Part shown: piece after piece, positions 1-64,000 of the stretch | Position numbering within the stretch: the first letter of the stretch is position 1 | Layout of the letters: the number at the start of each line of letters is the position of its first letter | NCBI GenBank assembly: GCA_965230295.1 | Contig: OZ246001.1 | Coordinates: 1,952,001-2,016,000 of the forward strand | Source of the DNA: Marinicella sp. | GTDB taxonomy: Bacteria; Pseudomonadota; Gammaproteobacteria; Xanthomonadales; Marinicellaceae | DNA length: 64,000 nt | Reading direction: 5' to 3' | Notes under the pieces: model-generated | Told to the model about the DNA's origin: nothing | Database searches by the model: none | The model's input: the letters and a program-made list of their open reading frames with translations, nothing else | Translations under genes and position numbers: made by a program

Positions 1-1546
1 ATTCCAAGCCATGATTGACTTTTCTTTGTAGGCGTAGCAAGGGTCCCGGGTTCTTGGTACCAATGTCATCAGAACGCATGTGGGCCAAATGGGCCGGCAG
101 GATCAACTTGGATTCAACCAGTGAGAACAACAAGCACAAAATCACCACCCAGCCGATGGCTTCAAAAAACGAACCAAACAAGGTCCCAACAAACAACATC
201 GGTGCAAAAGCCGCTATGGTGGTCAACACGCCAAAGGTGGCTGGTGTGGCCACCCGTTGCGCGCCCACCACCACATTTTTCAATGAATGTCCATGATGCT
301 GGATTTCATAATAGGAGCTTTCGCCAATCACAATCGCATCATCAACCACGATACCCAAAACCATGATGAACCCAAACATACTCAACATGTTGATGCTGAT
401 GCCGGTCATGGGTAAAAACATGAATGCGCCCAAGAAGGCCACAGGCAATCCCAGCATCACCCAGAAAGCCACTTTCAGCCGCAAGAACAGCGTCAAAATC
501 AGCAGTACCAATACGGCACCTTGTAACATGTTGCGCTCCATCATGTCCAAGCGACCACGCACATAGTGGGAGGTGTCAGACCAGGTAGCCACCGACATGT
601 TGGGCGGCATTTTGTCTCGCATGCTGGCCACATAGGCTTTGACTTGATCAGAGATGATCAACACCGATTCATTTTCTACCGCGTTGACTTGGATGCTCAT
701 GGCCGGCTTGCCATCAAAGGTACCGATACCCCCGGTTTCAACAAAGCCATCTTTGATTTCAGCAAGGTCCGATAACAACAACCTTGAACCATCGGGGTTG
801 GTACGGATCACCGTTTGGGCAAACTCTTTGCCTGTATAGGATTGACCTACAGATCGCAACAGCACATCGCCCCGATCGGTTTTGATGGAGCCACCCGGCA
901 GATCGATGGAAGCCGCTCGCAATGCCGCTGCAATTTCATCAAAAGTGATTTGGTACTGGCGCAAGGTGTTTTCTTTGATTTCAATGGCTATCTCATAATC
1001 ACGACCACTGACCAAGGAGGCCATGGACACATCAGGTAAATCAATCAGGTCATCTCTGACATCGCGAGTGGCTTGCAGTAGATCATCTTCAGGCACATTG
1101 CCATAAACAGACAGGAACAGCACCGGTTGTTGGATCAAAATTTCACTGATGATGGGTTTTTCGGCTTCCTCGGGGAAGGAGTTGATGCCATCCACTCGGT
1201 TCTTGATTTCGGCCATGACATTTTTAACTTCATATTCACTGCCTATTTCAATGTTGGTTCTGGCAAAGCCTTCATTGGCCACACAGGTCGTTTTGTCTAT
1301 CCCTTCCAGTCCGGTAACGGCATCTTCGACTTTCACACAAATGCCTTTTTCCACTTCATCAGGTGCCGCGCCTGGATAGGTCATGCTGACCAGAACTTGA
1401 TTGACAGAGGTGGCTGGAAACATCTCTTTTTTTAAATTCCAGGCTGAATAAATCCCGCCAATCAGTAGTACCATCATCAATAAATTGGCCGCCACAGAGT
1501 TGCTGGCAAACCAATAGATGATCCCTTGATCCCATGACTTTTTCAT
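1..1546 (-). CDS. RND efflux permease (AcrB/AcrD/AcrF family), 5' part; runs off window start
   Basis: Manual translation from ATG 1546 gives MKKSWDQGIIYWFASNSVAANLLMMVLLIGGIYSAWNLKKEMFP, a typical RND N-terminus. ATGA overlap with the stop of the adaptor gene. Confidence 0.9.
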   Translation of the reverse strand, partial: MKKSWDQGIIYWFASNSVAANLLMMVLLIGGIYSAWNLKKEMFPATSVNQVLVSMTYPGAAPDEVEKGICVKVEDAVTGLEGIDKTTCVANEGFARTNIEIGSEYEVKNVMAEIKNRVDGINSFPEEAEKPIISEILIQQPVLFLSVYGNVPEDDLLQATRDVRDDLIDLPDVSMASLVSGRDYEIAIEIKENTLRQYQITFDEIAAALRAASIDLPGGSIKTDRGDVLLRSVGQSYTGKEFAQTVIRTNPDGSRLLLSDLAEIKDGFVETGGIGTFDGKPAMSIQVNAVENESVLIISDQVKAYVASMRDKMPPNMSVATWSDTSHYVRGRLDMMERNMLQGAVLVLLILTLFLRLKVAFWVMLGLPVAFLGAFMFLPMTGISINMLSMFGFIMVLGIVVDDAIVIGESSYYEIQHHGHSLKNVVVGAQRVATPATFGVLTTIAAFAPMLFVGTLFGSFFEAIGWVVILCLLFSLVESKLILPAHLAHMRSDDIGTKNPGPLLRLQRKVNHGLE

Positions 1547-2745
1547 TGTTCTGCCTCGGTGTTTTGAATCGAGGTTTGTTGATTGGATTCAGGTCCTGAC
1601 AAGCGCAACAGCATACCTATTTCAGGCGCTTGAATGGGCGTGGTGATGATTTGGTCACGGCTGTTAAGGCCTTGGTCAACATAAAAGAAATCATTGGTTT
1701 TGTGTGCCACATGCACTGATTTGATCGCCAATACGCCACCCTCTGCATAGACAGACAATTGATCATTGGGCATCATCCAAGCGGTGGGAATGGCATAGAC
1801 GCCTTGATATTCCATGCCCGTGATTTGGGCTTGTAGAAAGGTGTTGAATAACAGCTTATTGGCAAAAGGATCATCCACTTCAGCAACCGCATAATTCATC
1901 AGGGTGCGGCTGTCTTTACTGGATTCAAGGCGCTTGATCCACCCAGTGGTGACCTTTTGATCCTGATCATCATAAAAGGCCACTTGTAGGGGGCTTTGGT
2001 CCAAGGCCAAATCTTTGAGGTTTAATTTGGTGATGTCCTGGTTTGATAGTGGCAGCCTCACTTCCGCCACTTCGGTGCCAGCAATGTTGCCTAATTGCCC
2101 TGAGATTCCAACAAACTGGCCCAAGTCGATCGACTTGGTCAACACAGTCCCGGTAAAGGGGGCCTTGATTTCTGTTTTTTCTAAATCGCGTTTGGCCTTC
2201 ATCAGATCGGCTTTGGCAGCCCTTAAACTGGCTTTGGCGCCATCCAGTTGTGGGATGTTCAGCAGCAGGTCACTGGGTTTACCCGCTTTGCCAAAGGATT
2301 TCCAGTCTTTCAATGCCTGGTCAGATTTCGCTTGATCTAAATCCACTTGTGCCTGGGCACTGGCCAAATTGGCCTCAGCACGGGCCACAGCCACTTGATA
2401 ATCAGCCGGGTCAATTTGTACCAATAAGTCGCCTTGTTCAAAGGTGCCGCCAGCGGTAAAAGCCGGGCTCAATGACACCACTTTACCACTGATTTCAGCC
2501 AGTAAAGCTATTTGGCGTTTCGGCATCAAGATGCCTTGTGATTGAATTTGTAAAGTCAGGTCCGAGGGTGATACAGTGGTTGTTTCAACCAAAAAGCCCT
2601 TGGGTTTTTCCGGAATTTTCGCCGGCTCTGTTTTCATGCCCCCCATGATGTTTAATAGTACGATAACAACAATCAGTATCAATACAAAGGGCAGGAGTCG
2701 TTTTAACAGGGTCGGCTTGGGATGTTGGTGGCTGATTTTTTCCAT
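1543..2745 (-). CDS. RND efflux periplasmic adaptor (membrane fusion protein)
   Basis: N-terminal TM segment, lipoyl/hairpin motifs (AEISGKV...GDLLVQID; IKAPFTG), directly upstream of the RND permease. Confidence 0.92.
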   Translation of the reverse strand: MEKISHQHPKPTLLKRLLPFVLILIVVIVLLNIMGGMKTEPAKIPEKPKGFLVETTTVSPSDLTLQIQSQGILMPKRQIALLAEISGKVVSLSPAFTAGGTFEQGDLLVQIDPADYQVAVARAEANLASAQAQVDLDQAKSDQALKDWKSFGKAGKPSDLLLNIPQLDGAKASLRAAKADLMKAKRDLEKTEIKAPFTGTVLTKSIDLGQFVGISGQLGNIAGTEVAEVRLPLSNQDITKLNLKDLALDQSPLQVAFYDDQDQKVTTGWIKRLESSKDSRTLMNYAVAEVDDPFANKLLFNTFLQAQITGMEYQGVYAIPTAWMMPNDQLSVYAEGGVLAIKSVHVAHKTNDFFYVDQGLNSRDQIITTPIQAPEIGMLLRLSGPESNQQTSIQNTEAEQ

Positions 2746-2876
2746 GATTTTATCTGGTTTTATTGTAGATGTATTGTCTCAACAGCGGCCCCCTGATGCT
2801 GTACAGATCTTGTGATTCTAACGGTGTTATTTTAAGCGATTTCATACTTTGTAACCATAGATCATATGGCATGATG

Positions 2877-3311
2877 TTAAGCGGATAAATTCAATCCTGT
2901 CAGGTAACCTGAAAGTTGCTCTACATCAGCGGTTTCCAAGCTTAGCATGACATTTGTCGAAATTTGGTTAAGGGTGTTGCTGGCTTGCTGATAGGTTTTC
3001 AATCCACGGGCGGTTAATTTAACCAAGCTGACACGCGCATCTCTGGGGTTCACTTCTTTGCTGACCAAACCAATTTTTTCCATCGGGTTGAGCATTTTGG
3101 TGATGCCAGAAGCTGATCGGCACAACAGACTGGCCAAATCAATGCGTCGTTGCATCAGTTGCGGAGAGGCGTTCAAGTGGTGTAAGACCATGAACTCGGC
3201 AAGCCCAATCCCATGGACGGCGCCCAGGTTGGCATCCAGTTTTCTGTTGATGGCGGTGTTTTGGGTCCACATTTGGATCAGTGTCGTACTTTGTTGATTG
3301 ATGGTTGTCAT
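2877..3311 (-). CDS. MarR-family transcriptional regulator
   Basis: 144 aa winged HTH with MEKIGLVSKEVNPRDARVSLVKLTARG. Confidence 0.9.
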   Translation of the reverse strand: MTTINQQSTTLIQMWTQNTAINRKLDANLGAVHGIGLAEFMVLHHLNASPQLMQRRIDLASLLCRSASGITKMLNPMEKIGLVSKEVNPRDARVSLVKLTARGLKTYQQASNTLNQISTNVMLSLETADVEQLSGYLTGLNLSA

Positions 3312-3413
3312 TTATATTTCACAAGTATTTTACTGGTGCAGTATATGTGAAATAAACCATTTGTCAATGATAATTAGCTATGTGAGTTGTTGATCTGAGA
3401 TTTAGTTAGTATC

Positions 3414-3447
3414 GTCATCCCGGACTTGATCCGGGATCCAGTGTCTT
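3414..3447 (+). repeat. REP-like arm Y (left arm of the cargo-bearing X/Y element)
   Basis: GTCATCCCGGACTTGATCCGGGATCCAGTGTCTT; nearly identical to 14977-15011. Confidence 0.9.
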
Positions 3448-3557
3448 ACTGTTTTTGTCTGGTTTTTCATAATAACCAGACACATACATCTCATTAGTTA
3501 TAGTAAGATGTACAATTAATTTTAATATAAATGTTAATGCTTTATTAGTTTTTTCTT

Positions 3558-5106
3558 ATGGCCAAAATAAATTTAGATGCATTAATTCCGAGAGAAGATT
3601 TTGAAATAATCGGAAGCAGTACTAACTCAGCACAAATTGATAGACTTTCAGCAAATGATTTGTCTAATGAAATGATTTACCAATTGTTGCGAAAACCAGA
3701 TTTTCAAAGAGAAACAAATGAATGGGACGCCAAAAAAATTTATGAATTTATTGACAGTTTTCTAGAGGGTGATTTAATCCCGTCGATTATTTTATGGAGG
3801 AGTCAATCAGGATTAATTTTTGTTATTGACGGTGCCCATAGACTTAGTGCATTAATTTCATGGATAAATGATGATTATGGTGATGGAAAAATATCACAAA
3901 AATTTTATGAGAACAATATTACTGAAGATCAACTTGAAATAGCTGATAAAACAAGAAAACTAATAAACAAAAAGATTGGTTCGTACAGTGAGATTGCAAA
4001 TGCGCATATTAATGATAACTCAACACAAAGACATCTAAGCAGGGCAAAAAACATGGGTGTTATTGGCATTCAGGTTCAATGGGTTCCAGGAGATGCAACA
4101 AAGGCAGAGAATTCTTTTTTTAAGATTAACCAGAAAGCTTCAAAGATTGATCCAACAGAATTAAAACTTTTGGAGTCCAGAAAAAAGCCAAATTGTATTT
4201 CAGCAAGAGCAATTATACGAGCAGGTAAAGGACATAAATATTGGTCAAGTTTTAATGCAGAAAATCAAAACAGGGTTCAAGAGTTGGCAGAAGAAATTAA
4301 TACAATTTTCTTTACACCTCAACTAAGAACTCCAGTTAAGACGATGGACATTCCAATAGGTGGAAAAATATCTAGTTCTCAAACATTGCCATTGATCTTA
4401 GAATTTGTTAATCAAGTTAATAAAATACCAAATAATTTTAAAGAACATTTGGATGATGATATTTCTGGAAATGAAACTGTTAAATGTTTAATCAACGCAA
4501 GAAAAATTGCATGGCGAATTAATAGTGTTCATGCTTCATCATTGGGTTTACACCCGTTAATATATTTCTATTCTAAGGAAGGAAAATATAAAACAGCTTC
4601 ATTTTATTCAATTAACAAATTTATACTTGATTTAATTGATAGAAACAAACTGAATGAATTTATTTCTGCAAGAGAAGAATTCGAAAAATTAATCATAGAA
4701 TATGACTATTTGCCAATACAAATAAATAGAAAGTTTAGATCAGCTATTAAAGGGCTGCCTTATGTATCAGATTTCTATTTGACAGCTATGAAATTGATAA
4801 ATGATGGTCTAAATTATAAAGAGGCTATCAGACATATTATCAAGTTACATGAATATGATTATCTTGTTTTACAAGAAGAGAAGAATGAACAAGATTTTTA
4901 CAGGCGAAATTTTGACAAACTCAAAGTCAGCTGTTTTTATCGAAGAAGCATTAAAGACTGGAATAAAATGTAAGATCTGTAATGGATTTATTCATCAAAA
5001 CTCTATGACTACTGATCATATAATTCGTAAAGAAGATGGTGGACTTGGAAGCCCAAATAATGGACAGTTATCACATCCCTATTGTAATACAACATATAAA
5101 AACTAG
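3558..5106 (+). pseudogene. DUF262 (ParB-like, GmrSD-type) + HNH endonuclease, split by a frameshift near 4893-4921 (ORFs 3558-4973 and 4849-5106)
   Basis: DUF262 motifs PDFQR, IDGAHRL and FFKIN in the first ORF. CKIC...DHIIRKEDGG...NGQLSHPYCN (HNH) lies in the overlapping +1 frame. Visibly AT-rich relative to the flanks. Confidence 0.8.
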
Positions 5107-5172
5107 TAATCTAACTAAAGTATTTAGAAGCCTAAATTTCAAAATTCATGGAAAAAGAATTGTGTTGTCTCA

Positions 5173-5205
5173 AAGACACTGGATACCAGCCTTCGCCGGT
5201 ATGAC
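5173..5205 (-). repeat. REP-like arm X (right arm of the cargo-bearing X/Y element)
   Basis: AAGACACTGGATACCAGCCTTCGCCGGTATGAC; nearly identical to 15036-15068. Confidence 0.9.
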
Positions 5206-5213
5206 AGAGCAAA

Positions 5214-6017
5214 TTATCGGTATTGATTCACCAGATTCTTCAAATCAACACAAGCCTGTTCAGCGGCTTGGGCGTAATTCTCTTGGTTGTCGCCGGCATA
5301 AATGATGCCGCGTGATGAAGAAATGATCAGGCCTTTGCGATCTTGTCGCAGTCCGGCTTTTAAGGTGGCTTCAACATCACCACCTTGGGCGCCGATGCCC
5401 GGAATCAACAAAGGCATGTTGCCAACCAATTGCCTGATTTGCGCCAGTTCTGATGGGTAAGTGGCACCCACCACCAACAGTAAATTGTGGTTGCTGTTCC
5501 AATCGCTGCTGGCTTTTTGTGCCACCGCCTGGAACAAGGAACCACCATTGGCCAATGTCAGGTTTTGTAATTCACCTGATCCTGCATTGGAGGTTTTACA
5601 CAGCACCACCACACCTTTGTCAGCGAACTTCGAATAAGGCTCGATGGTGTCACCACCCATATAGGGGTTAACCGTCACGGCATCAGCCTGGTAACGATCA
5701 AAAGCTTCTGCTGCATATTGTTCGGCGGTACTGCCAATGTCGCCACGTTTCGCATCCAGAATCACCGGAACCGCAGGGTATTGATCATGGATATAGCTTA
5801 TGATGTCAGTCAATTCCTGTTCAGCGCCCATGGCAGCAAAATAGGCAATTTGTGGTTTGAAGGCACACACATGGTTGGCGGTGGCATCAACGATGCCTTT
5901 CAACCAGGTCAATAAATTCAGATCCAAAGCAGCGATTTTTTCTGGATTGGGATCCAGGCCCACACAGACCAGTGAGTTGTTGTTCTCTTGTGCTAGTTCT
6001 AATTGCTCGATAAACAT
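5214..6017 (-). CDS. pyrF: Orotidine-5'-phosphate decarboxylase (subfamily 2)
   Basis: VCVGLDP, FKPQIAYF, LDAKRGDIGST, PGIGAQGG, SSRGI motifs. Confidence 0.97.
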   Translation of the reverse strand: MFIEQLELAQENNNSLVCVGLDPNPEKIAALDLNLLTWLKGIVDATANHVCAFKPQIAYFAAMGAEQELTDIISYIHDQYPAVPVILDAKRGDIGSTAEQYAAEAFDRYQADAVTVNPYMGGDTIEPYSKFADKGVVVLCKTSNAGSGELQNLTLANGGSLFQAVAQKASSDWNSNHNLLLVVGATYPSELAQIRQLVGNMPLLIPGIGAQGGDVEATLKAGLRQDRKGLIISSSRGIIYAGDNQENYAQAAEQACVDLKNLVNQYR

Positions 6018-6089
6018 GGACTTGAAAATAAAAAGAATGCGTCTATTTTACAGTAAGGGAACTTTGTTTGAGTCAGTGAATCAGAACAG

Positions 6090-7433
6090 ATGATGAAAAA
6101 AACAGCATTTATATTCTTAATGGCCATGCTCGGTACAGCACAGGCTACCTTACCAGCAGCGGTCAATGGTCAAAAGGTACCATCTTTGGCACCCATTTTG
6201 GAACAGGTGACGCCAGCAGTGGTTAACATCAACACCCAATCAGTACAGTATGTGCGTTCGCGTAACAGTGATTTTTACAATTGGTTTTATGGTTTACCGA
6301 ACACACCTCGGGAACGGGTAACCCAGTCACTGGGTTCCGGTGTGATCGTTGATGCCATCAAGGGTTACATCCTCACCAACCACCATGTGGTCAATGAAGC
6401 CGATGACATTTCGGTGGTGTTGCATGATGGCAGGACTTACAGCGCGACCCTGATCGGTTCCGATGATGGCACCGATGTGGCAGTGATTCAAATTGAAGCA
6501 GACAACTTAACGGCTTTGCCCTTGGCAGATTCCGAACAATTGCGGGTTGGTGATTTTGTCGTGGCCGTTGGTAATCCCTTTGGTTTGGGGCAAACTGTCA
6601 CCTCAGGCATCATCAGTGCCCTGGGCCGAACCAGCCTGAGTGGTTTGGGGTATCAGAACTTCATTCAAACTGACGCCTCCATCAATCCAGGCAACTCAGG
6701 CGGTGCCTTGATTGATTTGAACGGTTCATTGGTGGGTATCAACACGGCCATTTTTTCACCCTCCGGTGGCAACGTGGGTATAGGTTTTGCCATTCCGTCA
6801 TCTTTGGCACAGCGGATGATGCGTCAATTGGTTGAATATGGCACGGTGCGCCGTGGCTCGTTGGGCATGGGTGTCCAAGACATCACTGAACGTCTGGCCA
6901 GGGCTTTTGATGTGGGGCAGAAACAAGGGGTTTTGGTGACCTCAGTCGACCCGGATTCGCCGGCCGATCGGGCTGGTTTGAAAGTGGGTGACATCATCAC
7001 CGAACTCAATGGTGACCGGATCAGCAGTCAAAAGCAATTTCAGAATTACGAGGGTTTGATTGAGTTGGACAGTCAGGTCAATATTGACTATTTACGCAAT
7101 GACCGTTCAAGACAAGTCAAGACCTTGATCACCGAAGCCGATCGCAATGAAATCAAGGGCAATGAGTTGCACCCATTGCTCAAGGGCACCTTGCTCAGTA
7201 ACTTACCGGTGCAATACCGAGATCGCTTTCAAGGTGTTTTGATCGAAGAAATCGAAAGGGGCTCGTCAGCTTGGGAATTGGGCTTGCGGGCTGGAGATTT
7301 GATCACCGCAGTCAACAAAGCTGAGATCAACAGCCTGAAGCAACTGACCCAAGGTGTCGAGCGGTCAAGAAAAGAACCTTTGTTGAACATATATCGAAAT
7401 GGTCGCAACTATTTGTTACCATTGGAAGACTGA
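6090..7433 (+). CDS. degQ: DegQ/DegP (HtrA) serine protease with two PDZ domains
   Basis: Signal peptide, LGSGVI, TNHHVV, QTDASINPGNSGG, PDZ domains. Confidence 0.9.
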   Translation: MMKKTAFIFLMAMLGTAQATLPAAVNGQKVPSLAPILEQVTPAVVNINTQSVQYVRSRNSDFYNWFYGLPNTPRERVTQSLGSGVIVDAIKGYILTNHHVVNEADDISVVLHDGRTYSATLIGSDDGTDVAVIQIEADNLTALPLADSEQLRVGDFVVAVGNPFGLGQTVTSGIISALGRTSLSGLGYQNFIQTDASINPGNSGGALIDLNGSLVGINTAIFSPSGGNVGIGFAIPSSLAQRMMRQLVEYGTVRRGSLGMGVQDITERLARAFDVGQKQGVLVTSVDPDSPADRAGLKVGDIITELNGDRISSQKQFQNYEGLIELDSQVNIDYLRNDRSRQVKTLITEADRNEIKGNELHPLLKGTLLSNLPVQYRDRFQGVLIEEIERGSSAWELGLRAGDLITAVNKAEINSLKQLTQGVERSRKEPLLNIYRNGRNYLLPLED

Positions 7434-7828
7434 TGCCAGGCGTGGAAGACCTCAATAAGCTATTAAGCCACATGGAGCCCCGTTGTATCGATGGTGAGTT
7501 CGTCTTTTGTTCGGTTGCCGGGCCAGTTTCGGACTATTTGGATTTAGTACCTTTGGCCACCTGCCAGGAGCAAGAAGGCTTGACTTTGGTGTTGCCTCGT
7601 GATCAGGCTGATCAAGCAGGTTTATCGTATGCCGGCGTTTTCAAACAAATCACCCTGTCTGTTCATTCATCACTGCACGCAGTGGGGTTGACGGCTGCGG
7701 TTGCCACACAACTGGCAACAAAAGGCATCAGTGCCAATGTGATCGCGGCTTATTACCATGATCACATTTTTGTACCTGCTGATAAAGCCAACGAAGCCTA
7801 TTTGGCATTACAAGCATTATCAGATTGA
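7433..7828 (+). CDS. ACT domain protein (DUF2241-type)
   Basis: EQEGLTLV, ITLSVHSSLHAVGLTA, ISANVIAAYYHDHIFV. Confidence 0.85.
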   Translation: MPGVEDLNKLLSHMEPRCIDGEFVFCSVAGPVSDYLDLVPLATCQEQEGLTLVLPRDQADQAGLSYAGVFKQITLSVHSSLHAVGLTAAVATQLATKGISANVIAAYYHDHIFVPADKANEAYLALQALSD

Positions 7829-7831
7829 TTT

Positions 7832-9901
7832 TCACTGTTGACGGAATTCTGCTGCTTTGCTAGCCAGATCATTAACCACTTGTGATGGCGCATTTCCAGC
7901 AGCAATCAAATCGGTGTTTTCATACGGATCGATGGTTAAATCATATAACTCTTGTTCACCAGTTTCAGATTCGAATAACTTGTAAGATCCATCAGAGATG
8001 ACCCATTCTTCGGTGTTGTTGGTCTTGCGTTCGGAGAATTGGAATTGACGGGTACTGGCGGATTCATTCAACAACGGTATAAAAGATGTGCTGTCATTGA
8101 TCTGGTCAACGTTTACCCCTGCCAATGCTGCAAGGGTGCTGAATAAATCAGTGGTGTTCAGCAGGGCGTTTTCGCGTTCACCCATGCGGCCCACACCAGG
8201 ACCAGAAATCATAAAGGGTATGTTGATTCCGCCTTGGTTCAATGACCCTTTCACTTGCCCCCTTTGGTAAGGTGATTGAGCCACTTCACTGGGTGTTCCA
8301 TTGTCTCCGATAAACACCACAATGGTATTTTCAAAGCTGCTTGGGTCCAATGAATCCAAAAGCCGGCCAATTTCAGTGTCCATCGCTTCAATGGCAGCAA
8401 AATAGTAGGGCATGGGGTTGGCGTCAATGTCTGCTGTTGTGCCAGACAGTTGGCGGTTGTGTAAGTGTTCCGGCGGCAAGTGAAAAGGCGTATGTGGTGC
8501 ATTGAAAGCCAACCACAAAAACCATGGTTGGTTTTGCTCATTGGTCCAATCGATGGCCAAATCGACTAATTTTGAAGTGACGTATTCGGTTTGGGCTGTT
8601 TGGGTGCCATTGGTGGTCAAGTCCCAATCGAAATAACTCGGGACACCGCCAGATATAATTCCTGCATAGTGGCTGATACCAAGTTTGGCAGGGTGGTTTA
8701 AATCATTGTTTCCAGGGCCTACATGCCATTTGCCGATGATGGCATCTGAATACCTATTGGGTAGGAGTTGATGGATGTATGATTGTAAGGAAGTCTCATC
8801 TTCAGACAGCACGTTACCGGGAAAGAAAACCCCAGTCCTGTTGCTGTATTTGCCTGTTAAGATGCCTGCTCGTGTCGGGCTGCAAGTTGGGCTGGACCAA
8901 GCATTCTCAAACACCAGACCACTGTTGGCCAGACCATCAAGAGTGGGCGTGCTGGGTTGTTGCGCAGAGATGTTGTACAGCGAAGATGCATCTTTTCCCA
9001 AATCATCGGCAATCAACAACAATATATTCGGGGCAGGGGCTTCATCACAAAGCGGATTGCCCACACGGGTTAAACGCGTTAGGGTCTGTTTACCTTGTCC
9101 AAACCCAGTGAGTTGTGATTGGTAATCCAGTTTACCGTATTCACACCCCAGTTCGATTTGTATGTTGCCCCATGGTTGTACCTGGACATCTTGGGGATCA
9201 AAATCTGCACCAAAACGTCCCCCGCTGGTGACATACACATCTGTTATGTCGATGGCTTGGCCATTTTGCTCACCAGAACCAAAAAACCAGGCCTGATCGC
9301 CATTGACATCATAGCTGAACCAATAAACCAGGACTCGATCATCTATCAGTTTCTCGATCACCAACCCTTCGCCGTTGTGTGTTTGATCAAACCAAGATCC
9401 TGTAACTGCTGATGATGTAGCCGATGGGTTGGTACAGTCCAAGCCTGCAAGCGTGGTGATGCGGGTCAGGGCTTGGCTGCCCTGGATGCCATCAATGGTA
9501 TATGTTGCATTGGCTGAGAAACAATCAAACCAATTGATGGTCAAAGAACCGGATGACGACACCTCTACATCTTCAGAATTGAATTGATCGCCAAACGCTG
9601 CACCTCTTGCCAACAGTACCTCGTTGAATACAATCGAATCCTCTATCACTGTACCCACAGCAAAAAACCAACGCTGTGCCCCTGATTCATCATAGGTAAA
9701 CCAATAGGCTAATGCCGTATCATCTTGCAAAACTTGAAGCACAAACCCCTCACCGTTGTGGCTGGCGTCATACCAAGATCCGCTCATGTTGGCGTCGACT
9801 ACAACCTGCTCTTGTGCAAAAACATGGAAGCAGCAGGTCAACATGTATGAGTAAATCCAAATTTTTTTTAGAATCACTTTATTCATTAGGTAAGAATTCA
9901 T
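7832..9901 (-). CDS. Secreted sulfatase with two tandem N-terminal GSWYD..GEG domains
   Basis: PNILLLIADDLG, CSPTR formylglycine motif, GKWH, GDNG. Exact start codon uncertain. Confidence 0.9.
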   Translation of the reverse strand: MNSYLMNKVILKKIWIYSYMLTCCFHVFAQEQVVVDANMSGSWYDASHNGEGFVLQVLQDDTALAYWFTYDESGAQRWFFAVGTVIEDSIVFNEVLLARGAAFGDQFNSEDVEVSSSGSLTINWFDCFSANATYTIDGIQGSQALTRITTLAGLDCTNPSATSSAVTGSWFDQTHNGEGLVIEKLIDDRVLVYWFSYDVNGDQAWFFGSGEQNGQAIDITDVYVTSGGRFGADFDPQDVQVQPWGNIQIELGCEYGKLDYQSQLTGFGQGKQTLTRLTRVGNPLCDEAPAPNILLLIADDLGKDASSLYNISAQQPSTPTLDGLANSGLVFENAWSSPTCSPTRAGILTGKYSNRTGVFFPGNVLSEDETSLQSYIHQLLPNRYSDAIIGKWHVGPGNNDLNHPAKLGISHYAGIISGGVPSYFDWDLTTNGTQTAQTEYVTSKLVDLAIDWTNEQNQPWFLWLAFNAPHTPFHLPPEHLHNRQLSGTTADIDANPMPYYFAAIEAMDTEIGRLLDSLDPSSFENTIVVFIGDNGTPSEVAQSPYQRGQVKGSLNQGGINIPFMISGPGVGRMGERENALLNTTDLFSTLAALAGVNVDQINDSTSFIPLLNESASTRQFQFSERKTNNTEEWVISDGSYKLFESETGEQELYDLTIDPYENTDLIAAGNAPSQVVNDLASKAAEFRQQ

Positions 9902-10087
9902 GATTAATCATACCGTATTTTTAACGGGTCATGGTATTCCAACGCTGGGGTCGGAAATGCGTTGACACAGAAATAAAAAATTTCATTTGAGGGCCCAATG
10001 CCGCCTATTTCACTGATGTTATTTACTGTCGAAAAATAAGCTGTTGTTGCTGTCAATTGACCCATTGGACAGGGAACATGAAGAATG

Positions 10088-10236
10088 AAGGAATGTTCTT
10101 GGGGCTTCATTCACTTTTGTTCCAGACAAAAGTGAAAACGACCACGGCGAACATGACTTGCTACCTCGCGCTCTTCGCCTCTGATTCGCATTGCTCACCA
10201 ACCGGCTCGGCGGGTCAAGCTGCTCAGCAGCTTTCC
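10088..10236. repeat. Modular MITE-like repeat, copy A (minimal 149-nt form)
   Basis: AAGGAATGTTCTTGGGGC...AAGCTGCTCAGCAGCTTTCC, homologous to copies at 11549, 38466, 46272 and (inverted) 61304-61718. Confidence 0.92.
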
Positions 10237-10288
10237 CCCGCTGAATCAGTTATAATCATTTCTGTTGAGCACAAAACATTTAATCAAT

Positions 10289-10681
10289 ATGAAAGAAGAC
10301 CTCAAAGCAGAACTCAAAGATAAACTGGATCCGGTCAGTTATGAAGTGATAGTGAACAAAGCCACAGAGCGACCTCACACGGGCGAATACAACCTCAATT
10401 ATCAAGACGGCCAATACACCTGTAAAGCCTGCGGGGAGGTGTTGTTTGACAGTTCGTCGAAATTTGATGCGGGTTGTGGCTGGCCCAGTTTTGATCAAGA
10501 AATAGAAGCCGGTAAAATCAAAGAAGTGTTTGATGAATCTCACGGCATGCGCCGCACAGAAATTGTTTGTGCCAACTGCGAAGGCCATTTAGGACATGTG
10601 TTCAATGATGGCCCAACAGAAACGGGCCTGCGCTATTGTGTGAATTCCGTTTCGCTGGATTTTGCAGCCAGCGAATCATGA
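10289..10681 (+). CDS. msrB: Peptide-methionine (R)-S-oxide reductase
   Basis: [38 protein letters not shown]. Confidence 0.97.
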
Positions 10682-10872
10682 AGGCATGGCTTAAAATCGT
10701 ATTGACGTTAGCGGCACTGACGTTGGCTGAGCCTGGTCGGGCCATGACGGGTATAGATTCGGTGGCTTATTTGTGGGTGATTGGCTTGATATTAATGGGC
10801 ATTTTGGGCTTGCTGGTGTGGGTGATTAAATTTCTGAACCGTGTAAAAGAGGATTCAAAAAAACATGAATGA
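10678..10872 (+). CDS. Small membrane protein
   Basis: MKAWLKIV..., signal-like segment plus one TM; overlaps the msrB stop and the GST start. Confidence 0.55.
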
Positions 10873-11527
10873 AACCATTAAATTAATCATCGGTAACAAA
10901 AATTATTCATCTTGGTCTTTGCGACCTTGGCTGCTGCTGTCTGCTCACAACATTCCATTTGAGGAAATTGTTGTGCCTTTGTATACTGACCAATCAGCTG
11001 CTGAATTGGCCCGTTATTCAGCCGCTGGAAAAGTCCCTGTTTTGCACCATGGTGATGTGGTCATTTGGGATTCGCTGGCCATTTGTGAATATGTATCAGA
11101 ACAGTTCTTGGATGGTAGCGGTTGGCCAAATGACCCTGTTGCCAGGGCATATGCCCGCTCATACAGTGCGGAAATGCATTCTGGTTTTTTTGCCATCCGT
11201 GAAAATTTACCAATGAATTGCCGGGCATCGGATCGGAAGGTTACATTGACGGATGACATCAACAAAGAAGTGTCGCGATTGGATCATATGTGGACTGAAC
11301 TGCGTAACAAATATGCTGCTCAGGGACCGTGGCTATTAGGAAAATTTTCCATCGCAGATTGCATGTTCGCCCCTGTGGCCATTCGGTTCCATACCTACAA
11401 CATTCAGGTGTCTGAAACAGCTGGTCAATACATGCAACAGGTTCTAGAGTACCCAAAAGTTCAACAATGGATGGCCGAAGGTGAAGAAGAAACAGAGGTC
11501 ATCGAAGGATTTGAAGTTGGCCAGTAA
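10865..11527 (+). CDS. Glutathione S-transferase family protein
   Basis: IGNKNYSSWSLRPW, GKVPVL, WDSLAICEY, FSIADCMFAP. Confidence 0.93.
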   Translation: MNETIKLIIGNKNYSSWSLRPWLLLSAHNIPFEEIVVPLYTDQSAAELARYSAAGKVPVLHHGDVVIWDSLAICEYVSEQFLDGSGWPNDPVARAYARSYSAEMHSGFFAIRENLPMNCRASDRKVTLTDDINKEVSRLDHMWTELRNKYAAQGPWLLGKFSIADCMFAPVAIRFHTYNIQVSETAGQYMQQVLEYPKVQQWMAEGEEETEVIEGFEVGQ

Positions 11528-11548
11528 AGAATTGAGTCAATCTATAGA

Positions 11549-11784
11549 AAGGAATGTTCTTGGGGCTTCATTCTGGTTCATGGTCTGACAGGTCTTCATA
11601 TTTGCTGCGCAAATAAACCGACCTTTACAGACTATTGTCTGAGCAGTTGCTTCGCACTGCATGTCTGTTCTAGACAAAAGTGAAAACGACCACGGCGAAC
11701 ATGACTTGCTACCTCGCGCGCTTCGCCTCTGATTCGCGATGCTCACCAGCCGGCTCGGCGGGTCGAGCTGCTCAGCAGCTTTCC
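11549..11784. repeat. Modular MITE-like repeat, copy B (236 nt; core + 92-nt module)
   Basis: Direct alignment with copies A and C. Confidence 0.92.
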
Positions 11785-11859
11785 TGTGTACACTTTTTTG
11801 CCATTGATTGATTGACAGATCCGCCTTATGATTCTTCATTTTCAATGCTGATCAATTTT

Positions 11860-12558
11860 ATGAGTAAAAATATAAAACATGTTTTCACCCTTTTAAAAAC
11901 GATTGCGATCATATTTTTATCAGTGGTGGTGTTCAATTTTTTCTTCGATCGTGCCAACCAGCCCACTGAAGAAGAACAGATAGAAGCCATGCTGGGTGAA
12001 CTTGAGAAACAAGTCAAAACAGTTACCACCAGCAAAGACTCATTTGAGTATCCCATCCAGCGCCGCCCAGCAGCTGAGTATAGGGTGACAGAAAAATCAA
12101 TAGAGGATGCGAGGGGTGATCAGTACCTGTTTATCTGTGCAGTATCTTCGGCAGTTGGCATGGTTCAGAGGGCCCAGACACTGGTGAATCTGGGATTGGA
12201 TCATCAAAATGAATTAACGGTTGATGTGGATAAAATGGTGTTGATGCTGGCCCCCGCTGAGACACTGTGTGAAGAAAGCCGGGTCATTGCCATAGGCTAT
12301 TTTGTACCTGCAGGGACTGGTTGGACAGGCATTTCATCCGGAGACTGGCAATGGTTGGTTCGTACGTCCCATGCCAAAGTGAGTGCCGATGAGATTGAAG
12401 CGACACAGCTATATATGTCAAAAAAGGCAGAATTTATTGCTGATTTTGGCATGATGGACTACCCCGATAAGCTGGATGAGTTTGTGGCTGAGCAATTAGG
12501 CAGAGACCCCAAGTACGTGACGGCTGGTATGTGGAACGATGATTTTGTGAAGCGATGA
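11860..12558 (+). CDS. Hypothetical membrane-anchored protein
   Basis: Long ORF with N-terminal TM; probable start MSKNIKH. Confidence 0.7.
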   Translation: MSKNIKHVFTLLKTIAIIFLSVVVFNFFFDRANQPTEEEQIEAMLGELEKQVKTVTTSKDSFEYPIQRRPAAEYRVTEKSIEDARGDQYLFICAVSSAVGMVQRAQTLVNLGLDHQNELTVDVDKMVLMLAPAETLCEESRVIAIGYFVPAGTGWTGISSGDWQWLVRTSHAKVSADEIEATQLYMSKKAEFIADFGMMDYPDKLDEFVAEQLGRDPKYVTAGMWNDDFVKR

Positions 12559-12628
12559 AGTGCCTAATGCATACATGTGGCCAACCACAAAACACCACAG
12601 GCTACCTGAGCAACAGGAAAGTGGCGCT

Positions 12629-13051
12629 ATGAAACAAACCATCGTACACATCGCTTTGGTGGTTAAAGATTACGATGAAGCGATTGAATTTTATACCCAG
12701 AAACTGAACTTCACCTTGCTCGAAGACCAGTACCAAGCCGAGCAAGACAAAAGATGGGTGGTGGTGGCGCCACCTGGCTCTCATGGCACCACAATCCTGT
12801 TGGCCAAAGCATCCAAACCGGAACAACAGCCGTTCATTGGAAACCAGTCAGGAGGCCGGGTGTTTTTGTTTCTGAACACCGATGATTTTTGGCGAGACTA
12901 CCATGCGATGGTGGCCAAAGGCATACATTTTGTGCGAGAACCCAAGCAGGCTGATTATGGCCTGGTGGCGGTGTTTGAAGATTTGTATGGTAACTTGTGG
13001 GATTTGTTACAACTCAACGATGATCACCCCATAAGCAAAAGATCCGGATGA
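12629..13051 (+). CDS. VOC/glyoxalase family protein
   Basis: HIALVVKDYDEAIEFY...YGLVAVFEDLYGNLWDL; GGA-type SD upstream. Confidence 0.9.
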   Translation: MKQTIVHIALVVKDYDEAIEFYTQKLNFTLLEDQYQAEQDKRWVVVAPPGSHGTTILLAKASKPEQQPFIGNQSGGRVFLFLNTDDFWRDYHAMVAKGIHFVREPKQADYGLVAVFEDLYGNLWDLLQLNDDHPISKRSG

Positions 13052-13115
13052 TCATCACCTCAGTATAGGGCAGTGGTTTATAATTGTTGTAACGACAATT
13101 AACAGGAGCCTAACC

Positions 13116-13517
13116 ATGTCTACCAATTTCATTGCCTGGGGGATCTATTTTTTATTGGCCGCACTGGCTGTCTACTTCAATTGGCACGCAGAAATTCTTC
13201 AGTTTTCAGGTCAGCTGGGACTGGTTAAGTTGGTCATTCTGTTGATTTATATAGGCTTTGTCATTTACAGCTATTATTGCAGTAAGCGTGAAAACATTTT
13301 TCGATCAGTGAAATCAATGGGCCAACTACATTGGGGTCGTCAGATCATGATAGACCTGTATCTGGGCTTTTTGCTGAGTTTATTCATCATATTTTTGCAC
13401 CAAGGACTGCTTGTGATGGCCTTGTGGGCCTTACCTATTCTGTTGTTTGGCAACTTGGCAACTTTGTTGTATTTTGTCATTCATTTTGAATCATTGGTCA
13501 GTCATTTTATGGCCTAA
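13116..13517 (+). CDS. Membrane protein (DUF1475-like)
   Basis: Four hydrophobic segments, WGRQIMIDLYLG, FGNLATLLY; AGGAG SD. Confidence 0.7.
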   Translation: MSTNFIAWGIYFLLAALAVYFNWHAEILQFSGQLGLVKLVILLIYIGFVIYSYYCSKRENIFRSVKSMGQLHWGRQIMIDLYLGFLLSLFIIFLHQGLLVMALWALPILLFGNLATLLYFVIHFESLVSHFMA

Positions 13518-13585
13518 CCAGCCATCAGTTGTCCAAAGTACGACATCAATAGTATAATGGCTTGTCCAAACATCAGGAGCATCCC

Positions 13586-14041
13586 ATGCGCACATTATTG
13601 ATCATTTTTACTTTGGTAAACATCACACTTTTTAAATCGGTTGAAGCAGCACCAGAGATACCTGATCCAAAGTTGCGAGCAGCGGTGGAAGCACTGTCAG
13701 CTTCAACCTTAGTTGATGGCAAAGGCTGGGAAGCCTACGATCGACTGGTTCACCCAGGTTATTCTCGATGGGCCATGGGACAAATTTACGAAGGTCGAGA
13801 AAAGTTTATCAGAAGCCTTGAAGAATGGTGGAACTATGGTATGCGAGTGGCCAAACGCGATATTGAAATGATTGGTGTTGATGTGGTTGGTAACTTGGCT
13901 TTTATACGTTTCAAAACCACTGAGTCATTTACCGGTCCAAACGGTCCAACGGCAGGATTTTCTGGCTATGTATCCAATGTCTGGATCAAGGAAAACGACA
14001 ATTGGCTGTTGTTGTCAGCGGAGATCTCATCGACAGAATAA
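13586..14041 (+). CDS. Secreted NTF2-like (DUF4440/SnoaL) protein
   Basis: Signal peptide; C-terminal VWIKENDNWLL; AGGAG SD before MRTLL. Confidence 0.75.
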   Translation: MRTLLIIFTLVNITLFKSVEAAPEIPDPKLRAAVEALSASTLVDGKGWEAYDRLVHPGYSRWAMGQIYEGREKFIRSLEEWWNYGMRVAKRDIEMIGVDVVGNLAFIRFKTTESFTGPNGPTAGFSGYVSNVWIKENDNWLLLSAEISSTE

Positions 14042-14081
14042 ATCGGCATAAGTTATTTGCTGTTCGAACAAAGTTGATTTC

Positions 14082-14936
14082 ATGAGAACTCTCAGCCAGG
14101 AACTGATGGTTTTGATTGTATTGCTTAGTGTATTTTCTCATTCAGTGGTGGCAGAAACAAATGAACCTGACAGCTCTAATTTCATCAACATCAACAAAGA
14201 TCAATTCGCAGCCAACCTTCACCTTCCCAAGAATCAAACAAACTTGTCTGTTGTTATCGTGATTGGTGGCTCCAGTGGCGGGATGCGAAGTGAAAGAGGT
14301 GAATTGTTGGCATCACAGGGTATTGCGGCTTTGACCTTGGCTTACTTCAGGTATAAAGACCTGCCAAACACTTTAGATAACATCCCGGTTGAAAGTGTGT
14401 TGGATGCGATCGACATCCTAGAAACCATTCCAGGTATTGATGCCAACCGAATTGGCATTTGGGGCGCATCACGAGGCAGCGAATTGGCTTTTTTGGCAGC
14501 AACACACGATCCTCGCATAAAGTCTGTAGTAGCAACCACGCCCAGTTTGGTCGCGTGGCACGGGCAAACCGGTTCAACAGCATGGACCTTAAAAGGCCAG
14601 CCTATCACTGCTTTGAGCTTTGATCGAAGCAGTGATCAATCCTTTTATGCAAGAGCCAGCCGTGCATTGGCAGACAAAGACCAGGTAGCCAAAGCCCAAT
14701 TCAAGTTCAATCAAATCAATGGTCCTTTATTACTTATTTCAGCAGAACAAGATCAGATTTGGCCTTCATACGAGATGGCACAGACCATCAGGAAGCAACT
14801 CGAAGATCAGGATTTTAAACACGCTGTAGAGCACCGTTCTTTCCCGACAGGTCATACCTTCAATGCTGAACTGATGCCTGAAATTAACACCATTGTCATC
14901 AGGCATTTTTTAATATCATTAGCCACATCACAGTGA
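14082..14936 (+). CDS. Alpha/beta hydrolase, acyl-CoA thioesterase/BAAT C-terminal type
   Basis: IGGSSGG, LAYF, GASRG nucleophile elbow, DQIWPS, GH. Confidence 0.85.
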   Translation: MRTLSQELMVLIVLLSVFSHSVVAETNEPDSSNFININKDQFAANLHLPKNQTNLSVVIVIGGSSGGMRSERGELLASQGIAALTLAYFRYKDLPNTLDNIPVESVLDAIDILETIPGIDANRIGIWGASRGSELAFLAATHDPRIKSVVATTPSLVAWHGQTGSTAWTLKGQPITALSFDRSSDQSFYARASRALADKDQVAKAQFKFNQINGPLLLISAEQDQIWPSYEMAQTIRKQLEDQDFKHAVEHRSFPTGHTFNAELMPEINTIVIRHFLISLATSQ

Positions 14937-14976
14937 AGATACAAGGAATTGGTTCATGCTGACGGTTGTCACTACC

Positions 14977-15068
14977 GTCATCCCGGACTCCGATCCGGGA
15001 TCCAGTGTCTTTGTCGTATATGAAGCAACCATTTAAAGACGCTGGATACCAGCCTTCGCCGGAATGAC
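14977..15068. repeat. Compact X/Y REP-doublet element (22-nt spacer)
   Basis: GTCATCCCGGACTCCGATCCGGGATCCAGTGTCTTT-N22-AAAGACGCTGGATACCAGCCTTCGCCGGAATGAC; the arms base-pair. Confidence 0.92.
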
Positions 15069-15158
15069 GTTCGTACTTTAGCCTGAGTACGGGTACATTT
15101 AAAGTCACATGATATTGCCTTGGTGTTAAAATAAGGTGACAAACCTCAAAGTGCAAAC

Positions 15159-15689
15159 ATGAACAAGAAGATCTTGACCACATTATTGCTGCTTGTAACC
15201 TGTCTGTTCGCATTGGATGCCAGCGCCATGAGTTTTAAGCTGCCCAAACCCGCTGATTTTGGACCTGAGTGGCAAGGAGGTACGGGTGTGGTGATTGAAG
15301 ACATGAGTAACCCGCCGGCATTTTTTGTTCAATCGATGGGGCAGGTGATTGAACAATACCAATCCATGGGGGTGATCAGTATGGCCAATCTGGCCTACCG
15401 GAAGCAAGCCAATGTGATGCATCAGGTTGAACTCAAAATTTTTGAATTTGATTCGGTTAAAAATGCAGTGCTGTGGAAAAAGAAAAAATACGGCCATGAC
15501 AATTGGCAGCAACATTACACCAGCACCAAAAAAGACGCGATAACCATCTTCGACAGCCTTGAAGCCAACAAACGCATTGTGTTTTATCAAAATTACTGGG
15601 TCACTGCATCGGTTTTGAATGGTGAAGATGATCATCTGTTGTTCCTGGATCATGTGATCAAATTGATTCGCACCCGCCATGAAAATTAA
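15159..15689 (+). CDS. Hypothetical secreted protein
   Basis: Sec signal peptide ending ASA; 176 aa. Confidence 0.7.
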   Translation: MNKKILTTLLLLVTCLFALDASAMSFKLPKPADFGPEWQGGTGVVIEDMSNPPAFFVQSMGQVIEQYQSMGVISMANLAYRKQANVMHQVELKIFEFDSVKNAVLWKKKKYGHDNWQQHYTSTKKDAITIFDSLEANKRIVFYQNYWVTASVLNGEDDHLLFLDHVIKLIRTRHEN

Positions 15690-15948
15690 AGACATCAAAA
15701 CTGAATTAGGTAATCAAATCATAGATGACCTGCTCAAAGATGGTTGGAAGAAAGTCAAAGAGTACAGTCTGCTCGCCTTTGATAAAGGCATTGATTATGA
15801 CAGTTACACCTTGAAAAAGGGATGGTCAAAGTTGAAGTTTGTGTGGGACAATTGGTTCGAGTGGGAAATTAATGGATCTGCCAAGGACATCAATGCATTG
15901 ATTGATCGTTACCAGTTAATGACCAAACACGAGCAAGGATCTTTATGA
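15679..15948 (+). CDS. Hypothetical protein
   Basis: 89 aa, overlaps the upstream stop, natural composition (FDKGIDYDSYTL). Confidence 0.65.
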   Translation: MKIKDIKTELGNQIIDDLLKDGWKKVKEYSLLAFDKGIDYDSYTLKKGWSKLKFVWDNWFEWEINGSAKDINALIDRYQLMTKHEQGSL

Positions 15949-15999
15949 GGATGGTGGTTAAGAAGTCATTCTTGATGATTACATTTAGAGGAGAAAATA

Positions 16000-16428
16000 A
16001 TGGCAAATCAAACCATGACTCGATTTGGTTATCCAGAGACATTGATTCGAAACTATGAACATTGGGTTGTGCTCTTGCGAGAACAACAGGTGACACTGGG
16101 TTCTTTGGTGTTGTGCGCCAAATCCGAGGTGACCGCATTTTCAGCACTTTCACCGAGTGCCTTCAATGAGATGGATCAGGTGATCAAAGACATTGAGCGG
16201 GTATTAAAAGCGGCATTTGACTATGACAAGATTAATTATCTGATGCTGATGATGGTTGATCCCAATGTGCATTTTCATGTCATACCGAGATATGCGGAGC
16301 CGCGCAGTGCTTGTGGGTTGACAGTGTCGGATGCGGGTTGGCCGATGGCGCCAGAGCTGGGTGTCGTCACAGCACTGTCGGCAGCAGAACGCGATGCCTT
16401 GCGTTCACATTTGGTTGAATTTTGGTGA
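16000..16428 (+). CDS. HIT family hydrolase
   Basis: KINYLMLMMVDPNVHFHVIPRY; AGGAG SD. Confidence 0.9.
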   Translation: MANQTMTRFGYPETLIRNYEHWVVLLREQQVTLGSLVLCAKSEVTAFSALSPSAFNEMDQVIKDIERVLKAAFDYDKINYLMLMMVDPNVHFHVIPRYAEPRSACGLTVSDAGWPMAPELGVVTALSAAERDALRSHLVEFW

Positions 16429-16603
16429 ACACACTCGAAACAAGCGTCATGACCCGGTTGTCCGAAAGGCCCCATACTGCTGTAGGCCGCATGGTGGATC
16501 AGAACTCAGTCCGAAAATAAGGTGTTTTTGTGATAATCTGTGGTCATAATCATCAATGTGCTCCAAAGACACCACGGGTGAATTGATGACATAGGAGAAA
16601 CAA

Positions 16604-17218
16604 GTGGAAGGTTATTTGCTGTTTGCCATTGTTGCTGTTGCAACCATATCAAGTCCTGGGCCTGGTGTGTTACTGACTTTAACCAATGCCATGCGATATG
16701 GTTTTTCTGGCGCCATTGGTGGTATTGTGGGCATCGCTTTTGGCACGTTGATCGTTGCGGGTATTGCTGCCACAAGTGTGGGTGTGATCCTGGCCACGTC
16801 ATCTGTTGCATTCACTGTCATTAAATACGTGGGTGCGGTCTATTTGATATTCCTGGGGGTCAAACTGTGGCGCTCGCCTGTCGCTGACGTGAATGCTGTC
16901 AAACCAAAAAACAGGGGCATTAAAACTCAGTTCGCAGAAGGTCTGATGATTCAATTAACCAACCCCAAAGCGGTTTTCTTTTTTATTTCTATTTTTCCAC
17001 AATTTGTTGATTATTCATCACAACAATACGTCGCCCAATTCATCTTGCTGGTGGTTACATACAGTGGCTTGAATTTAATCATACATTGTCTTTATGCCTA
17101 CCTGGCGAAGTCCGCTCGTGTTTGGTTGTCATCAGAACGAGGTGGTCGGCTGGTTAATCGGACCGGTGGCGGTGTATTCGTGTGTTTCGGGGTCGGCTTG
17201 GCATCAGCCAATAAATAA
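16604..17218 (+). CDS. LysE/RhtB family translocator
   Basis: SPGPG, KYVGAVYLIFLG, TNPKA; GTG start after AGGAG. Confidence 0.92.
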   Translation: MEGYLLFAIVAVATISSPGPGVLLTLTNAMRYGFSGAIGGIVGIAFGTLIVAGIAATSVGVILATSSVAFTVIKYVGAVYLIFLGVKLWRSPVADVNAVKPKNRGIKTQFAEGLMIQLTNPKAVFFFISIFPQFVDYSSQQYVAQFILLVVTYSGLNLIIHCLYAYLAKSARVWLSSERGGRLVNRTGGGVFVCFGVGLASANK

Positions 17219-17251
17219 AAGCCAGAGAGGAGTTGTTGGTATAACAGGTGT

Positions 17252-18271
17252 TCACAAACCCAATGCCGCTGCCCATTGTTGGTAAATGGCAGGTCCATTG
17301 AATTCATGGCGATAGCTTACTTCTGGTAATTCACGCTGCCATTGGGCCAGGGTCTTGGTGATTTGGTAGTTATCTTCGGCATTAATCAGGGCGTTGTTTG
17401 GGTGTAGGATTTCACGCGCAGCACCAATGTCATGTGCCATCACAGGTGTTCCCAGGGCGTTGGCTTCGGCATAAATCAGACCAAAGGTTTCAGCAAAGGT
17501 GTCTTGTGGGTAGAACACACACAAACTGGTTGCCAGGTGGTGTTTAACCTGATCGCCAGGTAAAGCACCCAAGTAATGGACATTCGGTATGTCTTGTCGA
17601 TGATCTTCTCGGTAACCTGGGTTAGCGACAAATAATTGCAAATCTTTCAGGTGGCGGTTGATTTGTTGAAAAGTCCTCAGGACCTGTTTTAAACCTTTAT
17701 TGGGTGCCGAGAGAAACAACAGTTTATTGGGATCTCGCTTGGCGGATACCGCATCGCCTAACCTTGATGGGATGGGGTTGTAGCAGGTTTTGATGGCCAC
17801 CGGTTTTTTAAATAAATTGTAAATGCGACCAATAAAACTGCGATTGAGAATTTTGTCACAATGTTCGGCATGGGTTTTTGAGTTGGTGATCAACTGCCAG
17901 GGACGTTTGGTGCGAATGCCGCGTTTGAACACATATTCCCAATTCTTGTAGGTGTGAATCCACAAATGGAGCTGTGCATCGGGGAATTGTTCCTGAAACA
18001 CCAACAGCTGTGGGAATTTCCTCAGTATGATGACGTGTTGAGGTGGTTCTTGTAAGTTATCAAGTTGTACAGGACCGATGAAATCAATGTTGTTCTGTCG
18101 GGTGGCCTGGGTCCGGCGTTGCTGAAAGATGGTGATGGTGTGGCCATTGTTTTTCAGGATGTGGGCGGTGCGCAAGAAGCTGGATTCGGTGCCGCCCATG
18201 GCATAGGTGGCTAAACTGACAAAATCATAAGGTTTGGGGTGTGAGGTGTCCGCTAATAGTATATGTGCCAT
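17252..18271 (-). CDS. Glycosyltransferase (GT-B, family 4-like)
   Basis: MGGTE, ETFGLIYAEANALGTPV...GAARE. Confidence 0.88.
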   Translation of the reverse strand: MAHILLADTSHPKPYDFVSLATYAMGGTESSFLRTAHILKNNGHTITIFQQRRTQATRQNNIDFIGPVQLDNLQEPPQHVIILRKFPQLLVFQEQFPDAQLHLWIHTYKNWEYVFKRGIRTKRPWQLITNSKTHAEHCDKILNRSFIGRIYNLFKKPVAIKTCYNPIPSRLGDAVSAKRDPNKLLFLSAPNKGLKQVLRTFQQINRHLKDLQLFVANPGYREDHRQDIPNVHYLGALPGDQVKHHLATSLCVFYPQDTFAETFGLIYAEANALGTPVMAHDIGAAREILHPNNALINAEDNYQITKTLAQWQRELPEVSYRHEFNGPAIYQQWAAALGL

Positions 18272-18295
18272 CTCAATGTGTTCCGGTCAATTCAA

Positions 18296-18958
18296 TCAAT
18301 TGGCTTTACAGATCACTTCGTTTTGACTGATGTCTTGGTAAGTGTCTTTGAGGTCGGGCAGTGAATTCAACTGAGATTCTGTAACGCTGAAATCCAGCCA
18401 AAACTCTGGCCATTGTTCTATGCGTATTTCTTTATTGACGTTGAAACCTTTTTTCGACAATTCTGCGATGCGGCTATCGGCATTATAGGGTTCACGGTAC
18501 AGGCCCAGAGAGATGGAGTTCTCATTGTCTCCAGAAGTGACCACATAATAGTCTTTGACAAAAGCCGCGGCCAACTCACGGCCTTTTTTCAATGCTTCAG
18601 CGCGGCTGGCCAAGGCCGGAAGATAGACCCAGTAGCCTGCTTCCTGTGTCGTGGTGATCTTGCGGATGTTGGTTTTTAATACCACCTGTTCCAAAGACTC
18701 TTTGGCAGCATGTACGTTGGCTTCTACATCGAAAGGACCCGCTGAATAACACATCTGCTGAATGTTGGTGTTAAGAGAAGTGGTGGTGTCGATGTTATTG
18801 GCAAGGTTTTTTTCAGGTTCAGCTTCCGCAATCAAAGCCAGTTTGGTGACTCCTTCATCGACCACTTTGAAGGTGCTTTTAGGCTGCGGAGACAAGCGTT
18901 TGGCCCACACAAAAAAGGCAACGTTAGCCAATAAAAATATGATGAACAAATATCGCAT
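18296..18958 (-). CDS. SPOR domain-containing protein
   Basis: N-terminal LLANV TM, CYSAGPF, YWVYLP, ISLGLY; the usual neighbour downstream of birA/coaX. Confidence 0.8.
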   Translation of the reverse strand: MRYLFIIFLLANVAFFVWAKRLSPQPKSTFKVVDEGVTKLALIAEAEPEKNLANNIDTTTSLNTNIQQMCYSAGPFDVEANVHAAKESLEQVVLKTNIRKITTTQEAGYWVYLPALASRAEALKKGRELAAAFVKDYYVVTSGDNENSISLGLYREPYNADSRIAELSKKGFNVNKEIRIEQWPEFWLDFSVTESQLNSLPDLKDTYQDISQNEVICKAN

Positions 18959-18999
18959 GTAGATAAAATCAGCCTAAGTGGATAGTAACCAGCTGTGAA

Positions 19000-19752
19000 T
19001 TATAAGGCCTTGACGCTGACTTCGCCACTGGAGAAATGTTTGATTCCCAGATCGGTCTGCATCATCAATTCACCTCGGTTTGAAATACCGAGGTACTGGC
19101 CAGTTTGGTTCAGATTGACACCGGTGAGGTGAATGTTTTGACCTTTTAAGTAATCATGCTGTTGCCACTGTTGAAGGCAGTTGACTAAACCATTGGCTAT
19201 GAAGTCTTGGTTCAGTGCATACAAATGTGTCATTAATATACAGATGTATTCAGTGCGACCAGGTAAGGGATCTAAAGGCACGTTACACACTGGCTGATCG
19301 ACTTGATGGAGGTGTTTTTGGGTGAGCTGCCAGTTGATGCCGATCCCCACAATCACTTCTGTGGTTTGCTGTTGCGGCATTAAATTAATCAAGATCCCTG
19401 CAAACTTTTTTCCCTGGTGGTACACATCATTGGGCCATTTCAACTGGACTGAGGCCGCAGCATCAAAATGTTTGATGCTGTTGGTGATGGCCATAGCAAC
19501 CATCATTTGGTAACCGGCCATGTGCTCCAGTGCCATAGGCAGGATAAATCGATGGGACAAACAGATCGACTTTCCTTTGGGTGTTAGCCATTGGTTGCCA
19601 CGTCGACCAACGCCAGCCGTTTGGTGGTCTGCCACCAGCAAGCTGTTCGGTTTGACAGCATCTTGAGTGGAGGGCGTACTTTCAACATAGGTACAGTTGA
19701 TATCCGGCCAGGCAGCCTGGATGGCGTTGATGTCAATGTTCATGTCAGTCAC
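19000..19752 (-). CDS. birA: Biotin--[acetyl-CoA carboxylase] ligase lacking the N-terminal HTH
   Basis: STQD, QTAGVGRRGNQW, LKWPND, KFAGIL, GIGIN, SGEVS. Confidence 0.9.
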   Translation of the reverse strand: MTDMNIDINAIQAAWPDINCTYVESTPSTQDAVKPNSLLVADHQTAGVGRRGNQWLTPKGKSICLSHRFILPMALEHMAGYQMMVAMAITNSIKHFDAAASVQLKWPNDVYHQGKKFAGILINLMPQQQTTEVIVGIGINWQLTQKHLHQVDQPVCNVPLDPLPGRTEYICILMTHLYALNQDFIANGLVNCLQQWQQHDYLKGQNIHLTGVNLNQTGQYLGISNRGELMMQTDLGIKHFSSGEVSVKAL

Positions 19753-19760
19753 GGTATTAA

Positions 19761-20411
19761 CTACAGTGACAAAATAAAGCGTTTGATGTCTTCCAGCTCG
19801 TCCATCGACACCCCATGCTGTAAGGGGTATTCATGCCAGCTGACTTGATAACCAGCTTGTTTAAGGTTTTTAAAAGAACTTTCGCCCAGTTCATAAGGTA
19901 CCACTGGATCATAAGTGCCATGTCCCATAAACATGGGCGTTTCAAGGTTGTTCCCGGACTGTTCATCGGTGAGTTTTTCCGAAATGGGTAAATAACAACT
20001 TAAGGCAACGATGCCAGCAAACCGATGTTGAGATCTGGTAGAAGTATGTAAGGAAATGGCACCACCTTGTGAAAAGCCTGCCAGTACAATTTGTTCGGCT
20101 TTGAAGCCGGCTTTGATTTGTGCCTCAATCAATTCGAGGACGCTGGCTTCTGATTTTCTGATGCCAGCTTCATCGGGCATTTTTCCAATGTCCATCATTT
20201 TGATGTCGTACCAGGACCGCATTTCCATGCCGCCATTGATGGTCACAGGTTGTATCGGTGCGTGCGGAAATATGAACTGAATGTCTTTTTCGGGATTTTT
20301 GAACATGGGTACCACAGGTTCAAAATCGTGACCATCTGCGCCCAATCCATGCAACCAAATGACCAAAAGTTGAGGATTTTCACCTGTTTTGCGGGTAATG
20401 AATTCTAACAT
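19761..20411 (-). CDS. Carboxylesterase/phospholipase
   Basis: IWLHGLGADG, GFSQGG, HGTYDPVVP. Confidence 0.92.
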   Translation of the reverse strand: MLEFITRKTGENPQLLVIWLHGLGADGHDFEPVVPMFKNPEKDIQFIFPHAPIQPVTINGGMEMRSWYDIKMMDIGKMPDEAGIRKSEASVLELIEAQIKAGFKAEQIVLAGFSQGGAISLHTSTRSQHRFAGIVALSCYLPISEKLTDEQSGNNLETPMFMGHGTYDPVVPYELGESSFKNLKQAGYQVSWHEYPLQHGVSMDELEDIKRFILSL

Positions 20412-20496
20412 AGGGCTTGTGACTTGTTATCCAATTAAAAGCGTTCTATTATAGCGCCAATAAAGCGTAAAACACGATAAGACCATAACAATCATC

Positions 20497-20709
20497 ATGA
20501 ACAATATACAGACCTGTAAAACCAAGGTAAGCAACAAGCATAAACGAACCACCTTCGAAGGCAGACCATGGGTTCTTCTGGTGATGATGACTTGTTTATT
20601 TGGCCTGAGTGCATGTGGCAACAAAGGTGACCTCTACCTGCCTAATGAAACAGCTACCGAAGAGGCCACGGAACAAGATCTGGAAAACCCCGAGCAAGCG
20701 ATTGAGTAA
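20497..20709 (+). CDS. LptM/YifL-type small lipoprotein
   Basis: LSACGNKGDLYLP lipobox, conserved position upstream of dapF; start uncertain. Confidence 0.8.
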   Translation: MNNIQTCKTKVSNKHKRTTFEGRPWVLLVMMTCLFGLSACGNKGDLYLPNETATEEATEQDLENPEQAIE

Positions 20710-21478
20710 AGCATTAAATTTCGAAAAATTACATGGATTAGGCAATGATTTTATGTTGCTGGATTGTCGTGCGGAACCGTTGTACATTTCAGCGATGCAA
20801 ATTGCTGAGTGGGCCAATCGACGCACAGGAGTGGGTTTTGATCAATTGATTATTATTGGCACCCAAGGAGACGACCTCACTTACCGGTTTTTTAATGCCG
20901 ATGGTGGAGAACCTGAGCAGTGCGGCAATGGACAGCGAGCGATTGCGCACTATTTACACCGTCAAGGTGTGTCTGTAGACAATTTGTGCCTGGTGGGCTT
21001 GGGCGGAGAAGTTCATTTGACATACAAAGATGAAGACCACATCTCTGTCACTTTTGATCAAGCCGTCAAATTTCGAGAGCAAGTGATTGCTGGTGTCGAC
21101 GGGTATTTTGTTGACATTGGGAACCCGCATTGGGTCTATCATGAACCTGAACTGACGGTCAAGGATTTGGAGCCATTCAGTCACATCGTGGCCAATCAAT
21201 TTCAATCCGGGGTCAATTTTGAAGCGATCAAAAAAATTGACGACCACCACATTCAGTTGCGAGTGATTGAGCGGGGAGTGGGCGAGACACAAGCCTGTGG
21301 CAGTGGTGCTTGTGCAGCGGCCATTGCCAGTGCCACCTTGTTGGGCACCACCACACCTTTGACTGTATCCATGCTGGGTGGTGATGTTAAAGTCAGTTAT
21401 GATTTGGCCTGTGATAAAATCACCCTGACCGGACCTGCGCGAACATGTTACCAAGGCCAAATAGATTTGCCTGAATGA
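20702..21478 (+). CDS. dapF: Diaminopimelate epimerase
   Basis: KLHGLGNDF, GVGFDQ, EQCGNG, GNPH, ERGVGETQACGSG; TTG start. Confidence 0.95.
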   Translation: MSKALNFEKLHGLGNDFMLLDCRAEPLYISAMQIAEWANRRTGVGFDQLIIIGTQGDDLTYRFFNADGGEPEQCGNGQRAIAHYLHRQGVSVDNLCLVGLGGEVHLTYKDEDHISVTFDQAVKFREQVIAGVDGYFVDIGNPHWVYHEPELTVKDLEPFSHIVANQFQSGVNFEAIKKIDDHHIQLRVIERGVGETQACGSGACAAAIASATLLGTTTPLTVSMLGGDVKVSYDLACDKITLTGPARTCYQGQIDLPE

Positions 21479-21490
21479 AACCAATAAATT

Positions 21491-22180
21491 ATGAGTGATG
21501 ATCTAAAAATCCAAAAAGCGATTAAAAATTACCTGTTAAAAAACCCGTCTTTTTTTACCCAACATTCAGAATTGATGGCCGAACTTGAGGTGGTTACGCC
21601 CTCAGGTGAATTGACTGATTTCACCACCCACCAATTGCGCACTTTGCAAAAAGACAATCAAAAGCTGAAAAGCCAAATCGCTCAACTCATCAAAAACGCC
21701 CAACAAAGTGAATCTTTGATGGACCGTTTGTTCAACCTGCTGACCGAGCTTTCGGTGGTTAAGCAAAGTGAGTTTTTGCCAGAGTTTGTGGCTTTTGTTG
21801 CAGAGAACTTCACCAGTGATTATTTCAAGCTGCTGGTAGCGGAAGGTTTGACTGAATTGCCCGACAGTGCATTGTTAGACACTTTGACGGCCGCTCAGAT
21901 CACTCAGTTTTCTGTGTTTCAGGCCAAATCAGAACCCCTTTCTGGGCGATTGAAACAAGAGAAGATTCAAAGCATTTTCCCGCAAGTCGATGACATCAAG
22001 TCTGCCGTGGTGTTGCCGGTGGGAACACATGCTGAATATGGTTTGATGGCATTTGCCAGTCGGGATGAAGAAAAGTTTCACCCCAACCTGGCCAGTGACT
22101 TGTTACAAAAGCTGTGCCAAATATTGAACACCTATTTTTCTCAACTGCAGCCACAAGATGAAAATCAAGCCATGTCTTGA
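21491..22180 (+). CDS. DUF484 family protein (YigA-like)
   Basis: YLLKNPSFF, FASRDEEKFHP; lies between dapF and xerC. Confidence 0.85.
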   Translation: MSDDLKIQKAIKNYLLKNPSFFTQHSELMAELEVVTPSGELTDFTTHQLRTLQKDNQKLKSQIAQLIKNAQQSESLMDRLFNLLTELSVVKQSEFLPEFVAFVAENFTSDYFKLLVAEGLTELPDSALLDTLTAAQITQFSVFQAKSEPLSGRLKQEKIQSIFPQVDDIKSAVVLPVGTHAEYGLMAFASRDEEKFHPNLASDLLQKLCQILNTYFSQLQPQDENQAMS

Positions 22181-23069
22181 TGCTTATTTAGATCATTTGG
22201 CATCACATCGACAGCTGTCACCGAAGACCGTAGAGGCCAATCACCGTGATCTGAATCATTTCCTATGTTCACTGACTGCAGACAAAGCCAACAGCCTCAA
22301 AACCATCAAAGACACAGACATCCGGACCTATTTAATGCGGCGTGCCGCTGAGGGTGCGGCTCCTAAATCCCTGGCCCGTTACCGTTCACATTTGAAAAAC
22401 TTTTTTGCCTATTGCCACGAGCGTTATCCCCAGTTGGTGTCTAACAATCCAGTTGAATTGGTCAGCACACCAAAAATCAGGCGCAGTTTGCCAGAAGTGC
22501 TGGATGTCGATACCTTGTTTAAATTGCTAGACATTCCGGCCACCACAGAGATCGCGATCCGCGACAAAGCATTGTTGGAATTGTTTTACTCATCAGGATT
22601 GAGGTTGTCAGAACTGGCCAATTTACAATGGCATGATTTAGACCTGGAACAAGGGATGGTACGGGTGTTGGGCAAGGGCAGTAAGGAGCGCATGGTGCCT
22701 TTGGGTAAAATGGCCAAAGCCGCTTTACTACAATGGTACCCCATATCATTGTTATGGAATCAAAGCCAGACACCTCATGTGTTTATCAGTAAAAGGGGTG
22801 CCCAATTAAAAAATCGCAGCATCCAGGCCAGGGTCAAACATTGGGCCCAACAACAAGGCTTGTGGGAACGGATTTATCCTCACTTGTTACGTCATTCTTT
22901 CGCGTCCCACATGTTGGAGTCGTCCGGTGATCTTCGAGCCGTTCAAGAGATGTTGGGGCATGCCGATCTGTCAACCACTCAAATTTATACCCATTTGAAT
23001 TTTCAACACCTCGCCAAAGTTTATGATCAGGCTCACCCGCGAGCCAAAAAGAAAAAAACTGATGTTTGA
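22158..23069 (+). CDS. xerC: Tyrosine recombinase XerC
   Basis: RDKALLELFYSSGLRLSEL, GKGSKER, HLLRHSFASH, LGHADLSTTQIY, HPRA; dapF-DUF484-xerC synteny. Confidence 0.95.
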   Translation: MKIKPCLDAYLDHLASHRQLSPKTVEANHRDLNHFLCSLTADKANSLKTIKDTDIRTYLMRRAAEGAAPKSLARYRSHLKNFFAYCHERYPQLVSNNPVELVSTPKIRRSLPEVLDVDTLFKLLDIPATTEIAIRDKALLELFYSSGLRLSELANLQWHDLDLEQGMVRVLGKGSKERMVPLGKMAKAALLQWYPISLLWNQSQTPHVFISKRGAQLKNRSIQARVKHWAQQQGLWERIYPHLLRHSFASHMLESSGDLRAVQEMLGHADLSTTQIYTHLNFQHLAKVYDQAHPRAKKKKTDV

Positions 23070-23231
23070 GCCAAATGGATGTTGTCAGAATGACTGGTAG
23101 CCCCCACATATATCAAGAGGATTCATACGAAAGTTATGGGTATAAACCCACCGATATAATTTTGTTAACAGGGTGTTAAATGACCATCGATTGTGTTCTT
23201 CGAAAACACCGGTATTTTTGCCCTAAAATCG

Positions 23232-23260
23232 TTGCTTTGCTAAGGTTTAACCATTATAAT
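23232..23260 (+). promoter_or_regulatory. Putative sigma70 promoter of the atp operon
   Basis: TTGCTT-N17-TATAAT about 75 nt before atpI. Confidence 0.6.
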
Positions 23261-23334
23261 GCACCCGCTTTTAGTTGAGGCAATCTGATTGACTCGTTTT
23301 TTCAATTCAATTTGAGATTGACTCCAAGCCAACA

Positions 23335-23712
23335 ATGACCGAACAACTGACCTTGAAAGAGGTGAAGAAAACCGTAGTTAAAATACCCATATATCAAGTT
23401 TTGATTGGTGTTCTGATTGCCACTGTTTTTTACTTTTTTAAGGATGGATCAGCTGCTTTTTCAGCCGGTTCTGGCGCTTTGATCAGTGCCCTGGGTTCAT
23501 TGGCATTTGCCCTCATCGTTATCTGGCCTTTTGGTAACACTGAGTCATTGGTTGGCAGAATGTTTAAAGGCGAAATCATGAAATTTGTGGTTATTGGTTT
23601 GTTGTTTTATGTAGCAATCACCAATTTCTCGTTCCAATTGATGCCTTTATTGATTGGATTTATTGCCACCTTGTTAGCGTTTTGGGTGGCTTTGTTAACA
23701 TCTTTTAAGTGA
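23335..23712 (+). CDS. atpI: ATP synthase protein I
   Basis: Hydrophobic 125 aa with GEIMK; first gene of the atp operon. Confidence 0.85.
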   Translation: MTEQLTLKEVKKTVVKIPIYQVLIGVLIATVFYFFKDGSAAFSAGSGALISALGSLAFALIVIWPFGNTESLVGRMFKGEIMKFVVIGLLFYVAITNFSFQLMPLLIGFIATLLAFWVALLTSFK

Positions 23713-23718
23713 GAGTAA

Positions 23719-24588
<870 letters not shown>

Positions 24589-24612
24589 CTTTTTAAAACT
24601 TTAATTATTTAA

Positions 24613-24912
<300 letters not shown>

Positions 24913-24951
24913 TTCTAGGCACTTTCAAACAGATTAAGGCGGAGTACAAAC

Positions 24952-25422
24952 ATGAATATTAATGCAACTCTAATCATTCAAGCACTTGTGTTCTTTGTTG
25001 TGATTATCATCACCATGAAGTACATCTGGCCGCAAATCTTGGGCGCCATGGAAGAGCGTGAGAAAAAGATTGCTGACGGTTTAGCCGCCGGTGATCGTGC
25101 TGAAAAAGAATTGAACCAAGCCAAAGCCAAGGTTGAGACCTTGATTGTGGAAGCCAAAGAGCAAGCCAGTCACATCAAAGACCAGGCAACTCAAATGGCC
25201 ACCAAGATCAAAGACCAAGCCAAATCAGACGCCCTTGCTGAAAAAGAGCGTCAGTTGAATGCGGCCAAGGCTGAAATTGAACAAGAAGCGAATCGTGCCA
25301 AAGAAGCCTTGCGTCAGCAAGTGTCTGCTTTAGCCATTGCAGGTACTGAGCAACTGCTTTCAAAAGAAGTGGATGCCGGTAAACATGCCGATTTGTTGGA
25401 CGATTTAATTAAAGAGATCTGA
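24952..25422 (+). CDS. atpF: ATP synthase F0 subunit b
   Basis: MNINATL, KYIWP, REKKIADGL. Confidence 0.97.
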   Translation: MNINATLIIQALVFFVVIIITMKYIWPQILGAMEEREKKIADGLAAGDRAEKELNQAKAKVETLIVEAKEQASHIKDQATQMATKIKDQAKSDALAEKERQLNAAKAEIEQEANRAKEALRQQVSALAIAGTEQLLSKEVDAGKHADLLDDLIKEI

Positions 25423-25424
25423 AC

Positions 25425-25952
25425 ATGAGTGAATTAATCACATTAGCAAGACCCTATGCCAAAGCGGCATTTGAGTTCGCCAAAAGTGAGTCTGCTGTAG
25501 ACCAGTGGTCTAAAGACTTGTTGGTTGCTGCCGGATTAGCTCAAAACGAAGAGATTCTTAATTACTTCGGTCGCCCAGATGTTCTGGCCGACGATCTGGT
25601 TCAATTGGTGAGCGGTGATAACAACAGCGAACAATATAAAAACTTTGTTCGGTTGTTGATTGAGAATGACCGCTTGAGCTTGTTGCCAGAAGTGGCTGAG
25701 CTGTACCAATACTACAAAGAACAAGATTCACAGTCGCTGACTGTTGATGTCTATTCAGCCGTAGCATTGACAGCTGACCAACAACAAGCCATGACAGCAG
25801 CTCTCAGCAAGAGAACCGGAAAACAGATCAGCTTGCAAACGCACATCGATGAAAACATGATGGGCGGTGCCAGAATTCACTGTGGAGATTTGGTGATTGA
25901 TGGTACTTTACGCGGCAAAGTAGATCGCTTGAAGACACAACTTGGAGCATAG
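25425..25952 (+). CDS. atpH: ATP synthase F1 subunit delta
   Basis: TLARPYAKAAF, GDLVIDGT. Confidence 0.97.
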   Translation: MSELITLARPYAKAAFEFAKSESAVDQWSKDLLVAAGLAQNEEILNYFGRPDVLADDLVQLVSGDNNSEQYKNFVRLLIENDRLSLLPEVAELYQYYKEQDSQSLTVDVYSAVALTADQQQAMTAALSKRTGKQISLQTHIDENMMGGARIHCGDLVIDGTLRGKVDRLKTQLGA

Positions 25953-26115
25953 CGACCCGATAAGTTGGTTGGTGAGCTTCGCGAATCAGAAGCTTATCGT
26001 TAGAACTAAAGTTTCGAGTGAAGTCGATTTTCACAACTTGATGTGAAAGCAGAGAAACGAGACACATTTATAACTAATTTAAGTCAGCAGACTTAAGAGA
26101 ATACGAGGAAATGCA
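25953..26115. repeat. Structured 163-nt atpH-atpA spacer containing a repeat-derived module
   Basis: GGTTGGTGAGCTTCGCGAATCAGAAGC (25967-25993) matches the reverse strand of the MITE core; stems CGATAAG/CTTATCG, TTTCACA/TGTGAAA and TTAAGTC/GACTTAA. Confidence 0.65.
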
Positions 26116-27663
26116 ATGCAAACGACATTGAATCCATCAGAAATCAGTGAACTGATTAAAGATCGAATTAAGGACTTTAAAGTTCAGTCAGAGGCCCGTA
26201 CAGAAGGTACTGTAGTCAGTACTTCAGACGGTATTGTACGTATCCACGGCTTAGCCGATGCGATGCAAGGCGAAATGATCGAATTACCAGGTGACACCTA
26301 TGCTTTGGCATTGAACTTGGAAAGGGATTCGGTTGGTGCGGTGATCTTGGGTGATTACGGCCACATCTCTGAAGGAGATAAAGCCAAATGTACCGGTCGT
26401 ATTCTTGAAGTGCCTGTAGGACCTGAATTGATTGGTCGTGTGGTTGACTCTTTGGGTAACCCCATTGACGGTAACGGTCCCATCGAAGCCAAAATGACTT
26501 CTCCGATTGAGAAAATTGCACCGGGTGTGATCGATCGTCAATCAGTTGACCAGCCTGTACAAACCGGTTTGAAATCAATTGATGCCATGGTGCCCATTGG
26601 ACGTGGACAACGTGAGCTGATCATTGGTGACAGACAAACCGGTAAAACGGCTGTGGCCATTGATGCGATCATCAACCAAAAAGGTACTGGCGTCATCTGT
26701 ATTTATGTGGCTGTTGGCCAAAAACGTTCTTCTGTTGCGGCGATGGTTCGTAAACTGGAAGAGCACGATGCCATGGGTCACACCATCATCGTTGCAGCGA
26801 CCGCTTCTGATTCTGCTGCGATGCAATACATTGCACCTTACTCTGGTTGTGCCATGGGTGAGTACTACAGGGACCGTGGTGAAGATGGTTTGATCATTTA
26901 TGATGATTTGACCAAACAAGCATGGGCTTACCGTCAGGTGTCTCTGTTGTTGAAACGTCCTCCAGGTCGTGAAGCCTATCCTGGTGATGTATTCTACTTA
27001 CATTCACGTTTGTTGGAACGTGCAGCACGTGTTAATGCTGATTATGTTGAACGATTCACCAACGGTGAAGTGAAAGGTAAAACCGGTTCTTTGACTGCTT
27101 TACCGATCATTGAGACCCAAGCGGGTGACGTATCGGCATTCGTACCAACCAACGTTATTTCGATTACAGATGGTCAGATCTTCCTGGGAACTGACTTATT
27201 CAACTCAGGTATTCGTCCTGCGATTGATGCTGGTTTGTCAGTATCTCGTGTGGGTGGCGCCGCTCAGACCAAAGTCGTTAAGAAATTGGGTGGTGGTGTT
27301 CGTTTGGCCTTGGCTCAATACCGTGAGTTGGCAGCATTCGCTCAGTTTGCTTCAGATTTGGATGAAGCCACCCGTGCTCAGTTAGAGCGTGGTCAACGTG
27401 TAACCGAGTTGATGAAACAAAAACAATATGCTCCGATGAGTGTGGCTGAAATGGCCTTGTCTTTGTATGCGATTGATCGTGGTTACATGGACGATGTTGA
27501 GATGAACAAGATTGGTGCTTTTGAAGGTGCCTTGATCGATCACATGAACAGCACCCAATCTGCATTCATGAACGAATTGAATGAATCAGGTGATTTTAAT
27601 GAAGAAATCGAAGGCAAGCTGAAAGCTGGCGTAGAAGACTTCAAAAAAACAGGCAGCTGGTAA
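26116..27663 (+). CDS. atpA: ATP synthase F1 subunit alpha
   Basis: [29 protein letters not shown]. Confidence 0.99.
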
Positions 27664-27688
27664 ATCAACCCAATAACAGGTATTAACT

Positions 27689-28549
27689 ATGGCAGTCGGT
27701 AGTGAAATTGTAACCAAAATCAAAAGCGTCAAGTCCACCCGTAAGGTGACCACCGCTTTGGAAATGGTTTCAGCGAGTAAGATCAAGAAGGCACAGGATC
27801 AGATGAATGCCTCAAGACCTTACACGCGAAAAATTAAACAAATGATTGGTCACTTGGCCAAAGCAACACCCGAGTATAAGCACCCATTCATGAACGAACA
27901 AAAAGCGGATCGTGTGGGTTACATCATCATTTCTACAGACCGTGGATTGTGTGGCGGCTTGAACTCAGGTTTGTTCAAGAATGCAGTGATCCACATGCGT
28001 GATTGGGAAGCCAAAGGCGCCCAAATTGATGTGGTTACCATCGGTAACAAAGCAGCCAGTACTTTTAAAAACACCAATGTGAATTTCAAAGCCAACATAT
28101 CGGCTTTGGGAGACAAGCCTGAACTGGCGAAACTGATTGGTGTGGTTAAAGTGATGTTGGATGCTTATGCCAATGGTGAGTTGAGTCATGTATATTTGGT
28201 CTTCAATGACTTCATCAACACCATGACACAAAAGCCAACCATTGATCAGTTGTTGCCTTTGCCTGCTACAGATGAAGAGGAAATCTCAGACAACTGGGAT
28301 TACCTGTATGAGCCAGAAGCCAAAGATGTTTTGGATCAATTGATGAACCGTTACATTGAATCTTTGGTTTACCAAGGTGTTTTAGAGAATTTGGCCTCCG
28401 AGCACGCGGCCAGAATGGTGGCCATGAAATCAGCCTCTGACAATGCATCAGACCTGATCAAAGACTTGCAGTTGATTTACAACAAAGCAAGACAAGCAGC
28501 CATTACCCAAGAAATTTCAGAAATTGTCGGCGGCGCAGCCGCAGTATAG
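27689..28549 (+). CDS. atpG: ATP synthase F1 subunit gamma
   Basis: [26 protein letters not shown]. Confidence 0.99.
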
Positions 28550-29977
<1,428 letters not shown>

Positions 29978-29988
29978 GGTAAATAATC

Positions 29989-30411
29989 ATGTCAACCATT
30001 AAGTGTGATATCGTCAGTGCAGAAAATGCCATCTATTCAGGTGAAGTGACCATGGTCATCGCCAGTGGTGTGGCCGGTGAATTGGGTATTGCCCCAAGAC
30101 ACGCGCCTTTGATCACACAGTTGAAACCAGGCCAGGTCCGGGTGCTGTTGGAAGACGGCTCAGAAGAGGACTTTTATGTGTCAGGTGGTATTTTAGAAGT
30201 ACAACCATACCTGGTTTCCGTGTTGGCCGACACCGCTTTGCGTGCCGATGACATCGACGAAGCGGCTGCCATCAAAGCCAAAGAAGAAGCCGAGGCTTTG
30301 TTGAAAGACAAAACCAAAAAGCAAGACTTGGCCATGGTACAAGCAGACCTCGCCAAAGCAGTGGCACAAATCCAAGCCATCACGCGTTTGAAGAAACAAC
30401 TCAAACGCTGA
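29989..30411 (+). CDS. atpC: ATP synthase F1 subunit epsilon
   Basis: DIVSAE, GELGIAPRHAPL, SGGILEVQP. Confidence 0.98.
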   Translation: MSTIKCDIVSAENAIYSGEVTMVIASGVAGELGIAPRHAPLITQLKPGQVRVLLEDGSEEDFYVSGGILEVQPYLVSVLADTALRADDIDEAAAIKAKEEAEALLKDKTKKQDLAMVQADLAKAVAQIQAITRLKKQLKR

Positions 30412-30435
30412 TTGTTGGATTGCATTGAAAGCATC

Positions 30436-30465
30436 AAAAAGTCGACCTTTGGGTCGGCTTTTTTT
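30436..30465 (+). terminator. Intrinsic terminator of the atp operon
   Basis: AAAAAGTCGACC-TTTG-GGTCGGCTTTTTTT. Confidence 0.9.
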
Positions 30466-30550
30466 GTGCTTTAAATTTTTTAAAAATATTAAATGTTACA
30501 ACAAGAATGGTATGTTAAGTATAATTAAAAAATAACACAATGGTATTACT

Positions 30551-31408
30551 ATGTCGGACGAAAAATCATTAATTAATTTGGGTGATTTAACTAAACCAGT
30601 AACAGTTTTAATTGAAAAAGTTTCAAATGCTATTGGTGTTTTATACGAGCCACGAAGAATTAAAAAGATAGGCCAAGCAAACGCTGCTGTTAAAAAGATT
30701 GAAGCTATTACAGAATTGGAAATTAGTGACCTTCAAAGAAGAGGGCTGGAAAGGATTGTTAATCAATCTGCAAGAAAACAAAACAATATTGAAAACATAA
30801 TATCAAATGCAATTGTTGATATTCCTGATGATGCTGAAACTGAAAAGATTGAGGAAGATTGGATAGCGCACTTTTTTGGAAAATGTGAGAATGTTTCTGA
30901 TAAAGAGATGCAATCACTTTGGTCTAGAATATTAGCTGGTGAAGCTCGAAAACCTCAAACATTTTCTAAAAAAACGTTAAATTTGGTAGCTTCTTTAGAT
31001 AAGTCTGATGCTGAACTATTTACTTCTTTATCTCGTTTTGTTTGGATGGTATCTGAGAAGCCTGTTCCAATATTTTTCGATACTGATCATGAGATTTATA
31101 TTGACAATAAAATTAGATTTATTGATTTAAAGCATTTAGATTATCTTGGCCTAATCTCATTTGATGCCACATCTGGATACAAGCTTGATGTAAAAGAAGG
31201 TAATAGATTAATGGGATATTTTAGTAGATCAATATTGATCAATTTTCAAAACTCTAAAAAAAATGAAATCCAATTAGGCAAAGTAATGCTAACCAAAGCC
31301 GGTGAAGAGCTTTTTAAAATATGTGCGGTGGAATACAATTCTGATTTTTATTTTTATGTCATACAAAAATTATTTGATCAAGGACTGTGTATTTCTTCAC
31401 GTTTGTAA
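30551..31408 (+). CDS. DUF2806-like protein, AT-rich
   Basis: RKQNNIENI, IEEDWIAHFF, EMQSLWSRILAGE, FSKKTL, LTKAGEEL. Confidence 0.8.
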   Translation: MSDEKSLINLGDLTKPVTVLIEKVSNAIGVLYEPRRIKKIGQANAAVKKIEAITELEISDLQRRGLERIVNQSARKQNNIENIISNAIVDIPDDAETEKIEEDWIAHFFGKCENVSDKEMQSLWSRILAGEARKPQTFSKKTLNLVASLDKSDAELFTSLSRFVWMVSEKPVPIFFDTDHEIYIDNKIRFIDLKHLDYLGLISFDATSGYKLDVKEGNRLMGYFSRSILINFQNSKKNEIQLGKVMLTKAGEELFKICAVEYNSDFYFYVIQKLFDQGLCISSRL

Positions 31409-31479
31409 AAAAACCAAGTGTTTATCTTTATGGGTCATAAACATAAAGAGGTCAGTTCCCTTTTAATATAACTAAAGAG

Positions 31480-32308
31480 AATCAATCGAGTCAGAGGTGC
31501 TTGATTTATATTGTGTTGGGATTTTTGGCGATCAGCCTGACTCACAATTTATTATCGTTCGAATTGCCGGCGTAGGCCGGCATCCAGCCAGGTAGGTTGG
31601 GCTGAACAACGTGAAGCCCAACAGGGATCTGCAATTAAGGTTTGTTGTTGGGCTTCGCAAGCTCAGCACCAACCTACGTTAATAGCCAGACATCGTCAGA
31701 CCAGTTAAAGTCGGAATCAATGGGGTCAGAGTCATTAATCAGATAGTAACCACCATCAAAAAGGCGCTGGATCCCGGATCAATGACGATAGTAGAACAAT
31801 GTCATTGCGAGCGGAGCGTGGCAATCTCATGAACCTGTAAAATGTTTGGAGATTGCCGCGGTCGTTCCTCCCTCGCAATGACGGAAGCACAAAGGAATAA
31901 CTCCGTTATGTGTGGTGGGCTATTCCCTCCATATGTATTGTTTAAAACCTCAGTTCCGTCTTACCGGCGCAGGCCGGTATCCAGTGTCTTTTTACATTAT
32001 TTGATCCTACAGATAATTATGGAAGCTTCGCTTGTTTGCTGCGCAAACTGGATCCCCGGGTCAAGCCCGAGGATGACGGTAGTGAAAGTAGGTCATTCCG
32101 ACCGAGTATAGCGAGTGGAGGAAAAAATAGCAGAATAGCTGTTTTTTCACGCGAAGCGACCCGTAGGGTGAACGGCAGGAGCCGTGAATTAATCTCATGA
32201 ATCTGGAGAATAGTTATCAGATTGCCGCGTCGCTGCGCTCCTCGCAATGACTCAAGTTTCTGAGAATGTCTGGTCTTTAGGGGATTCCTCGGCTGCGCTC
32301 GGGATGAC
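31480..32308. repeat. Mosaic cluster of REP-like palindromes (BIME/REPIN-like)
   Basis: X/Y doublets at 31561-31786 and 31958-32077; GTAG-REP pair at 31592-31677; AATCAATGGGGTCAGAGTCA at 31715; GTCATTGCGAG...CTCGCAATGAC at 31801-31882; further units at 32092-32251 and 32281-32308. Confidence 0.9.
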
Positions 32309-32435
32309 ATGTTAACGCTCCAGCCAAATCGAGCGCCATATGTTCAAAATATCAGCCACTGCAGCGCCGAGCTTCTTGCAGATAAAGGGTATTTAAGCCA
32401 TAAGTTATAATGATAAATTTACTGATGTCCTAATT

Positions 32436-33395
32436 ATGAATGCGACACAACATTTGACTTTGCGGCTACTCATTGTTCTGATGGTTTTGGTTCATCAACC
32501 ATGCCGCGCTGAGAAACCAACAGCCCGCTGGGGGCATGTATTTATTTATGACCCGGCAAGAGATGAAATATTGATGTTTGGCGGAGCAAAAGGTCGCCAA
32601 CAATATTTGAATGATACATGGATTTGGAGAGCTGGGAATTGGCAGCAGCAAATGACAGGTGGGCCAGGGGCGCGTGGCTTCAGTGCAGCAACCTATCATT
32701 CGGGTCGTGAAACCATAGTCATTCATGGCGGGCGGGATAATGATAATAAAAGTCTTTCAGATACCTGGGAATGGAACGGTAAAAAGTGGAGTTTGTTGAG
32801 TGCAAGCAGTGATTTTGTCGCTGACCATCATAAAATGACGTATTTGCCAAAAGAAGGAACCATACTTGCATTTGGCGGTTGGGATGGCCAGGGTGTGAAT
32901 GGCCATACCTGGATATGGGATAATGAATGGCAGAAGATTCAGACTTTATCGCCACCAGCGCGTTCTGCATTTGGAATGACCTATGATCCAACCCGAGACG
33001 CTGTCATCGTTTATGGTGGGTTGTGGATTCAAGGCCAATATGCAGATGTATGGAAGTGGGAAAAAGGTCTGTGGCAAGCGTCGAGTGGGCCTTATGATAA
33101 TTCGTCTTTGGATCACCATGAGTTGGTGTTTGATCATAAAATCAATAAAATCATAGGTTTTGGGGGTAAGAATTACCGATACCAGGCCCAAACCAAAACT
33201 TGGCAAGTTAAAGGTGGAAAAGTCTCTGAGTTATCACGCACTGGCCCCAATGCGCGATACAGCATTGGGCTTACTTATCACACCAAACTTAACCGGGCGT
33301 ATTTATTTGGTGGTAAAAAACAAGAGCAGGGAAAAACACTTCCACTGGATGACTTTTGGTATTGGGATGGGGAAAGTTGGTATTTGATTGAATAA
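32436..33395 (+). CDS. Secreted kelch-repeat beta-propeller protein
   Basis: Signal peptide; six repeats of the form PxAR..H.M.YD...(F/Y)GG...DTWxW. Confidence 0.85.
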   Translation: MNATQHLTLRLLIVLMVLVHQPCRAEKPTARWGHVFIYDPARDEILMFGGAKGRQQYLNDTWIWRAGNWQQQMTGGPGARGFSAATYHSGRETIVIHGGRDNDNKSLSDTWEWNGKKWSLLSASSDFVADHHKMTYLPKEGTILAFGGWDGQGVNGHTWIWDNEWQKIQTLSPPARSAFGMTYDPTRDAVIVYGGLWIQGQYADVWKWEKGLWQASSGPYDNSSLDHHELVFDHKINKIIGFGGKNYRYQAQTKTWQVKGGKVSELSRTGPNARYSIGLTYHTKLNRAYLFGGKKQEQGKTLPLDDFWYWDGESWYLIE

Positions 33396-33418
33396 GCATA
33401 ATGTACTTCTCTTTTATT

Positions 33419-34010
33419 GGAAATCAATGGGGTAAAGGTGCTCGTTAGGGCAAGGCAGCACTGTAAGAGCCCTGAGCCATAACATCACTATTTCGTCTTG
33501 CCGGCGTAGGCCGGCATCCAGTGTCTTTCATATGGTATTCAATTATTGTTAATACTCAACTTAAGAGTTTTCTAAAAGACACTGGATCCCGGATCGCCAA
33601 AAGTAGGTCCATTAAGGAAGTCCGGGCAGGAATTGATCCAATCAATTCTCTGCATTCACCACGATGACGATAGGTGGCAAGATCAGTGGTAAATAAAGGG
33701 TCAGTATCCTTGAGCAGGATTTTTCTTAGTTCGTCATCCTGCGGCTTGACCGCAGGACCCAGGTGCGGGATGATAAAAACATTTGGATATTGTCCTAAAC
33801 TTAAAGGTCCACTTGCCTGGATTCTGTGGTCAAGCCACAGAATGACGGTAGAAGGAGCTTAACATTCCAACCTACGACTATTTCTGTTTCGAATTACCGG
33901 CGCAGGCCGGTATCTAGCGTCTTTTAACATTTTTTGATCCTACAGATAAATATGGAAGCTTCGCTTGTTTGCTGCGCAAACTGGATCCCGGATCGAGTCC
34001 GGGATGACGG
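33419..34010. repeat. Second mosaic REP-like cluster
   Basis: X/Y doublets at 33495-33668 and 33891-34008; GTCATCCTGCGGCTTGACCGCAGG...CTGTGGTCAAGCCACAGAATGAC at 33733-33846. Confidence 0.9.
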
Positions 34011-34024
34011 TTTTTAAGAGATGT

Positions 34025-35896
34025 TCATTCAAATGAATCCCTGAAAATCAGATCATTTTCGGCCAGCACTTCGATAACAGCTGGTTGGGTGGTGACTTGG
34101 AGGAGCCAGTCGGTGGAGGCGATTTGACCATCTTGGTCGACATCCAGATACAGGGCGGTGATCAAGTCGTAAATACCGGGTGGGATACTGGGATCTATTT
34201 GGAAGGATCGTTGTAGTGTGTTATTACCTGATAGAGTGATGGAAAAAGACACATCATTACCAGGATCTGAATAGTAGTTGATGCCATCAAACAAACTGGC
34301 GCCCAATAAAACAGGTCCAAAAGGGTGGGTGGAATCACTGGCATTGAACACCTCAAAATCGATGGTGAATGTTTCATTCACTGTGATGACGGGCACGTCG
34401 GTGCTGATGGAATCCAGGCGGATGGGGGTGCTGGCGTATTGATTGCGTTGACCTGCAGGGTTGTTACTGGCGTTGTAGTAATGATCGACAATGTCTGCAA
34501 AACTTTCGCCAGCTTGTGCTCTGAACTGTGTACCCCATTGTGACATGCCCCGGCCATGACCAAAACACCCCAGGCCAGCAGCCAAAGGATCTGCCAAACA
34601 GGTCCAGCCTGTCGCCGGGGAACCGACCGAACCATCGCCACAAGACAAATCGGCATTGGAACAGTTCAAACCGTCATTGGGGTCATCCCAACTGTTGTTT
34701 TGGGCCGAATATTCGGAGCGGGCCAACGCGCCATTTTGGTCCAGCATGATGCCGTTGGTGGCAATACCGGCATTGATGGTACTGGTAAAACCGGTGAATT
34801 CAAAGGCCTGACAACAAGGCCCGGCACAAATGTCGTAGCCTGAATAAGGTTGGTTGATGACATGCCAGGCGCCGTAAGATCGAAATGGGATGGTGCCTGC
34901 TTTTAAACTGTCTGGGTCCCAAGAAGAGATCCACTCATTATCCAGGCCGCGTTGCACGTAGGTTTCTAACGAGTAGACTTGACTGGTGACGCAATTGGAG
35001 CCACAACAAGTCCCGCCAGAACCATTGAAACCAACCCGTATGCTGGACGGAGGTTCCAGGTAGACGGCACCGGTTGATCGTTCTCTGCTGCTGATAAAGT
35101 CATCATGAATGTTTTCATGGTTGAATTTAGCACTCAGCCAATCGTGATCAATGTCACCGCCAAGAAGTCCAGTGAGTGGGTGCAGCAGGCTCTTTTCTTG
35201 CAGCCCTTGGCCCGGTTTTAAATCCATGACCATATGGACCTGAGCCTGGGTGTCGATGTCAGTCCAGCGTTGTGCTTGATAGCCTGGATGTTCAACCATG
35301 AGCGTGATGTTTTTGGGCAAGATTTCTGTGAAAACAAAAGCGCCCTGATGATCGGTAAACATTTGGGCATAAAATTCTCCACTGGAGATGATCACGGCCA
35401 CTTCTGTTAAAGGTTTTGCGGTCGTCTGATCGTAGAGGAAACCACACAGTTGAGCCTGGTCACAGAAAGATTTTGATTCAGTTTCTTGAGTCTTATCAAG
35501 CATGATTTGGGTTATCGGTATGTGTGAGTTGGCTGCTAAGTAGGTGTGCAGTGGTTGATAACCATCGGCGGAAACGGTCAGTACTTGTAAGTGCTTATCA
35601 GGCAAGACCTGAAAAAAATGATCGGTGGCCAACAACTCTTGTTGTTTGAGTTTAAGCACCTCATCGGGTAATTTTTGCCCGAGTTTAATCTGGTGCCATT
35701 GGTCAGGAGTCAGCTGTTCCTGGTTAATGGAATGGAGGGTGATTTTGGCATCCAGCGGCGCACCAGTATGACTGTCTCGCACAGTGAACTGAAACGCACT
35801 GCCAATGGCTGATTGACACCACAACAGTATGATCATGTACTTGATCAAAAGAGCGGTTTTTTGACGTTTTGTGCTGGGTTTCATGATTGCAGTCAA
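34025..35896 (-). CDS. Secreted SpoIID/LytB-domain protein with carboxypeptidase-regulatory-like domains
   Basis: LETYVQRGLDNEW...SLKAG...RSY, GHGRGMSQWG, IVDHYY; ends NDLIFRDSFE. Confidence 0.85.
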   Translation of the reverse strand: MTAIMKPSTKRQKTALLIKYMIILLWCQSAIGSAFQFTVRDSHTGAPLDAKITLHSINQEQLTPDQWHQIKLGQKLPDEVLKLKQQELLATDHFFQVLPDKHLQVLTVSADGYQPLHTYLAANSHIPITQIMLDKTQETESKSFCDQAQLCGFLYDQTTAKPLTEVAVIISSGEFYAQMFTDHQGAFVFTEILPKNITLMVEHPGYQAQRWTDIDTQAQVHMVMDLKPGQGLQEKSLLHPLTGLLGGDIDHDWLSAKFNHENIHDDFISSRERSTGAVYLEPPSSIRVGFNGSGGTCCGSNCVTSQVYSLETYVQRGLDNEWISSWDPDSLKAGTIPFRSYGAWHVINQPYSGYDICAGPCCQAFEFTGFTSTINAGIATNGIMLDQNGALARSEYSAQNNSWDDPNDGLNCSNADLSCGDGSVGSPATGWTCLADPLAAGLGCFGHGRGMSQWGTQFRAQAGESFADIVDHYYNASNNPAGQRNQYASTPIRLDSISTDVPVITVNETFTIDFEVFNASDSTHPFGPVLLGASLFDGINYYSDPGNDVSFSITLSGNNTLQRSFQIDPSIPPGIYDLITALYLDVDQDGQIASTDWLLQVTTQPAVIEVLAENDLIFRDSFE

Positions 35897-36001
35897 TATA
35901 CCACAAATGGGATATTGTCATTGCTGGCGAAACGTGGAAATCTCCTATGGCCTATCCAGATTGACGAGATTGCCGCGGTCGTCCCTCATGACTGTAATTT
36001 G

Positions 36002-36697
36002 TTATCGAACCAGCCGAATCCAGCGCCACAGGTTCAAAATATCAGCCAAGGCGGCTGCAACGTAGGTCAACGCACAGGCTTTGAGGATTTGGTGGACTTT
36101 GGGCAATTGGTCTTCAGTGATGTAGCCTTCCGACAAAATCGGCATGGCTTTGTTAAAACTGGCATCGTATTCTTCAGGCAGCACAGCCACATGCATCAAC
36201 ACCGAAGCGATCATGGTGAGTACACCAATCAGGATGGTGATCAATGCCAGGTGGGGGATTCTGAACACCAGTCCAATGACCGGTGAGATCATCAAAAATG
36301 ACACACCGAATTGTTTGATCCGATGCGCATGGCTCAAGTACTTATCACGCAGGCGGCTGACCGGTTCTTGTTTACAAAACTGAATGGCATGGCCCACTTC
36401 ATGGGCTGCCACCGCAACGGCGGTCAATGATTGGCCTTCGTGGACTTCAGGACTCAATGAAACTACTTTATTTTGTGGATCGTAGTAGTCTTCATTGGGT
36501 CCTCCTTTGATGACTTTAACCCCTTCTAGCTTAAAGCGCTCGATCAAGTGTAAAGCCAGCTCGCTGCCGGTTCCGTCCAAATTATCCAGATGTGTTTGGT
36601 GCTTGCGCAGCACATACTTGACCCACAGTTGGGGGCCAAACACAACCAACAATAAAACTATGATGATGACTATAGGCATGGGTAATAAATTAAACAA
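36002..36697 (-). CDS. Putative neutral zinc metallopeptidase (YugP-like)
   Basis: DYYDP, AVAAHEVGHAIQ, LPEEYDAS, ALTYVAAAL. Confidence 0.9.
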   Translation of the reverse strand: MFNLLPMPIVIIIVLLLVVFGPQLWVKYVLRKHQTHLDNLDGTGSELALHLIERFKLEGVKVIKGGPNEDYYDPQNKVVSLSPEVHEGQSLTAVAVAAHEVGHAIQFCKQEPVSRLRDKYLSHAHRIKQFGVSFLMISPVIGLVFRIPHLALITILIGVLTMIASVLMHVAVLPEEYDASFNKAMPILSEGYITEDQLPKVHQILKACALTYVAAALADILNLWRWIRLVR

Positions 36698-36883
36698 TGA
36701 AGATGCCCATGGGTCAAGTCAATCCGTAGGCTGCTCTGAGATTAATGCGATGACAGAATTAACGACCTGCGCCGATTTCAGCTGGCCCGTACAAATGATC
36801 GACAGTGGTGTTTTTCAATATCTCGGTGTCATGTTCTGGCATCAAAATACGAAATAAGGAACATTGAACAAGAGGGTTGTACC

Positions 36884-38254
36884 ATGAATAGTCGAATGAT
36901 GTTTAGGTTGAAATTTTTACGCAAAGCTTTGTTGGTTGGTGCTTTGTTGATTCAGCAGATGGCCATTGCGCACAAGGGTTATGAAAAAGCGCCAAGAGCC
37001 GATGTGATTTTTCATAACGCGGTTATCCTGACAATGGAGATGCCCGATGCTGTAAAACAAGCAATCGCCATTAAAGGAAACAAAATTATAGCTGTGGATA
37101 CTGATTTGAAAGTATTGGAGTTGGCTGGCCCGGATACCAAGGTAGTTGATATGAAGGGATACACCATCATGCCAGGTTTGGTAGATGCACATTCTCATTG
37201 GTTCAATGATTTCTGGGAGGGCAATCCTGATATTGAGGACTCACAAGATTTGATGATTAAAAACGGGATTACCACTGTTGGCAACATGTATGCCACACCA
37301 GAAGTGATTGCATACATGCGTGATTACGAACCCAATTTAAAAGTTCGAACCAGCTTGTATATGACAAAAACAACCAATTGCGGGGATGTAGAAGATAATT
37401 GGTATTTAAATTATCCTCCAACCAGTGAGCCGGGTGAAATGCTCAGGATAGGCGGAATTAAAATATTCGCCGATGGTGGCAGTTGCGGAGCTCCAGCCGT
37501 ATCAGTAGAAAGGGTCCCGGGAGGTGGGTTGGGTAATTTGTTTCATACCCAAGGTTTACTGACTCAAATGGTTAAAAAAGCGCATGATGCGAACTATCAG
37601 GTTGCCATTCATGGCATAGGAGATCGTGGGATAGAACAAGCACTGAATGCCATTGAGTATGCCTTAGATGGCGAACCAAATCACTTAAGGCACCGAATTG
37701 AACACAGCGCCATCTTAACACCGGAATTGATTGACAGGTTTGGTGAACTGGATGTCATTGCCACCATTTTTGGTTATAAACGCACTTGCTGGTTACCTGA
37801 AGAGTTGCCTGAATTTTATCAGCAAGCAGAGAATGCTCACAGGTCATTGATTGATCAAAACCCAAATTTGTATGTGGCCTGGCATGGCGATGACCCTATT
37901 GTCGAACCTGCCAATCCATTCATTGACATGTTTAGCCTGGCTACTCGAATCGATGTGATATCAGAAGAACAACCTTGTTACCCTCCTGATTGGCTGGCAG
38001 ATGAAACCCTCAGTGTAAAACAAATACTGAAAATTATGACCTTGGGTTCAGCCTATGCATTGAATCGAGATGATGAGGTTGGTAGTTTACGTCCTGGAAA
38101 ATTCGCTGATTTGATCGCAATTTCAGCCAATCCGCTGAAAGTAGATTCCAAAAACCTTAAAGACATTTATGTTTGGTTAACCATGATCGATGGTGAAGTG
38201 CTTTATTATAAAAGCATGCCACGGAAGTTTGAAGATAAGGTGTTGCTTAACTGA
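36884..38254 (+). CDS. Amidohydrolase family 3 (YtcJ-like), probably exported
   Basis: PGLVDAHSH, KIFADG, IHGIGD, RIEH, GSLRPGKFADL. Confidence 0.88.
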   Translation: MNSRMMFRLKFLRKALLVGALLIQQMAIAHKGYEKAPRADVIFHNAVILTMEMPDAVKQAIAIKGNKIIAVDTDLKVLELAGPDTKVVDMKGYTIMPGLVDAHSHWFNDFWEGNPDIEDSQDLMIKNGITTVGNMYATPEVIAYMRDYEPNLKVRTSLYMTKTTNCGDVEDNWYLNYPPTSEPGEMLRIGGIKIFADGGSCGAPAVSVERVPGGGLGNLFHTQGLLTQMVKKAHDANYQVAIHGIGDRGIEQALNAIEYALDGEPNHLRHRIEHSAILTPELIDRFGELDVIATIFGYKRTCWLPEELPEFYQQAENAHRSLIDQNPNLYVAWHGDDPIVEPANPFIDMFSLATRIDVISEEQPCYPPDWLADETLSVKQILKIMTLGSAYALNRDDEVGSLRPGKFADLIAISANPLKVDSKNLKDIYVWLTMIDGEVLYYKSMPRKFEDKVLLN

Positions 38255-38465
38255 CCGTGAAGTTAGACTGATCTCATGTTTTCCAGTGAAATATGTGGTC
38301 GCTGAGGTCATCGCTCCAACGAGTCAGGAGCGTCAACTTCAGTCGATGTTGTGTCAGGTATTGATAACGCTGGTGTCAGTATGTTCACCAGTGGTAAGCT
38401 TGTGATCAAGGACAAGCACAATGAATGGGTCGAAAATCATGACAACGCAATCCACAACAATCACT

Positions 38466-38701
38466 AAGGAATGTTCTTGGGGCTCCATTCTGGTTCATGG
38501 TCTGACAGGTCTTCATATTTGCTGCGCAAATAAACCGACCTTTACAGACTATTGTCTGAGCAGTTGCTTCGCACTGCATGTCTGTTCCAGACAAAAGTGA
38601 AAACGACCACATCGAACATGACTTGCTACCTCGCGCTCTTCGCCTCTGATTCGCATTGCTCACCAACCGGCTCGGCGGGTCAAGCTGCTCAGCAGCTTTC
38701 C
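38466..38701. repeat. Modular MITE-like repeat, copy C (236 nt)
   Basis: Near-identical to copy B; bounded by an 8-bp inverted repeat CTAAGGAA/TTCCTTAG (38464-38705). Confidence 0.92.
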
Positions 38702-39592
38702 TTAGCCCAGATTACTTTGCTGATTTTGATCCAAGTATCAGCACTGGCTGAACCCTTGCCCATCGAATTTGAGACAGGCACAATCAGTACGTCTGCGATT
38801 GAATATGGCATCACTTTTGCGCCTGACGGCCAATCTATGTACTTTGTTAGAGACCATGGACAATGGGGAAAAAACAACGGTAAAAGCACGATTTATCATG
38901 CCAGGAAAATCAATGGTGAATGGTCAAATCCTGTTGTGGCCGGTTTTTCAGGGCAATACAACGATTCTGATCCGCACGTCAGTGCTGATGGGCAACATTT
39001 GTATTTTATTTCAGATCGCCCAGTATTGGGGGTCCCGATCTCGGCAGATATTTGGGTGATGAGCCAGGATGAACAGGGGTTATGGCATGACTTAAAACGT
39101 ATATCGGCACCCATCAATTCAGAACATGTCGAGTACAGCCCCAGCACCACTGCCAATGGTGATTTGTATTTCGCCTCCGACCGCAGTGGGGGAATGGGCC
39201 AAAGAGACCTGTACCGGGTAAGAAAAACCGATGGAGGATATGGCCCGGTAGAAAATTTAGGACAATCAATCAATTCAGCCACCGAAGAATGGAACCTGAC
39301 CATCAATGATGTGGGTGATATGTTAATTTTTGAAGCATCTGGCAGACCAGGCAACTTATCCGGTGCGGGTGACCTTTACATCAGCTTTCTGCAGGAAGGT
39401 ACTTGGTCAAAGCCACAGCATATGCGTGAATTGAACAGCACTGGCAGTGATCTATACCCTGAAATTTTAGGTGATGCCTTGTTCTATGCCAGCAACGGCC
39501 GATCAAGTTCGAGGTCTCCCAATATCTATCAAATCGATTTCAAAAACATGCGGGAGAAGTACAAAATGGAAGCGACGAAATCAGTCGAGTAA
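38618..39592 (+). CDS. PD40/TolB-like beta-propeller protein; 5' end lies within repeat copy C
   Basis: Repeats FAPDGQSMYF, VSADGQHLYFISDR, LYFASDRSGGMG; true start unclear. Confidence 0.8.
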   Translation: MTCYLALFASDSHCSPTGSAGQAAQQLSLAQITLLILIQVSALAEPLPIEFETGTISTSAIEYGITFAPDGQSMYFVRDHGQWGKNNGKSTIYHARKINGEWSNPVVAGFSGQYNDSDPHVSADGQHLYFISDRPVLGVPISADIWVMSQDEQGLWHDLKRISAPINSEHVEYSPSTTANGDLYFASDRSGGMGQRDLYRVRKTDGGYGPVENLGQSINSATEEWNLTINDVGDMLIFEASGRPGNLSGAGDLYISFLQEGTWSKPQHMRELNSTGSDLYPEILGDALFYASNGRSSSRSPNIYQIDFKNMREKYKMEATKSVE

Positions 39593-39662
39593 GGCGTTTT
39601 GATTTCAGCATTGCCGACCATTTTTGCTTATAATGATTGAATTGCAAAACCATTACTCAACC

Positions 39663-40607
39663 ATGTCTAAAAAACTGTACCCACTGATCGAACCCAACCA
39701 ATCATTCCATTTAGCCGTCAGTGATGTTCATGACATCTATGTGGAAACTTGTGGTAACCCCGATGGGGTACCCGTCGTGTTTGTGCATGGGGGGCCGGGT
39801 GCGGGATGCCAGTTGGATGACCGTTGCTTTTTTGATCCGGATAAATACCACGTCGTGTTGTTTGATCAGCGCGGTTGTGGACGTTCCAAGCCGTTGGGAG
39901 ACATCACGGATAACACCACCAGCCACTTGCTGGCAGACATCGAAACCATCCGCAAACACCTGGACATTGATCAATGGGTGGTGTTTGGTGGCTCCTGGGG
40001 TTCGACTTTGAGTTTGGTTTATGCCCAAACCCATCGTGACCGTGTTTTGGGTATGGTTGTTCGTGGGGTGTTTTTTGGCACCCCGGCAGAAAACCGATGG
40101 TTGTGGCAAGAAGGGTTGAGTCACTTCAATCCGGAAGCCTATGAGCGTTACCAAAACCTGGTGCCAGTCACCCAGCGGGATCAGATACTCAAGGCATATT
40201 ATGCAATGATGACTGGTGATGATGCTGAGGTACGCCAGCGAGCGGCTTATGAAATGATGCGCTGGGAAGAAGCGGGTTTTACCATGCAAGACAACCCGGT
40301 TCCCGAGATGACCGATGGTTTTCCTTGGCATCAAGGGTTATTAGAAGCCCATTATTGTGCACATGGTTGTTTCATTGAAGGCCGGCCCATCGCAGAAAAC
40401 TTGGCCGTGTTAAAAGGTATGCCAGTCTATATTGTCAATGGTCGATATGACATGTTGTGTCCACCCGCCAAGGCGTATCAGTTGCACAAGGCCTTGCCAG
40501 ATTCGCACCTTGCCGTGGTTGATCGAGCAGGGCATGCTTCGAAAGAACCTGCTATGGTCAATGCTTTGGTCGGCGCCACTGATGACATGTTACGAGCGTT
40601 GCGATGA
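39663..40607 (+). CDS. pip: Prolyl aminopeptidase (S33)
   Basis: VHGGPG, FDQRGCGRS, FGGSWGSTL, GRYD, AGH. Confidence 0.95.
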   Translation: MSKKLYPLIEPNQSFHLAVSDVHDIYVETCGNPDGVPVVFVHGGPGAGCQLDDRCFFDPDKYHVVLFDQRGCGRSKPLGDITDNTTSHLLADIETIRKHLDIDQWVVFGGSWGSTLSLVYAQTHRDRVLGMVVRGVFFGTPAENRWLWQEGLSHFNPEAYERYQNLVPVTQRDQILKAYYAMMTGDDAEVRQRAAYEMMRWEEAGFTMQDNPVPEMTDGFPWHQGLLEAHYCAHGCFIEGRPIAENLAVLKGMPVYIVNGRYDMLCPPAKAYQLHKALPDSHLAVVDRAGHASKEPAMVNALVGATDDMLRALR

Positions 40608-40631
40608 ACCCATCAATGTCATGATGTTTGT

Positions 40632-41042
40632 ATGCCAAGTTCTGTCCCCAACAATCAAATAGATTACAGTCGTTGCTTCAGAACAACTTGTTGCCTGCTG
40701 TTGATGCTGGTGGCAGGATGGGTACAGGCCCATGGTGGCATTTCTGCGCTGGATGGCTTATTGGAGGCCATGATCATCTTGGCTTTGCTGTTTGGCATGG
40801 TCCTGGTTTGGTTGATATTTGTGATTTATTTCATGATTGCTGACAACATCAAGCAAACAGCTTTCAAGCGCATCAGAATCATCCTGTATGTGATGGCATC
40901 TTTGGTGGTGGCCATGGTGCTTTGGCTGTTGTTTCAAGATGGCATGAACCGGGAAAGCATGCGGTTGTTGTACTTTTTTATTTTGACCACTGTGCTGATC
41001 ACTGAATTGACCGTTTGGTTGACAAAAAAATGGCGTCAATAA
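40632..41042 (+). CDS. Hypothetical membrane protein
   Basis: Signal-like segment plus three TM segments; start uncertain. Confidence 0.55.
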   Translation: MPSSVPNNQIDYSRCFRTTCCLLLMLVAGWVQAHGGISALDGLLEAMIILALLFGMVLVWLIFVIYFMIADNIKQTAFKRIRIILYVMASLVVAMVLWLLFQDGMNRESMRLLYFFILTTVLITELTVWLTKKWRQ

Positions 41043-41383
41043 GAGCACCATTCGCTATTTTTTCCTGCACTCTAATGAGGCCTTTCGGCTTGTAAGCATT
41101 TAAAATGAAATAGATTTCATCTTATTAATTCGTAAGTTTTGCGAACCCATTCGGCGATAATCTTATTGTTCGATCCACTTAATCTGACTCCTTTTTTGTG
41201 TTATTCTCATGAACCCCTTTTTTGGGGTTTGGAGCAGTATGGGTCAAGGACCGAAGGGTTATATATGATTGGCTCACAAAAAGCAAAAAGTACCAGGCCT
41301 TCGATTTGAATCAAGCCATTGACTACAGATTCAAGGGTTCAAATTCAATTGTTAGCCAAAATTAACTCAGGAATAATGACAAA

Positions 41384-41962
41384 ATGAACGAGATTGAAGT
41401 CGAATGTAATTGTGGCAGCATTCAAGGGAGAACCATGCCCGTAGACGCTGATTCCGGTACGCGATTGATTTGCTGCTGTGATGATTGTCAAAGGTATGCA
41501 AACTATTTAAACCATGAAAATTCTGTACTGGATCAATACGGGGGTACGGAAGTGTTTCAAATGCCAGTTTCATTTTTACAAATCACCAAAGGCACTGAGA
41601 AAGTCGCATGTATCCGATTAAGTTCAAAAGGTTTGTATCGCTGGTATGCCAGTTGTTGCTGTACCCCGATAGGAAATACCATGGGCTCCAAAGTACCATT
41701 TATTGGCCTCTTTCTTAGCTTTGTAAAAAACGCAGAACTCAGTGACAGTATTCTGGGAAAGAGTAAAGGCTACATCCACACCAAGTATGCGTTACAAGAT
41801 GTACCCAATGACCTAAAAGGCAATACATTCAAGCTGATCATCAGGAGCCTGGCAAAAATTATGGCCTGGAAAGTCAAAGGCCTGAGTCGGCCATCTGCCT
41901 TTTTTAATGATCAAGGTAAACCGGTAGCAACACCGAAAATTCTTAATTCTAAATCGGATTGA
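41384..41962 (+). CDS. DUF6151 / GFA-like Cys-rich protein
   Basis: CNCG, CCCDDCQ, RWYASCCCTPIGNT. Confidence 0.8.
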   Translation: MNEIEVECNCGSIQGRTMPVDADSGTRLICCCDDCQRYANYLNHENSVLDQYGGTEVFQMPVSFLQITKGTEKVACIRLSSKGLYRWYASCCCTPIGNTMGSKVPFIGLFLSFVKNAELSDSILGKSKGYIHTKYALQDVPNDLKGNTFKLIIRSLAKIMAWKVKGLSRPSAFFNDQGKPVATPKILNSKSD

Positions 41963-41989
41963 ATGGTTTTTCAGAACATGTCAGTTGAC

Positions 41990-42610
41990 TCAATATTTCC
42001 TGAATTGCCCAACCAGAACACCTTGTATGGTCAGTTGTTCCGGGTGGTATTCCATGGGTTCCATTGCACTGTTTTCTGGAATCAGGCGGGTGGTCTGTTC
42101 ATCGATGTATTGGATGCGCTTGAGGGTGGTTTCCCAACCGTTGATCATGACTGCCACAATTTCATGGTTACGGGCCTGCTGAGTGGCTTTGATGACCACC
42201 CAGTCCTGATCCATGATGCCGACGTCTTGCATGGACTGGCCAGTGACTTTCAACACGAAATGATCATTACCGGATAACATGGCATTGATGTCTATGGTTT
42301 CATCATCAGTGACAGCTTCAATAGGCGAGCCTGCTGCGATGCACCCTAACACAGGCAAACCGACTGACTCTGGATGGATGGTCATACCCAAGCCCGATTG
42401 CTCACGGACTTGAACCAGTCTGATGCCTCGATTGGATCGATCACGCTGGATGTAGCCTTTTTCTTCCAGAGCTTTGAGTAAGCGGGAAATGTGCCCCATG
42501 GCTTTGATGTCCAACCCGGCGCCAATGTCGACCAATCTGGGTGGTTTTTGATGCTGTTCAATGTACGCAGCAATGAAATCGAGGGTGTCTTGTTCACGTG
42601 AAGTTAGCAT
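41990..42610 (-). CDS. lexA: LexA repressor
   Basis: N-terminal winged HTH, IAAG cleavage site, GQSM catalytic Ser, TLKR catalytic Lys. Confidence 0.93.
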   Translation of the reverse strand: MLTSREQDTLDFIAAYIEQHQKPPRLVDIGAGLDIKAMGHISRLLKALEEKGYIQRDRSNRGIRLVQVREQSGLGMTIHPESVGLPVLGCIAAGSPIEAVTDDETIDINAMLSGNDHFVLKVTGQSMQDVGIMDQDWVVIKATQQARNHEIVAVMINGWETTLKRIQYIDEQTTRLIPENSAMEPMEYHPEQLTIQGVLVGQFRKY

Positions 42611-42616
42611 GCAATG

Positions 42617-42645
42617 ATTATAGGGAACATATAGGGAACATACAA
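42617..42645 (-). promoter_or_regulatory. lexA promoter with GTTC-N7-GTTC operator
   Basis: Minus strand reads TTGTAT-gttccctatatgttccc(17 nt)-TATAAT-N6-ATG. Confidence 0.8.
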
Positions 42646-42703
42646 GGGCTTTGTGTGCCCTTATCTAGATCGTCTATAATGAATTTTTTCAACGGGCATA
42701 CCC

Positions 42704-43042
42704 ATGAAAACACCCAGGGCCATAGCCATTGCTCAACTTGATGCTTACAACCGTTGTGATTTGGACGCCTTTTGTGCATTATTTGCAGAAGATGCCACTT
42801 TGCAAGATTTACCATCTGGCCAGCTGATTGCTGAGGGCATGGAAGAAATTCGTAACATGTACAAAAATCGCTTTGCCACACCAGGCTTGTCTTGTCGGGT
42901 GCATGCCACCAATGACATTGGAGACTTTGCCATCGACCGTGAAACAGTGTATGGCTTACCCAATGGTCAGGTTGATGTGGTGGCCATCTATGAAGTGAAA
43001 AACGAACTGATTCAACGCGTGTTTTTTATCCGTCAGGATTGA
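42704..43042 (+). CDS. SnoaL-like / NTF2 family protein
   Basis: QLDAYNRCDLDAF...VVAIYEVKNELIQRVFF. Confidence 0.85.
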   Translation: MKTPRAIAIAQLDAYNRCDLDAFCALFAEDATLQDLPSGQLIAEGMEEIRNMYKNRFATPGLSCRVHATNDIGDFAIDRETVYGLPNGQVDVVAIYEVKNELIQRVFFIRQD

Positions 43043-43703
43043 CCCATTCACAGCTTGACTGATCAACAACAATGGGCTGCCCTTGCCACCATTTGTTTAA
43101 GCAGTTAAATAAAAATGATTGCAGCCGAGGTTGTGTTGACGGTTTTTCACAGGGCAGTAGAGGACAGGGGTCAAAGTGTTGATGCAGTTTTCTGATTGAT
43201 GAATTGGCCCATTCAGGGTGAAACTGAAAACCCAAAAGGTTCTTTTTCGCGGTAAACATCTGGTTTTGACAGACTTGTGATGTGGCCAGAACATCCATCA
43301 TTGAATTGGCCACTATTTCATCTTCATGCCATTGAGGTACCGAGAGTTCCTCAGAACCAAATGACACTGGATGCCAGCCTAACTCAGGTTTGATCATGGG
43401 TTTGACCTCACAGCCGAGGGCCACAGCCAGTAACTGTGCCCCCAAACAAATGCCCAGGATGGGTTTTTCTGCTGCCAGGAATTGTTTGATCAAAGCCAGT
43501 TCTGCAACCAGCCTAGGGTGATTGTTATTGGCTGACAGCGGGCCTCCCAAAAGCAGCAACGCAGCATAAGTTGAGGATGATTCTGGTAATGTGTCTGCAA
43601 AGCACCTGATGTCATATTTAAGTTTTGATTGCTGGGTCCAGTCCAGGATTCTACCTGGCCCTTCTGCTTGGTGATGTTGGATTATCAGCAGATCGACAGT
43701 CAT
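43026..43703 (-). CDS. Class I glutamine amidotransferase-like protein
   Basis: EGPG, LGGP, LGICLGAQL, QWHED, QFHPE triad motifs. Confidence 0.9.
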   Translation of the reverse strand: MTVDLLIIQHHQAEGPGRILDWTQQSKLKYDIRCFADTLPESSSTYAALLLLGGPLSANNNHPRLVAELALIKQFLAAEKPILGICLGAQLLAVALGCEVKPMIKPELGWHPVSFGSEELSVPQWHEDEIVANSMMDVLATSQVCQNQMFTAKKNLLGFQFHPEWANSSIRKLHQHFDPCPLLPCEKPSTQPRLQSFLFNCLNKWWQGQPIVVDQSSCEWVNPDG

Positions 43704-43704
43704 T

Positions 43705-44382
43705 TTATTCCCTCAATTCATTGATTTCTAAATACAGCTCGTTGATGGCGGAATGAGGCAATTCCAGTTCATCAGCCAATTGAGTTCGTGCCACAAAAAC
43801 CTCACCTGAATGGATGGTAAGCAGTCGTGGTAATGGTTTTGTGCTGCTGACCGACAGGATGTGATCCGCCGCCGGTTTGCTGTCAATTAAACGAACATAA
43901 TAATGTGTTTTGTCATGTTTGTTGGAACTGATCAATTGATAGGACAGCTGGGATTTTGGTGACAAACCTTGCAACGACTGGTTGATGATTATGCTTTGAA
44001 CTTGCATGATTAACCCTTTGGCATGCAGGGTACCTCCTCGCTCAAAATGACCTCGGTAAAGGTTCACCTTGACCTTGAATCCTGGTTCAGTGATCTGGTT
44101 CAAATCAAATGGCTCTGGAACCAGGCTGATGAGATCAGTTGCATTCATCCATTGTTCAACGGCCTCTTCATCTGTACCGATGAATTTAACGGCAGCAATC
44201 ACTTGTTGGTCATGAGGGTTGTGGAACAACGGCAGGTGTGAAATATACAGTTGATTGGCACCTCCAAATAATAGCATGCCATGGGTACCGTGTTTGCTTT
44301 GATTTTCAGGATGCTCGGCCCAAGAGATTGAGGCCATAAACACCCACATGAAAAATATCATTTTGGATGAATTCAACATCAT
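43705..44382 (-). CDS. Hypothetical secreted His-rich protein
   Basis: Start MMLNSSK overlaps the gdx stop (ATGA); signal peptide; HGTHGMLLFGG...SHLPLFHNPHD...YRGHFERGG. Confidence 0.75.
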   Translation of the reverse strand: MMLNSSKMIFFMWVFMASISWAEHPENQSKHGTHGMLLFGGANQLYISHLPLFHNPHDQQVIAAVKFIGTDEEAVEQWMNATDLISLVPEPFDLNQITEPGFKVKVNLYRGHFERGGTLHAKGLIMQVQSIIINQSLQGLSPKSQLSYQLISSNKHDKTHYYVRLIDSKPAADHILSVSSTKPLPRLLTIHSGEVFVARTQLADELELPHSAINELYLEINELRE

Positions 44383-44696
44383 TGAACCTCCGTTTGATTG
44401 AATAAGAAAATACCCGCAACAATCAGCATAACAGCGAACCATGATTGAGTTGATAAATGATTCTGAAAATATGTATGCTGGATCAAGGCCGTACCCACCA
44501 GGCCAGAACTGGTCCATACCGCATAAGCAAATGTCAAAGGGACTGTTCTGATGGCAATGGCCAGGAAGTAAAAGCTGGCGATCATGGTCAATACAACCCA
44601 TGACAACAGCAACAATTTAGATGGGGCTTCGGCGTAAACTTTTAACAGATTAACCCAAATGATTTCAAACAGGGATGACAGGATCAGGAATTTCAT
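44379..44696 (-). CDS. SMR-family transporter, probable guanidinium exporter Gdx/SugE
   Basis: 105 aa, four TMs, FEIIW (membrane Glu), AYAVWTSSG; follows a guanidine-II riboswitch. Confidence 0.85.
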   Translation of the reverse strand: MKFLILSSLFEIIWVNLLKVYAEAPSKLLLLSWVVLTMIASFYFLAIAIRTVPLTFAYAVWTSSGLVGTALIQHTYFQNHLSTQSWFAVMLIVAGIFLFNQTEVQ

Positions 44697-44723
44697 GGCT
44701 ACCTCGCAAAATATAAATAATGC

Positions 44724-44766
44724 GGGGCCGTCCCCATTTGAATAAGAGCGGTCAGGTCGTCCTGAC
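44724..44766 (-). promoter_or_regulatory. Guanidine-II (mini-ykkC) riboswitch
   Basis: Two ACGR-capped hairpins GTCAGG-ACGA-CCTGAC and GGGG-ACGG-CCCC with a 15-nt linker, 27 nt before the SMR start codon. Confidence 0.9.
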
Positions 44767-45035
44767 TTCTGTAGAGGCCGCCATTGTAATGGCAATCCAA
44801 ATCATTTTCAAGACTGGACCATTGTCCTGATTAATGAAAAGTTTAGATTGAATTAATGCATATATAACACAAATAAAATATACATATATGAAATAAAATA
44901 TTCACCCAAATAAAACAATAAATTAACTTGGCTTGACTATCATGGTACCCGTTCTGAGGACAAAACAAATAATCATTTCTTGGAACACACCCCCAACATT
45001 TGGTTGGGTTTTTTTAACTTATGAGAGAGTAAACC

Positions 45036-45494
45036 ATGAAAAATAAACTTAAAACCATCGCAGCCATTTCATCATTGTGTGTGGCCAGTGCATTCAGCCA
45101 AGCCATGGCCAAAGAACTGACAGAACAAGAAGATTTTGAGCTGGCATTGAAAGCATTGCCGGAAGTTGCTGATGATTTGGAAAATGGTCCGATGCAGAAA
45201 TCGACTGCGATCAAGATGAAGTGTTATGTTGATACCCCGGCCTATGACCTATATACCTACAACTACTGTGCCAGTGTCGGTGCTGCCCGTACCACCACAG
45301 CCGTGTTCAAGGTGGATAACGTGCCTGCGGGTTCCACCATCAATTGGACAAACAATAACTGCAGTTCTAATAACAGCCTTTGTTTTGTTCCTATCAGACA
45401 GTACCAAACCATCACGGTCAGTGCCACGGTGTTAAAGCCCAATGGGACATACTCCACTGTTTCAGCCACAGCTGAGTATGAAGGATTGTTTTGA
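45036..45494 (+). CDS. Hypothetical secreted Cys-containing protein
   Basis: Signal peptide; CYVDTPAYD motif; beta-rich C-terminus. Confidence 0.75.
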   Translation: MKNKLKTIAAISSLCVASAFSQAMAKELTEQEDFELALKALPEVADDLENGPMQKSTAIKMKCYVDTPAYDLYTYNYCASVGAARTTTAVFKVDNVPAGSTINWTNNNCSSNNSLCFVPIRQYQTITVSATVLKPNGTYSTVSATAEYEGLF

Positions 45495-45653
45495 TGGTAT
45501 TGTAAATACTGCGACCCAAAAAGACGTTGCCTGGTGCAGCGTCTTTAATTGCTTTATTGCAACTGATTTGTTGTTGGCCTATTTGCCAATGGCTTACAAA
45601 GGTGCTCTATCAGCGGGTGCTCAAAATCAGAACCACCCTTTGAGGCTGATAAA

Positions 45654-46166
45654 TCAGCGGCGTTTAAACACCAGTTTTTCTTCTTTTATGCTTTGGTCAT
45701 TCATGCGCATGGCCAAGTAGGCATGCATTTCTTCGTCACTGATTTTGTAAAAGCTCAAACCGGAAAAATGAATGGCGTTTTCGGTAATTGACACCAGTTT
45801 AAAGTTGATGTGTTCTTCTTTGGTTTCCCAACTGACAAAATCAGCTGAGAAGTGCTTGACCAGTAGAGACAAACTGTTTTCCTGTTCAACAATCAACATC
45901 AACTCGTAAAAACTCACGCCTTTTTCTTCATCGAACAATTTAAACATACCCACCATAGAACCTGCGCTGGCAGGATTCCAGACTTCTTCAAATTGCTGGC
46001 CAAAAGCTGTACCAACCCAGGAACCAGTCAGCCATTGAACTTGGTCTATGGTGGCAGCAGGTCTGTTTTCAGGGTCGTCTAAGTGAAAGGTGTGTTCGGT
46101 TTTCTGTTGCTGTCCATAAGTCAAAGCAGACCACGTTAACAACAATAAACAAGTAATGATTTTCAT
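45654..46166 (-). CDS. DUF6265-like secreted protein
   Basis: WLTGSWVG, EEVW, SMVGMF, FYELM, KHF. Confidence 0.75.
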   Translation of the reverse strand: MKIITCLLLLTWSALTYGQQQKTEHTFHLDDPENRPAATIDQVQWLTGSWVGTAFGQQFEEVWNPASAGSMVGMFKLFDEEKGVSFYELMLIVEQENSLSLLVKHFSADFVSWETKEEHINFKLVSITENAIHFSGLSFYKISDEEMHAYLAMRMNDQSIKEEKLVFKRR

Positions 46167-46271
46167 GATGTATCTCCAATTTCAATACATTTTAAACGAA
46201 CAACAACCGTGGAATTCGACAGCTTGTTGATGGATTCAAGATAATTTGTTGTGATCAGGTGTAATAACAAA

Positions 46272-46627
46272 AAAGAATGTTCTTGGGGCTCCATTCTGGT
46301 TCATGGTCTGACAGGTCTTCATATTTGCTGCGCAAATAAACCGACCTTTACAGACTATTGTCTGAGCAGTTGCTTCGCACTGCATGTCTGTTCCAGACAA
46401 AAGTGAAAACGACCACGGCGAACATGACTTGCTACCTCGCGCTCTTCGCCTCTGATTGGCCTACATGGATGTAGGTCTGCCGCGATAGCTAGGAGCGATA
46501 GCGGCCGCAACATCAATAGCTCACGGCTAATCAATCATTACATCAAGGCTTATTGACTTCGTCAAACCGCCATGATTGCATGATTTGCCTAACCGGCACG
46601 GCGGGTCAAGCTGCTCAGCAGCTTTCC
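46272..46627. repeat. Modular MITE-like repeat, copy D (356 nt)
   Basis: Same ends as copies A-C; carries the 92-nt module plus about 120 extra nt at 46448-46590. Confidence 0.92.
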
Positions 46628-46741
46628 AAAGGTATCCAATGAAAGGTTGAAATTTTCAACACAATGCATTCTTTGAGTTCGCATTATCAAAGTGTCATTA
46701 AGGGGCTTAATGGCCCCTTGAACTCACAAATAATTTCTTAT

Positions 46742-47944
46742 TTATTCAAACCCATCTTCGAAGATGGTGTCATTGGCCGGTGATCGGAAGGCTGCAATGA
46801 TAGGAGCAGTCAAATCCAAACTACGGGCATTGTCTCTTGAACCATCTATGCCCGAATCTAATCCATTGAATTGAACATCTGGATTTGAGAAATACTGTCT
46901 TCTCGTACATCCGCTTGCACATTGGGCCGAATAAGACATGACCGTTCGATATGACCCATTGTGGTAATGACCAAAAGACCATGGGTAGGAAGCAGATGCA
47001 GGTGTGCCGCCTACACTGGAATCCTCTGGATTGTGTTCTAAGCCCATGTTATGACCAAACTCATGAGCAAATGACAAGTTACCGACAGCGCAACTGCGCT
47101 TTGTAACCTGGAATGCCGAGCCAGAAAAACCGGGACCTGGACTCCTCATCACATATCCACGTCCACAACCACTCATAGAATTGACTAACAAAGAAACCAT
47201 ATCCGCACCGTAAGCTGTTCTTAAAGTTGCCACTGTACTGTCTGATCTAACCCAAGATAAATCAGCAGAAGAATCTCCGGTGTCATCATAGTCAATCAAA
47301 CCGGTATAAGTCATGGTACCTTCTGCATCTACGCCGCTGTTGGTAAAAGACAAATTCATTGCATCAACGGCAGCTTGAGCAGTGGCTTCAATGGCAGAAA
47401 CACCGCCAGCGGCGTCTCTGGCTTGAGGTGTATAAAGGACCATGACATCAAATTCAACGGTACCACCGAGCTGAACCGGTAAGTCTGAATCGGCATGCGT
47501 GCTGGTTGGTGCGGAATCATCACCTGCACAACCTGGAAATTCTTCCAAAGCCAATTCAGCTATGCGCATGGTGTTTCTGGCCGGTGATGTGAATTCAAAC
47601 ACGCCTGATTTGGTATATAAAGAACCTGCATAATAGCCATTCACAGAACTGATGATGAGTTGCTCTTGTGGCTGGCCTTTTAAGTGGCCTTGCCAGCTGA
47701 ATCGGTTTTTATTATGAAACTTCAGTTTCTCAAAAACCACCGAGGTGTTGATGCCATTGGGTAATTGGATATCAAATTGGCTGGTTTTGTTCAGTAGCAT
47801 TTCATGGTTCACCTTGACCAGCATGGCTGATCGCTCGGTCTGTTCAAGCTGTAAATGGTTGACCATGTCAATGGATCGAAATAAATTCTTTGCCGACACC
47901 CATTGTGTCGTGAATAGAATAACGGTCAGTGTTAAAAATTTCAT
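46742..47944 (-). CDS. Secreted metzincin metallopeptidase (M12/reprolysin-like)
   Basis: HEFGHNMGLEH zinc motif, TVMSY Met-turn, FSNP; ends NDTIFEDGFE. Confidence 0.9.
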   Translation of the reverse strand: MKFLTLTVILFTTQWVSAKNLFRSIDMVNHLQLEQTERSAMLVKVNHEMLLNKTSQFDIQLPNGINTSVVFEKLKFHNKNRFSWQGHLKGQPQEQLIISSVNGYYAGSLYTKSGVFEFTSPARNTMRIAELALEEFPGCAGDDSAPTSTHADSDLPVQLGGTVEFDVMVLYTPQARDAAGGVSAIEATAQAAVDAMNLSFTNSGVDAEGTMTYTGLIDYDDTGDSSADLSWVRSDSTVATLRTAYGADMVSLLVNSMSGCGRGYVMRSPGPGFSGSAFQVTKRSCAVGNLSFAHEFGHNMGLEHNPEDSSVGGTPASASYPWSFGHYHNGSYRTVMSYSAQCASGCTRRQYFSNPDVQFNGLDSGIDGSRDNARSLDLTAPIIAAFRSPANDTIFEDGFE

Positions 47945-48237
47945 GTATTTTCCCCGTATAAATGCTGAATTGTCATACCAGCCATGTTGTTACTGTCATA
48001 TATATTAACTACTGGTAGGGCTTATGTCTTTTTTGAAGAGGAATATTTGCTGTCTTTCTGTTAGATTGTGAGGTATTTCTCAATTTCCAGCCCCATCCAG
48101 TTGATTATTGTAAATTGCTGTCATTAATTTCAAGTTTATACTTTTTCGATTAAATCGCAACACATACAGCACGCATGACTTGAAAAACGATTATTGATTG
48201 GTTACAGTGCATTTTAATAATCACAAGGATTTTTTTC

Positions 48238-49389
48238 ATGGAACAGAATCAGTTCAAAGTCATTTATACCGGTCAAGTAAAAGATGGGTTTGATGCAGCT
48301 GAAGTCAGTCAGGCTTTTGCCAAAAAATTCAAACTGCCACTGTCTAAGGCCACAAAAATCATCCAGGCGGGAAGGGAAGTGACCATCAAAGCCCGCGCAG
48401 AACATGTCAAAGCCTATCAATTAAAATCACTGCTTGAATCATTGGGAATGATCGTTCGCTTGGAACGTGCTCCGATTCAGGCACCCAAAGTAAAACCAGA
48501 ATCAACAGCGACTGATACCAAAGTAATGAACACCGAAACAGGGCAATCCGGTGCTTGGAGCCTTGAGCCCATGGAATCAGAAAAGGCTGAAGATGATGTC
48601 GAAACTGAAGAGGGCCAATTGAGCAAAAACCAAGCAGGACAAGAGCAGGTTGAAAAACCGGCTTTTACTGATTTAAGCAGACCAACTGTGGTGCTGGAAA
48701 AGCCAGCAGAAAATAAATCACCAGAGCCCAAGTTTACAAAAGACGATAAACCAGAATCTGTTCAACGAGACAACAGTACTTCCTTGATGTCTCTGCTCAG
48801 GGGTGCCGGTGCTTGGGTATTTGCCGGATTGGGTATTTTGATTATTTTAGTCAAGAAATTTGGTTTGTTTAAACTGCTGAAACTGGGTGGGTTAGCAACT
48901 GCTGCAGCCTTTGCGGGTTATCAACCGGATGAGATTTGTATGGGAAATGAGCGCTGTGAAGCCGCTGTTGAAGATCAAATCGATGACTGTTGGGAAAGGG
49001 CCGGTCTTGATGATTACGACATCGATGCCATGTCAGATGAAGACTATTTTGCTTTGAAACCAAAACTGGAAGAAGATTTTGTGGCTTGTTTTCGTTATGA
49101 AGACAATGATGAAAGGGTGTTCCTGTCGCCATTGGATCTGCGGCTTGATTTGATTGATAATTGTACATTTACTGAAAATGCACAATGTGAATCCCTGGCA
49201 GAGGGTCAGTTAAAAGCATGTTATGACCGACATCAAATTGGCTACCTGGTTTCCGCAAGTACCACCGATTTTTACCAGGAAGTTGCTGATCATGCTTCAG
49301 TATTTAAGTCATATTATGGCTGTTATAAAGATGAATCTGGCGAAGTATTGTTCAGTGATGTGTTGGCCGGCTGGGATGAACTGTATTGA
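48238..49389 (+). CDS. Hypothetical membrane protein with duplicated Cys-rich C-terminal domain
   Basis: N-terminal globular domain, acidic linker, TM, two 4-Cys repeats. Confidence 0.75.
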   Translation: MEQNQFKVIYTGQVKDGFDAAEVSQAFAKKFKLPLSKATKIIQAGREVTIKARAEHVKAYQLKSLLESLGMIVRLERAPIQAPKVKPESTATDTKVMNTETGQSGAWSLEPMESEKAEDDVETEEGQLSKNQAGQEQVEKPAFTDLSRPTVVLEKPAENKSPEPKFTKDDKPESVQRDNSTSLMSLLRGAGAWVFAGLGILIILVKKFGLFKLLKLGGLATAAAFAGYQPDEICMGNERCEAAVEDQIDDCWERAGLDDYDIDAMSDEDYFALKPKLEEDFVACFRYEDNDERVFLSPLDLRLDLIDNCTFTENAQCESLAEGQLKACYDRHQIGYLVSASTTDFYQEVADHASVFKSYYGCYKDESGEVLFSDVLAGWDELY

Positions 49390-49441
49390 ATAAGTCATGC
49401 GCATAGGCTAAATTGATTCAATTGAACCTTTAGTTTTAATC

Positions 49442-50269
49442 ATGACGGAATTAACCAATAAAACCATATTCATCACCGGCTCAAGCCGCGGGATCGGTCG
49501 TGAAATTGCCTTGTTGTGTGCCAAACAAGGTGCCAATGTGGTGATCGCGGCAAAATCATCAGAACCACACCCCAAATTACCAGGTACCATTCACACTGTA
49601 GCTGCTGAAGTGGAAGCGGCAGGAGGCCGTGCCTTGCCCATTCAATTGGATGTACGAGATGAGGCAGTGGTTAATCAAGCCATGCAACAGGCTGCAGATT
49701 ATTTTGGTGGTATAGATGTGTTGGTCAACAATGCCAGTGCCATTTCATTGACGTCATTACAGGATACCGATGTCAAACGATTTGATTTGATTCATGCGAT
49801 CAACACCCGTGGGACTTTGGTTTGCTCTAAAGCCGCCATTCCATTGCTCAAACGATCAGACAATCCGCACATCATCACCTTGTCGCCGCCACTGAACATG
49901 GCCAAGCACTGGCTGAAACCGTTCATTCCATACACCTTATCAAAATATGGCATGACCTTATTGACCTTGGGGCTGGCAGAAGAACTCAGGGATGATGGCA
50001 TATCTGCCAGCACCCTCTGGCCCCAAACAGCCATCGCCACAGCTGCTGTCCAATATGCTTTAGACCCAAAAATGATGAAACAATCACGCACACCACTGAT
50101 CATGGCCGAGGCGGCATTGGCGATTATACAGACTGACGATTTATCGTTTTCAGGTCAGACCTTGGTTGATGAAAGTCTGCTCAGGAGTCAAGGTGTGACT
50201 GATTTTGAAGTCTATAAAAATGACCCTGATACAGATAAGTTGATGCGAGACTTATACCTGGATGAATGA
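49442..50269 (+). CDS. SDR-family oxidoreductase (HSDL2-like)
   Basis: TGSSRGIG, PHPKLPGTI, NNAS, YTLSK. Confidence 0.92.
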   Translation: MTELTNKTIFITGSSRGIGREIALLCAKQGANVVIAAKSSEPHPKLPGTIHTVAAEVEAAGGRALPIQLDVRDEAVVNQAMQQAADYFGGIDVLVNNASAISLTSLQDTDVKRFDLIHAINTRGTLVCSKAAIPLLKRSDNPHIITLSPPLNMAKHWLKPFIPYTLSKYGMTLLTLGLAEELRDDGISASTLWPQTAIATAAVQYALDPKMMKQSRTPLIMAEAALAIIQTDDLSFSGQTLVDESLLRSQGVTDFEVYKNDPDTDKLMRDLYLDE

Positions 50270-50581
50270 TGTTAAGTAATGGAATTATGATCGGTTTTGA
50301 ACAGATTATTAACACCATTGTCACCGGCATGTTCTATAATGTTTGAATTCAGGCGTTGTCACACCATACGTTGAATAAGTGAATCCAGGGCTTTATGCAC
50401 ATGTATTGAGCTCTGGTAATGAATGATCAAAATGCATACAGCTGCTGTTCTGAACCACTTTTTACTTCAATTTTATTTGTTGTATAAATTCCTGACAAAG
50501 TTAATGATTGCCTACATCGAAACGGTGAATTCGATGGCAGGAAAGATTTTATATTCACCAAATTTTTGAAGATTATTATTT

Positions 50582-50788
50582 ATGAGTAAAGGTACAGTAA
50601 AGTGGTTCAATGCGGACAAAGGATATGGGTTCATTACCCCGGAAGATGGTGGCAAAGATTTGTTTGTGCATCATTCTGAGATTCAAAGTGGTGGCGGATT
50701 TGCCACTTTAAATGATGGACAAGCTGTTGAGTTTGAAGTTGGTGAAGGCCAAAAAGGTCCTTGTGCCACGCAGGTGGTTCCACAATAA
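50582..50788 (+). CDS. Cold-shock protein (CspA family)
   Basis: [14 protein letters not shown] (RNP1), LFVHHS (RNP2). Confidence 0.97.
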
Positions 50789-50811
50789 AAAGGCACCTCA
50801 ATTAAATCCAG

Positions 50812-50838
50812 AAAGCCGACTTCAAGTCGGCTTTTTTT
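50812..50838 (+). terminator. Intrinsic terminator after the cold-shock gene
   Basis: AAAGCCGAC-TTCAA-GTCGGCTTTTTTT. Confidence 0.9.
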
Positions 50839-50875
50839 ATGCATTGGAATAATGTCAGTCCGGGGTTACAATTGA

Positions 50876-51397
50876 ATGATGCCAGAAACTGAACTCAGAT
50901 CAGCCACAGCTTCAGACTTTAATGACATCCTGGAATTGAATGCCGCAGAAGTGAAATGGACCAGTCCGTTAGAACGACGTCGTTTGGCACAACTACATGC
51001 TTGGTCAACCCACCATAAGTTGATTACAGTCGATGACCGGGTTGCTGCCTTTCTATTGGTGATGCCTGATAACACAAGCTATGACAGTCTCAATTACCTG
51101 TGGTTTAAGCAAAATTATGCAGGTTTTATGTATGTCGACCGCATCGTGGTGAATGCTGACTTTGCGGGTCAAAAATTGGGCAGTTTGCTTTATCAGGACT
51201 TGTTTTCAACAGCCAAAAATAAAGGCATCAAATTGATTACATGTGAATACAACCTTCAACCCATGAATAAGCCATCAGAATTATTTCACCAACGTTTTGG
51301 TTTTCAGCAAGTGGATACCCAGTGGTTGGAAAATAATGCCAAACAGGTCAGTTTACAAGTGGCGGATGTGGAAGCTTACATACAGAGGAAATCATGA
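50876..51397 (+). CDS. GNAT-family acetyltransferase
   Basis: YVDRIVV...GQKLGSLLY, CEYN, FHQRFGF. Confidence 0.88.
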   Translation: MMPETELRSATASDFNDILELNAAEVKWTSPLERRRLAQLHAWSTHHKLITVDDRVAAFLLVMPDNTSYDSLNYLWFKQNYAGFMYVDRIVVNADFAGQKLGSLLYQDLFSTAKNKGIKLITCEYNLQPMNKPSELFHQRFGFQQVDTQWLENNAKQVSLQVADVEAYIQRKS

Positions 51398-51798
51398 TAA
51401 ATAAACTGTTTGTGACCTTTTTATTTGTGGTTGGCGTGATCAATTTCTTACCGGTCATTGGTGTATTTTCAGCCAATCAATTGGCTGCTGCATATGGTGT
51501 TGATTTGAACAGTCATGAATTGATCATATTAATGCGTCACCGTGCTTTGTTATTTGGTTTATTGGGCGGGTTGGTCTTTTGGTCTTTGTTTAACAGGCCA
51601 TTGCGATTACCAGCCATGATTTTTTCAGGCATTTCTATGGTGGGATTTCTGGTTTTGGCCTGGCCCATGGCTGAGTTGAATGAACCAGTCTTTAGGGTGT
51701 TCTTGGTTGATGTGGTGGGGATCATCTGTTTGGCCATTGCCGTGCTATTAAAATGGCTGGCAAATAATGATACTGAACGGAGTTCGGGTGAACTTTGA
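51394..51798 (+). CDS. Hypothetical membrane protein
   Basis: Four TMs, YGV...ILMRHRALLFG. Confidence 0.75.
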   Translation: MINKLFVTFLFVVGVINFLPVIGVFSANQLAAAYGVDLNSHELIILMRHRALLFGLLGGLVFWSLFNRPLRLPAMIFSGISMVGFLVLAWPMAELNEPVFRVFLVDVVGIICLAIAVLLKWLANNDTERSSGEL

Positions 51799-52336
51799 AG
51801 GTTTTGAAGTCTTAACCAACCGTTTACTGCTCAGGCCTGTTTGTGAGACTGATCTCGACGACTTGTATGGCATCTATACTGACATTGACGTCATGCAGTA
51901 TTGGAGTGAGCCACCTTTAAAAAGCTTGCAGCAAATGGCCGATAAAGTTAAAAAAGTTCAGGCCGCTCAATCCCAGGGTAGCGCATTGATGGTGGCTGTC
52001 GTTTTACTCAAAACCAAGCAAACCATAGGGCACATCAGTTTGTTCAACATCCATGAAGTTTCGGGCAGGGCAGAAGTGGGGTATCTGTTGCACAAAGACC
52101 ATTGGCAAAAAGGTTTCATGAGTGAAGCCTTAAAAAGCTTTATTGTGGTTTGTTTTAACTCTTTGGGATTGCGACGTCTGGAAGCGGATATTGACCCTGC
52201 AAACGCTGCATCAACTGCATTGATCCGCCGCATGGGGTTTGTTCAAGAAGGGTTGTTCAAATCAAGGTGGGTGGTGGCTGGCCAAATCACTGACAGTGCC
52301 ATGTATGGTTTACTTAAAGATGATTTTAAGCCCTGA
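51767..52336 (+). CDS. GNAT acetyltransferase, RimJ/RimL-like
   Basis: TNRLLLRP, AEVGY, WQKGFMSEA, NAAS, GFVQEG. Confidence 0.9.
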   Translation: MILNGVRVNFEGFEVLTNRLLLRPVCETDLDDLYGIYTDIDVMQYWSEPPLKSLQQMADKVKKVQAAQSQGSALMVAVVLLKTKQTIGHISLFNIHEVSGRAEVGYLLHKDHWQKGFMSEALKSFIVVCFNSLGLRRLEADIDPANAASTALIRRMGFVQEGLFKSRWVVAGQITDSAMYGLLKDDFKP

Positions 52337-52342
52337 AACAAC

Positions 52343-53680
52343 ATGAAGGATTTAACCCAAGGGCCAATCCCCAAGCACATCATGGTGATGGCCATTCCGA
52401 TAGGCATCAGCATGTTGATCCAAACCCTTTACTATCTGGTGGATTTGTATTTTGTCGGTCAATTAGGCAAGGCATCTTTGGCGGGTGTCAGTGCAGCTGG
52501 CAATGTGTCATTTTTGATTTTGGCCCTGACCCAAATTTTGGGTGTGGGAACCCAAACGCTGATAGCACATGCGGTGGGTAGGAAAGACCAAGAAGATGCC
52601 AATTTGGTGTTCAACCAATCTTTGGCCTTGTCGGTTTTATTGGGGCTCATCACTTTGGCAGCTGGCTATGGCTTAAGCCACTGGTATCTTCATGTCATTT
52701 CTGAGGATTCACACACCATCAGTGAAGGCCTCACCTACTTGTATTGGTACATACCTGGCATGGCCGGCCAGTTTGCTTTGATTGCCATGGGATCAGCACT
52801 GCGGGGTACAGGTATCGTGATGCCAACCATGGTCATCCAATTCATCACCATTGTCTTGAACATGGTTCTTTCACCCATCTTAATTACCGGTTGGGCCACA
52901 GGTCAGCCCATGGGAGTGGCCGGTGCTGGTTTGGCTACGACCATTTCAGTGTGGGTGGCGGTGGTGATGTTGTGGTGGTATTTCGCCCGCATGGAAAAGT
53001 ATGTCAGTTATGCCGCTTCATTGGTGAAACCCAGATTGAGTACCTGGCAACGCATGTTGGGTATCGGGTTACCTGCTGGTGGTGAATTCATGTTGATGTT
53101 TATTTATATGGCTGTGATTTATTACGCCATCAGTGCTTTGGGTGCCTCTGCGCAAGCCGGCTTCGGTCTGGGGTCAAGAATCATGCAATCCATGTTCTTA
53201 CCGGCCATGGCGGTGGCTTTTGCGGCACCTGCAGTGGCCGGGCAAAACTTTGGAGCTCAATTATATGACCGGGTTAAGTCGACTTACCATTGGGCGGCAG
53301 GAATGAGCTTGGTCATCATGTTGGTGTTGACCTGGGTGGCTTTTTTCCATCCCATGGTTTTGGTGCGCAGCTTTTCTGAGGATGCTGAAACATTACAAGT
53401 GGCCAGCACCTTCCTGCATATGATTTGTTTTAACTTTGTGGCCTCCGGAATTATTTTTACCTGTTCAGGCATGTTTCAAGCTCTGGGGAAAACCTGGCCT
53501 GCTTTGTGGAGTACCGCTTCCAGATTGATCACCTTTGCCATTCCTGCCATTTGGTTATCACAACAAGCAGGTTTTCAGATTGAACAACTGTGGGTGGTTT
53601 CAGTCATCGCCGTTTTTATTCAGCTGTTCATCAGTTTGTGGTTGCTGAACAAGCAGTTTAAACACAGTTTTTCGGCTTAA
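52343..53680 (+). CDS. MATE-family efflux transporter
   Basis: DLTQGPI, LVDLYFVGQLG, MGVAGAGLAT, GQNFGA. Confidence 0.93.
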   Translation: MKDLTQGPIPKHIMVMAIPIGISMLIQTLYYLVDLYFVGQLGKASLAGVSAAGNVSFLILALTQILGVGTQTLIAHAVGRKDQEDANLVFNQSLALSVLLGLITLAAGYGLSHWYLHVISEDSHTISEGLTYLYWYIPGMAGQFALIAMGSALRGTGIVMPTMVIQFITIVLNMVLSPILITGWATGQPMGVAGAGLATTISVWVAVVMLWWYFARMEKYVSYAASLVKPRLSTWQRMLGIGLPAGGEFMLMFIYMAVIYYAISALGASAQAGFGLGSRIMQSMFLPAMAVAFAAPAVAGQNFGAQLYDRVKSTYHWAAGMSLVIMLVLTWVAFFHPMVLVRSFSEDAETLQVASTFLHMICFNFVASGIIFTCSGMFQALGKTWPALWSTASRLITFAIPAIWLSQQAGFQIEQLWVVSVIAVFIQLFISLWLLNKQFKHSFSA

Positions 53681-53716
53681 TACCAACATGTCAGAATAAT
53701 CAAAGGGGGAAATCAC

Positions 53717-54451
53717 ATGTCAATTGAGCCGAGCCATTCAGCATCAAGCAAAACCAACAAAGGCTTCTTTTACTGGGGCCTGATCATGTTGGTGGTGGCC
53801 CTGATTGGGTTTTGGCCCAGCTACTTCAGGCCATTATTCCAGCATACTTTCAACAGCCCGGTCAGCCTCACACATTGGCATGCCGCATTCACTTTTTTGT
53901 GGTTGCTGTTACTGGTGGTTCAACCTTTATTGGTGACCTTGCGGAAAATTAAGTGGCATCGAATGCTGGGTGGGTTGGGCCTGTTGACTGCCATTGGGGT
54001 GATTTATACCGGTTTTATGTTGCAGGTTCAGTTTATGCAACATTATTTCAATTTGCACGAATTGATTCATGCCGTCCAAGTGCCTTTTTTCAGGTTGATG
54101 ACACTGTTGGTTTTTACCGTCTGTATTGTTTTGGCCATGGCGATCAAAGACCGCAGCTGGCACAAAAGACTGTTGTTTTTGGGCACTTTTGCCATTTTAG
54201 AGGCGGCTTTTGCCCGGTTCTTTTTAAACTACTTTGGGATGCTTGAATTGTCTGGATTATTGGGCGCGGTTACCCACGTCGGTATCATGGTGTATTTTGT
54301 GATGTGGGATCGATTGCGTTTGGGGCGCTTTCATCCCGTCACCTTGTGGGGTGCGATTCTGATCACCCTGGTAACTTTTGGTACCGCACCGATTGCTGAC
54401 AGTGGCTGGTGGCTGGAGATAACACGAATCTTGGCAGATATGGCAAACTAA
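53717..54451 (+). CDS. Hypothetical integral membrane protein
   Basis: Multiple TMs with His motifs WHA, WHRMLG, WHKRL and FHPV. Confidence 0.75.
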   Translation: MSIEPSHSASSKTNKGFFYWGLIMLVVALIGFWPSYFRPLFQHTFNSPVSLTHWHAAFTFLWLLLLVVQPLLVTLRKIKWHRMLGGLGLLTAIGVIYTGFMLQVQFMQHYFNLHELIHAVQVPFFRLMTLLVFTVCIVLAMAIKDRSWHKRLLFLGTFAILEAAFARFFLNYFGMLELSGLLGAVTHVGIMVYFVMWDRLRLGRFHPVTLWGAILITLVTFGTAPIADSGWWLEITRILADMAN

Positions 54452-54551
54452 CTGATAACCCATTTTGGAAGGATTAAACCTAACTTTGTGCACATCAATT
54501 CGCATTCCATTTGCTTTATGATATTTATTCCTATTGCAGTAAACGCCTCAT

Positions 54552-55871
54552 ATGAATAAAAAATTAAACCGCAGAAAGTTCCTTGGTAAGTCTATTAAAG
54601 TGGGCGGAGCAGTGACGTTGTCTGCCACTTTGCTGCAATTGTCAGCCTGCTCTTCAGATGCCAAAGCGAGGCCATTACCTAATTTGGTTACTGACCTTCA
54701 AGGCATCTGTGATTTACCCAAAGGATTCACTTATCAAGTCATTTCTGCTTATGATGAAACCATGAGTGACGGTCATAAAGTCCCTGATTATCATGATGGC
54801 ATGGGTTGTTTTGCAGGACCCAAAGATGAAATCATTTTGGTCAGGAACCATGAAATCGCGGGGTATTTATTCAGAGATCCAGAATCACCAGAGCCAGATT
54901 TTGCCTATGACCCCAAAGCCTCTGGTGGTACTGTCACCATTCGGCTTGATCAGGACTTGAATGTGCTGGAACATTATTTAAGTCTGACTGGCACCATTGT
55001 TAACTGTTGTGGTGGTAAAACTCCATGGGGTACCTGGATCAGTTCTGAAGAAGCCAGCCCTACTACCTTCGGTGACACCTGGTTTATGGGTGAGCGTCAT
55101 GGCTATAATTTTGAAGTAGACCCACTTAAACCGTTACAAAAAGCCCAGCCATTGAAAGCCATGGGTCGATTTAAGCACGAAGCGGTGGCTTTTGATCCAG
55201 TCAGCGGTAAGGTCTATCAAACTGAAGATCAGATGAATGGTTGTTTTTATCAGTTCATACCCAAACACAAAACAGACATGTCACAAGGTGGTGTTTTACA
55301 AGCATTGAGATTTAAAGACAAAAACATCGTTCACAGCAGCCAAGATCAATTGGAGCTGAATAAAAAATACCCCTGTGAGTGGGTGACCATTGATGAACCT
55401 GATCCAGAAGAAGACACAGTCAGAAAGCAAGCCCAAGTCAAAGGTGCAGCGGTGTTTGTTCGTGGCGAAGGGGTGGTGGCTGATGCCGATGGCATCTATT
55501 TTGCTTGTACTTCAGGTGGTGCCGACGGGGTGGGACAAATTTTTAAGTACACACCCAATCCAGTCAACAATGAAGGTGTAATAGTATTGGTTTATGAGGC
55601 CAAAGAAGGTGGTTTGATTGAAAAGCCAGACAACATCACAGTCAATGCCTGGGGTGATTTAATCATCTGTGAAGACAACTCGCTGGATAAAAAATGCCTG
55701 CTTGGCCTGACGGCGACTGGACACATTTATCACATTGCGGCCAATAGCCAGGCAGAATGGGCTGGCGCTTGTTTTTCACCCGATGGCCAAACATTATTTG
55801 CCAACATCCACAAAGACCCAGGTATGACCATTGCCATTCGAGGCCCTTGGGAGACATTACGTCAAGTTTGA
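54552..55871 (+). CDS. PhoX-family (DUF839) alkaline phosphatase, Tat lipoprotein
   Basis: NRRKFL Tat motif, LSAC lipobox, NCCGGKTPWGTWISSEE, GRFKHEA, PDN, CED. Confidence 0.88.
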   Translation: MNKKLNRRKFLGKSIKVGGAVTLSATLLQLSACSSDAKARPLPNLVTDLQGICDLPKGFTYQVISAYDETMSDGHKVPDYHDGMGCFAGPKDEIILVRNHEIAGYLFRDPESPEPDFAYDPKASGGTVTIRLDQDLNVLEHYLSLTGTIVNCCGGKTPWGTWISSEEASPTTFGDTWFMGERHGYNFEVDPLKPLQKAQPLKAMGRFKHEAVAFDPVSGKVYQTEDQMNGCFYQFIPKHKTDMSQGGVLQALRFKDKNIVHSSQDQLELNKKYPCEWVTIDEPDPEEDTVRKQAQVKGAAVFVRGEGVVADADGIYFACTSGGADGVGQIFKYTPNPVNNEGVIVLVYEAKEGGLIEKPDNITVNAWGDLIICEDNSLDKKCLLGLTATGHIYHIAANSQAEWAGACFSPDGQTLFANIHKDPGMTIAIRGPWETLRQV

Positions 55872-55929
55872 TGTTTGACACACATGTATTCTTGCAGTTT
55901 AATAAATGGGTTAATAGTTGGAGATGGTT

Positions 55930-56292
55930 ATGACTGTGGCAGCCAATGTGGTGATCGGTTTGGTGGCATTTTTACATGTGTATTTCATGTTGCTTGAAAT
56001 GTTCTATTGGAACAAACCATTGGGGCTCAAAGCCTTTGGTTTGACCCAAGAGCAAGCGGATCAAAGCAAAACCCTGGCAGCCAATCAAGGCCTGTACAAT
56101 GGCTTTCTGGCCGCTGGCCTGATTTGGGGCTTAGCCTTGGGCGCCGCTGGTTTTCACATCAAAGCCTTTTTCTTGATCTGTGTGCTGATCGCTGGCCTGT
56201 TTGGTGCGGCCACTGCCAATAAAAAGATATTGTTTGTTCAGGCATTACCGGCTGCTGTGGGTTTGGCCTTGTTGTTTTTATCCATCAACTGA
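55930..56292 (+). CDS. DUF1304 membrane protein
   Basis: HVYFMLLEMF, ANQGLYNGFLA, VQALPA. Confidence 0.88.
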   Translation: MTVAANVVIGLVAFLHVYFMLLEMFYWNKPLGLKAFGLTQEQADQSKTLAANQGLYNGFLAAGLIWGLALGAAGFHIKAFFLICVLIAGLFGAATANKKILFVQALPAAVGLALLFLSIN

Positions 56293-56301
56293 AATTGAAA
56301 T

Positions 56302-57618
56302 GTGAATAAAGTTGTTTTTTTCATCCTTTGGGTTGTTGGACTTGCTGCAACCATATTTGGAGTTGTCATACTGATCAACACAGCCACTTTTGATGAAGAT
56401 CTGGTTCCTGAAATAGTAACCATCAAAAACATTCAGGCCAAGCCCTTTTCTGATGAAGATGCATTGCCAGCTTTGTATGCCATTCATGGTTCTCTGGATC
56501 AAGACTTTCAAGCACTTACAGAAAAATTCAGGCATGCATTGAATCAAGAAATCAAGCAAACTGGTTTAGATTTTTTGTCATTTGATGTATTCGAAACTTT
56601 GGCAGAAATCGACCAATACTTACCATGGCCTGAGGGATATCCTGATTGCCGCATCAGAAATGACTCCCAATGCATGTCGAAATTGTTCAATGCATTGAAA
56701 CAAAAACCTTTGACGGATGCTACTTATCTGGCATTGTTGTCACGATACCAGGCACTTACCCAAAAGACAGTATTCAGTGACCAAACCCAGTTGAATTTTG
56801 ATTCGCCTTTTACTCCTTTTTCATTACCTATCAGACTGCAAAAACTTTATTTGGCAACTGAATACATTGAGCAAGATCCTGATTTATTTTTTATCACAGC
56901 ACTTAAAGATTTTAATTTTTGGCGTATGGTGTTGAAAGAAAGTCATTTATTGATTACCAAAATGGTTGCAGTGACTGCAATGCGTCATGACATTGCGATC
57001 ATATCTGAAGGGGTAAAGCAAGGTCGACTCAACGCAGCCCTTTTGCTGAAAGACAAACATCAAATGTTGCCTTTAAACCAAGATGAAATGAATATGGAAC
57101 GCACATTTGAGTATGAGTTTAAGTACTCAATGGATTTGGTGTATGCAATAGAAGATGAACCTGAATATGCAGTAGGGTTCTTTGATTTTTTTCAGCCGAA
57201 GGCCACATTAAATCTCAATTATGATGTGATGACACGTCCTGCCAAAAAGCTGGCCGCATTCGACTCTTTGGAATTATTTAATTACATCAAGCAGGCTAAG
57301 TCTGGAGTCGTGGATGATCAGTTGTCACTTTGGCAACCCAGAAACTGGTATAACTTTGTCGGTAAATCGTTGATCAAGGTCGCGGCTCCGAACTATTTTG
57401 ATTATTTTGGCCGTGTACATGATACCAATGGCATGATCCATTTGCTGAACTTACAAATGGAATTAGCAAAGCACCCGGAATTACCTGCTGAGCAGGTCAT
57501 TTTTCAATCCAAGTGGGTCAATCCATATACCATGAATCCGATGTCATATGATGCCTTGAAGCAGCGCATATATTTTGAATGCCTCGATGAGAGTTCAGTT
57601 TGTGAGTTGTATTTATAA
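56302..57618 (+). CDS. Hypothetical membrane-anchored protein
   Basis: 438 aa ORF, GTG start, N-terminal TM. Confidence 0.75.
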   Translation: MNKVVFFILWVVGLAATIFGVVILINTATFDEDLVPEIVTIKNIQAKPFSDEDALPALYAIHGSLDQDFQALTEKFRHALNQEIKQTGLDFLSFDVFETLAEIDQYLPWPEGYPDCRIRNDSQCMSKLFNALKQKPLTDATYLALLSRYQALTQKTVFSDQTQLNFDSPFTPFSLPIRLQKLYLATEYIEQDPDLFFITALKDFNFWRMVLKESHLLITKMVAVTAMRHDIAIISEGVKQGRLNAALLLKDKHQMLPLNQDEMNMERTFEYEFKYSMDLVYAIEDEPEYAVGFFDFFQPKATLNLNYDVMTRPAKKLAAFDSLELFNYIKQAKSGVVDDQLSLWQPRNWYNFVGKSLIKVAAPNYFDYFGRVHDTNGMIHLLNLQMELAKHPELPAEQVIFQSKWVNPYTMNPMSYDALKQRIYFECLDESSVCELYL

Positions 57619-58749
57619 TCATTTACCCTTGCTTTTTTTACCATTGAGTAACCAGCCAATCGGTGACCACCTGACCAGACCGGCATAGCTGATCAAGCCA
57701 ATGCCAAAGGTGATCACGGTCGAAAGGAAAAATTCCAGCCACATCTTCCATTGTAGATCTAAAAACGCATACTGCACCACAAACAACACCGGGATGTGGG
57801 TGATGTAAATCCAATAGGATGAATCGGCGATGTAGCGGATGGTTTTGTTGTGCTGATTGAGCCAGCGGTGGCCGGCGATCAAGCATGCCAGGGTCATGTA
57901 CCAGGCAGTGATGCTTTCGGAAATGGCCATCAATAAGGTGCCTTCCATCGCTGGAACCCGGTACAGGAAATAACCGTAGCTGCCCATGCCGATCAACAAC
58001 AGCCAAGGTAAATAAGGGTATAGCTGTTTGATCAAGTTTTGGTGTTTGAATAACAAGGCGCCGATCACAAAGAACAGACCATACAAGCCAAAAGGCCACA
58101 ACAGCGGTTTCAAAGTTTCAGGAGCCGGGTGGGGCGCATTGATGCTGTAAAACACCGGAATCAATAACAAGGGCATCACAAAAACCATCACCCAAGGCCG
58201 CATCAGTTGTGCCAACCATTGACTTTGCATCACCCGCAATAAGCGCAGGCCGAGTAACACCAAGTAAAAGAAGCACAGGTAATACAAGAACCACAGGTGC
58301 GAGGTGTTGATTGGCATGTTGTCCGTCGCACCTGATTGGGCACTGTTGATCATGAAATACAAGGCTGGTGAAGGTTTTTCTACATGCACGGCAGCCCATT
58401 CAATGCCAGCCACAATGGCCCACAGCACCAAGGGTAGAAAGATGACAAAGGGCAGCAGCACTCGCAGACCGCGGTTATAGAGAAACCTCAGCAGACCGCG
58501 TTTTTCAATCAGGTAAGTGGCAAAGAATCCAGCGATCAAGAAAAACAGTGGCATCCGAAACAAATGACTGAACCAGGCAAACACGTCTATTGCAGGTGAT
58601 TGTTGGTCGGCCGTTGGCCAGAAAAAGTGCAGCATGGGACTGTAAGCCAAACTGGCATGGAACACCACACCGGTCAGCATCGCCAGAGCGCGCAAGTTGT
58701 CCATATAATGGTAACGAACACCTGGTTTTATGGTGGCTTCAGTATTCAT
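57619..58749 (-). CDS. Acyltransferase family 3 (OpgC/MdoC-like)
   Basis: RYHYMDNLRA, FRMPLFFLIAGFF, HLWFLYYL, SYWIYITH. Confidence 0.9.
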   Translation of the reverse strand: MNTEATIKPGVRYHYMDNLRALAMLTGVVFHASLAYSPMLHFFWPTADQQSPAIDVFAWFSHLFRMPLFFLIAGFFATYLIEKRGLLRFLYNRGLRVLLPFVIFLPLVLWAIVAGIEWAAVHVEKPSPALYFMINSAQSGATDNMPINTSHLWFLYYLCFFYLVLLGLRLLRVMQSQWLAQLMRPWVMVFVMPLLLIPVFYSINAPHPAPETLKPLLWPFGLYGLFFVIGALLFKHQNLIKQLYPYLPWLLLIGMGSYGYFLYRVPAMEGTLLMAISESITAWYMTLACLIAGHRWLNQHNKTIRYIADSSYWIYITHIPVLFVVQYAFLDLQWKMWLEFFLSTVITFGIGLISYAGLVRWSPIGWLLNGKKSKGK

Positions 58750-59453
58750 AGGAAATCCTTTTTACGGCCCTGGATGTAATAGGTCAGCAACAAGACAACT
58801 GCGATGAATATGAATTCAGCCGCGATGATGGTCATGGCGGTACCATTCCACACGGCAGATGTACTGTCCATGTGGACTTTGATGTCATTGACACTGGAGA
58901 GCCAAAACATGAACAGCGAAAGTCCAATGTTGGTCAAGGCCATGATCACAATGGTCCAGGTTTGCGATTCACTGATCAAACCCACAGCCAACAACAGGAA
59001 GAACACACACAACATTTCTAACATCAGAATGGTGGCATACACTGCCAGTCCATCAGGGATCTGCGGTTGACTGTAGATCACCGCCAACAGGCCGCCCACC
59101 ATGATCAACCAAAAGATCATGAATGCGGTTACATTGGCACAAACCTTGGCGTGGGTGTATTGCAGAAAGGTGATGGGCAAGCTCATGACGAAGGCCAGGG
59201 TCTGATCATTGCGGTCGTTGATGACGGTGTTGAAAATCAATTGTGCCATGGCGACTATGATCATAGACAACAGAATCACAGAGCCGGCGTAAAAGGGGCC
59301 TTTGGCTTCGAAAGTCAATAACCACAGGCTGATCAAACCCATGACCAAATACAGCACCAATGGACCGATGTTCAATTGAATGTCCTTGACGATCAAAGCT
59401 TGAATGATGCCTGGTTTTTTTGTGAAAACTGGATTTTCATTGAAAGTGTTCAT
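58746..59453 (-). CDS. ABC-2 transporter permease
   Basis: LIVKD, SLPIT...YTHAK, six TMs. Confidence 0.85.
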   Translation of the reverse strand: MNTFNENPVFTKKPGIIQALIVKDIQLNIGPLVLYLVMGLISLWLLTFEAKGPFYAGSVILLSMIIVAMAQLIFNTVINDRNDQTLAFVMSLPITFLQYTHAKVCANVTAFMIFWLIMVGGLLAVIYSQPQIPDGLAVYATILMLEMLCVFFLLLAVGLISESQTWTIVIMALTNIGLSLFMFWLSSVNDIKVHMDSTSAVWNGTAMTIIAAEFIFIAVVLLLTYYIQGRKKDFL

Positions 59454-60367
59454 GCCGCGACTCCGGTTTTGATCTGGTTTCTTTTGGCTTCAACTTCAGC
59501 CACAAAAATTTCTTCCAGGCTCATGTAGTTCACTTGTTGAACGGTGGCACCTTGAGATTCAAGCTGGCCCAGAATCGATTCTTCAAAATCCTTGATGACC
59601 AGATTGGCCGTGTGGCCGCGCTGGATGATCTCCTTGATTTGGTCATTGACTTGGATACGGTGTGCATCATCTACCCGCAGCCGCACCCGGCGCCAATTTT
59701 CGATGTATGATTCTTTGTCATTGCTGCTGACCAATTGGCCGCGATCGATGAAGGTGATTTGGTCTGATAACTGTTCTACATCCTGGGTGTTGTGTGAAGA
59801 AAATAAGACGCTGCGATTTTCATCGTTCAACACCGCCATCATTTCATTCAGCACCTCTTTGCGTGCCACGGGATCCAATCCAGTGGTGGGTTCATCCAGG
59901 ATCAACAACCGTGGGTGCCTGGCCAGCATCAGCAACAAACTGGCTTTGACCCGTTGTCCATGAGACATGCCTTTGATTTTTTGGGCTGGAATTAAATCAA
60001 AATTTTGAATCAGCTTTTCGGCATATTGGTGATCCCATTGGTCAGGAAATATGTGTGCGATGAAATTCATGTGCCAATCCAGTGTGGCATTTTTATACAG
60101 TCGCATGTCTTCAGAAGCATAACCAATGAAGTTCTTTGCCAACACTTGTGCCTCAGGTATCCGGTGGCCAAACACCTCGACTTGCCCCTGATCTGCACCT
60201 ACCAAGCCCATCAGAATGCGTATGATGGTGGATTTACCGGCACCGTTTGGGCCAATCAAACCCATGATGCCACCCGTCGGCAGTTCAAGGCTTATGTCTT
60301 GCAGCTTGAAATGTTCATAACGGCGACTCACGCCTTGCATCCGGAATGCTGATTCACTCATGTTCAT
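59450..60367 (-). CDS. ABC transporter ATP-binding protein
   Basis: GPNGAGKST, MSHGQ, LDEPTTGLD, SSH. Confidence 0.95.
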   Translation of the reverse strand: MNMSESAFRMQGVSRRYEHFKLQDISLELPTGGIMGLIGPNGAGKSTIIRILMGLVGADQGQVEVFGHRIPEAQVLAKNFIGYASEDMRLYKNATLDWHMNFIAHIFPDQWDHQYAEKLIQNFDLIPAQKIKGMSHGQRVKASLLLMLARHPRLLILDEPTTGLDPVARKEVLNEMMAVLNDENRSVLFSSHNTQDVEQLSDQITFIDRGQLVSSNDKESYIENWRRVRLRVDDAHRIQVNDQIKEIIQRGHTANLVIKDFEESILGQLESQGATVQQVNYMSLEEIFVAEVEAKRNQIKTGVAA

Positions 60368-60743
60368 CTCCTGAGTCAGCCAGCTCTTTGAGTCTGGCCA
60401 TCAATTCTTCTGTGCTGATACCAAATGACTTGGCATGTTCTAAAGCACTGGTCAAGTGTTTATCTATTTCTGTTTGCATGATTTGATCTCCTAAATCATC
60501 GTTCTGTGCCACAAAAGACCCGACGCCCGCTTGGGTCATCAACACACCTTCATGTTCAAGTTCCTGATAAGCCCGTTTGACAGTGATGACGCTGACTTGG
60601 GTGGCTACGGCCAATTCACGGATGGACGGTACTTTGGCACCTGGGTGCCAATCACCAACAGCAATCAGTTGTTTGATTTGTTCCATGATTTGTAAATACA
60701 TGGGCCGGCCATCGGTTTGTGATAAGACTAAATATGGGTCCAT
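60354..60743 (-). CDS. GntR-family regulator, YtrA subfamily
   Basis: PMYLQI, PSIRELA, TVKRAYQELE; short C-domain; precedes ABC genes. Confidence 0.92.
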   Translation of the reverse strand: MDPYLVLSQTDGRPMYLQIMEQIKQLIAVGDWHPGAKVPSIRELAVATQVSVITVKRAYQELEHEGVLMTQAGVGSFVAQNDDLGDQIMQTEIDKHLTSALEHAKSFGISTEELMARLKELADSGDEHE

Positions 60744-60754
60744 TGTTCACTTTC

Positions 60755-60784
60755 TGTATATATTATATATGCACAGTATATACA
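60755..60784. promoter_or_regulatory. Putative YtrA/GntR operator
   Basis: Inverted repeat TGTATATA-N14-TATATACA 11 nt upstream of the GntR start codon. Confidence 0.65.
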
Positions 60785-60936
60785 CGACATGCACGGAGTC
60801 AAGTTTTTTCGGACAATTGATTCGTAAATCTACTTATTTTTCAACTTTTAGATTAATTGCTCTAATGGGTTCAGCCAACATCGAAACTGAACTGTACAAG
60901 CTGTTTGTTAAGCATCAGGAAGCGAGGATTAAGAGT

Positions 60937-61221
60937 ATGCAAAAAGCGTTAACATTAATGATTATGGTGGTTTTAGGTGGTCAAATCAGGGCTCAAGACA
61001 TCACAGAAAGTGACTTGTTTGGCATGAACCAAACCCATCAATTTGAAACGATTGATCAAATGGCGGCCTATATCAAGGACCAAAAACCAACCACTTACCG
61101 ATATTATCTAAGACTGAATGCCCCAGCCAGAAAACGAGTTTGGCAACAACTCCAAGCCGACCAAAATTCAGACATCACCGAAATGGTTTTGGAAGAATAC
61201 CGGCACCGACCCAGGGGGTGA
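60937..61221 (+). CDS. Small secreted hypothetical protein
   Basis: GAGG SD, signal peptide MQKALTLMIMVVLGGQIRA. Confidence 0.65.
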   Translation: MQKALTLMIMVVLGGQIRAQDITESDLFGMNQTHQFETIDQMAAYIKDQKPTTYRYYLRLNAPARKRVWQQLQADQNSDITEMVLEEYRHRPRG

Positions 61222-61303
61222 TAACGACAGGTCTCACTGAATCAAACGGAGAACTGTCGGACAGTTCGACCAGCGCAGGTAATGAAAGCATGATGGTTTA
61301 CCT

Positions 61304-61718
61304 GAAAGGTAATAAGCCTTGCTTGAATACCGTAGCGCGTGCACTCGGTTAGGCAGATCATGTAAGAATGGCGATTTGACAAAGTCAAGAAGCCTTGATG
61401 GAATGATCGATAAGCCGTGAAGCTAAAGCTAAGCTGGTCGCTTCCGCATCGATCCCCAGGACGGGGTGAATGCAGAGAATTGTTGGGAACAATTCCTGCC
61501 TGCTCTCGCGACAGACCTACATCCTTGTAGGCCAGTCAGAGAGTGTAAGCCCGAGGTACTATGCTATGGCCGCTGCGGCCGCTTTCACTTTTGTAGGAAC
61601 AGACATGCAGTGCGAAGCAACTGCTCAGACAATAGTCTGTAAAGGTCGGTTTATTTGCGCAGCAAATATGAAGACCTGTCAGACCATGAACCAGAATGAA
61701 GTCCCAAGGACATTCCTT
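61304..61718. repeat. Modular MITE-like repeat, copy E (inverted, divergent, largest)
   Basis: Reverse complement aligns to copy D from about 61346 to 61718; 92-nt module identical; left boundary approximate. Confidence 0.88.
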
Positions 61719-61860
61719 AATTGATTTGGTCATTAATTTTGGCTTCAAGGCCAGATGAATTATAATGACTGCTTTGATTCAATGAGCCTATCAATTTGAA
61801 ACAACAAATAAGATCCAACACATTTGATCACAACGGCCACTGTTGTCAGTGGGGGCCAAA

Positions 61861-63210
61861 GTGAGTAAGCCACTACATGTGGTCATTTTGGCTGCTGGAG
61901 CCGGCACCCGCATGCATTCTAAAAAACTAAAAGTGTTGCATGAGGTGGCTGGCCAAGCAATGATTGATCATGTGGTCCAGCTGGCACAGGCCCTGGATCC
62001 AGCACAAATCACCATCGTTTTTGGTCATCATGCCAAGCAGTTGCTTAAGCATGGACATGATTTAAAAGTGAATTGGGCGGAACAAAAACAACAACTGGGA
62101 ACCGGGCATGCAGTGCAGCAAGCCACCGAATTTTTTCAAGACGATGAAGATGTGCTGGTGTTGTATGGAGATGCGCCCTTGGTACAAGCGGCTGATTTAT
62201 CGCCCTTAAAAGGTCAGCAATTTGTGCTGACCGCAGTGGTCGATGACCCAACTGGCTATGGACGCATCATCAGGTCAGGAGCAACCATAGATGCCATTGT
62301 TGAACAAAAAGATGCCTCAGAAGCAGAATTGTCGATTCAGGAAATTAATTCTGGCATCATCCAGGCTCCGGCTTTACAGCTGAAAGATTGGCTTGGCCAA
62401 TTGTCCAACGACAACCAACAACAAGAATACTACCTGACCGACGTGATTGGCCTGGCGGCTAAAGATGGCAAGCCTTTCAATGCTGCTGTGATGTCAGATG
62501 CCGATGCGGTCAAAGGTGCCAACGACATGCAACAACTGGCCGAATTGGAAGAATTGATGCAACAACGCATCCGCAAAAAATTGCTAACAAATGGGGTGCG
62601 CTTGATTCGCCCGGGATCAGTCGATGTGCGAGGCCAACTCGCTTGTGGTCAAGATGTGGTCATAGATAAAGGCGTGGTCATCGAAGGGAACTGCCAGTTG
62701 GGTGATGGTGTGCACATTGGAGCTTTCAGCGTCATTAAAAACAGTCAGTTGGCTGCAGGAACTGTGGTCGAACCGCACTCTATGCTGGATGGCGTGGTGA
62801 CTTCAGGGGCGTGTTCAATCGGCCCATTTGCCCGCCTCAGGCCGGGTACTGAATTGTCAGCCGGTTGTAAAGTGGGCAATTTTGTTGAAACCAAAAAGAC
62901 GCAAATGGGTCGAAACAGCAAGGCCAGTCATTTGACCTATCTGGGAGATGCTGTCATTGGACATGCCGTGAATATTGGTGCTGGCACCATCACCTGTAAT
63001 TACGACGGAGTGAACAAATTCACCACCACCATTATGGACGGTGCATTCATAGGTTCGGATACGCAGTTGGTGGCCCCGGTCACTGTAGGGGCTCATGCCA
63101 CCATTGGTGCCGGTTCAACCATCACCAAAGACGCCCCGGAAAATCATTTAACCTTATCCAGAAGCAGACAAAGAACTGTCGAGAATTGGCAGCAACCGAG
63201 AAAAAAATAA
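61861..63210 (+). CDS. glmU: Bifunctional UDP-GlcNAc pyrophosphorylase/glucosamine-1-P acetyltransferase
   Basis: LAAGAGTRM, QLGTGHA, GYGRI, GNFVE, NIGAGTITCNYDG. Confidence 0.97.
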   Translation: MSKPLHVVILAAGAGTRMHSKKLKVLHEVAGQAMIDHVVQLAQALDPAQITIVFGHHAKQLLKHGHDLKVNWAEQKQQLGTGHAVQQATEFFQDDEDVLVLYGDAPLVQAADLSPLKGQQFVLTAVVDDPTGYGRIIRSGATIDAIVEQKDASEAELSIQEINSGIIQAPALQLKDWLGQLSNDNQQQEYYLTDVIGLAAKDGKPFNAAVMSDADAVKGANDMQQLAELEELMQQRIRKKLLTNGVRLIRPGSVDVRGQLACGQDVVIDKGVVIEGNCQLGDGVHIGAFSVIKNSQLAAGTVVEPHSMLDGVVTSGACSIGPFARLRPGTELSAGCKVGNFVETKKTQMGRNSKASHLTYLGDAVIGHAVNIGAGTITCNYDGVNKFTTTIMDGAFIGSDTQLVAPVTVGAHATIGAGSTITKDAPENHLTLSRSRQRTVENWQQPRKK

Positions 63211-63211
63211 C

Positions 63212-64000
63212 ATGTGTGGAATCGTCGCAGTCAGTGCCAACCGAAATGTGGTTGATGTCATCGTTCATGGTTTACAAACTTTGGAGTACCGGGGTTATGA
63301 CTCAGCCGGAATTGCCATCATCACCGGAGATCAAATTGCTATACGCAAACAAGCCGGTAAACTCAGTAACTTAAAGCAGGAACTCAAAGAACAGCCCGTA
63401 GCCGGGCATGTGGGAATTGGACACACCCGCTGGGCGACACATGGCGAACCCACTTCAGCCAATGCCCATCCACATGATTCCAACAATGCCATTGCGGTGG
63501 TGCACAATGGCATCATCGAAAACTACCGACCCTTGCGGGAAAAACTCCTCGATGCCGGTTATGAATTCAAGTCTGAGACAGACACCGAAACCCTGGTTCA
63601 TTTGATTCATTATTACCAGGCCCAAGGCATGAACTTTTCGGCCGCCAGTCACAAAGCCATTGGTCAACTGGAGGGGGCTTATGCGGTGGCCATCACATGC
63701 ATGTCAGACCCTGATCGCATCATTGCTGCCCGCAAAGGCAGTCCGTTGGTGGTGGGTTTAGGCGATGGTGAAAATTTTGTCGCATCTGATGTTCAAGCCT
63801 TGATCAATGAGACCAATCAATTTTATTACCTCGAAGAGGGTGATGTGGTGGAAATCACCCAAAGCAGTTGTCAAATTTTTGATGCCACTGATCAGTTGGT
63901 TGAACGCGAGTTAAAAACCGTTACCCTGTCATCTGATGCCCTGACCAAAGATGGTTATGCGCATTACATGTTGAAAGAAATTCATGAGCAGCCCACAGCT
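63212..64000 (+). CDS. glmS: Glutamine--fructose-6-phosphate transaminase, 5' part; runs off window end
   Basis: Manual translation gives MCGIV...LEYRGYDSAG...GHTRWATHG...NAHPH...HNGIIEN. Confidence 0.97.
   Translation, partial: MCGIVAVSANRNVVDVIVHGLQTLEYRGYDSAGIAIITGDQIAIRKQAGKLSNLKQELKEQPVAGHVGIGHTRWATHGEPTSANAHPHDSNNAIAVVHNGIIENYRPLREKLLDAGYEFKSETDTETLVHLIHYYQAQGMNFSAASHKAIGQLEGAYAVAITCMSDPDRIIAARKGSPLVVGLGDGENFVASDVQALINETNQFYYLEEGDVVEITQSSCQIFDATDQLVERELKTVTLSSDALTKDGYAHYMLKEIHEQPTA

Follow-up and report, generated by a model that had tools for sequence, protein, structure and literature searches.

An AT-rich, decayed nuclease gene between two native CGTC-tagged REP units in a Marinicella genome

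Here we describe a 1.72-kb AT-rich segment that lies between two repeat units, arm Y and arm X, in a window of 64,000 nucleotides from Marinicella sp. (contig OZ246001.1, positions 1,952,001 to 2,016,000; positions below are those of this window unless a genome position is given). The arms belong to the genome's own CGTC-tagged repetitive extragenic palindromic (REP) units, which are also Ssn-related motifs (SRMs). The reading that we consider probable is that they are the partners of a native heterodimer in the HH arrangement (convergent, tags outside), parted by acquired DNA that carries a decayed DUF262-HNH gene, in an 'NTS-gene-NTS' configuration. The data show what the arms are, that units of their kind form dimers, that Ssn-like genes themselves stand next to such units, that the cargo is foreign and has decayed, and that the slot downstream of pyrF is variable. 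Insertion of DNA between the partners of a REP dimer has already been stated explicitly (PMC3733652), and this genus may already be included in Supplementary Data 3-5 of PMC11893778; the locus instructively illustrates an arrangement that was already known and does not demonstrate a new system of gene capture.

Results

Identity of the two arms

A first-pass annotation of the window had placed the nuclease gene between an arm Y and an inverted arm X, and both are present, on opposite strands (Table 1). They are two hairpin variants of one architecture, namely a (C/T)GTC tag, an 8-bp stem opening with AT, a loop of 4 or 5 nt and the tail CCAGTGTCTT. In Y the tag CGTC (3413-3416) precedes the stem ATCCCGGA/TCCGGGAT and the loop CTTGA, and the hairpin folds at -10.2 kcal/mol (z -4.3). 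In X, read on the minus strand, the tag TGTC (5203-5206) precedes the stem ATACCGGC/GCTGGTAT, which has one mismatch, and the loop GAAG, folding at -6.8 kcal/mol (z -2.8). CGTC-tagged REPs are defined by an unpaired 5' tag CGTC, an 8-9-bp stem with A/T complementary in positions 1-2, a 4-5-nt loop and a 3-nt tail fitting CCA (PMC3733652). Both arms have this stem, loop and CCA tail, and their tags are the canonical CGTC in Y and, in X, TGTC, which like CCTC is tolerated.

The published degenerate SRM motif is likewise matched by both arms (3413-3441 on the plus and 5179-5206 on the minus strand); taken alone this motif is loose, because it has 64 matches genome-wide against 23 in the reversed-genome control. 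In published terms each arm is a CGTC-tagged REP (Di Nocera 2013) and, equally, an NTS-like SRM (Chenal 2025). Both arms are also native to the genome, since Y has a 35-nt copy of 100% identity at genome 2336247-2336281 and X has copies of 97% identity at genome 2857951 and 2095762, whereas the cargo has 30% GC. No Rfam family was matched in 1-20000.

Table 1. Features of the locus and related repeat units in the 64,000-nt window.
Feature	Position	Strand	Details
marR-family regulator gene, left flank	2877..3311	-	Pfam PF01047
marR promoter-like site TTGACA-16-TATACT	3340..3367	-	11 of 12; between marR and arm Y
Arm Y, CGTC-tagged REP / SRM	3413..3447	+	CGTCATCCCGGACTTGATCCGGGATCCAGTGTCTT; nhmmer E 1.5e-10
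AT-rich foreign segment in the Y/X spacer position	3448..5171	+	1724 nt, GC 0.30
9-bp inverted repeat upstream of the nuclease gene	3456..3482	+	TGTCTGGTT / AACCAGACA; overlaps a weak promoter-like site
ORF of 471 aa, DUF262/GmrSD_N part of the GmrSD-like nuclease gene	3558..4973	+	Pfam PF03235, E 1.3e-13
ORF of 85 aa, HNH nuclease domain, +1 frame	4849..5106	+	Pfam PF01844, E 1.9e-8
Frameshift site, 2-nt gap against 3/3 aligned homologue loci	4914..4920	+	DNA and protein alignment
Arm X, CGTC-tagged REP / SRM	5172..5206	-	AAGACACTGGATACCAGCCTTCGCCGGTATGACA, reverse complement TGTCATACCGGCGAAGGCTGGTATCCAGTGTCTT; nhmmer E 3e-10
pyrF, orotidine-5'-phosphate decarboxylase, right flank	5214..6017	-	Pfam PF00215, E 1.1e-30
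Compact 'empty' Y/X heterodimer	14976..15069	+	tags outside, spacer ~23 nt
Group of other units from this superfamily	31559..34009	both	including 31957-31984 (+), 32048-32078 (-), 33494-33521 (+), 33576-33596 (-), 33732-33762 (+), 33889-33924 (+), 33976-34009 (-)

Dimer habit of the units and the case for a parted pair

Profile searches with nhmmer found 32 X and 18 Y units, 50 in all, across the genome; a strict structural definition gave 69 units against 2 in the reversed-genome control, and the merged set comprises 92 units across 4.0 Mb. A generic scan for GTCAT followed by any hairpin is uninformative, because it gave 345 matches against 359 in the reversed control, and specificity is reached only when a long stem, a short loop and a CCA-type tail are required together. 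Strict units tend to stand in pairs: the 17 adjacent pairs separated by under 500 nt divide into 14 convergent, 2 tandem and 1 divergent. The compact dimers have unique spacers of 20-110 nt that are homologous neither to each other nor to the island edges, and no scar of an insertion is evident. The population is thus multi-copy and of HH-dimer habit, as for CGTC-tagged REPs, and the Y/X pair at 3413-5206, with a gap of 1724 nt, falls beyond the usual range.

Two observations bear out the earlier statement that the foreign segment occupies the spacer position of a recurrent pair. All seven Y units tailed with TGTCTT have a TGTCTT-tailed X as neighbour, five of them convergently (the pair at 3413-5206 included) and two divergently, which is evidence for a genuine Y/X dimer here. 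The order and orientation of the island pair recur in three compact Y/X dimers (genome 1966976, 2769825 and 2857898); the first of these is the element already noted at window position 14976, which when single-stranded folds up as a single long hairpin (-19.4 kcal/mol, z -3.45). Other filled dimers exist in the genome as well, with inserts of 244, 432, 451 (an Ssn-like gene) and ~1062 nt (two small ORFs).

It could be argued instead that the bracketing is coincidental and that the arms were never a dimer, X being the usual REP after the pyrF stop and Y an independent REP 5' of the marR promoter, with the foreign gene landing between two REPs or the REPs being added beside the gene later. CGTC-tagged REPs mostly lie downstream of genes (PMC3733652), and X begins 8 nt past the pyrF stop codon; in one relative (G021) a degenerate X-like half-unit (E 0.022) stands directly after the pyrF stop as well, with no Y partner. 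Units are also dense here, 10 of the 50 profile-detected ones lying within the window, and because of this local density the rough chance of a convergent X within 2 kb is ~8% rather than 0.4%, so that the pair may be two independent units. Gene-sized brackets do arise around ordinary DNA, as at genome 1934496/1937336, where a convergent pair encloses a 534-aa gene of normal GC. Against this stand the unbroken partnering of the TGTCTT-tailed Y units, an order and orientation equal to those of the three compact dimers, and the fact that both arms abut the drop in GC; in addition, only one of 58 AT-rich islands in the genome has units at both edges, where random placement of units would give an estimated ~0.015. 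Coincidence is on balance unlikely, and we favour the parted dimer.

The island and its nuclease gene

Between the arms GC falls to 26-35%, against 44-53% in the flanks. The island is single-copy, and its DNA (query ~750-2440) was unmatched in a search of 40 further genomes, 23 of which belong to this genus. The defence-like nuclease gene that had been reported between the arms does contain a DUF262 and an HNH domain, but it is split by a frameshift and is not intact. The 471-aa ORF, which has a partial PADLOC match to NsnA (3.7e-9), leaves the reading frame after about residue 453, and the 85-aa ORF aligns with the C-terminus of 516-aa relatives in which the HNH domain is fused to the DUF262 part. 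By these alignments the gene is inactivated by a 2-nt deletion that divides it into 471 and 85 aa. Contigs from one sequencing run (X1, Logan contigs, probably of the source sample) carry no indel at 4914-4920. PF03235 and PF01844 accordingly lie in different frames, where GmrSD-like proteins have both domains in one polypeptide; the C-terminal domain gave no DUF1524 score and scores as a canonical HNH.

Relatives of the cargo are numerous (5058 at E <= 0.001), the best 120 being mostly 513-519 aa long, 53-83% identical and spread over several phyla; the full-length ones are intact and carry both domains. Searches with tblastn confirmed 490 stretches of this family in genome contigs, archaea included, and at 70 loci the GC of the gene is 0.28-0.43 regardless of a flank GC of 0.30-0.66. 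Judged by its sequence, the cargo is a member of a very widely transferred family of 516-aa DUF262-HNH proteins that are GmrSD-like and would be type IV restriction-like. NCBIfam supplied no useful name for the DUF262 ORF, for the Ssn-like proteins described below or for the two small cargo ORFs of the ~1062-nt insert.

Nucleotide homology between the island and other loci ends at the ORF limits (3557-5108), which is uninformative on the original vehicle because identity is only 67-75%. A scan for inverted repeats at 70 of 80 homologue loci (10 with short flanks were dropped) gave best scores of 0-17 and does not discriminate, since this procedure gives the window a score of just 12. Upstream of the gene, a weak promoter-like site (3477-3504, 9 of 12) is overlapped by the 9-bp inverted repeat.

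Ssn-like nucleases in the genome

The earlier annotation had proposed that an enzyme encoded elsewhere acts on the arms, either a RAYT transposase or a GIY-YIG nuclease. The second candidate is of the right kind. The genome has five matches to GIY-YIG (PF01541), four of which lie in short open frames spanning 96-117 aa, and three or four of the paralogues are Ssn-like. Ssn-like proteins are encoded at genome 3082096, 1943944, 1617938 and 840634. A 96-aa gene at genome 3082096 sits inside a convergent dimer, with units 113 nt upstream and 52 nt downstream, so that a small single-domain GIY-YIG gene is flanked by motifs as in published SRM systems; the hairpins of this dimer are of Z type, not X or Y. 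Among 29 loci of this gene in relatives, a strict unit occurs in 19, a unit less than 200 nt away in 18, units on both sides in 9 and a convergent bracket in 6, against no strict unit in 103 control loci (23 pyrF loci, 72.6 kb, and 80 DUF262-HNH loci, 544 kb). The association in relatives matches the 71% / 42% of the published survey (PMC11893778). A search of the PDB turned up nothing beyond a weak match to UPF0213 (1zg2, 1.5e-4) and spurious WD40 hits. Our literature search found no paper that joins GIY-YIG with repetitive extragenic palindromic elements, and on transposases of CGTC-tagged REPs since 2013 it gave Di Nocera 2013 as the sole relevant one. The first candidate fares worse: the sole RAYT (Y1_Tnp, PF01797), at genome 1669462-1669713, is flanked by a different 21-nt inverted repeat and lies ~54 kb from the nearest X/Y unit (genome 1615702).

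The locus and its slot in related genomes

The genes around the island are marR, an hlyD-like gene, pyrF and a gene for a DegP-like protease; as had been noted, none is an integrase or IS, and no tRNA lies in 1-20000. An IS110-type insertion also finds no footing, there being no PF01548 match in the genome. The arm and island block lies upstream of the marR promoter-like site, and similar sequence occurs 5' of marR in two relatives (G022 and G023). At 23 same-genus loci the region downstream of pyrF is variable: hlyD follows directly in 11 and marR-hlyD in 2, and the remainder show other inserts or contig ends, with a MerR/TipAS-like gene in three (G003, G021 and G004) and other genes in two more (G018 and G006). 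Variation of this sort may recall the minimal mobile element, a concept from Neisseria in which different strains carry different cargo between the same conserved flanking genes.

The prediction that relatives would show an empty doublet, or other cargo between the same arms, in the marR-pyrF interval was not borne out, since none of the 23 loci shows an X/Y doublet there, whether with or without cargo. This comparison is a weak test because the relatives are only 67-78% identical at pyrF; they are different species rather than strains, marR is absent from most, and none in the genus is closer than 78%. Two pattern scans of metagenomes for conspecific contigs (the left junction and the pyrF 3' end) were empty. 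With no dimer at the slot in these 23 loci, we infer, rather than observe, that the dimer existed before the island.

Discussion

We propose that the arms at this locus are drawn from the genome's own population of CGTC-tagged REPs/SRMs, which usually form HH dimers with short unique spacers, and that their cognate enzymes would be Ssn-type GIY-YIG nucleases for single-stranded DNA, small proteins of one domain whose genes lie elsewhere in the genome. Foreign DNA would have entered between the partners of a pre-existing dimer through illegitimate or break-associated integration, and no dedicated capture machine would be required. In Neisseria, Ssn binds its motif as single-stranded DNA and cuts a few nucleotides upstream, on one strand only, and motif-flanked DNA transforms less well (PMC11893778). 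By analogy, incoming single strands would be cleaved by Ssn a few nucleotides to the 5' side of each arm, which would place the cut left of Y on the plus strand and right of X on the minus strand. Whichever strand was cut would retain homology at one flank alone, so that transformation would be inefficient at replacing, removing or transferring the SRM-gene-SRM block; this could explain why a dead gene persists at the slot. Any such effect at the X and Y arms is extrapolated from Neisseria.

The first-pass annotation had gone further and taken the arms as the ends of a gene-capture or composite mobile system. On that account Y and X would be functional cassette ends, and an enzyme acting in trans, Ssn/GIY-YIG or another, would excise and insert the unit or load genes into it, much as a mobile insertion cassette or an IS200/IS605-type single-strand element does. 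Several dimers in this genome do hold 244-1745 nt, dimers fold as long single-strand hairpins, and the Ssn-like gene itself has an arm-gene-arm architecture, which the Discussion of PMC11893778 describes as identical to the one that insertion sequences have; as of 2013, moreover, no transposase was known for CGTC-tagged REPs (PMC3733652). The island, however, is single-copy and unmatched in the 40 other genomes, the 80 homologue loci carry no strict units, and of the 58 AT-rich islands just one is bracketed by arms. The cargo ORF of the second filled dimer tells the same story: its homologues (63% aa) in G010 and G012 lie at other loci with no qualifying unit nearby, one loose AT-only pattern match 300 nt off in G010 apart. 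No target-site duplication is visible at the ends of eight doublets inspected, and the compact-dimer spacers are mutually unrelated. Nor did the contigs of the single run, which cannot show rare circles, yield excision or an empty site. The only joint in this run that skips the island (3447->5170) was rejected as an empty site, since it carries 18 other letters and is the compact dimer of another locus (genome 2857898-2857988) aligned to the arms. Ssn as published cuts one strand orientation, and no strand-transfer activity is described in the excerpts of PMC11893778 used here. A composite or capture element is for these reasons improbable.

We hold a replacement of the slot by homologous recombination to be similarly doubtful. 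Recombination in the pyrF and marR/hlyD flanks would bring in the block with its arms from a related donor, the arms being passengers or extra homology. The differing content downstream of pyrF between species suits this, and ComEC and DprA are encoded in the genome, which is weak support because E. coli also has both. No donor-like relative with the block was found among the genomes or in the metagenome scans, and the arms are typical of the genome's own copies; the proposal does not account for the way in which the gene was originally enclosed by arms, and the Ssn model outlined above predicts poor transfer of such a block. Equally slim is the chance that HH SRM dimers serve foreign genes as favoured landing sites or as real cassettes, with Ssn nicking extruded single-strand hairpins at the outer tags so that DNA becomes trapped between partners or arm-gene-arm blocks are moved, the Ssn arm-gene-arm being the autonomous form and compact dimers its emptied derivatives; were it true, the genome's five filled dimers, with inserts from 244 nt to 1.7 kb, would each capture a moment of the process.

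The parted native dimer finds its closest parallels in two published systems. With the NTS/SRM repeats and SsnA of Chenal 2025 (PMC11893778) it shares CGTC followed by an AT-initiated palindrome and C-tail, a match to the degenerate motif, and small motif-flanked GIY-YIG genes, here and at 18 of the 29 relatives' loci. A motif-gene-motif arrangement around a gene other than ssn is described in Neisseria, where it holds a surface-protein gene, whereas here it holds a foreign, frameshifted restriction-like gene. This organism also belongs to a different order from the organisms of that study, has ~50-92 copies rather than hundreds, and carries four co-existing hairpin variants (X, Y, Z and W). 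With the HH dimers of CGTC-tagged REPs (PMC3733652) the likeness extends to tag, stem, loop, CCA tail and the predominance of HH dimers, and heterodimers, 20-100-bp spacers that are often unrelated, and the absence of a flanked RAYT are common to both. The organisms listed there are mostly Alphaproteobacteria; the present case differs in that the insert is a whole 1.7-kb foreign gene and in a dimer subclass with the extended complementary tail CCAGTGTCTTT.

Resemblance to other systems is more partial. REPIN-RAYT (Bertels and Rainey 2011, PMC3116915) likewise has inverted REP doublets, one long hairpin and a single-copy enzyme gene flanked by repeats, but here the tag is CGTC, not GTAG, the doublet spacers are unrelated and not conserved, and the only Y1 transposase lies beside another repeat, not the same REP. 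GmrSD type IV restriction enzymes (Machnicka et al. 2015, PMC4619093; BrxU, PMC8565348) resemble the cargo in their N-terminal DUF262/GmrSD_N, C-terminal His-Me-finger nuclease and occurrence as a single standalone AT-rich gene; the C-terminal domain here is the canonical HNH PF01844 and the copy is frameshifted, so that it may be called GmrSD-like by sequence. The locus differs from a MITE or mobile insertion cassette in that it is single-copy, lacks both a target-site duplication and a conserved interior, and is bounded by generic REP units, not by IS-derived terminal repeats. Both MITEs with passengers and mobile insertion cassettes have short inverted ends and a non-transposase gene inside, with no transposase.

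The biology of the repeat superfamily to which the arms belong has opened only recently, since in 2013 no enzyme was yet known for CGTC-tagged REPs and the Ssn nucleases were described in 2025 (PMC3733652; PMC11893778). The present locus is a motif-gene-motif case outside Neisseria, built around a foreign defence-type gene that later decayed, and it adds an example, not a mechanism. With ~50-92 units, three or four Ssn-like paralogues and four hairpin variants, the genome offers a small test bed for the pairing of Ssn enzymes with hairpins, for the shielding of DNA from recombinational loss, and for the attraction of insertions by these repeats.

Results

Two hairpin repeats, arm Y and arm X, bracket the AT-rich DUF262-HNH gene, and the same pair recurs in compact form elsewhere in the window; this arrangement, proposed in a first-pass annotation, is borne out by the sequence at both places. 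The arms have one architecture in common, comprising a (C/T)GTC tag, an 8-bp stem starting AT, a loop (4 nt in X, 5 nt in Y) and the tail CCAGTGTCTT, and those around the gene face each other with tags outside. They are native in composition, and other genome copies are 100% (Y) and 97% (X) identical. The spacer position is occupied by foreign, decayed DNA, GC being 26-35% between the arms against 44-53% outside. Folded as single-stranded DNA, the compact pair gives a single long hairpin (-19.4 kcal/mol, z -3.45). The absence of integrase, IS and tRNA at the borders also holds, as the flanks encode MarR, an HlyD-family protein, PyrF and a DegP-like protease, with no integrase or IS among the flanking genes and neither a tRNA nor a match to Rfam families in positions 1-20000.

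Coordinates of the features of the locus and of related elements (G000:C1, contig of the window's genome; L numbers, fetched loci)
Feature	Position	Strand	Remarks
Arm Y	3413-3447	+	reads CGTCATCCCGGACTTGATCCGGGATCCAGTGTCTT
Arm X	5172-5206	-	reverse complement reads TGTCATACCGGCGAAGGCTGGTATCCAGTGTCTT
Compact Y-then-inverted-X pair	14976-15069		~23 nt between partners
ORF, 471 aa	3558-4973		GmrSD_N/DUF262, PF03235, 1.3e-13
ORF, 85 aa	4849-5106		+1 frame; HNH, PF01844, 1.9e-8
marR	2877-3311	-	
Promoter-like site of marR	3340-3367		11/12 matches
HlyD-family gene			flank
pyrF	5214-6017	-	
DegP-like protease gene			flank
MerR/TipAS-like gene	L005:111-887, L006:328-1083, L098:1242-2060		counted downstream of pyrF
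Z/Z dimers	G000:C1:97271-97384, 489593-489705, 1607992-1608104, 2094505-2094617, 2381368-2381482		

A database search returned 5058 relatives of the DUF262-HNH protein, the best 120 of which are mostly 513-519 aa long with both domains, are 53-83% identical to the query and have named sources including Bacteroidota, Proteobacteria and Acidobacteriota. When one genome per species was scanned, 490 stretches encoding such a protein were confirmed, and sources of the best 80 include Cyanobacteria, Patescibacteria and archaea. Aligned with homologues as protein and as DNA, the window copy lacks 2 nt near 4914-4920 that 3/3 homologue loci contain. Contigs from the one public run covering the stretch have no indel at that position, but the run probably stems from the source sample itself. 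As judged from sequence, the gene is therefore most likely a pseudogene. Gene GC is 28-43% whatever the GC of the flanks (30-66%; 70 loci with full flanks), which fits a frequently moving gene. Nucleotide similarity of the island to other loci is confined to the ORF, starting and stopping at its ends. DNA of the island was matched in none of 40 other genomes (23 of the same genus), and the gene is single-copy, the sole other PF03235 match in the genome being a different gene. Across bacterial phyla and archaea, the 516-aa family (L014-L093) is 48-77% identical by tblastn, with conservation and composition unusually strong for a standalone gene. A similar short inverted repeat, GTTGG[CG]CG...TTT, hugs the gene ends in two homologue loci (L023 and L033), no more than 70 nt away on the upstream side and 3 nt on the downstream side, at a score near noise.

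Searches with nhmmer identified 32 X and 18 Y units in the genome, and a structural definition (strict units, combining GTC[AG]T with a stem of 8 bp or more that opens with a complementary AT, a 3-7-nt loop and a tail of the CCA type) yielded 69, against 2 in the reversed sequence, and brought to light another two kinds of hairpin, designated Z and W. The arms belong to a class that is already known. Their defining features are those of CGTC-tagged REPs, which, in the available text of Di Nocera et al. (2013, PMC3733652), are mainly dimers with tags outside (HH dimers), have spacers of 20-100 bp of often unrelated sequence and are said to 'lack a dedicated transposase' because they flank no RAYT. 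It also notes that the two partners may be separated by inserted DNA. The architecture of NTS, or Ssn-related motifs (SRMs), is identical in the available text of Chenal et al. (2025, PMC11893778), whose degenerate motif is matched by both arms. Where strict units neighbour each other at under 500 nt (17 cases), the arrangement is mostly convergent (14), with 2 tandem and 1 divergent, and compact-dimer spacers are unrelated to one another and to the island edges.

The population holds further variety. The spacing of Z/Z dimers is constant (61-63 nt) despite unrelated spacer sequences, and their stems differ by paired (compensatory) changes. Positions 31559-34009 of the window form a dense mosaic of X, Y, Z, W and other short repeats resembling BIME/NIME arrays, with 8 of the genome's 50 HMM units. 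At G000:C1:217017, 723025 and 2327273, a module of ~22 nt (core CCTTAAGGGACCTAC) interrupts the loop of a Y- or W-type hairpin, a pattern that would fit another small element targeting such loops. One Y sub-class, with a tail forming its own small hairpin (CCAGTTTGCGCAGCAAAC; G000:C1:309958, 1985976, 2129546, 2327368), has W, X or no partner, never a TGTCTT-tailed X.

The Y units fall into such tail sub-classes, one of which bears on whether the arms around the gene are partners. TGTCTT-tailed Y units have a TGTCTT-tailed X neighbour in 7/7 cases, five convergent (gaps of 20, 23, 47, 108 and 1724 nt) and two divergent, which argues against Y and X being independent units that happen to bracket the gene. 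That alternative draws on the local density of units (10/50 inside the window) and on the position of X, 8 nt after the pyrF stop, where a solitary REP is expected and where one relative (G021) has a degenerate X-like half-unit at the very same place. Of the 58 AT-rich islands of 1 kb or more with GC <0.34, four have a unit at one edge, and the DUF262-HNH island alone has them at both. We consider it fairly probable that the pair at 3413-5206 is a real dimer.

The slot downstream of pyrF varies among 23 same-genus loci, with hlyD directly after pyrF in 11, marR-hlyD in 2, a MerR/TipAS-like gene in 3 (G003, G021 and G004) and other genes or contig breaks in the remainder; the MerR/TipAS-like gene in three species, against hlyD directly in 11, marks it as a hot spot of variation. 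The X/Y doublet expected here in relatives was found in none of the 23, an absence that is weak evidence because pyrF identity to these species is no higher than 67-78%.

On the enzyme side, the proposed RAYT was not supported: a different inverted repeat, of 21 nt, surrounds the sole Y1_Tnp gene (genome 1669462), and no IS110-type transposase is encoded in the genome. This RAYT-like protein of 187 aa (L013:1260-1907; G000:C1:1669221-1669868) has its own repeat, whose core GACTTCAGTC occurs 41 times and thus represents a second, separate REP family. The GIY-YIG candidate proved right in kind, and the enzyme class is already published. In the available text of Chenal et al. (2025, PMC11893778), SsnA, a small GIY-YIG protein of 94 aa, binds the motif as single-stranded DNA and cleaves only the motif strand, a few nucleotides upstream; of the ssnA homologues, 71% lie near a motif and 42% are flanked by one on each side. 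Five GIY-YIG matches occur in the genome, four in small open frames of 96-117 aa, and tagged hairpin repeats surround three of these four. Around the 96-aa gene (genome 3082096-3082386), units lie 113 nt upstream (+) and 52 nt downstream (-), converging as they do at the DUF262-HNH gene; the enclosing Z-type CGTC hairpins, 451 nt apart (G000:C1:3081958-3082460; L108 / L112), give the arm-gene-arm form published for ssnA. Its protein matched 40 of 121 genomes of the order. Strict units occur in 19 of 29 Ssn-like loci fetched from relatives; in 18 a unit is no more than 200 nt from the gene, in 9 the gene has units on both sides and in 6 the bracket is convergent. No unit turned up by the same scan in 23 relatives' pyrF loci (72.6 kb) or 80 DUF262-HNH loci (544 kb). 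In two relatives, Ssn-like genes form tandem arrays of copies or fragments separated by a few hundred nt (L116, G015:C1:1031063-1031928; G054:C120:12901-13655), with X-like units ahead of each copy in G015.

Discussion

The first-pass annotation read the locus as a candidate REP-bounded gene-capture system, and on the checks proposed there the outcome is mixed. The GIY-YIG class and the existence of other filled dimers (451, 432, 244 and ~1062 nt) stand; RAYT does not, and nothing points to active capture or movement. The 451-nt dimer holds the Ssn-like gene, and those of 432 and 244 nt are without convincing ORFs. The latter are W-type convergent pairs (G000:C1:3332890-3333373, GC 0.31, no ATG ORF of at least 35 aa; G000:C1:3550511-3550806), whose contents may be decayed cargo. 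A second kb-scale example, convergent X arms around ~1062 nt of GC 0.38 (L094:2065-3197; G000:C1:2335064-2336196), contains two small ORFs of 102 and 125 aa without an NCBIfam name. The 102-aa ORF has 63% homologues in G010 and G012, at other loci, and no unit meeting the family definition lies near them, one loose AT-only match being 300 nt off in G010. The corresponding site in G006 is short and without units, whereas in G003 the same neighbouring gene is next to a compact Z/Z dimer.

The idea that the arms act as entry or recombination sites, or mobilise a composite unit, was not upheld. Neither the island nor its homologues show an association with units elsewhere (40 other genomes; 80 homologue loci), no target duplication is visible at dimer ends, and no empty site was present in the single available run; two metagenome pattern scans found no conspecific sequence. 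That HH dimers serve as Ssn-dependent landing pads or cassettes seems to us quite improbable.

We suggest instead that an existing HH heterodimer received the foreign DNA between its two partners. Should an Ssn-like paralogue recognise X and Y, cutting of imported DNA would fall just left of Y on the + strand and just right of X on the - strand, so that neither strand would have homology on both sides of the block. By analogy with NTS-gene-NTS DNA in Neisseria, for which transformation of N. meningitidis is ~five-fold lower when SsnA is present (available text of PMC11893778), one-sided homology would make the block both less easily lost and less readily spread by transformation. ComEC and DprA are encoded in the genome, as they also are in E. 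coli. The locus is a further example of DNA lying between REP-dimer partners, that is, of a motif-gene-motif arrangement.

Follow-up and report, generated by a model that had tools for sequence, protein, structure and literature searches.

What are the hairpin-rich repeats that recur along one contig of Marinicella sp., and how did they come to be nested? The window, that is, the whole stretch of 64,000 nucleotides that was analysed (contig OZ246001.1, positions 1,952,001 to 2,016,000), was described in an initial annotation as containing five copies that grow by hairpin modules. All five are real. Coordinates and lengths of copies A to D, all on the forward strand, had been given exactly: A (10088..10236; 180 bits with the covariance model) is a bare core of 149 nt; B (11549..11784) and C (38466..38701) are both 236 nt long and consist of the core plus a module, M1 (11574-11665 and 38491-38582); D (46272..46627, 356 nt) carries M1 (46297-46388) and about 120 nt more, which we resolved into two modules at neighbouring sites, Y (46458-46506, at the site GATT^CGC) and X (46525-46590, inside the P4b loop). 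Also as had been claimed, A-D share a left end of the AAGGAATG type and the right end GCTTTCC, and in B-E the 92-nt module replaces ACTTT. Copy E is indeed inverted, but is longer than the proposed extent of about 61304-61718; it occupies 61248..61718 on the reverse strand (471 nt) and combines a core of a second subfamily, with the subfamily-specific right end ..GGTCGAACTGTCCGACAGTTCTCC, with M1 (61602-61693), Y (61436-61533), X1 (61351-61416) and a second X, X2 (61273-61339). The further unit noticed near 61441-61500 is M2b (61450-61498), which is nested in Y and splits it. The count of five, however, was too low: the covariance model recovered a sixth, degenerate member on the reverse strand at 25944..26068, between atpH and atpA and antisense to the atp operon (E 3.3e-5), and genome-wide the family is far larger.

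We found 94 matches to the left end and 77 to the right end in the 4.0-Mb genome, far beyond chance. Complete units number 63 and fall into discrete sizes between 149 and 633 nt; seven near-identical copies are 633/634 nt long. The family is present throughout the genus and also in a further lineage of its order, with 0 to at least 20-28 matches per genome in the genus, and first-look candidates reach 100 in genome G019 and 137 in G021. In other species the form of about 149 nt prevails, with 31 of 49 units of measured size, and the copies of the distant genome G033 are all about 150 nt long. A metagenome scan gave 19 loci, all short units, with 18 covariance-model matches that are all ≤230 nt, while viral contigs gave no match to a 23-nt core word. 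Copies at orthologous sites are inherited vertically and are 97-100% alike, as compared with 81-95% for their flanks, and conservation spans nearly the whole core rather than the ends alone. The available portions of the literature on Marinicella genome repeats and on nested MITE hairpins contain no description of this family. Many Marinicella short-read draft contigs stop within these repeats, which leaves assemblies fragmented, and the repeats also give rise to spurious open reading frames.

The core contains no gene and folds into five helices, which are supported by compensatory changes: P2 (6-11/62-67 in copy A), P1 (23-33/39-49), P4 (96-102/123-129), P4b, with the loop CACCAACC, and P5 (130-146). 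Paired cells amount to 94.4%, versus 40-50% when partners are slid, and two-sided pair changes number 19, versus 2-7 when slid, a value equalled by none of 500 shuffles. Even in G033, fully compensated substitutions preserve P1, P2 and P5, and invariant single-stranded motifs persist (GTTCTTGGG, GAAAGCG.CC.CGGCGA, CTCTGA, the loop C(A/G)CCAACC and GGCGGGTC). A UUGG may pair with the CCAA of the loop; as neither varies, such a pairing would leave no trace in covariation. The helices are separate and the halves of the unit are not complementary, so that there is no unit-wide single imperfect palindrome of the ERIC kind. An open frame that starts at an ATG at position 6 spans the core, but we discarded a coding reading: the modules do not come in lengths divisible by three, and the substitutions are of the hairpin-compensatory kind. 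Covariation supports a folded single strand, RNA or DNA alike. The core might be a non-coding RNA of defined structure, such as a small RNA, a ribozyme or a guide or scaffold RNA, with the modules as tolerated expansion segments and with multiplicity and mobility either secondary or involving the RNA itself. The covarying helices, the single-stranded motifs that persist in G033, and the better conservation of orthologous copies than of flanking genes all agree with such an RNA, as do the three consensus G.T (G.U) wobbles, all of which are on the sense strand; sporadic G.T (22) and A.C (20) mismatches do not discriminate between the strands. No Rfam family, however, passed its gathering threshold, and a limit relaxed to E 10 added hits of chance level only; conservation begins at the first paired bases, therefore leaving no internal space for an upstream promoter.

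Five fixed sites in the core host the modules M1 (92 nt), Y (about 48 nt), X (about 65 nt), M2b (about 48 nt) and M4a (51 nt) in every combination, and it is module content that sets the length class of a unit (149 to 633 nt). The additions had been called palindromic, and each module does fold alone (z -2.2 to -3.8). Nesting reaches three levels, with M2b within Y within the core. A mini-hairpin resembling M2b (90% to 61462-61500) also lies outside the family, at 33625..33663 on the forward strand, where it interrupts an unrelated REP-type hairpin of 30 nt. The modules assort and spread independently of one another: all four gametes are found for each module pair, and also for modules versus core SNPs at columns 20, 37, 51, 71 and 73. 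They are mobile in their own right. Y occurs in at least six contexts and in both orientations, and was gained in situ at locus L016 as compared with the orthologous L089 and L011, where the core is identical (149/149) and the flanks are 85-95% alike. M1 is present in 42 copies of 97.8% mean identity at a single junction in three diverged host subfamilies, and spread of modules by conversion appears probable. Entry of a module leaves the core helices intact as junctions, which would also suit expansion segments of an RNA.

The size classes could conversely have arisen by loss, the short copies being internal deletions of one 633-nt parent, or the family could represent the ends of a known IS, a possibility already raised in the initial annotation. 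The seven near-identical 633/634-nt copies and the proneness of hairpins to deletion would agree with loss. The bare core, however, has 5 nt, ACTTT, that are absent from the long form and complete the covarying helix P1; the short core dominates in other species and in G033; M1 is restricted to this genome (G000), since of the 23 other genomes of the genus only two match it, with pieces of ≤37 nt, and the remaining 21 not at all; and no direct repeats flank module boundaries. On these grounds we rejected descent from one long parent, and regard deletion and known IS ends together as scarcely credible.

The unit as a whole is mobile. In a relative about 98% alike (run X2), a contig joins window position 11548 to 11793, copy B being absent to within a few bases, and locus L013 carries a copy in G001 and G002 but not in G016. 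Such empty alleles in relatives had been proposed as a check on the ends and on target duplication, and that of copy B shows no target site duplication. Absence of copy B from so close a relative also argues against a plain RNA gene. In the flanks of the 63 units, identity was seen in 11 of 63 at 2 nt (4.6 are expected from a flat 0.27 per position, and more in the A/T-rich flanks here), in 4 of 63 at 3 nt and in none at 4 nt, consistent with insertion without duplication. The terminal inverted match is weak (GGAATG versus GGAAAG, 5/6). We detected no fixed target word of 4-5 nt 5′ of the left end, where there is only an A at -3 (37/52) and A/T at -1 and -2; a G at +4 is conserved (39/52, 32/45 and 7/7). 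No empty site of copy A was found in the collection, in which relatives are too diverged (one gene segment aligned, at 71-84%), and run X2 has no coverage upstream of this copy. Three further candidates for clean empty sites (L029, L050 and L057) were set aside, their matches being rearranged or one-sided.

We placed the origin of replication near 1.71 Mb and its terminus near 3.82 Mb. On this basis 47 of 63 units (p = 1e-4), all 14 bare cores and 66 of 94 left ends have their sense strand on the leading strand. In tandem lagging-strand gene contexts 11 of 13 units are still leading, and across tandem gene contexts 18 units are co-oriented with their neighbours and 16 opposed, i.e. orientation is unrelated to them. 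Unit orientation thus tracks replication, not transcription, which points to a single-strand DNA mechanism of movement; insertion free of target duplication, combined with an orientation bias towards the lagging-strand template, is a trait of IS200/IS605-type elements. The leading-strand bias would fit highly expressed RNA genes too, as these show a similar bias, and conservation of the whole core fits a selected function as well as a selfish element. Independence from neighbouring genes, however, is not what an RNA gene would lead one to expect, nor is a copy number that varies between species from none or one to >100. We favour a DNA element and consider the RNA less likely.

What enzyme could move the family? 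None of the 67 window ORFs scanned is a transposase, in agreement with the initial annotation, and the sole recombinase among them is a XerC-like gene. A genome-wide search of the ends revealed no gene inside any left-to-right pair of >634 nt. Neither a multi-copy IS nor an IS with the ends of this family is present in the genome, whose repeats of ≥500 bp are only rRNA, paralogous genes and this family. No RVT_1, IS110 or TnpB family match was obtained, nor a PF07282 match in G000, and the 19 metagenome loci included no autonomous form. These results also speak against the repeats being IS ends. With no gene inside, fixed sites and nesting, the initial suggestion of a non-autonomous element or structured RNA that gains sub-elements site-specifically is supported.

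The only Y1_Tnp gene of G000 is a single-copy, RAYT-like one (genome 1669300-1669863), and the family may accordingly be imagined as a REPIN-like population that this RAYT-type Y1 (HUH) transposase maintains and moves. The absence of target duplication and the strand bias suit HUH single-strand chemistry, and vertical inheritance at orthologous sites would also be expected of such a population. The gene, however, is bordered by a different REP of its own (GGAGCG and GTTGACTTCAGTCAAC hairpins) and not by the nested-hairpin family. Only three other genomes gave close orthologues of it: those of G023 and G003 both contain an in-frame TGA, that of G012 is partial, and the core has no BLAST match in G003. 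Conversely, the copy-rich genomes G019 and G021, which are 94% and 99% complete, gave no PF01797 match. The X-module hairpin TTGACTTCGTCAA resembles the RAYT-flanking GTTGACTTCAGTCAAC, but we do not regard the two as kin, as the stems of X come in several compensated variants (TTGAC, TTATC, TTTGC, TTACC). Movement by this gene thus appears improbable; no known transposase family tracks the repeats across genomes, and our search of the Y1, TnpB, IS110 and RT families gave no candidate that does.

The reading that we prefer, at a probability of about 60%, is that of a gene-free, self-folding mobile repeat that hosts smaller self-folding modules and is moved in trans, likely as single-stranded DNA. 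The 149-nt core would be moved by an enzyme encoded elsewhere in the genome, most likely at the replication fork and in single-stranded form, given that insertion is precise and without target duplication and the folding strand lies on the lagging-strand template. The core would serve as a landing site for Y, X, M1, M2b and M4a at the five fixed positions, some modules nesting in others. Modules may originate by rare insertion and then pass from one paralogous copy to another, probably through copying guided by homology (gene conversion, homing-like), and the composite of core and modules would transpose as a single unit. A bolder version is rather doubtful: here the family would be a new fork-coupled element whose substrate is the whole folded strand and whose enzyme lies outside the Y1, TnpB, IS110 and RT groups, with M1, Y, X and M2b as protein-free 'hyperparasite' hairpins that home to fixed sites and spread through diverged subfamilies.

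The family offers an unusually clean natural system for the movement and evolution of gene-free hairpin repeats, as it combines a covariation-backed fold, a replication-strand bias, the empty allele of a near-identical strain and three levels of nesting, with M1 seemingly caught in mid-sweep. Since no known transposase family tracks it, discovery of the enzyme could expose a new route of mobilization.

Among known systems, the REP/BIME and REPIN-RAYT repeats of E. coli and Pseudomonas are described as gene-free intergenic hairpin repeats with many copies, long vertical retention and mosaics, and their movement is thought to use HUH single-strand chemistry without target duplication (PMC3116915; bioRxiv 10.1101/2021.07.10.451892). 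The Marinicella family is likewise short, intergenic, gene-free, multi-copy, vertically kept, mosaic-forming and free of duplications. Unlike REPs, which are single hairpins of 20-40 nt, and REPINs, which are inverted doublets, its unit is a five-helix core of 149 nt. Furthermore, a RAYT is flanked by the same REP that it is paired with, whereas the sole RAYT-like gene here carries another one, and two copy-rich genomes lack a Y1 gene.

IS200/IS605 elements are reportedly coupled to the lagging-strand template, as Ton-Hoang et al. are said to have found in 2010. PATEs derived from them resemble our family in precise insertion without duplication, in hairpins near both ends and in an active strand biased to that template. 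In contrast to PATEs, the Marinicella element has no conserved 4-5-nt 5′ target and is conserved throughout, not at its ends only; no TnpB match was obtained in G000, and no TnpA was seen to track the family. Classical MITEs, which are small, non-autonomous and derived from IS630/Tc1 or IS5, and the modular pneumococcal BOX are also multi-copy and intergenic, and BOX shares the modularity; the present family differs from classical MITEs in its lack of target duplication, its weak 6-nt terminal inverted match and the absence of a parent IS from the genome. The cyanobacterial SDRs of Nostoc, hairpin units of about 21-27 nt reportedly found in other repeats by Elhai et al. in 2008, are similar in that very small hairpins insert without duplication into other repeats, resulting in nested repeats. 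The Marinicella modules, however, are longer (48-92 nt), gammaproteobacterial and largely confined to one host element.

Enterobacterial ERIC/IRU repeats are said, by Sharp and Leach in 1996 and Wilson and Sharp in 2006, to have internal insertions at fixed sites, and they share with our family an intergenic location, a length of about 130-150 nt, conservation across species and longer variants with fixed-site inserts (about 70 nt in ERIC). An ERIC, however, forms a single long imperfect palindrome and takes few types of insert, whereas the Marinicella family has five sites, at least five kinds of module, three levels of nesting and one module at 42 near-identical copies.

The family of nested hairpin repeats is built on a bare unit of 149 nt, the core. 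In the window, copies A (10088-10236, 149 nt), B (11549-11784) and C (38466-38701; 236 nt each) and D (46272-46627, 356 nt) have the coordinates and sizes that the initial annotation gave them. Copy E is inverted, as was said there, but its extent had been given too short: its 471 nt occupy 61248-61718 of the minus strand. Copy E has the right end ..GGTCGAACTGTCCGACAGTTCTCC of a second subfamily, which is also represented by bare 150-nt cores elsewhere in the genome. A covariance model revealed a degenerate sixth copy (25944-26068, minus strand) between atpH and atpA, which is an old member of the family, lies antisense within the ATP synthase operon and retains CTTCTGATTCGCGAAGCTCACCAACC. All six copies are intergenic. 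No transposase had been seen in the window, and a Pfam scan indeed found none among the 67 ORFs scanned, the sole recombinase being a XerC-like gene beside dapF. The window also contains a Guanidine-II (mini-ykkC) riboswitch (44724-44768, minus strand; 44.3 bits, gathering score 32) upstream of a minus-strand ORF without a Pfam match (43705-44601), and an ORF with a GmrSD N-terminal domain (3558-4973, plus strand), predicted to encode a type IV restriction-like protein.

The window's contig is single (4,008,074 bp, 44% G+C). The 25-nt left end of the repeat has 94 matches in this genome and the 37-nt right end 77; curation left 63 complete left-to-right units, and many unpaired left ends are diverged subfamilies sharing the same architecture. 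Unit lengths fall into classes of 148/149 nt (14 units), 236 nt (7), 633/634 nt (7), 355/356 nt (4) and 420 nt (3), with two units each at 215, 269, 300, 453 and 485 nt and 18 further sizes represented once. A tandem of three truncated 122-nt units from a diverged subfamily, head to tail, lies at G000:C1:about 1313040-1313402 (minus strand; G000 is the genome carrying the window). Of the 23 other genus genomes, 19 had a BLAST match to the core, as did one of 17 genomes from outside the genus; the covariance model detected it in all nine sampled genus genomes. Beyond the genus, the model matched weakly in a single genome from a second genus of Marinicellaceae (best E 6e-6) and gave 15 matches in G033, a genome from another family (best E 2.7e-17); it did not find the repeat in the other 109 genomes searched within the order. 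Pattern matches were labelled Marinicella pacifica, M. gelatinilytica and several uncultured Marinicella; a few in unrelated taxa have only a 17-24-nt word in common, without the left end. The copy number varies widely between species, from 0 to at least 28 scored matches per genus genome (best 20 candidates per genome), with up to 137 first-look candidates. A long form was found in none of 19 metagenome loci, and viral contigs gave no match to a 23-nt word of the core.

The core folds as a single strand. In an alignment of 45 distinct cores (from G000 and labelled Marinicella loci), a five-helix model had standard pairs in 94.4% of cells, versus 40-50% when the 3' partners were slid by 1-3 columns. 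Pairs changed on both sides numbered 19 in the model, versus 2-7 when slid and 9.4 ± 1.5 when shuffled (0/500 reached 19). P1 (23-33/39-49), P2 (6-11/62-67) and P5 have 4-5 compensatory pairs each; in P4b, the closing helix of the invariant loop CACCAACC, 2/3 pairs are compensatory, and the variation in P4 is one-sided only (U.G to U-A). The G033 copies (about 60% G+C) build their helices with different letters, P1 as CCATTTCG/CGAAATGG, P2 as CCGT/ACGG and P5 as GGCTAG/CTAGCC, and keep the single-stranded motifs despite this rebuilding. On the sense strand, three near-invariant G.T wobbles account for 124 of 146 G.T cells, with 20 A.C cells; sporadic mismatches are balanced (22 G.T versus 20 A.C), so the strand call comes entirely from the consensus. 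No Rfam family matched the core.

Additions to the core had been described as palindromic and fixed in position, and both properties hold. Alignment of every unit to the core gave five insertion sites (S1 24-30, S2 54-59, S3 82, S4 102 and S5 110), and every module is self-folding, with paired ends or closed hairpins (z -2.2 to -3.8). At S1, 5 nt of the P1 5' arm are replaced by M1 (92 nt). Y (about 48 nt) consists of the hairpin GGCCTNCA-NGGA-TGNAGGYC, which shows compensatory A-T, C-G and G-C variants, and a second imperfect helix; X (about 65 nt) runs from AAGGCTTNTT through a variable stem to AAACCGCC; M2b (about 48 nt) is nested within Y; and M4a (51 nt) was placed by the 633-nt reference. 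Copy D is core plus M1, Y and X. Copy E is a subfamily core with M1, Y and two X, and as its Y contains M2b, the nesting reaches three levels. At 31400-34030 of the window, several further families of short hairpin repeats crowd the intergenic tracts (such as GTCATTGCGAG..GGCAATCT, CCGGCGTAGGCCGG..ATCCAGTGTCTTT and ACTGGATCCCGGA..TCCGGGATGACG). A REP there (33582-33668) is interrupted by two mini-inserts, one of them an M2b-like unit at 33625-33663 within this otherwise unrelated 30-nt REP-type hairpin.

The short form could have arisen by internal deletion of a long parent. This is contradicted by the ACTTT of the core, which is missing from the M1 form and completes the covarying helix P1, by the prevalence of short forms elsewhere (148-151 nt in 31 of 49 sized units from other Marinicella loci; about 150 nt in G033), and by the confinement of M1 to G000, the other 23 genus genomes holding no more than fragments (37 nt at most), in two of them. 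Modules have been gained and have spread. Y is present in only one of three orthologous loci (flanks 82-95% alike): L016 (M. pacifica) has it, as a clean insertion at GATT^CGC, and the loci L089 (M. gelatinilytica) and L011 (uncultured Marinicella) do not; the L016 and L089 cores are identical (149/149). Across its occurrences Y follows GATT, GACT, GGCT, AAGT(G) or CGAC, and it is reversed near S1 in two loci, L051 and L088. The 42 copies of M1 in the genome have a mean pairwise identity of 97.8%, against an average of 88.7% for the left core flank, and the M1 junction is identical in three host subfamilies with clearly different cores. All four combinations occur for every pair of modules, and for every module with distant core SNPs (columns 20, 37, 51, 71 and 73). 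We infer two steps: de novo insertion of a module would be rare and would be followed by its homology-guided copying among paralogous copies. Such copying is favoured over repeated independent insertion of M1, because the 5-nt replacement is identical in all hosts. The composite would then move whole; the recently polymorphic copy B is a composite bearing M1.

The element is mobile and precise, and moves without target duplication. In a relative about 98% alike over aligned pieces (run X2), one contig (depth 10.4) joins window position 11548 to 11793, skipping copy B, with 8 other letters in the gap where the window has the same number of bases (11785-11792; 4 differences). The equal gap makes the absence of copy B exact within a few bases, and no duplicated target was seen in this allele. 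At another locus, L013, two genomes carry a unit after the upstream gene's stop codon; in its place a third has a short unrelated spacer and a fourth 148 unrelated bases. Flanks of the 63 units agreed in 4/63 at 3 nt and 0/63 at 4 nt, and show preferences only (A at -3 in 37/52). Positions +1 to +3 are variable, and G at +4 is found in 39/52 units here, 32/45 other Marinicella loci and 7/7 G033 copies; this G may belong to the element or reflect a target preference.

Unit orientation tracks replication rather than transcription. Cumulative GC skew places the origin at about 1.71 Mb and the terminus at about 3.82 Mb. On this map the sense strand (AAGG..TCC) has the leading-strand sequence, and so serves as template for the lagging strand, in 47 of 63 units (binomial p = 1e-4), in all 14 bare cores and in 66 of 94 left ends; 60% of genes are on the leading strand (1903/3168, crude gene calls). 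Units lie between convergent (19), tandem (34) and divergent (10) genes; those between tandem genes are co-oriented in 18 cases versus 16 opposed, and of the 13 units between lagging-strand tandem genes, 11 are nonetheless leading. Strand bias of this pattern has been reported for single-strand transposition of the IS200/IS605 type, and here it is the main argument that the element may move by a single-strand DNA route. The bias is also compatible with strongly expressed RNA genes, and an RNA or functional role of the core, which we consider unlikely, is kept alive by orthologous units being more alike (149/149, 144/149 and 194/197 identical) than their 250-nt flanks (81-95%). Either selection on each copy or conversion toward a stable consensus would explain this identity.

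As to an enzyme that would move the element, self-comparison of the genome (500 bp or more) revealed no multi-copy IS; the repeats were rRNA operons, the hairpin family, genes that are paralogous or internally repetitive, and a pair of 1745-bp sequences without an ORF. The members of this pair (G000:C1:1827740-1829484 and 3240985-3242729; L128) are 99.94% identical, with no Rfam match and no ORF of 100 aa or more save one doubtful 119-aa frame. Whole-genome Pfam-family searches found one Y1_Tnp gene and no match to TnpB, RVT_1 or IS110 DEDD. The Y1 (HUH) gene (G000:C1:1669300-1669863; L103 1300-1863) is single-copy and RAYT-like and encodes 187 aa with HVH and Y motifs. REP hairpins of its own, GGAGCG + GTTGACTTCAGTCAAC, lie on its flanks; their core GACTTCAGTC recurs as single hairpins at 18 + 23 genome sites. 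Close orthologues occur in G023 and G003 only, both with an in-frame TGA, and a partial one in G012; PF01797 had no match in G019 or G021, the genomes with most candidates of the repeat.

The family is real and, as gene-free hairpin repeats, ordinary in kind; its architecture and behaviour are unusual. A classical MITE is excluded by the lack of a target-site duplication and of a parent IS, and a REPIN-RAYT system by the different REP at the RAYT gene and the lack of co-occurrence. The lack of a fixed 5' target excludes a full IS200/IS605 derivative, although that group and the Marinicella family have the absence of target-site duplication and the strand bias in common. Among the nearest descriptions are ERIC variants with inserts at fixed sites and the small dispersed repeats of Nostoc.
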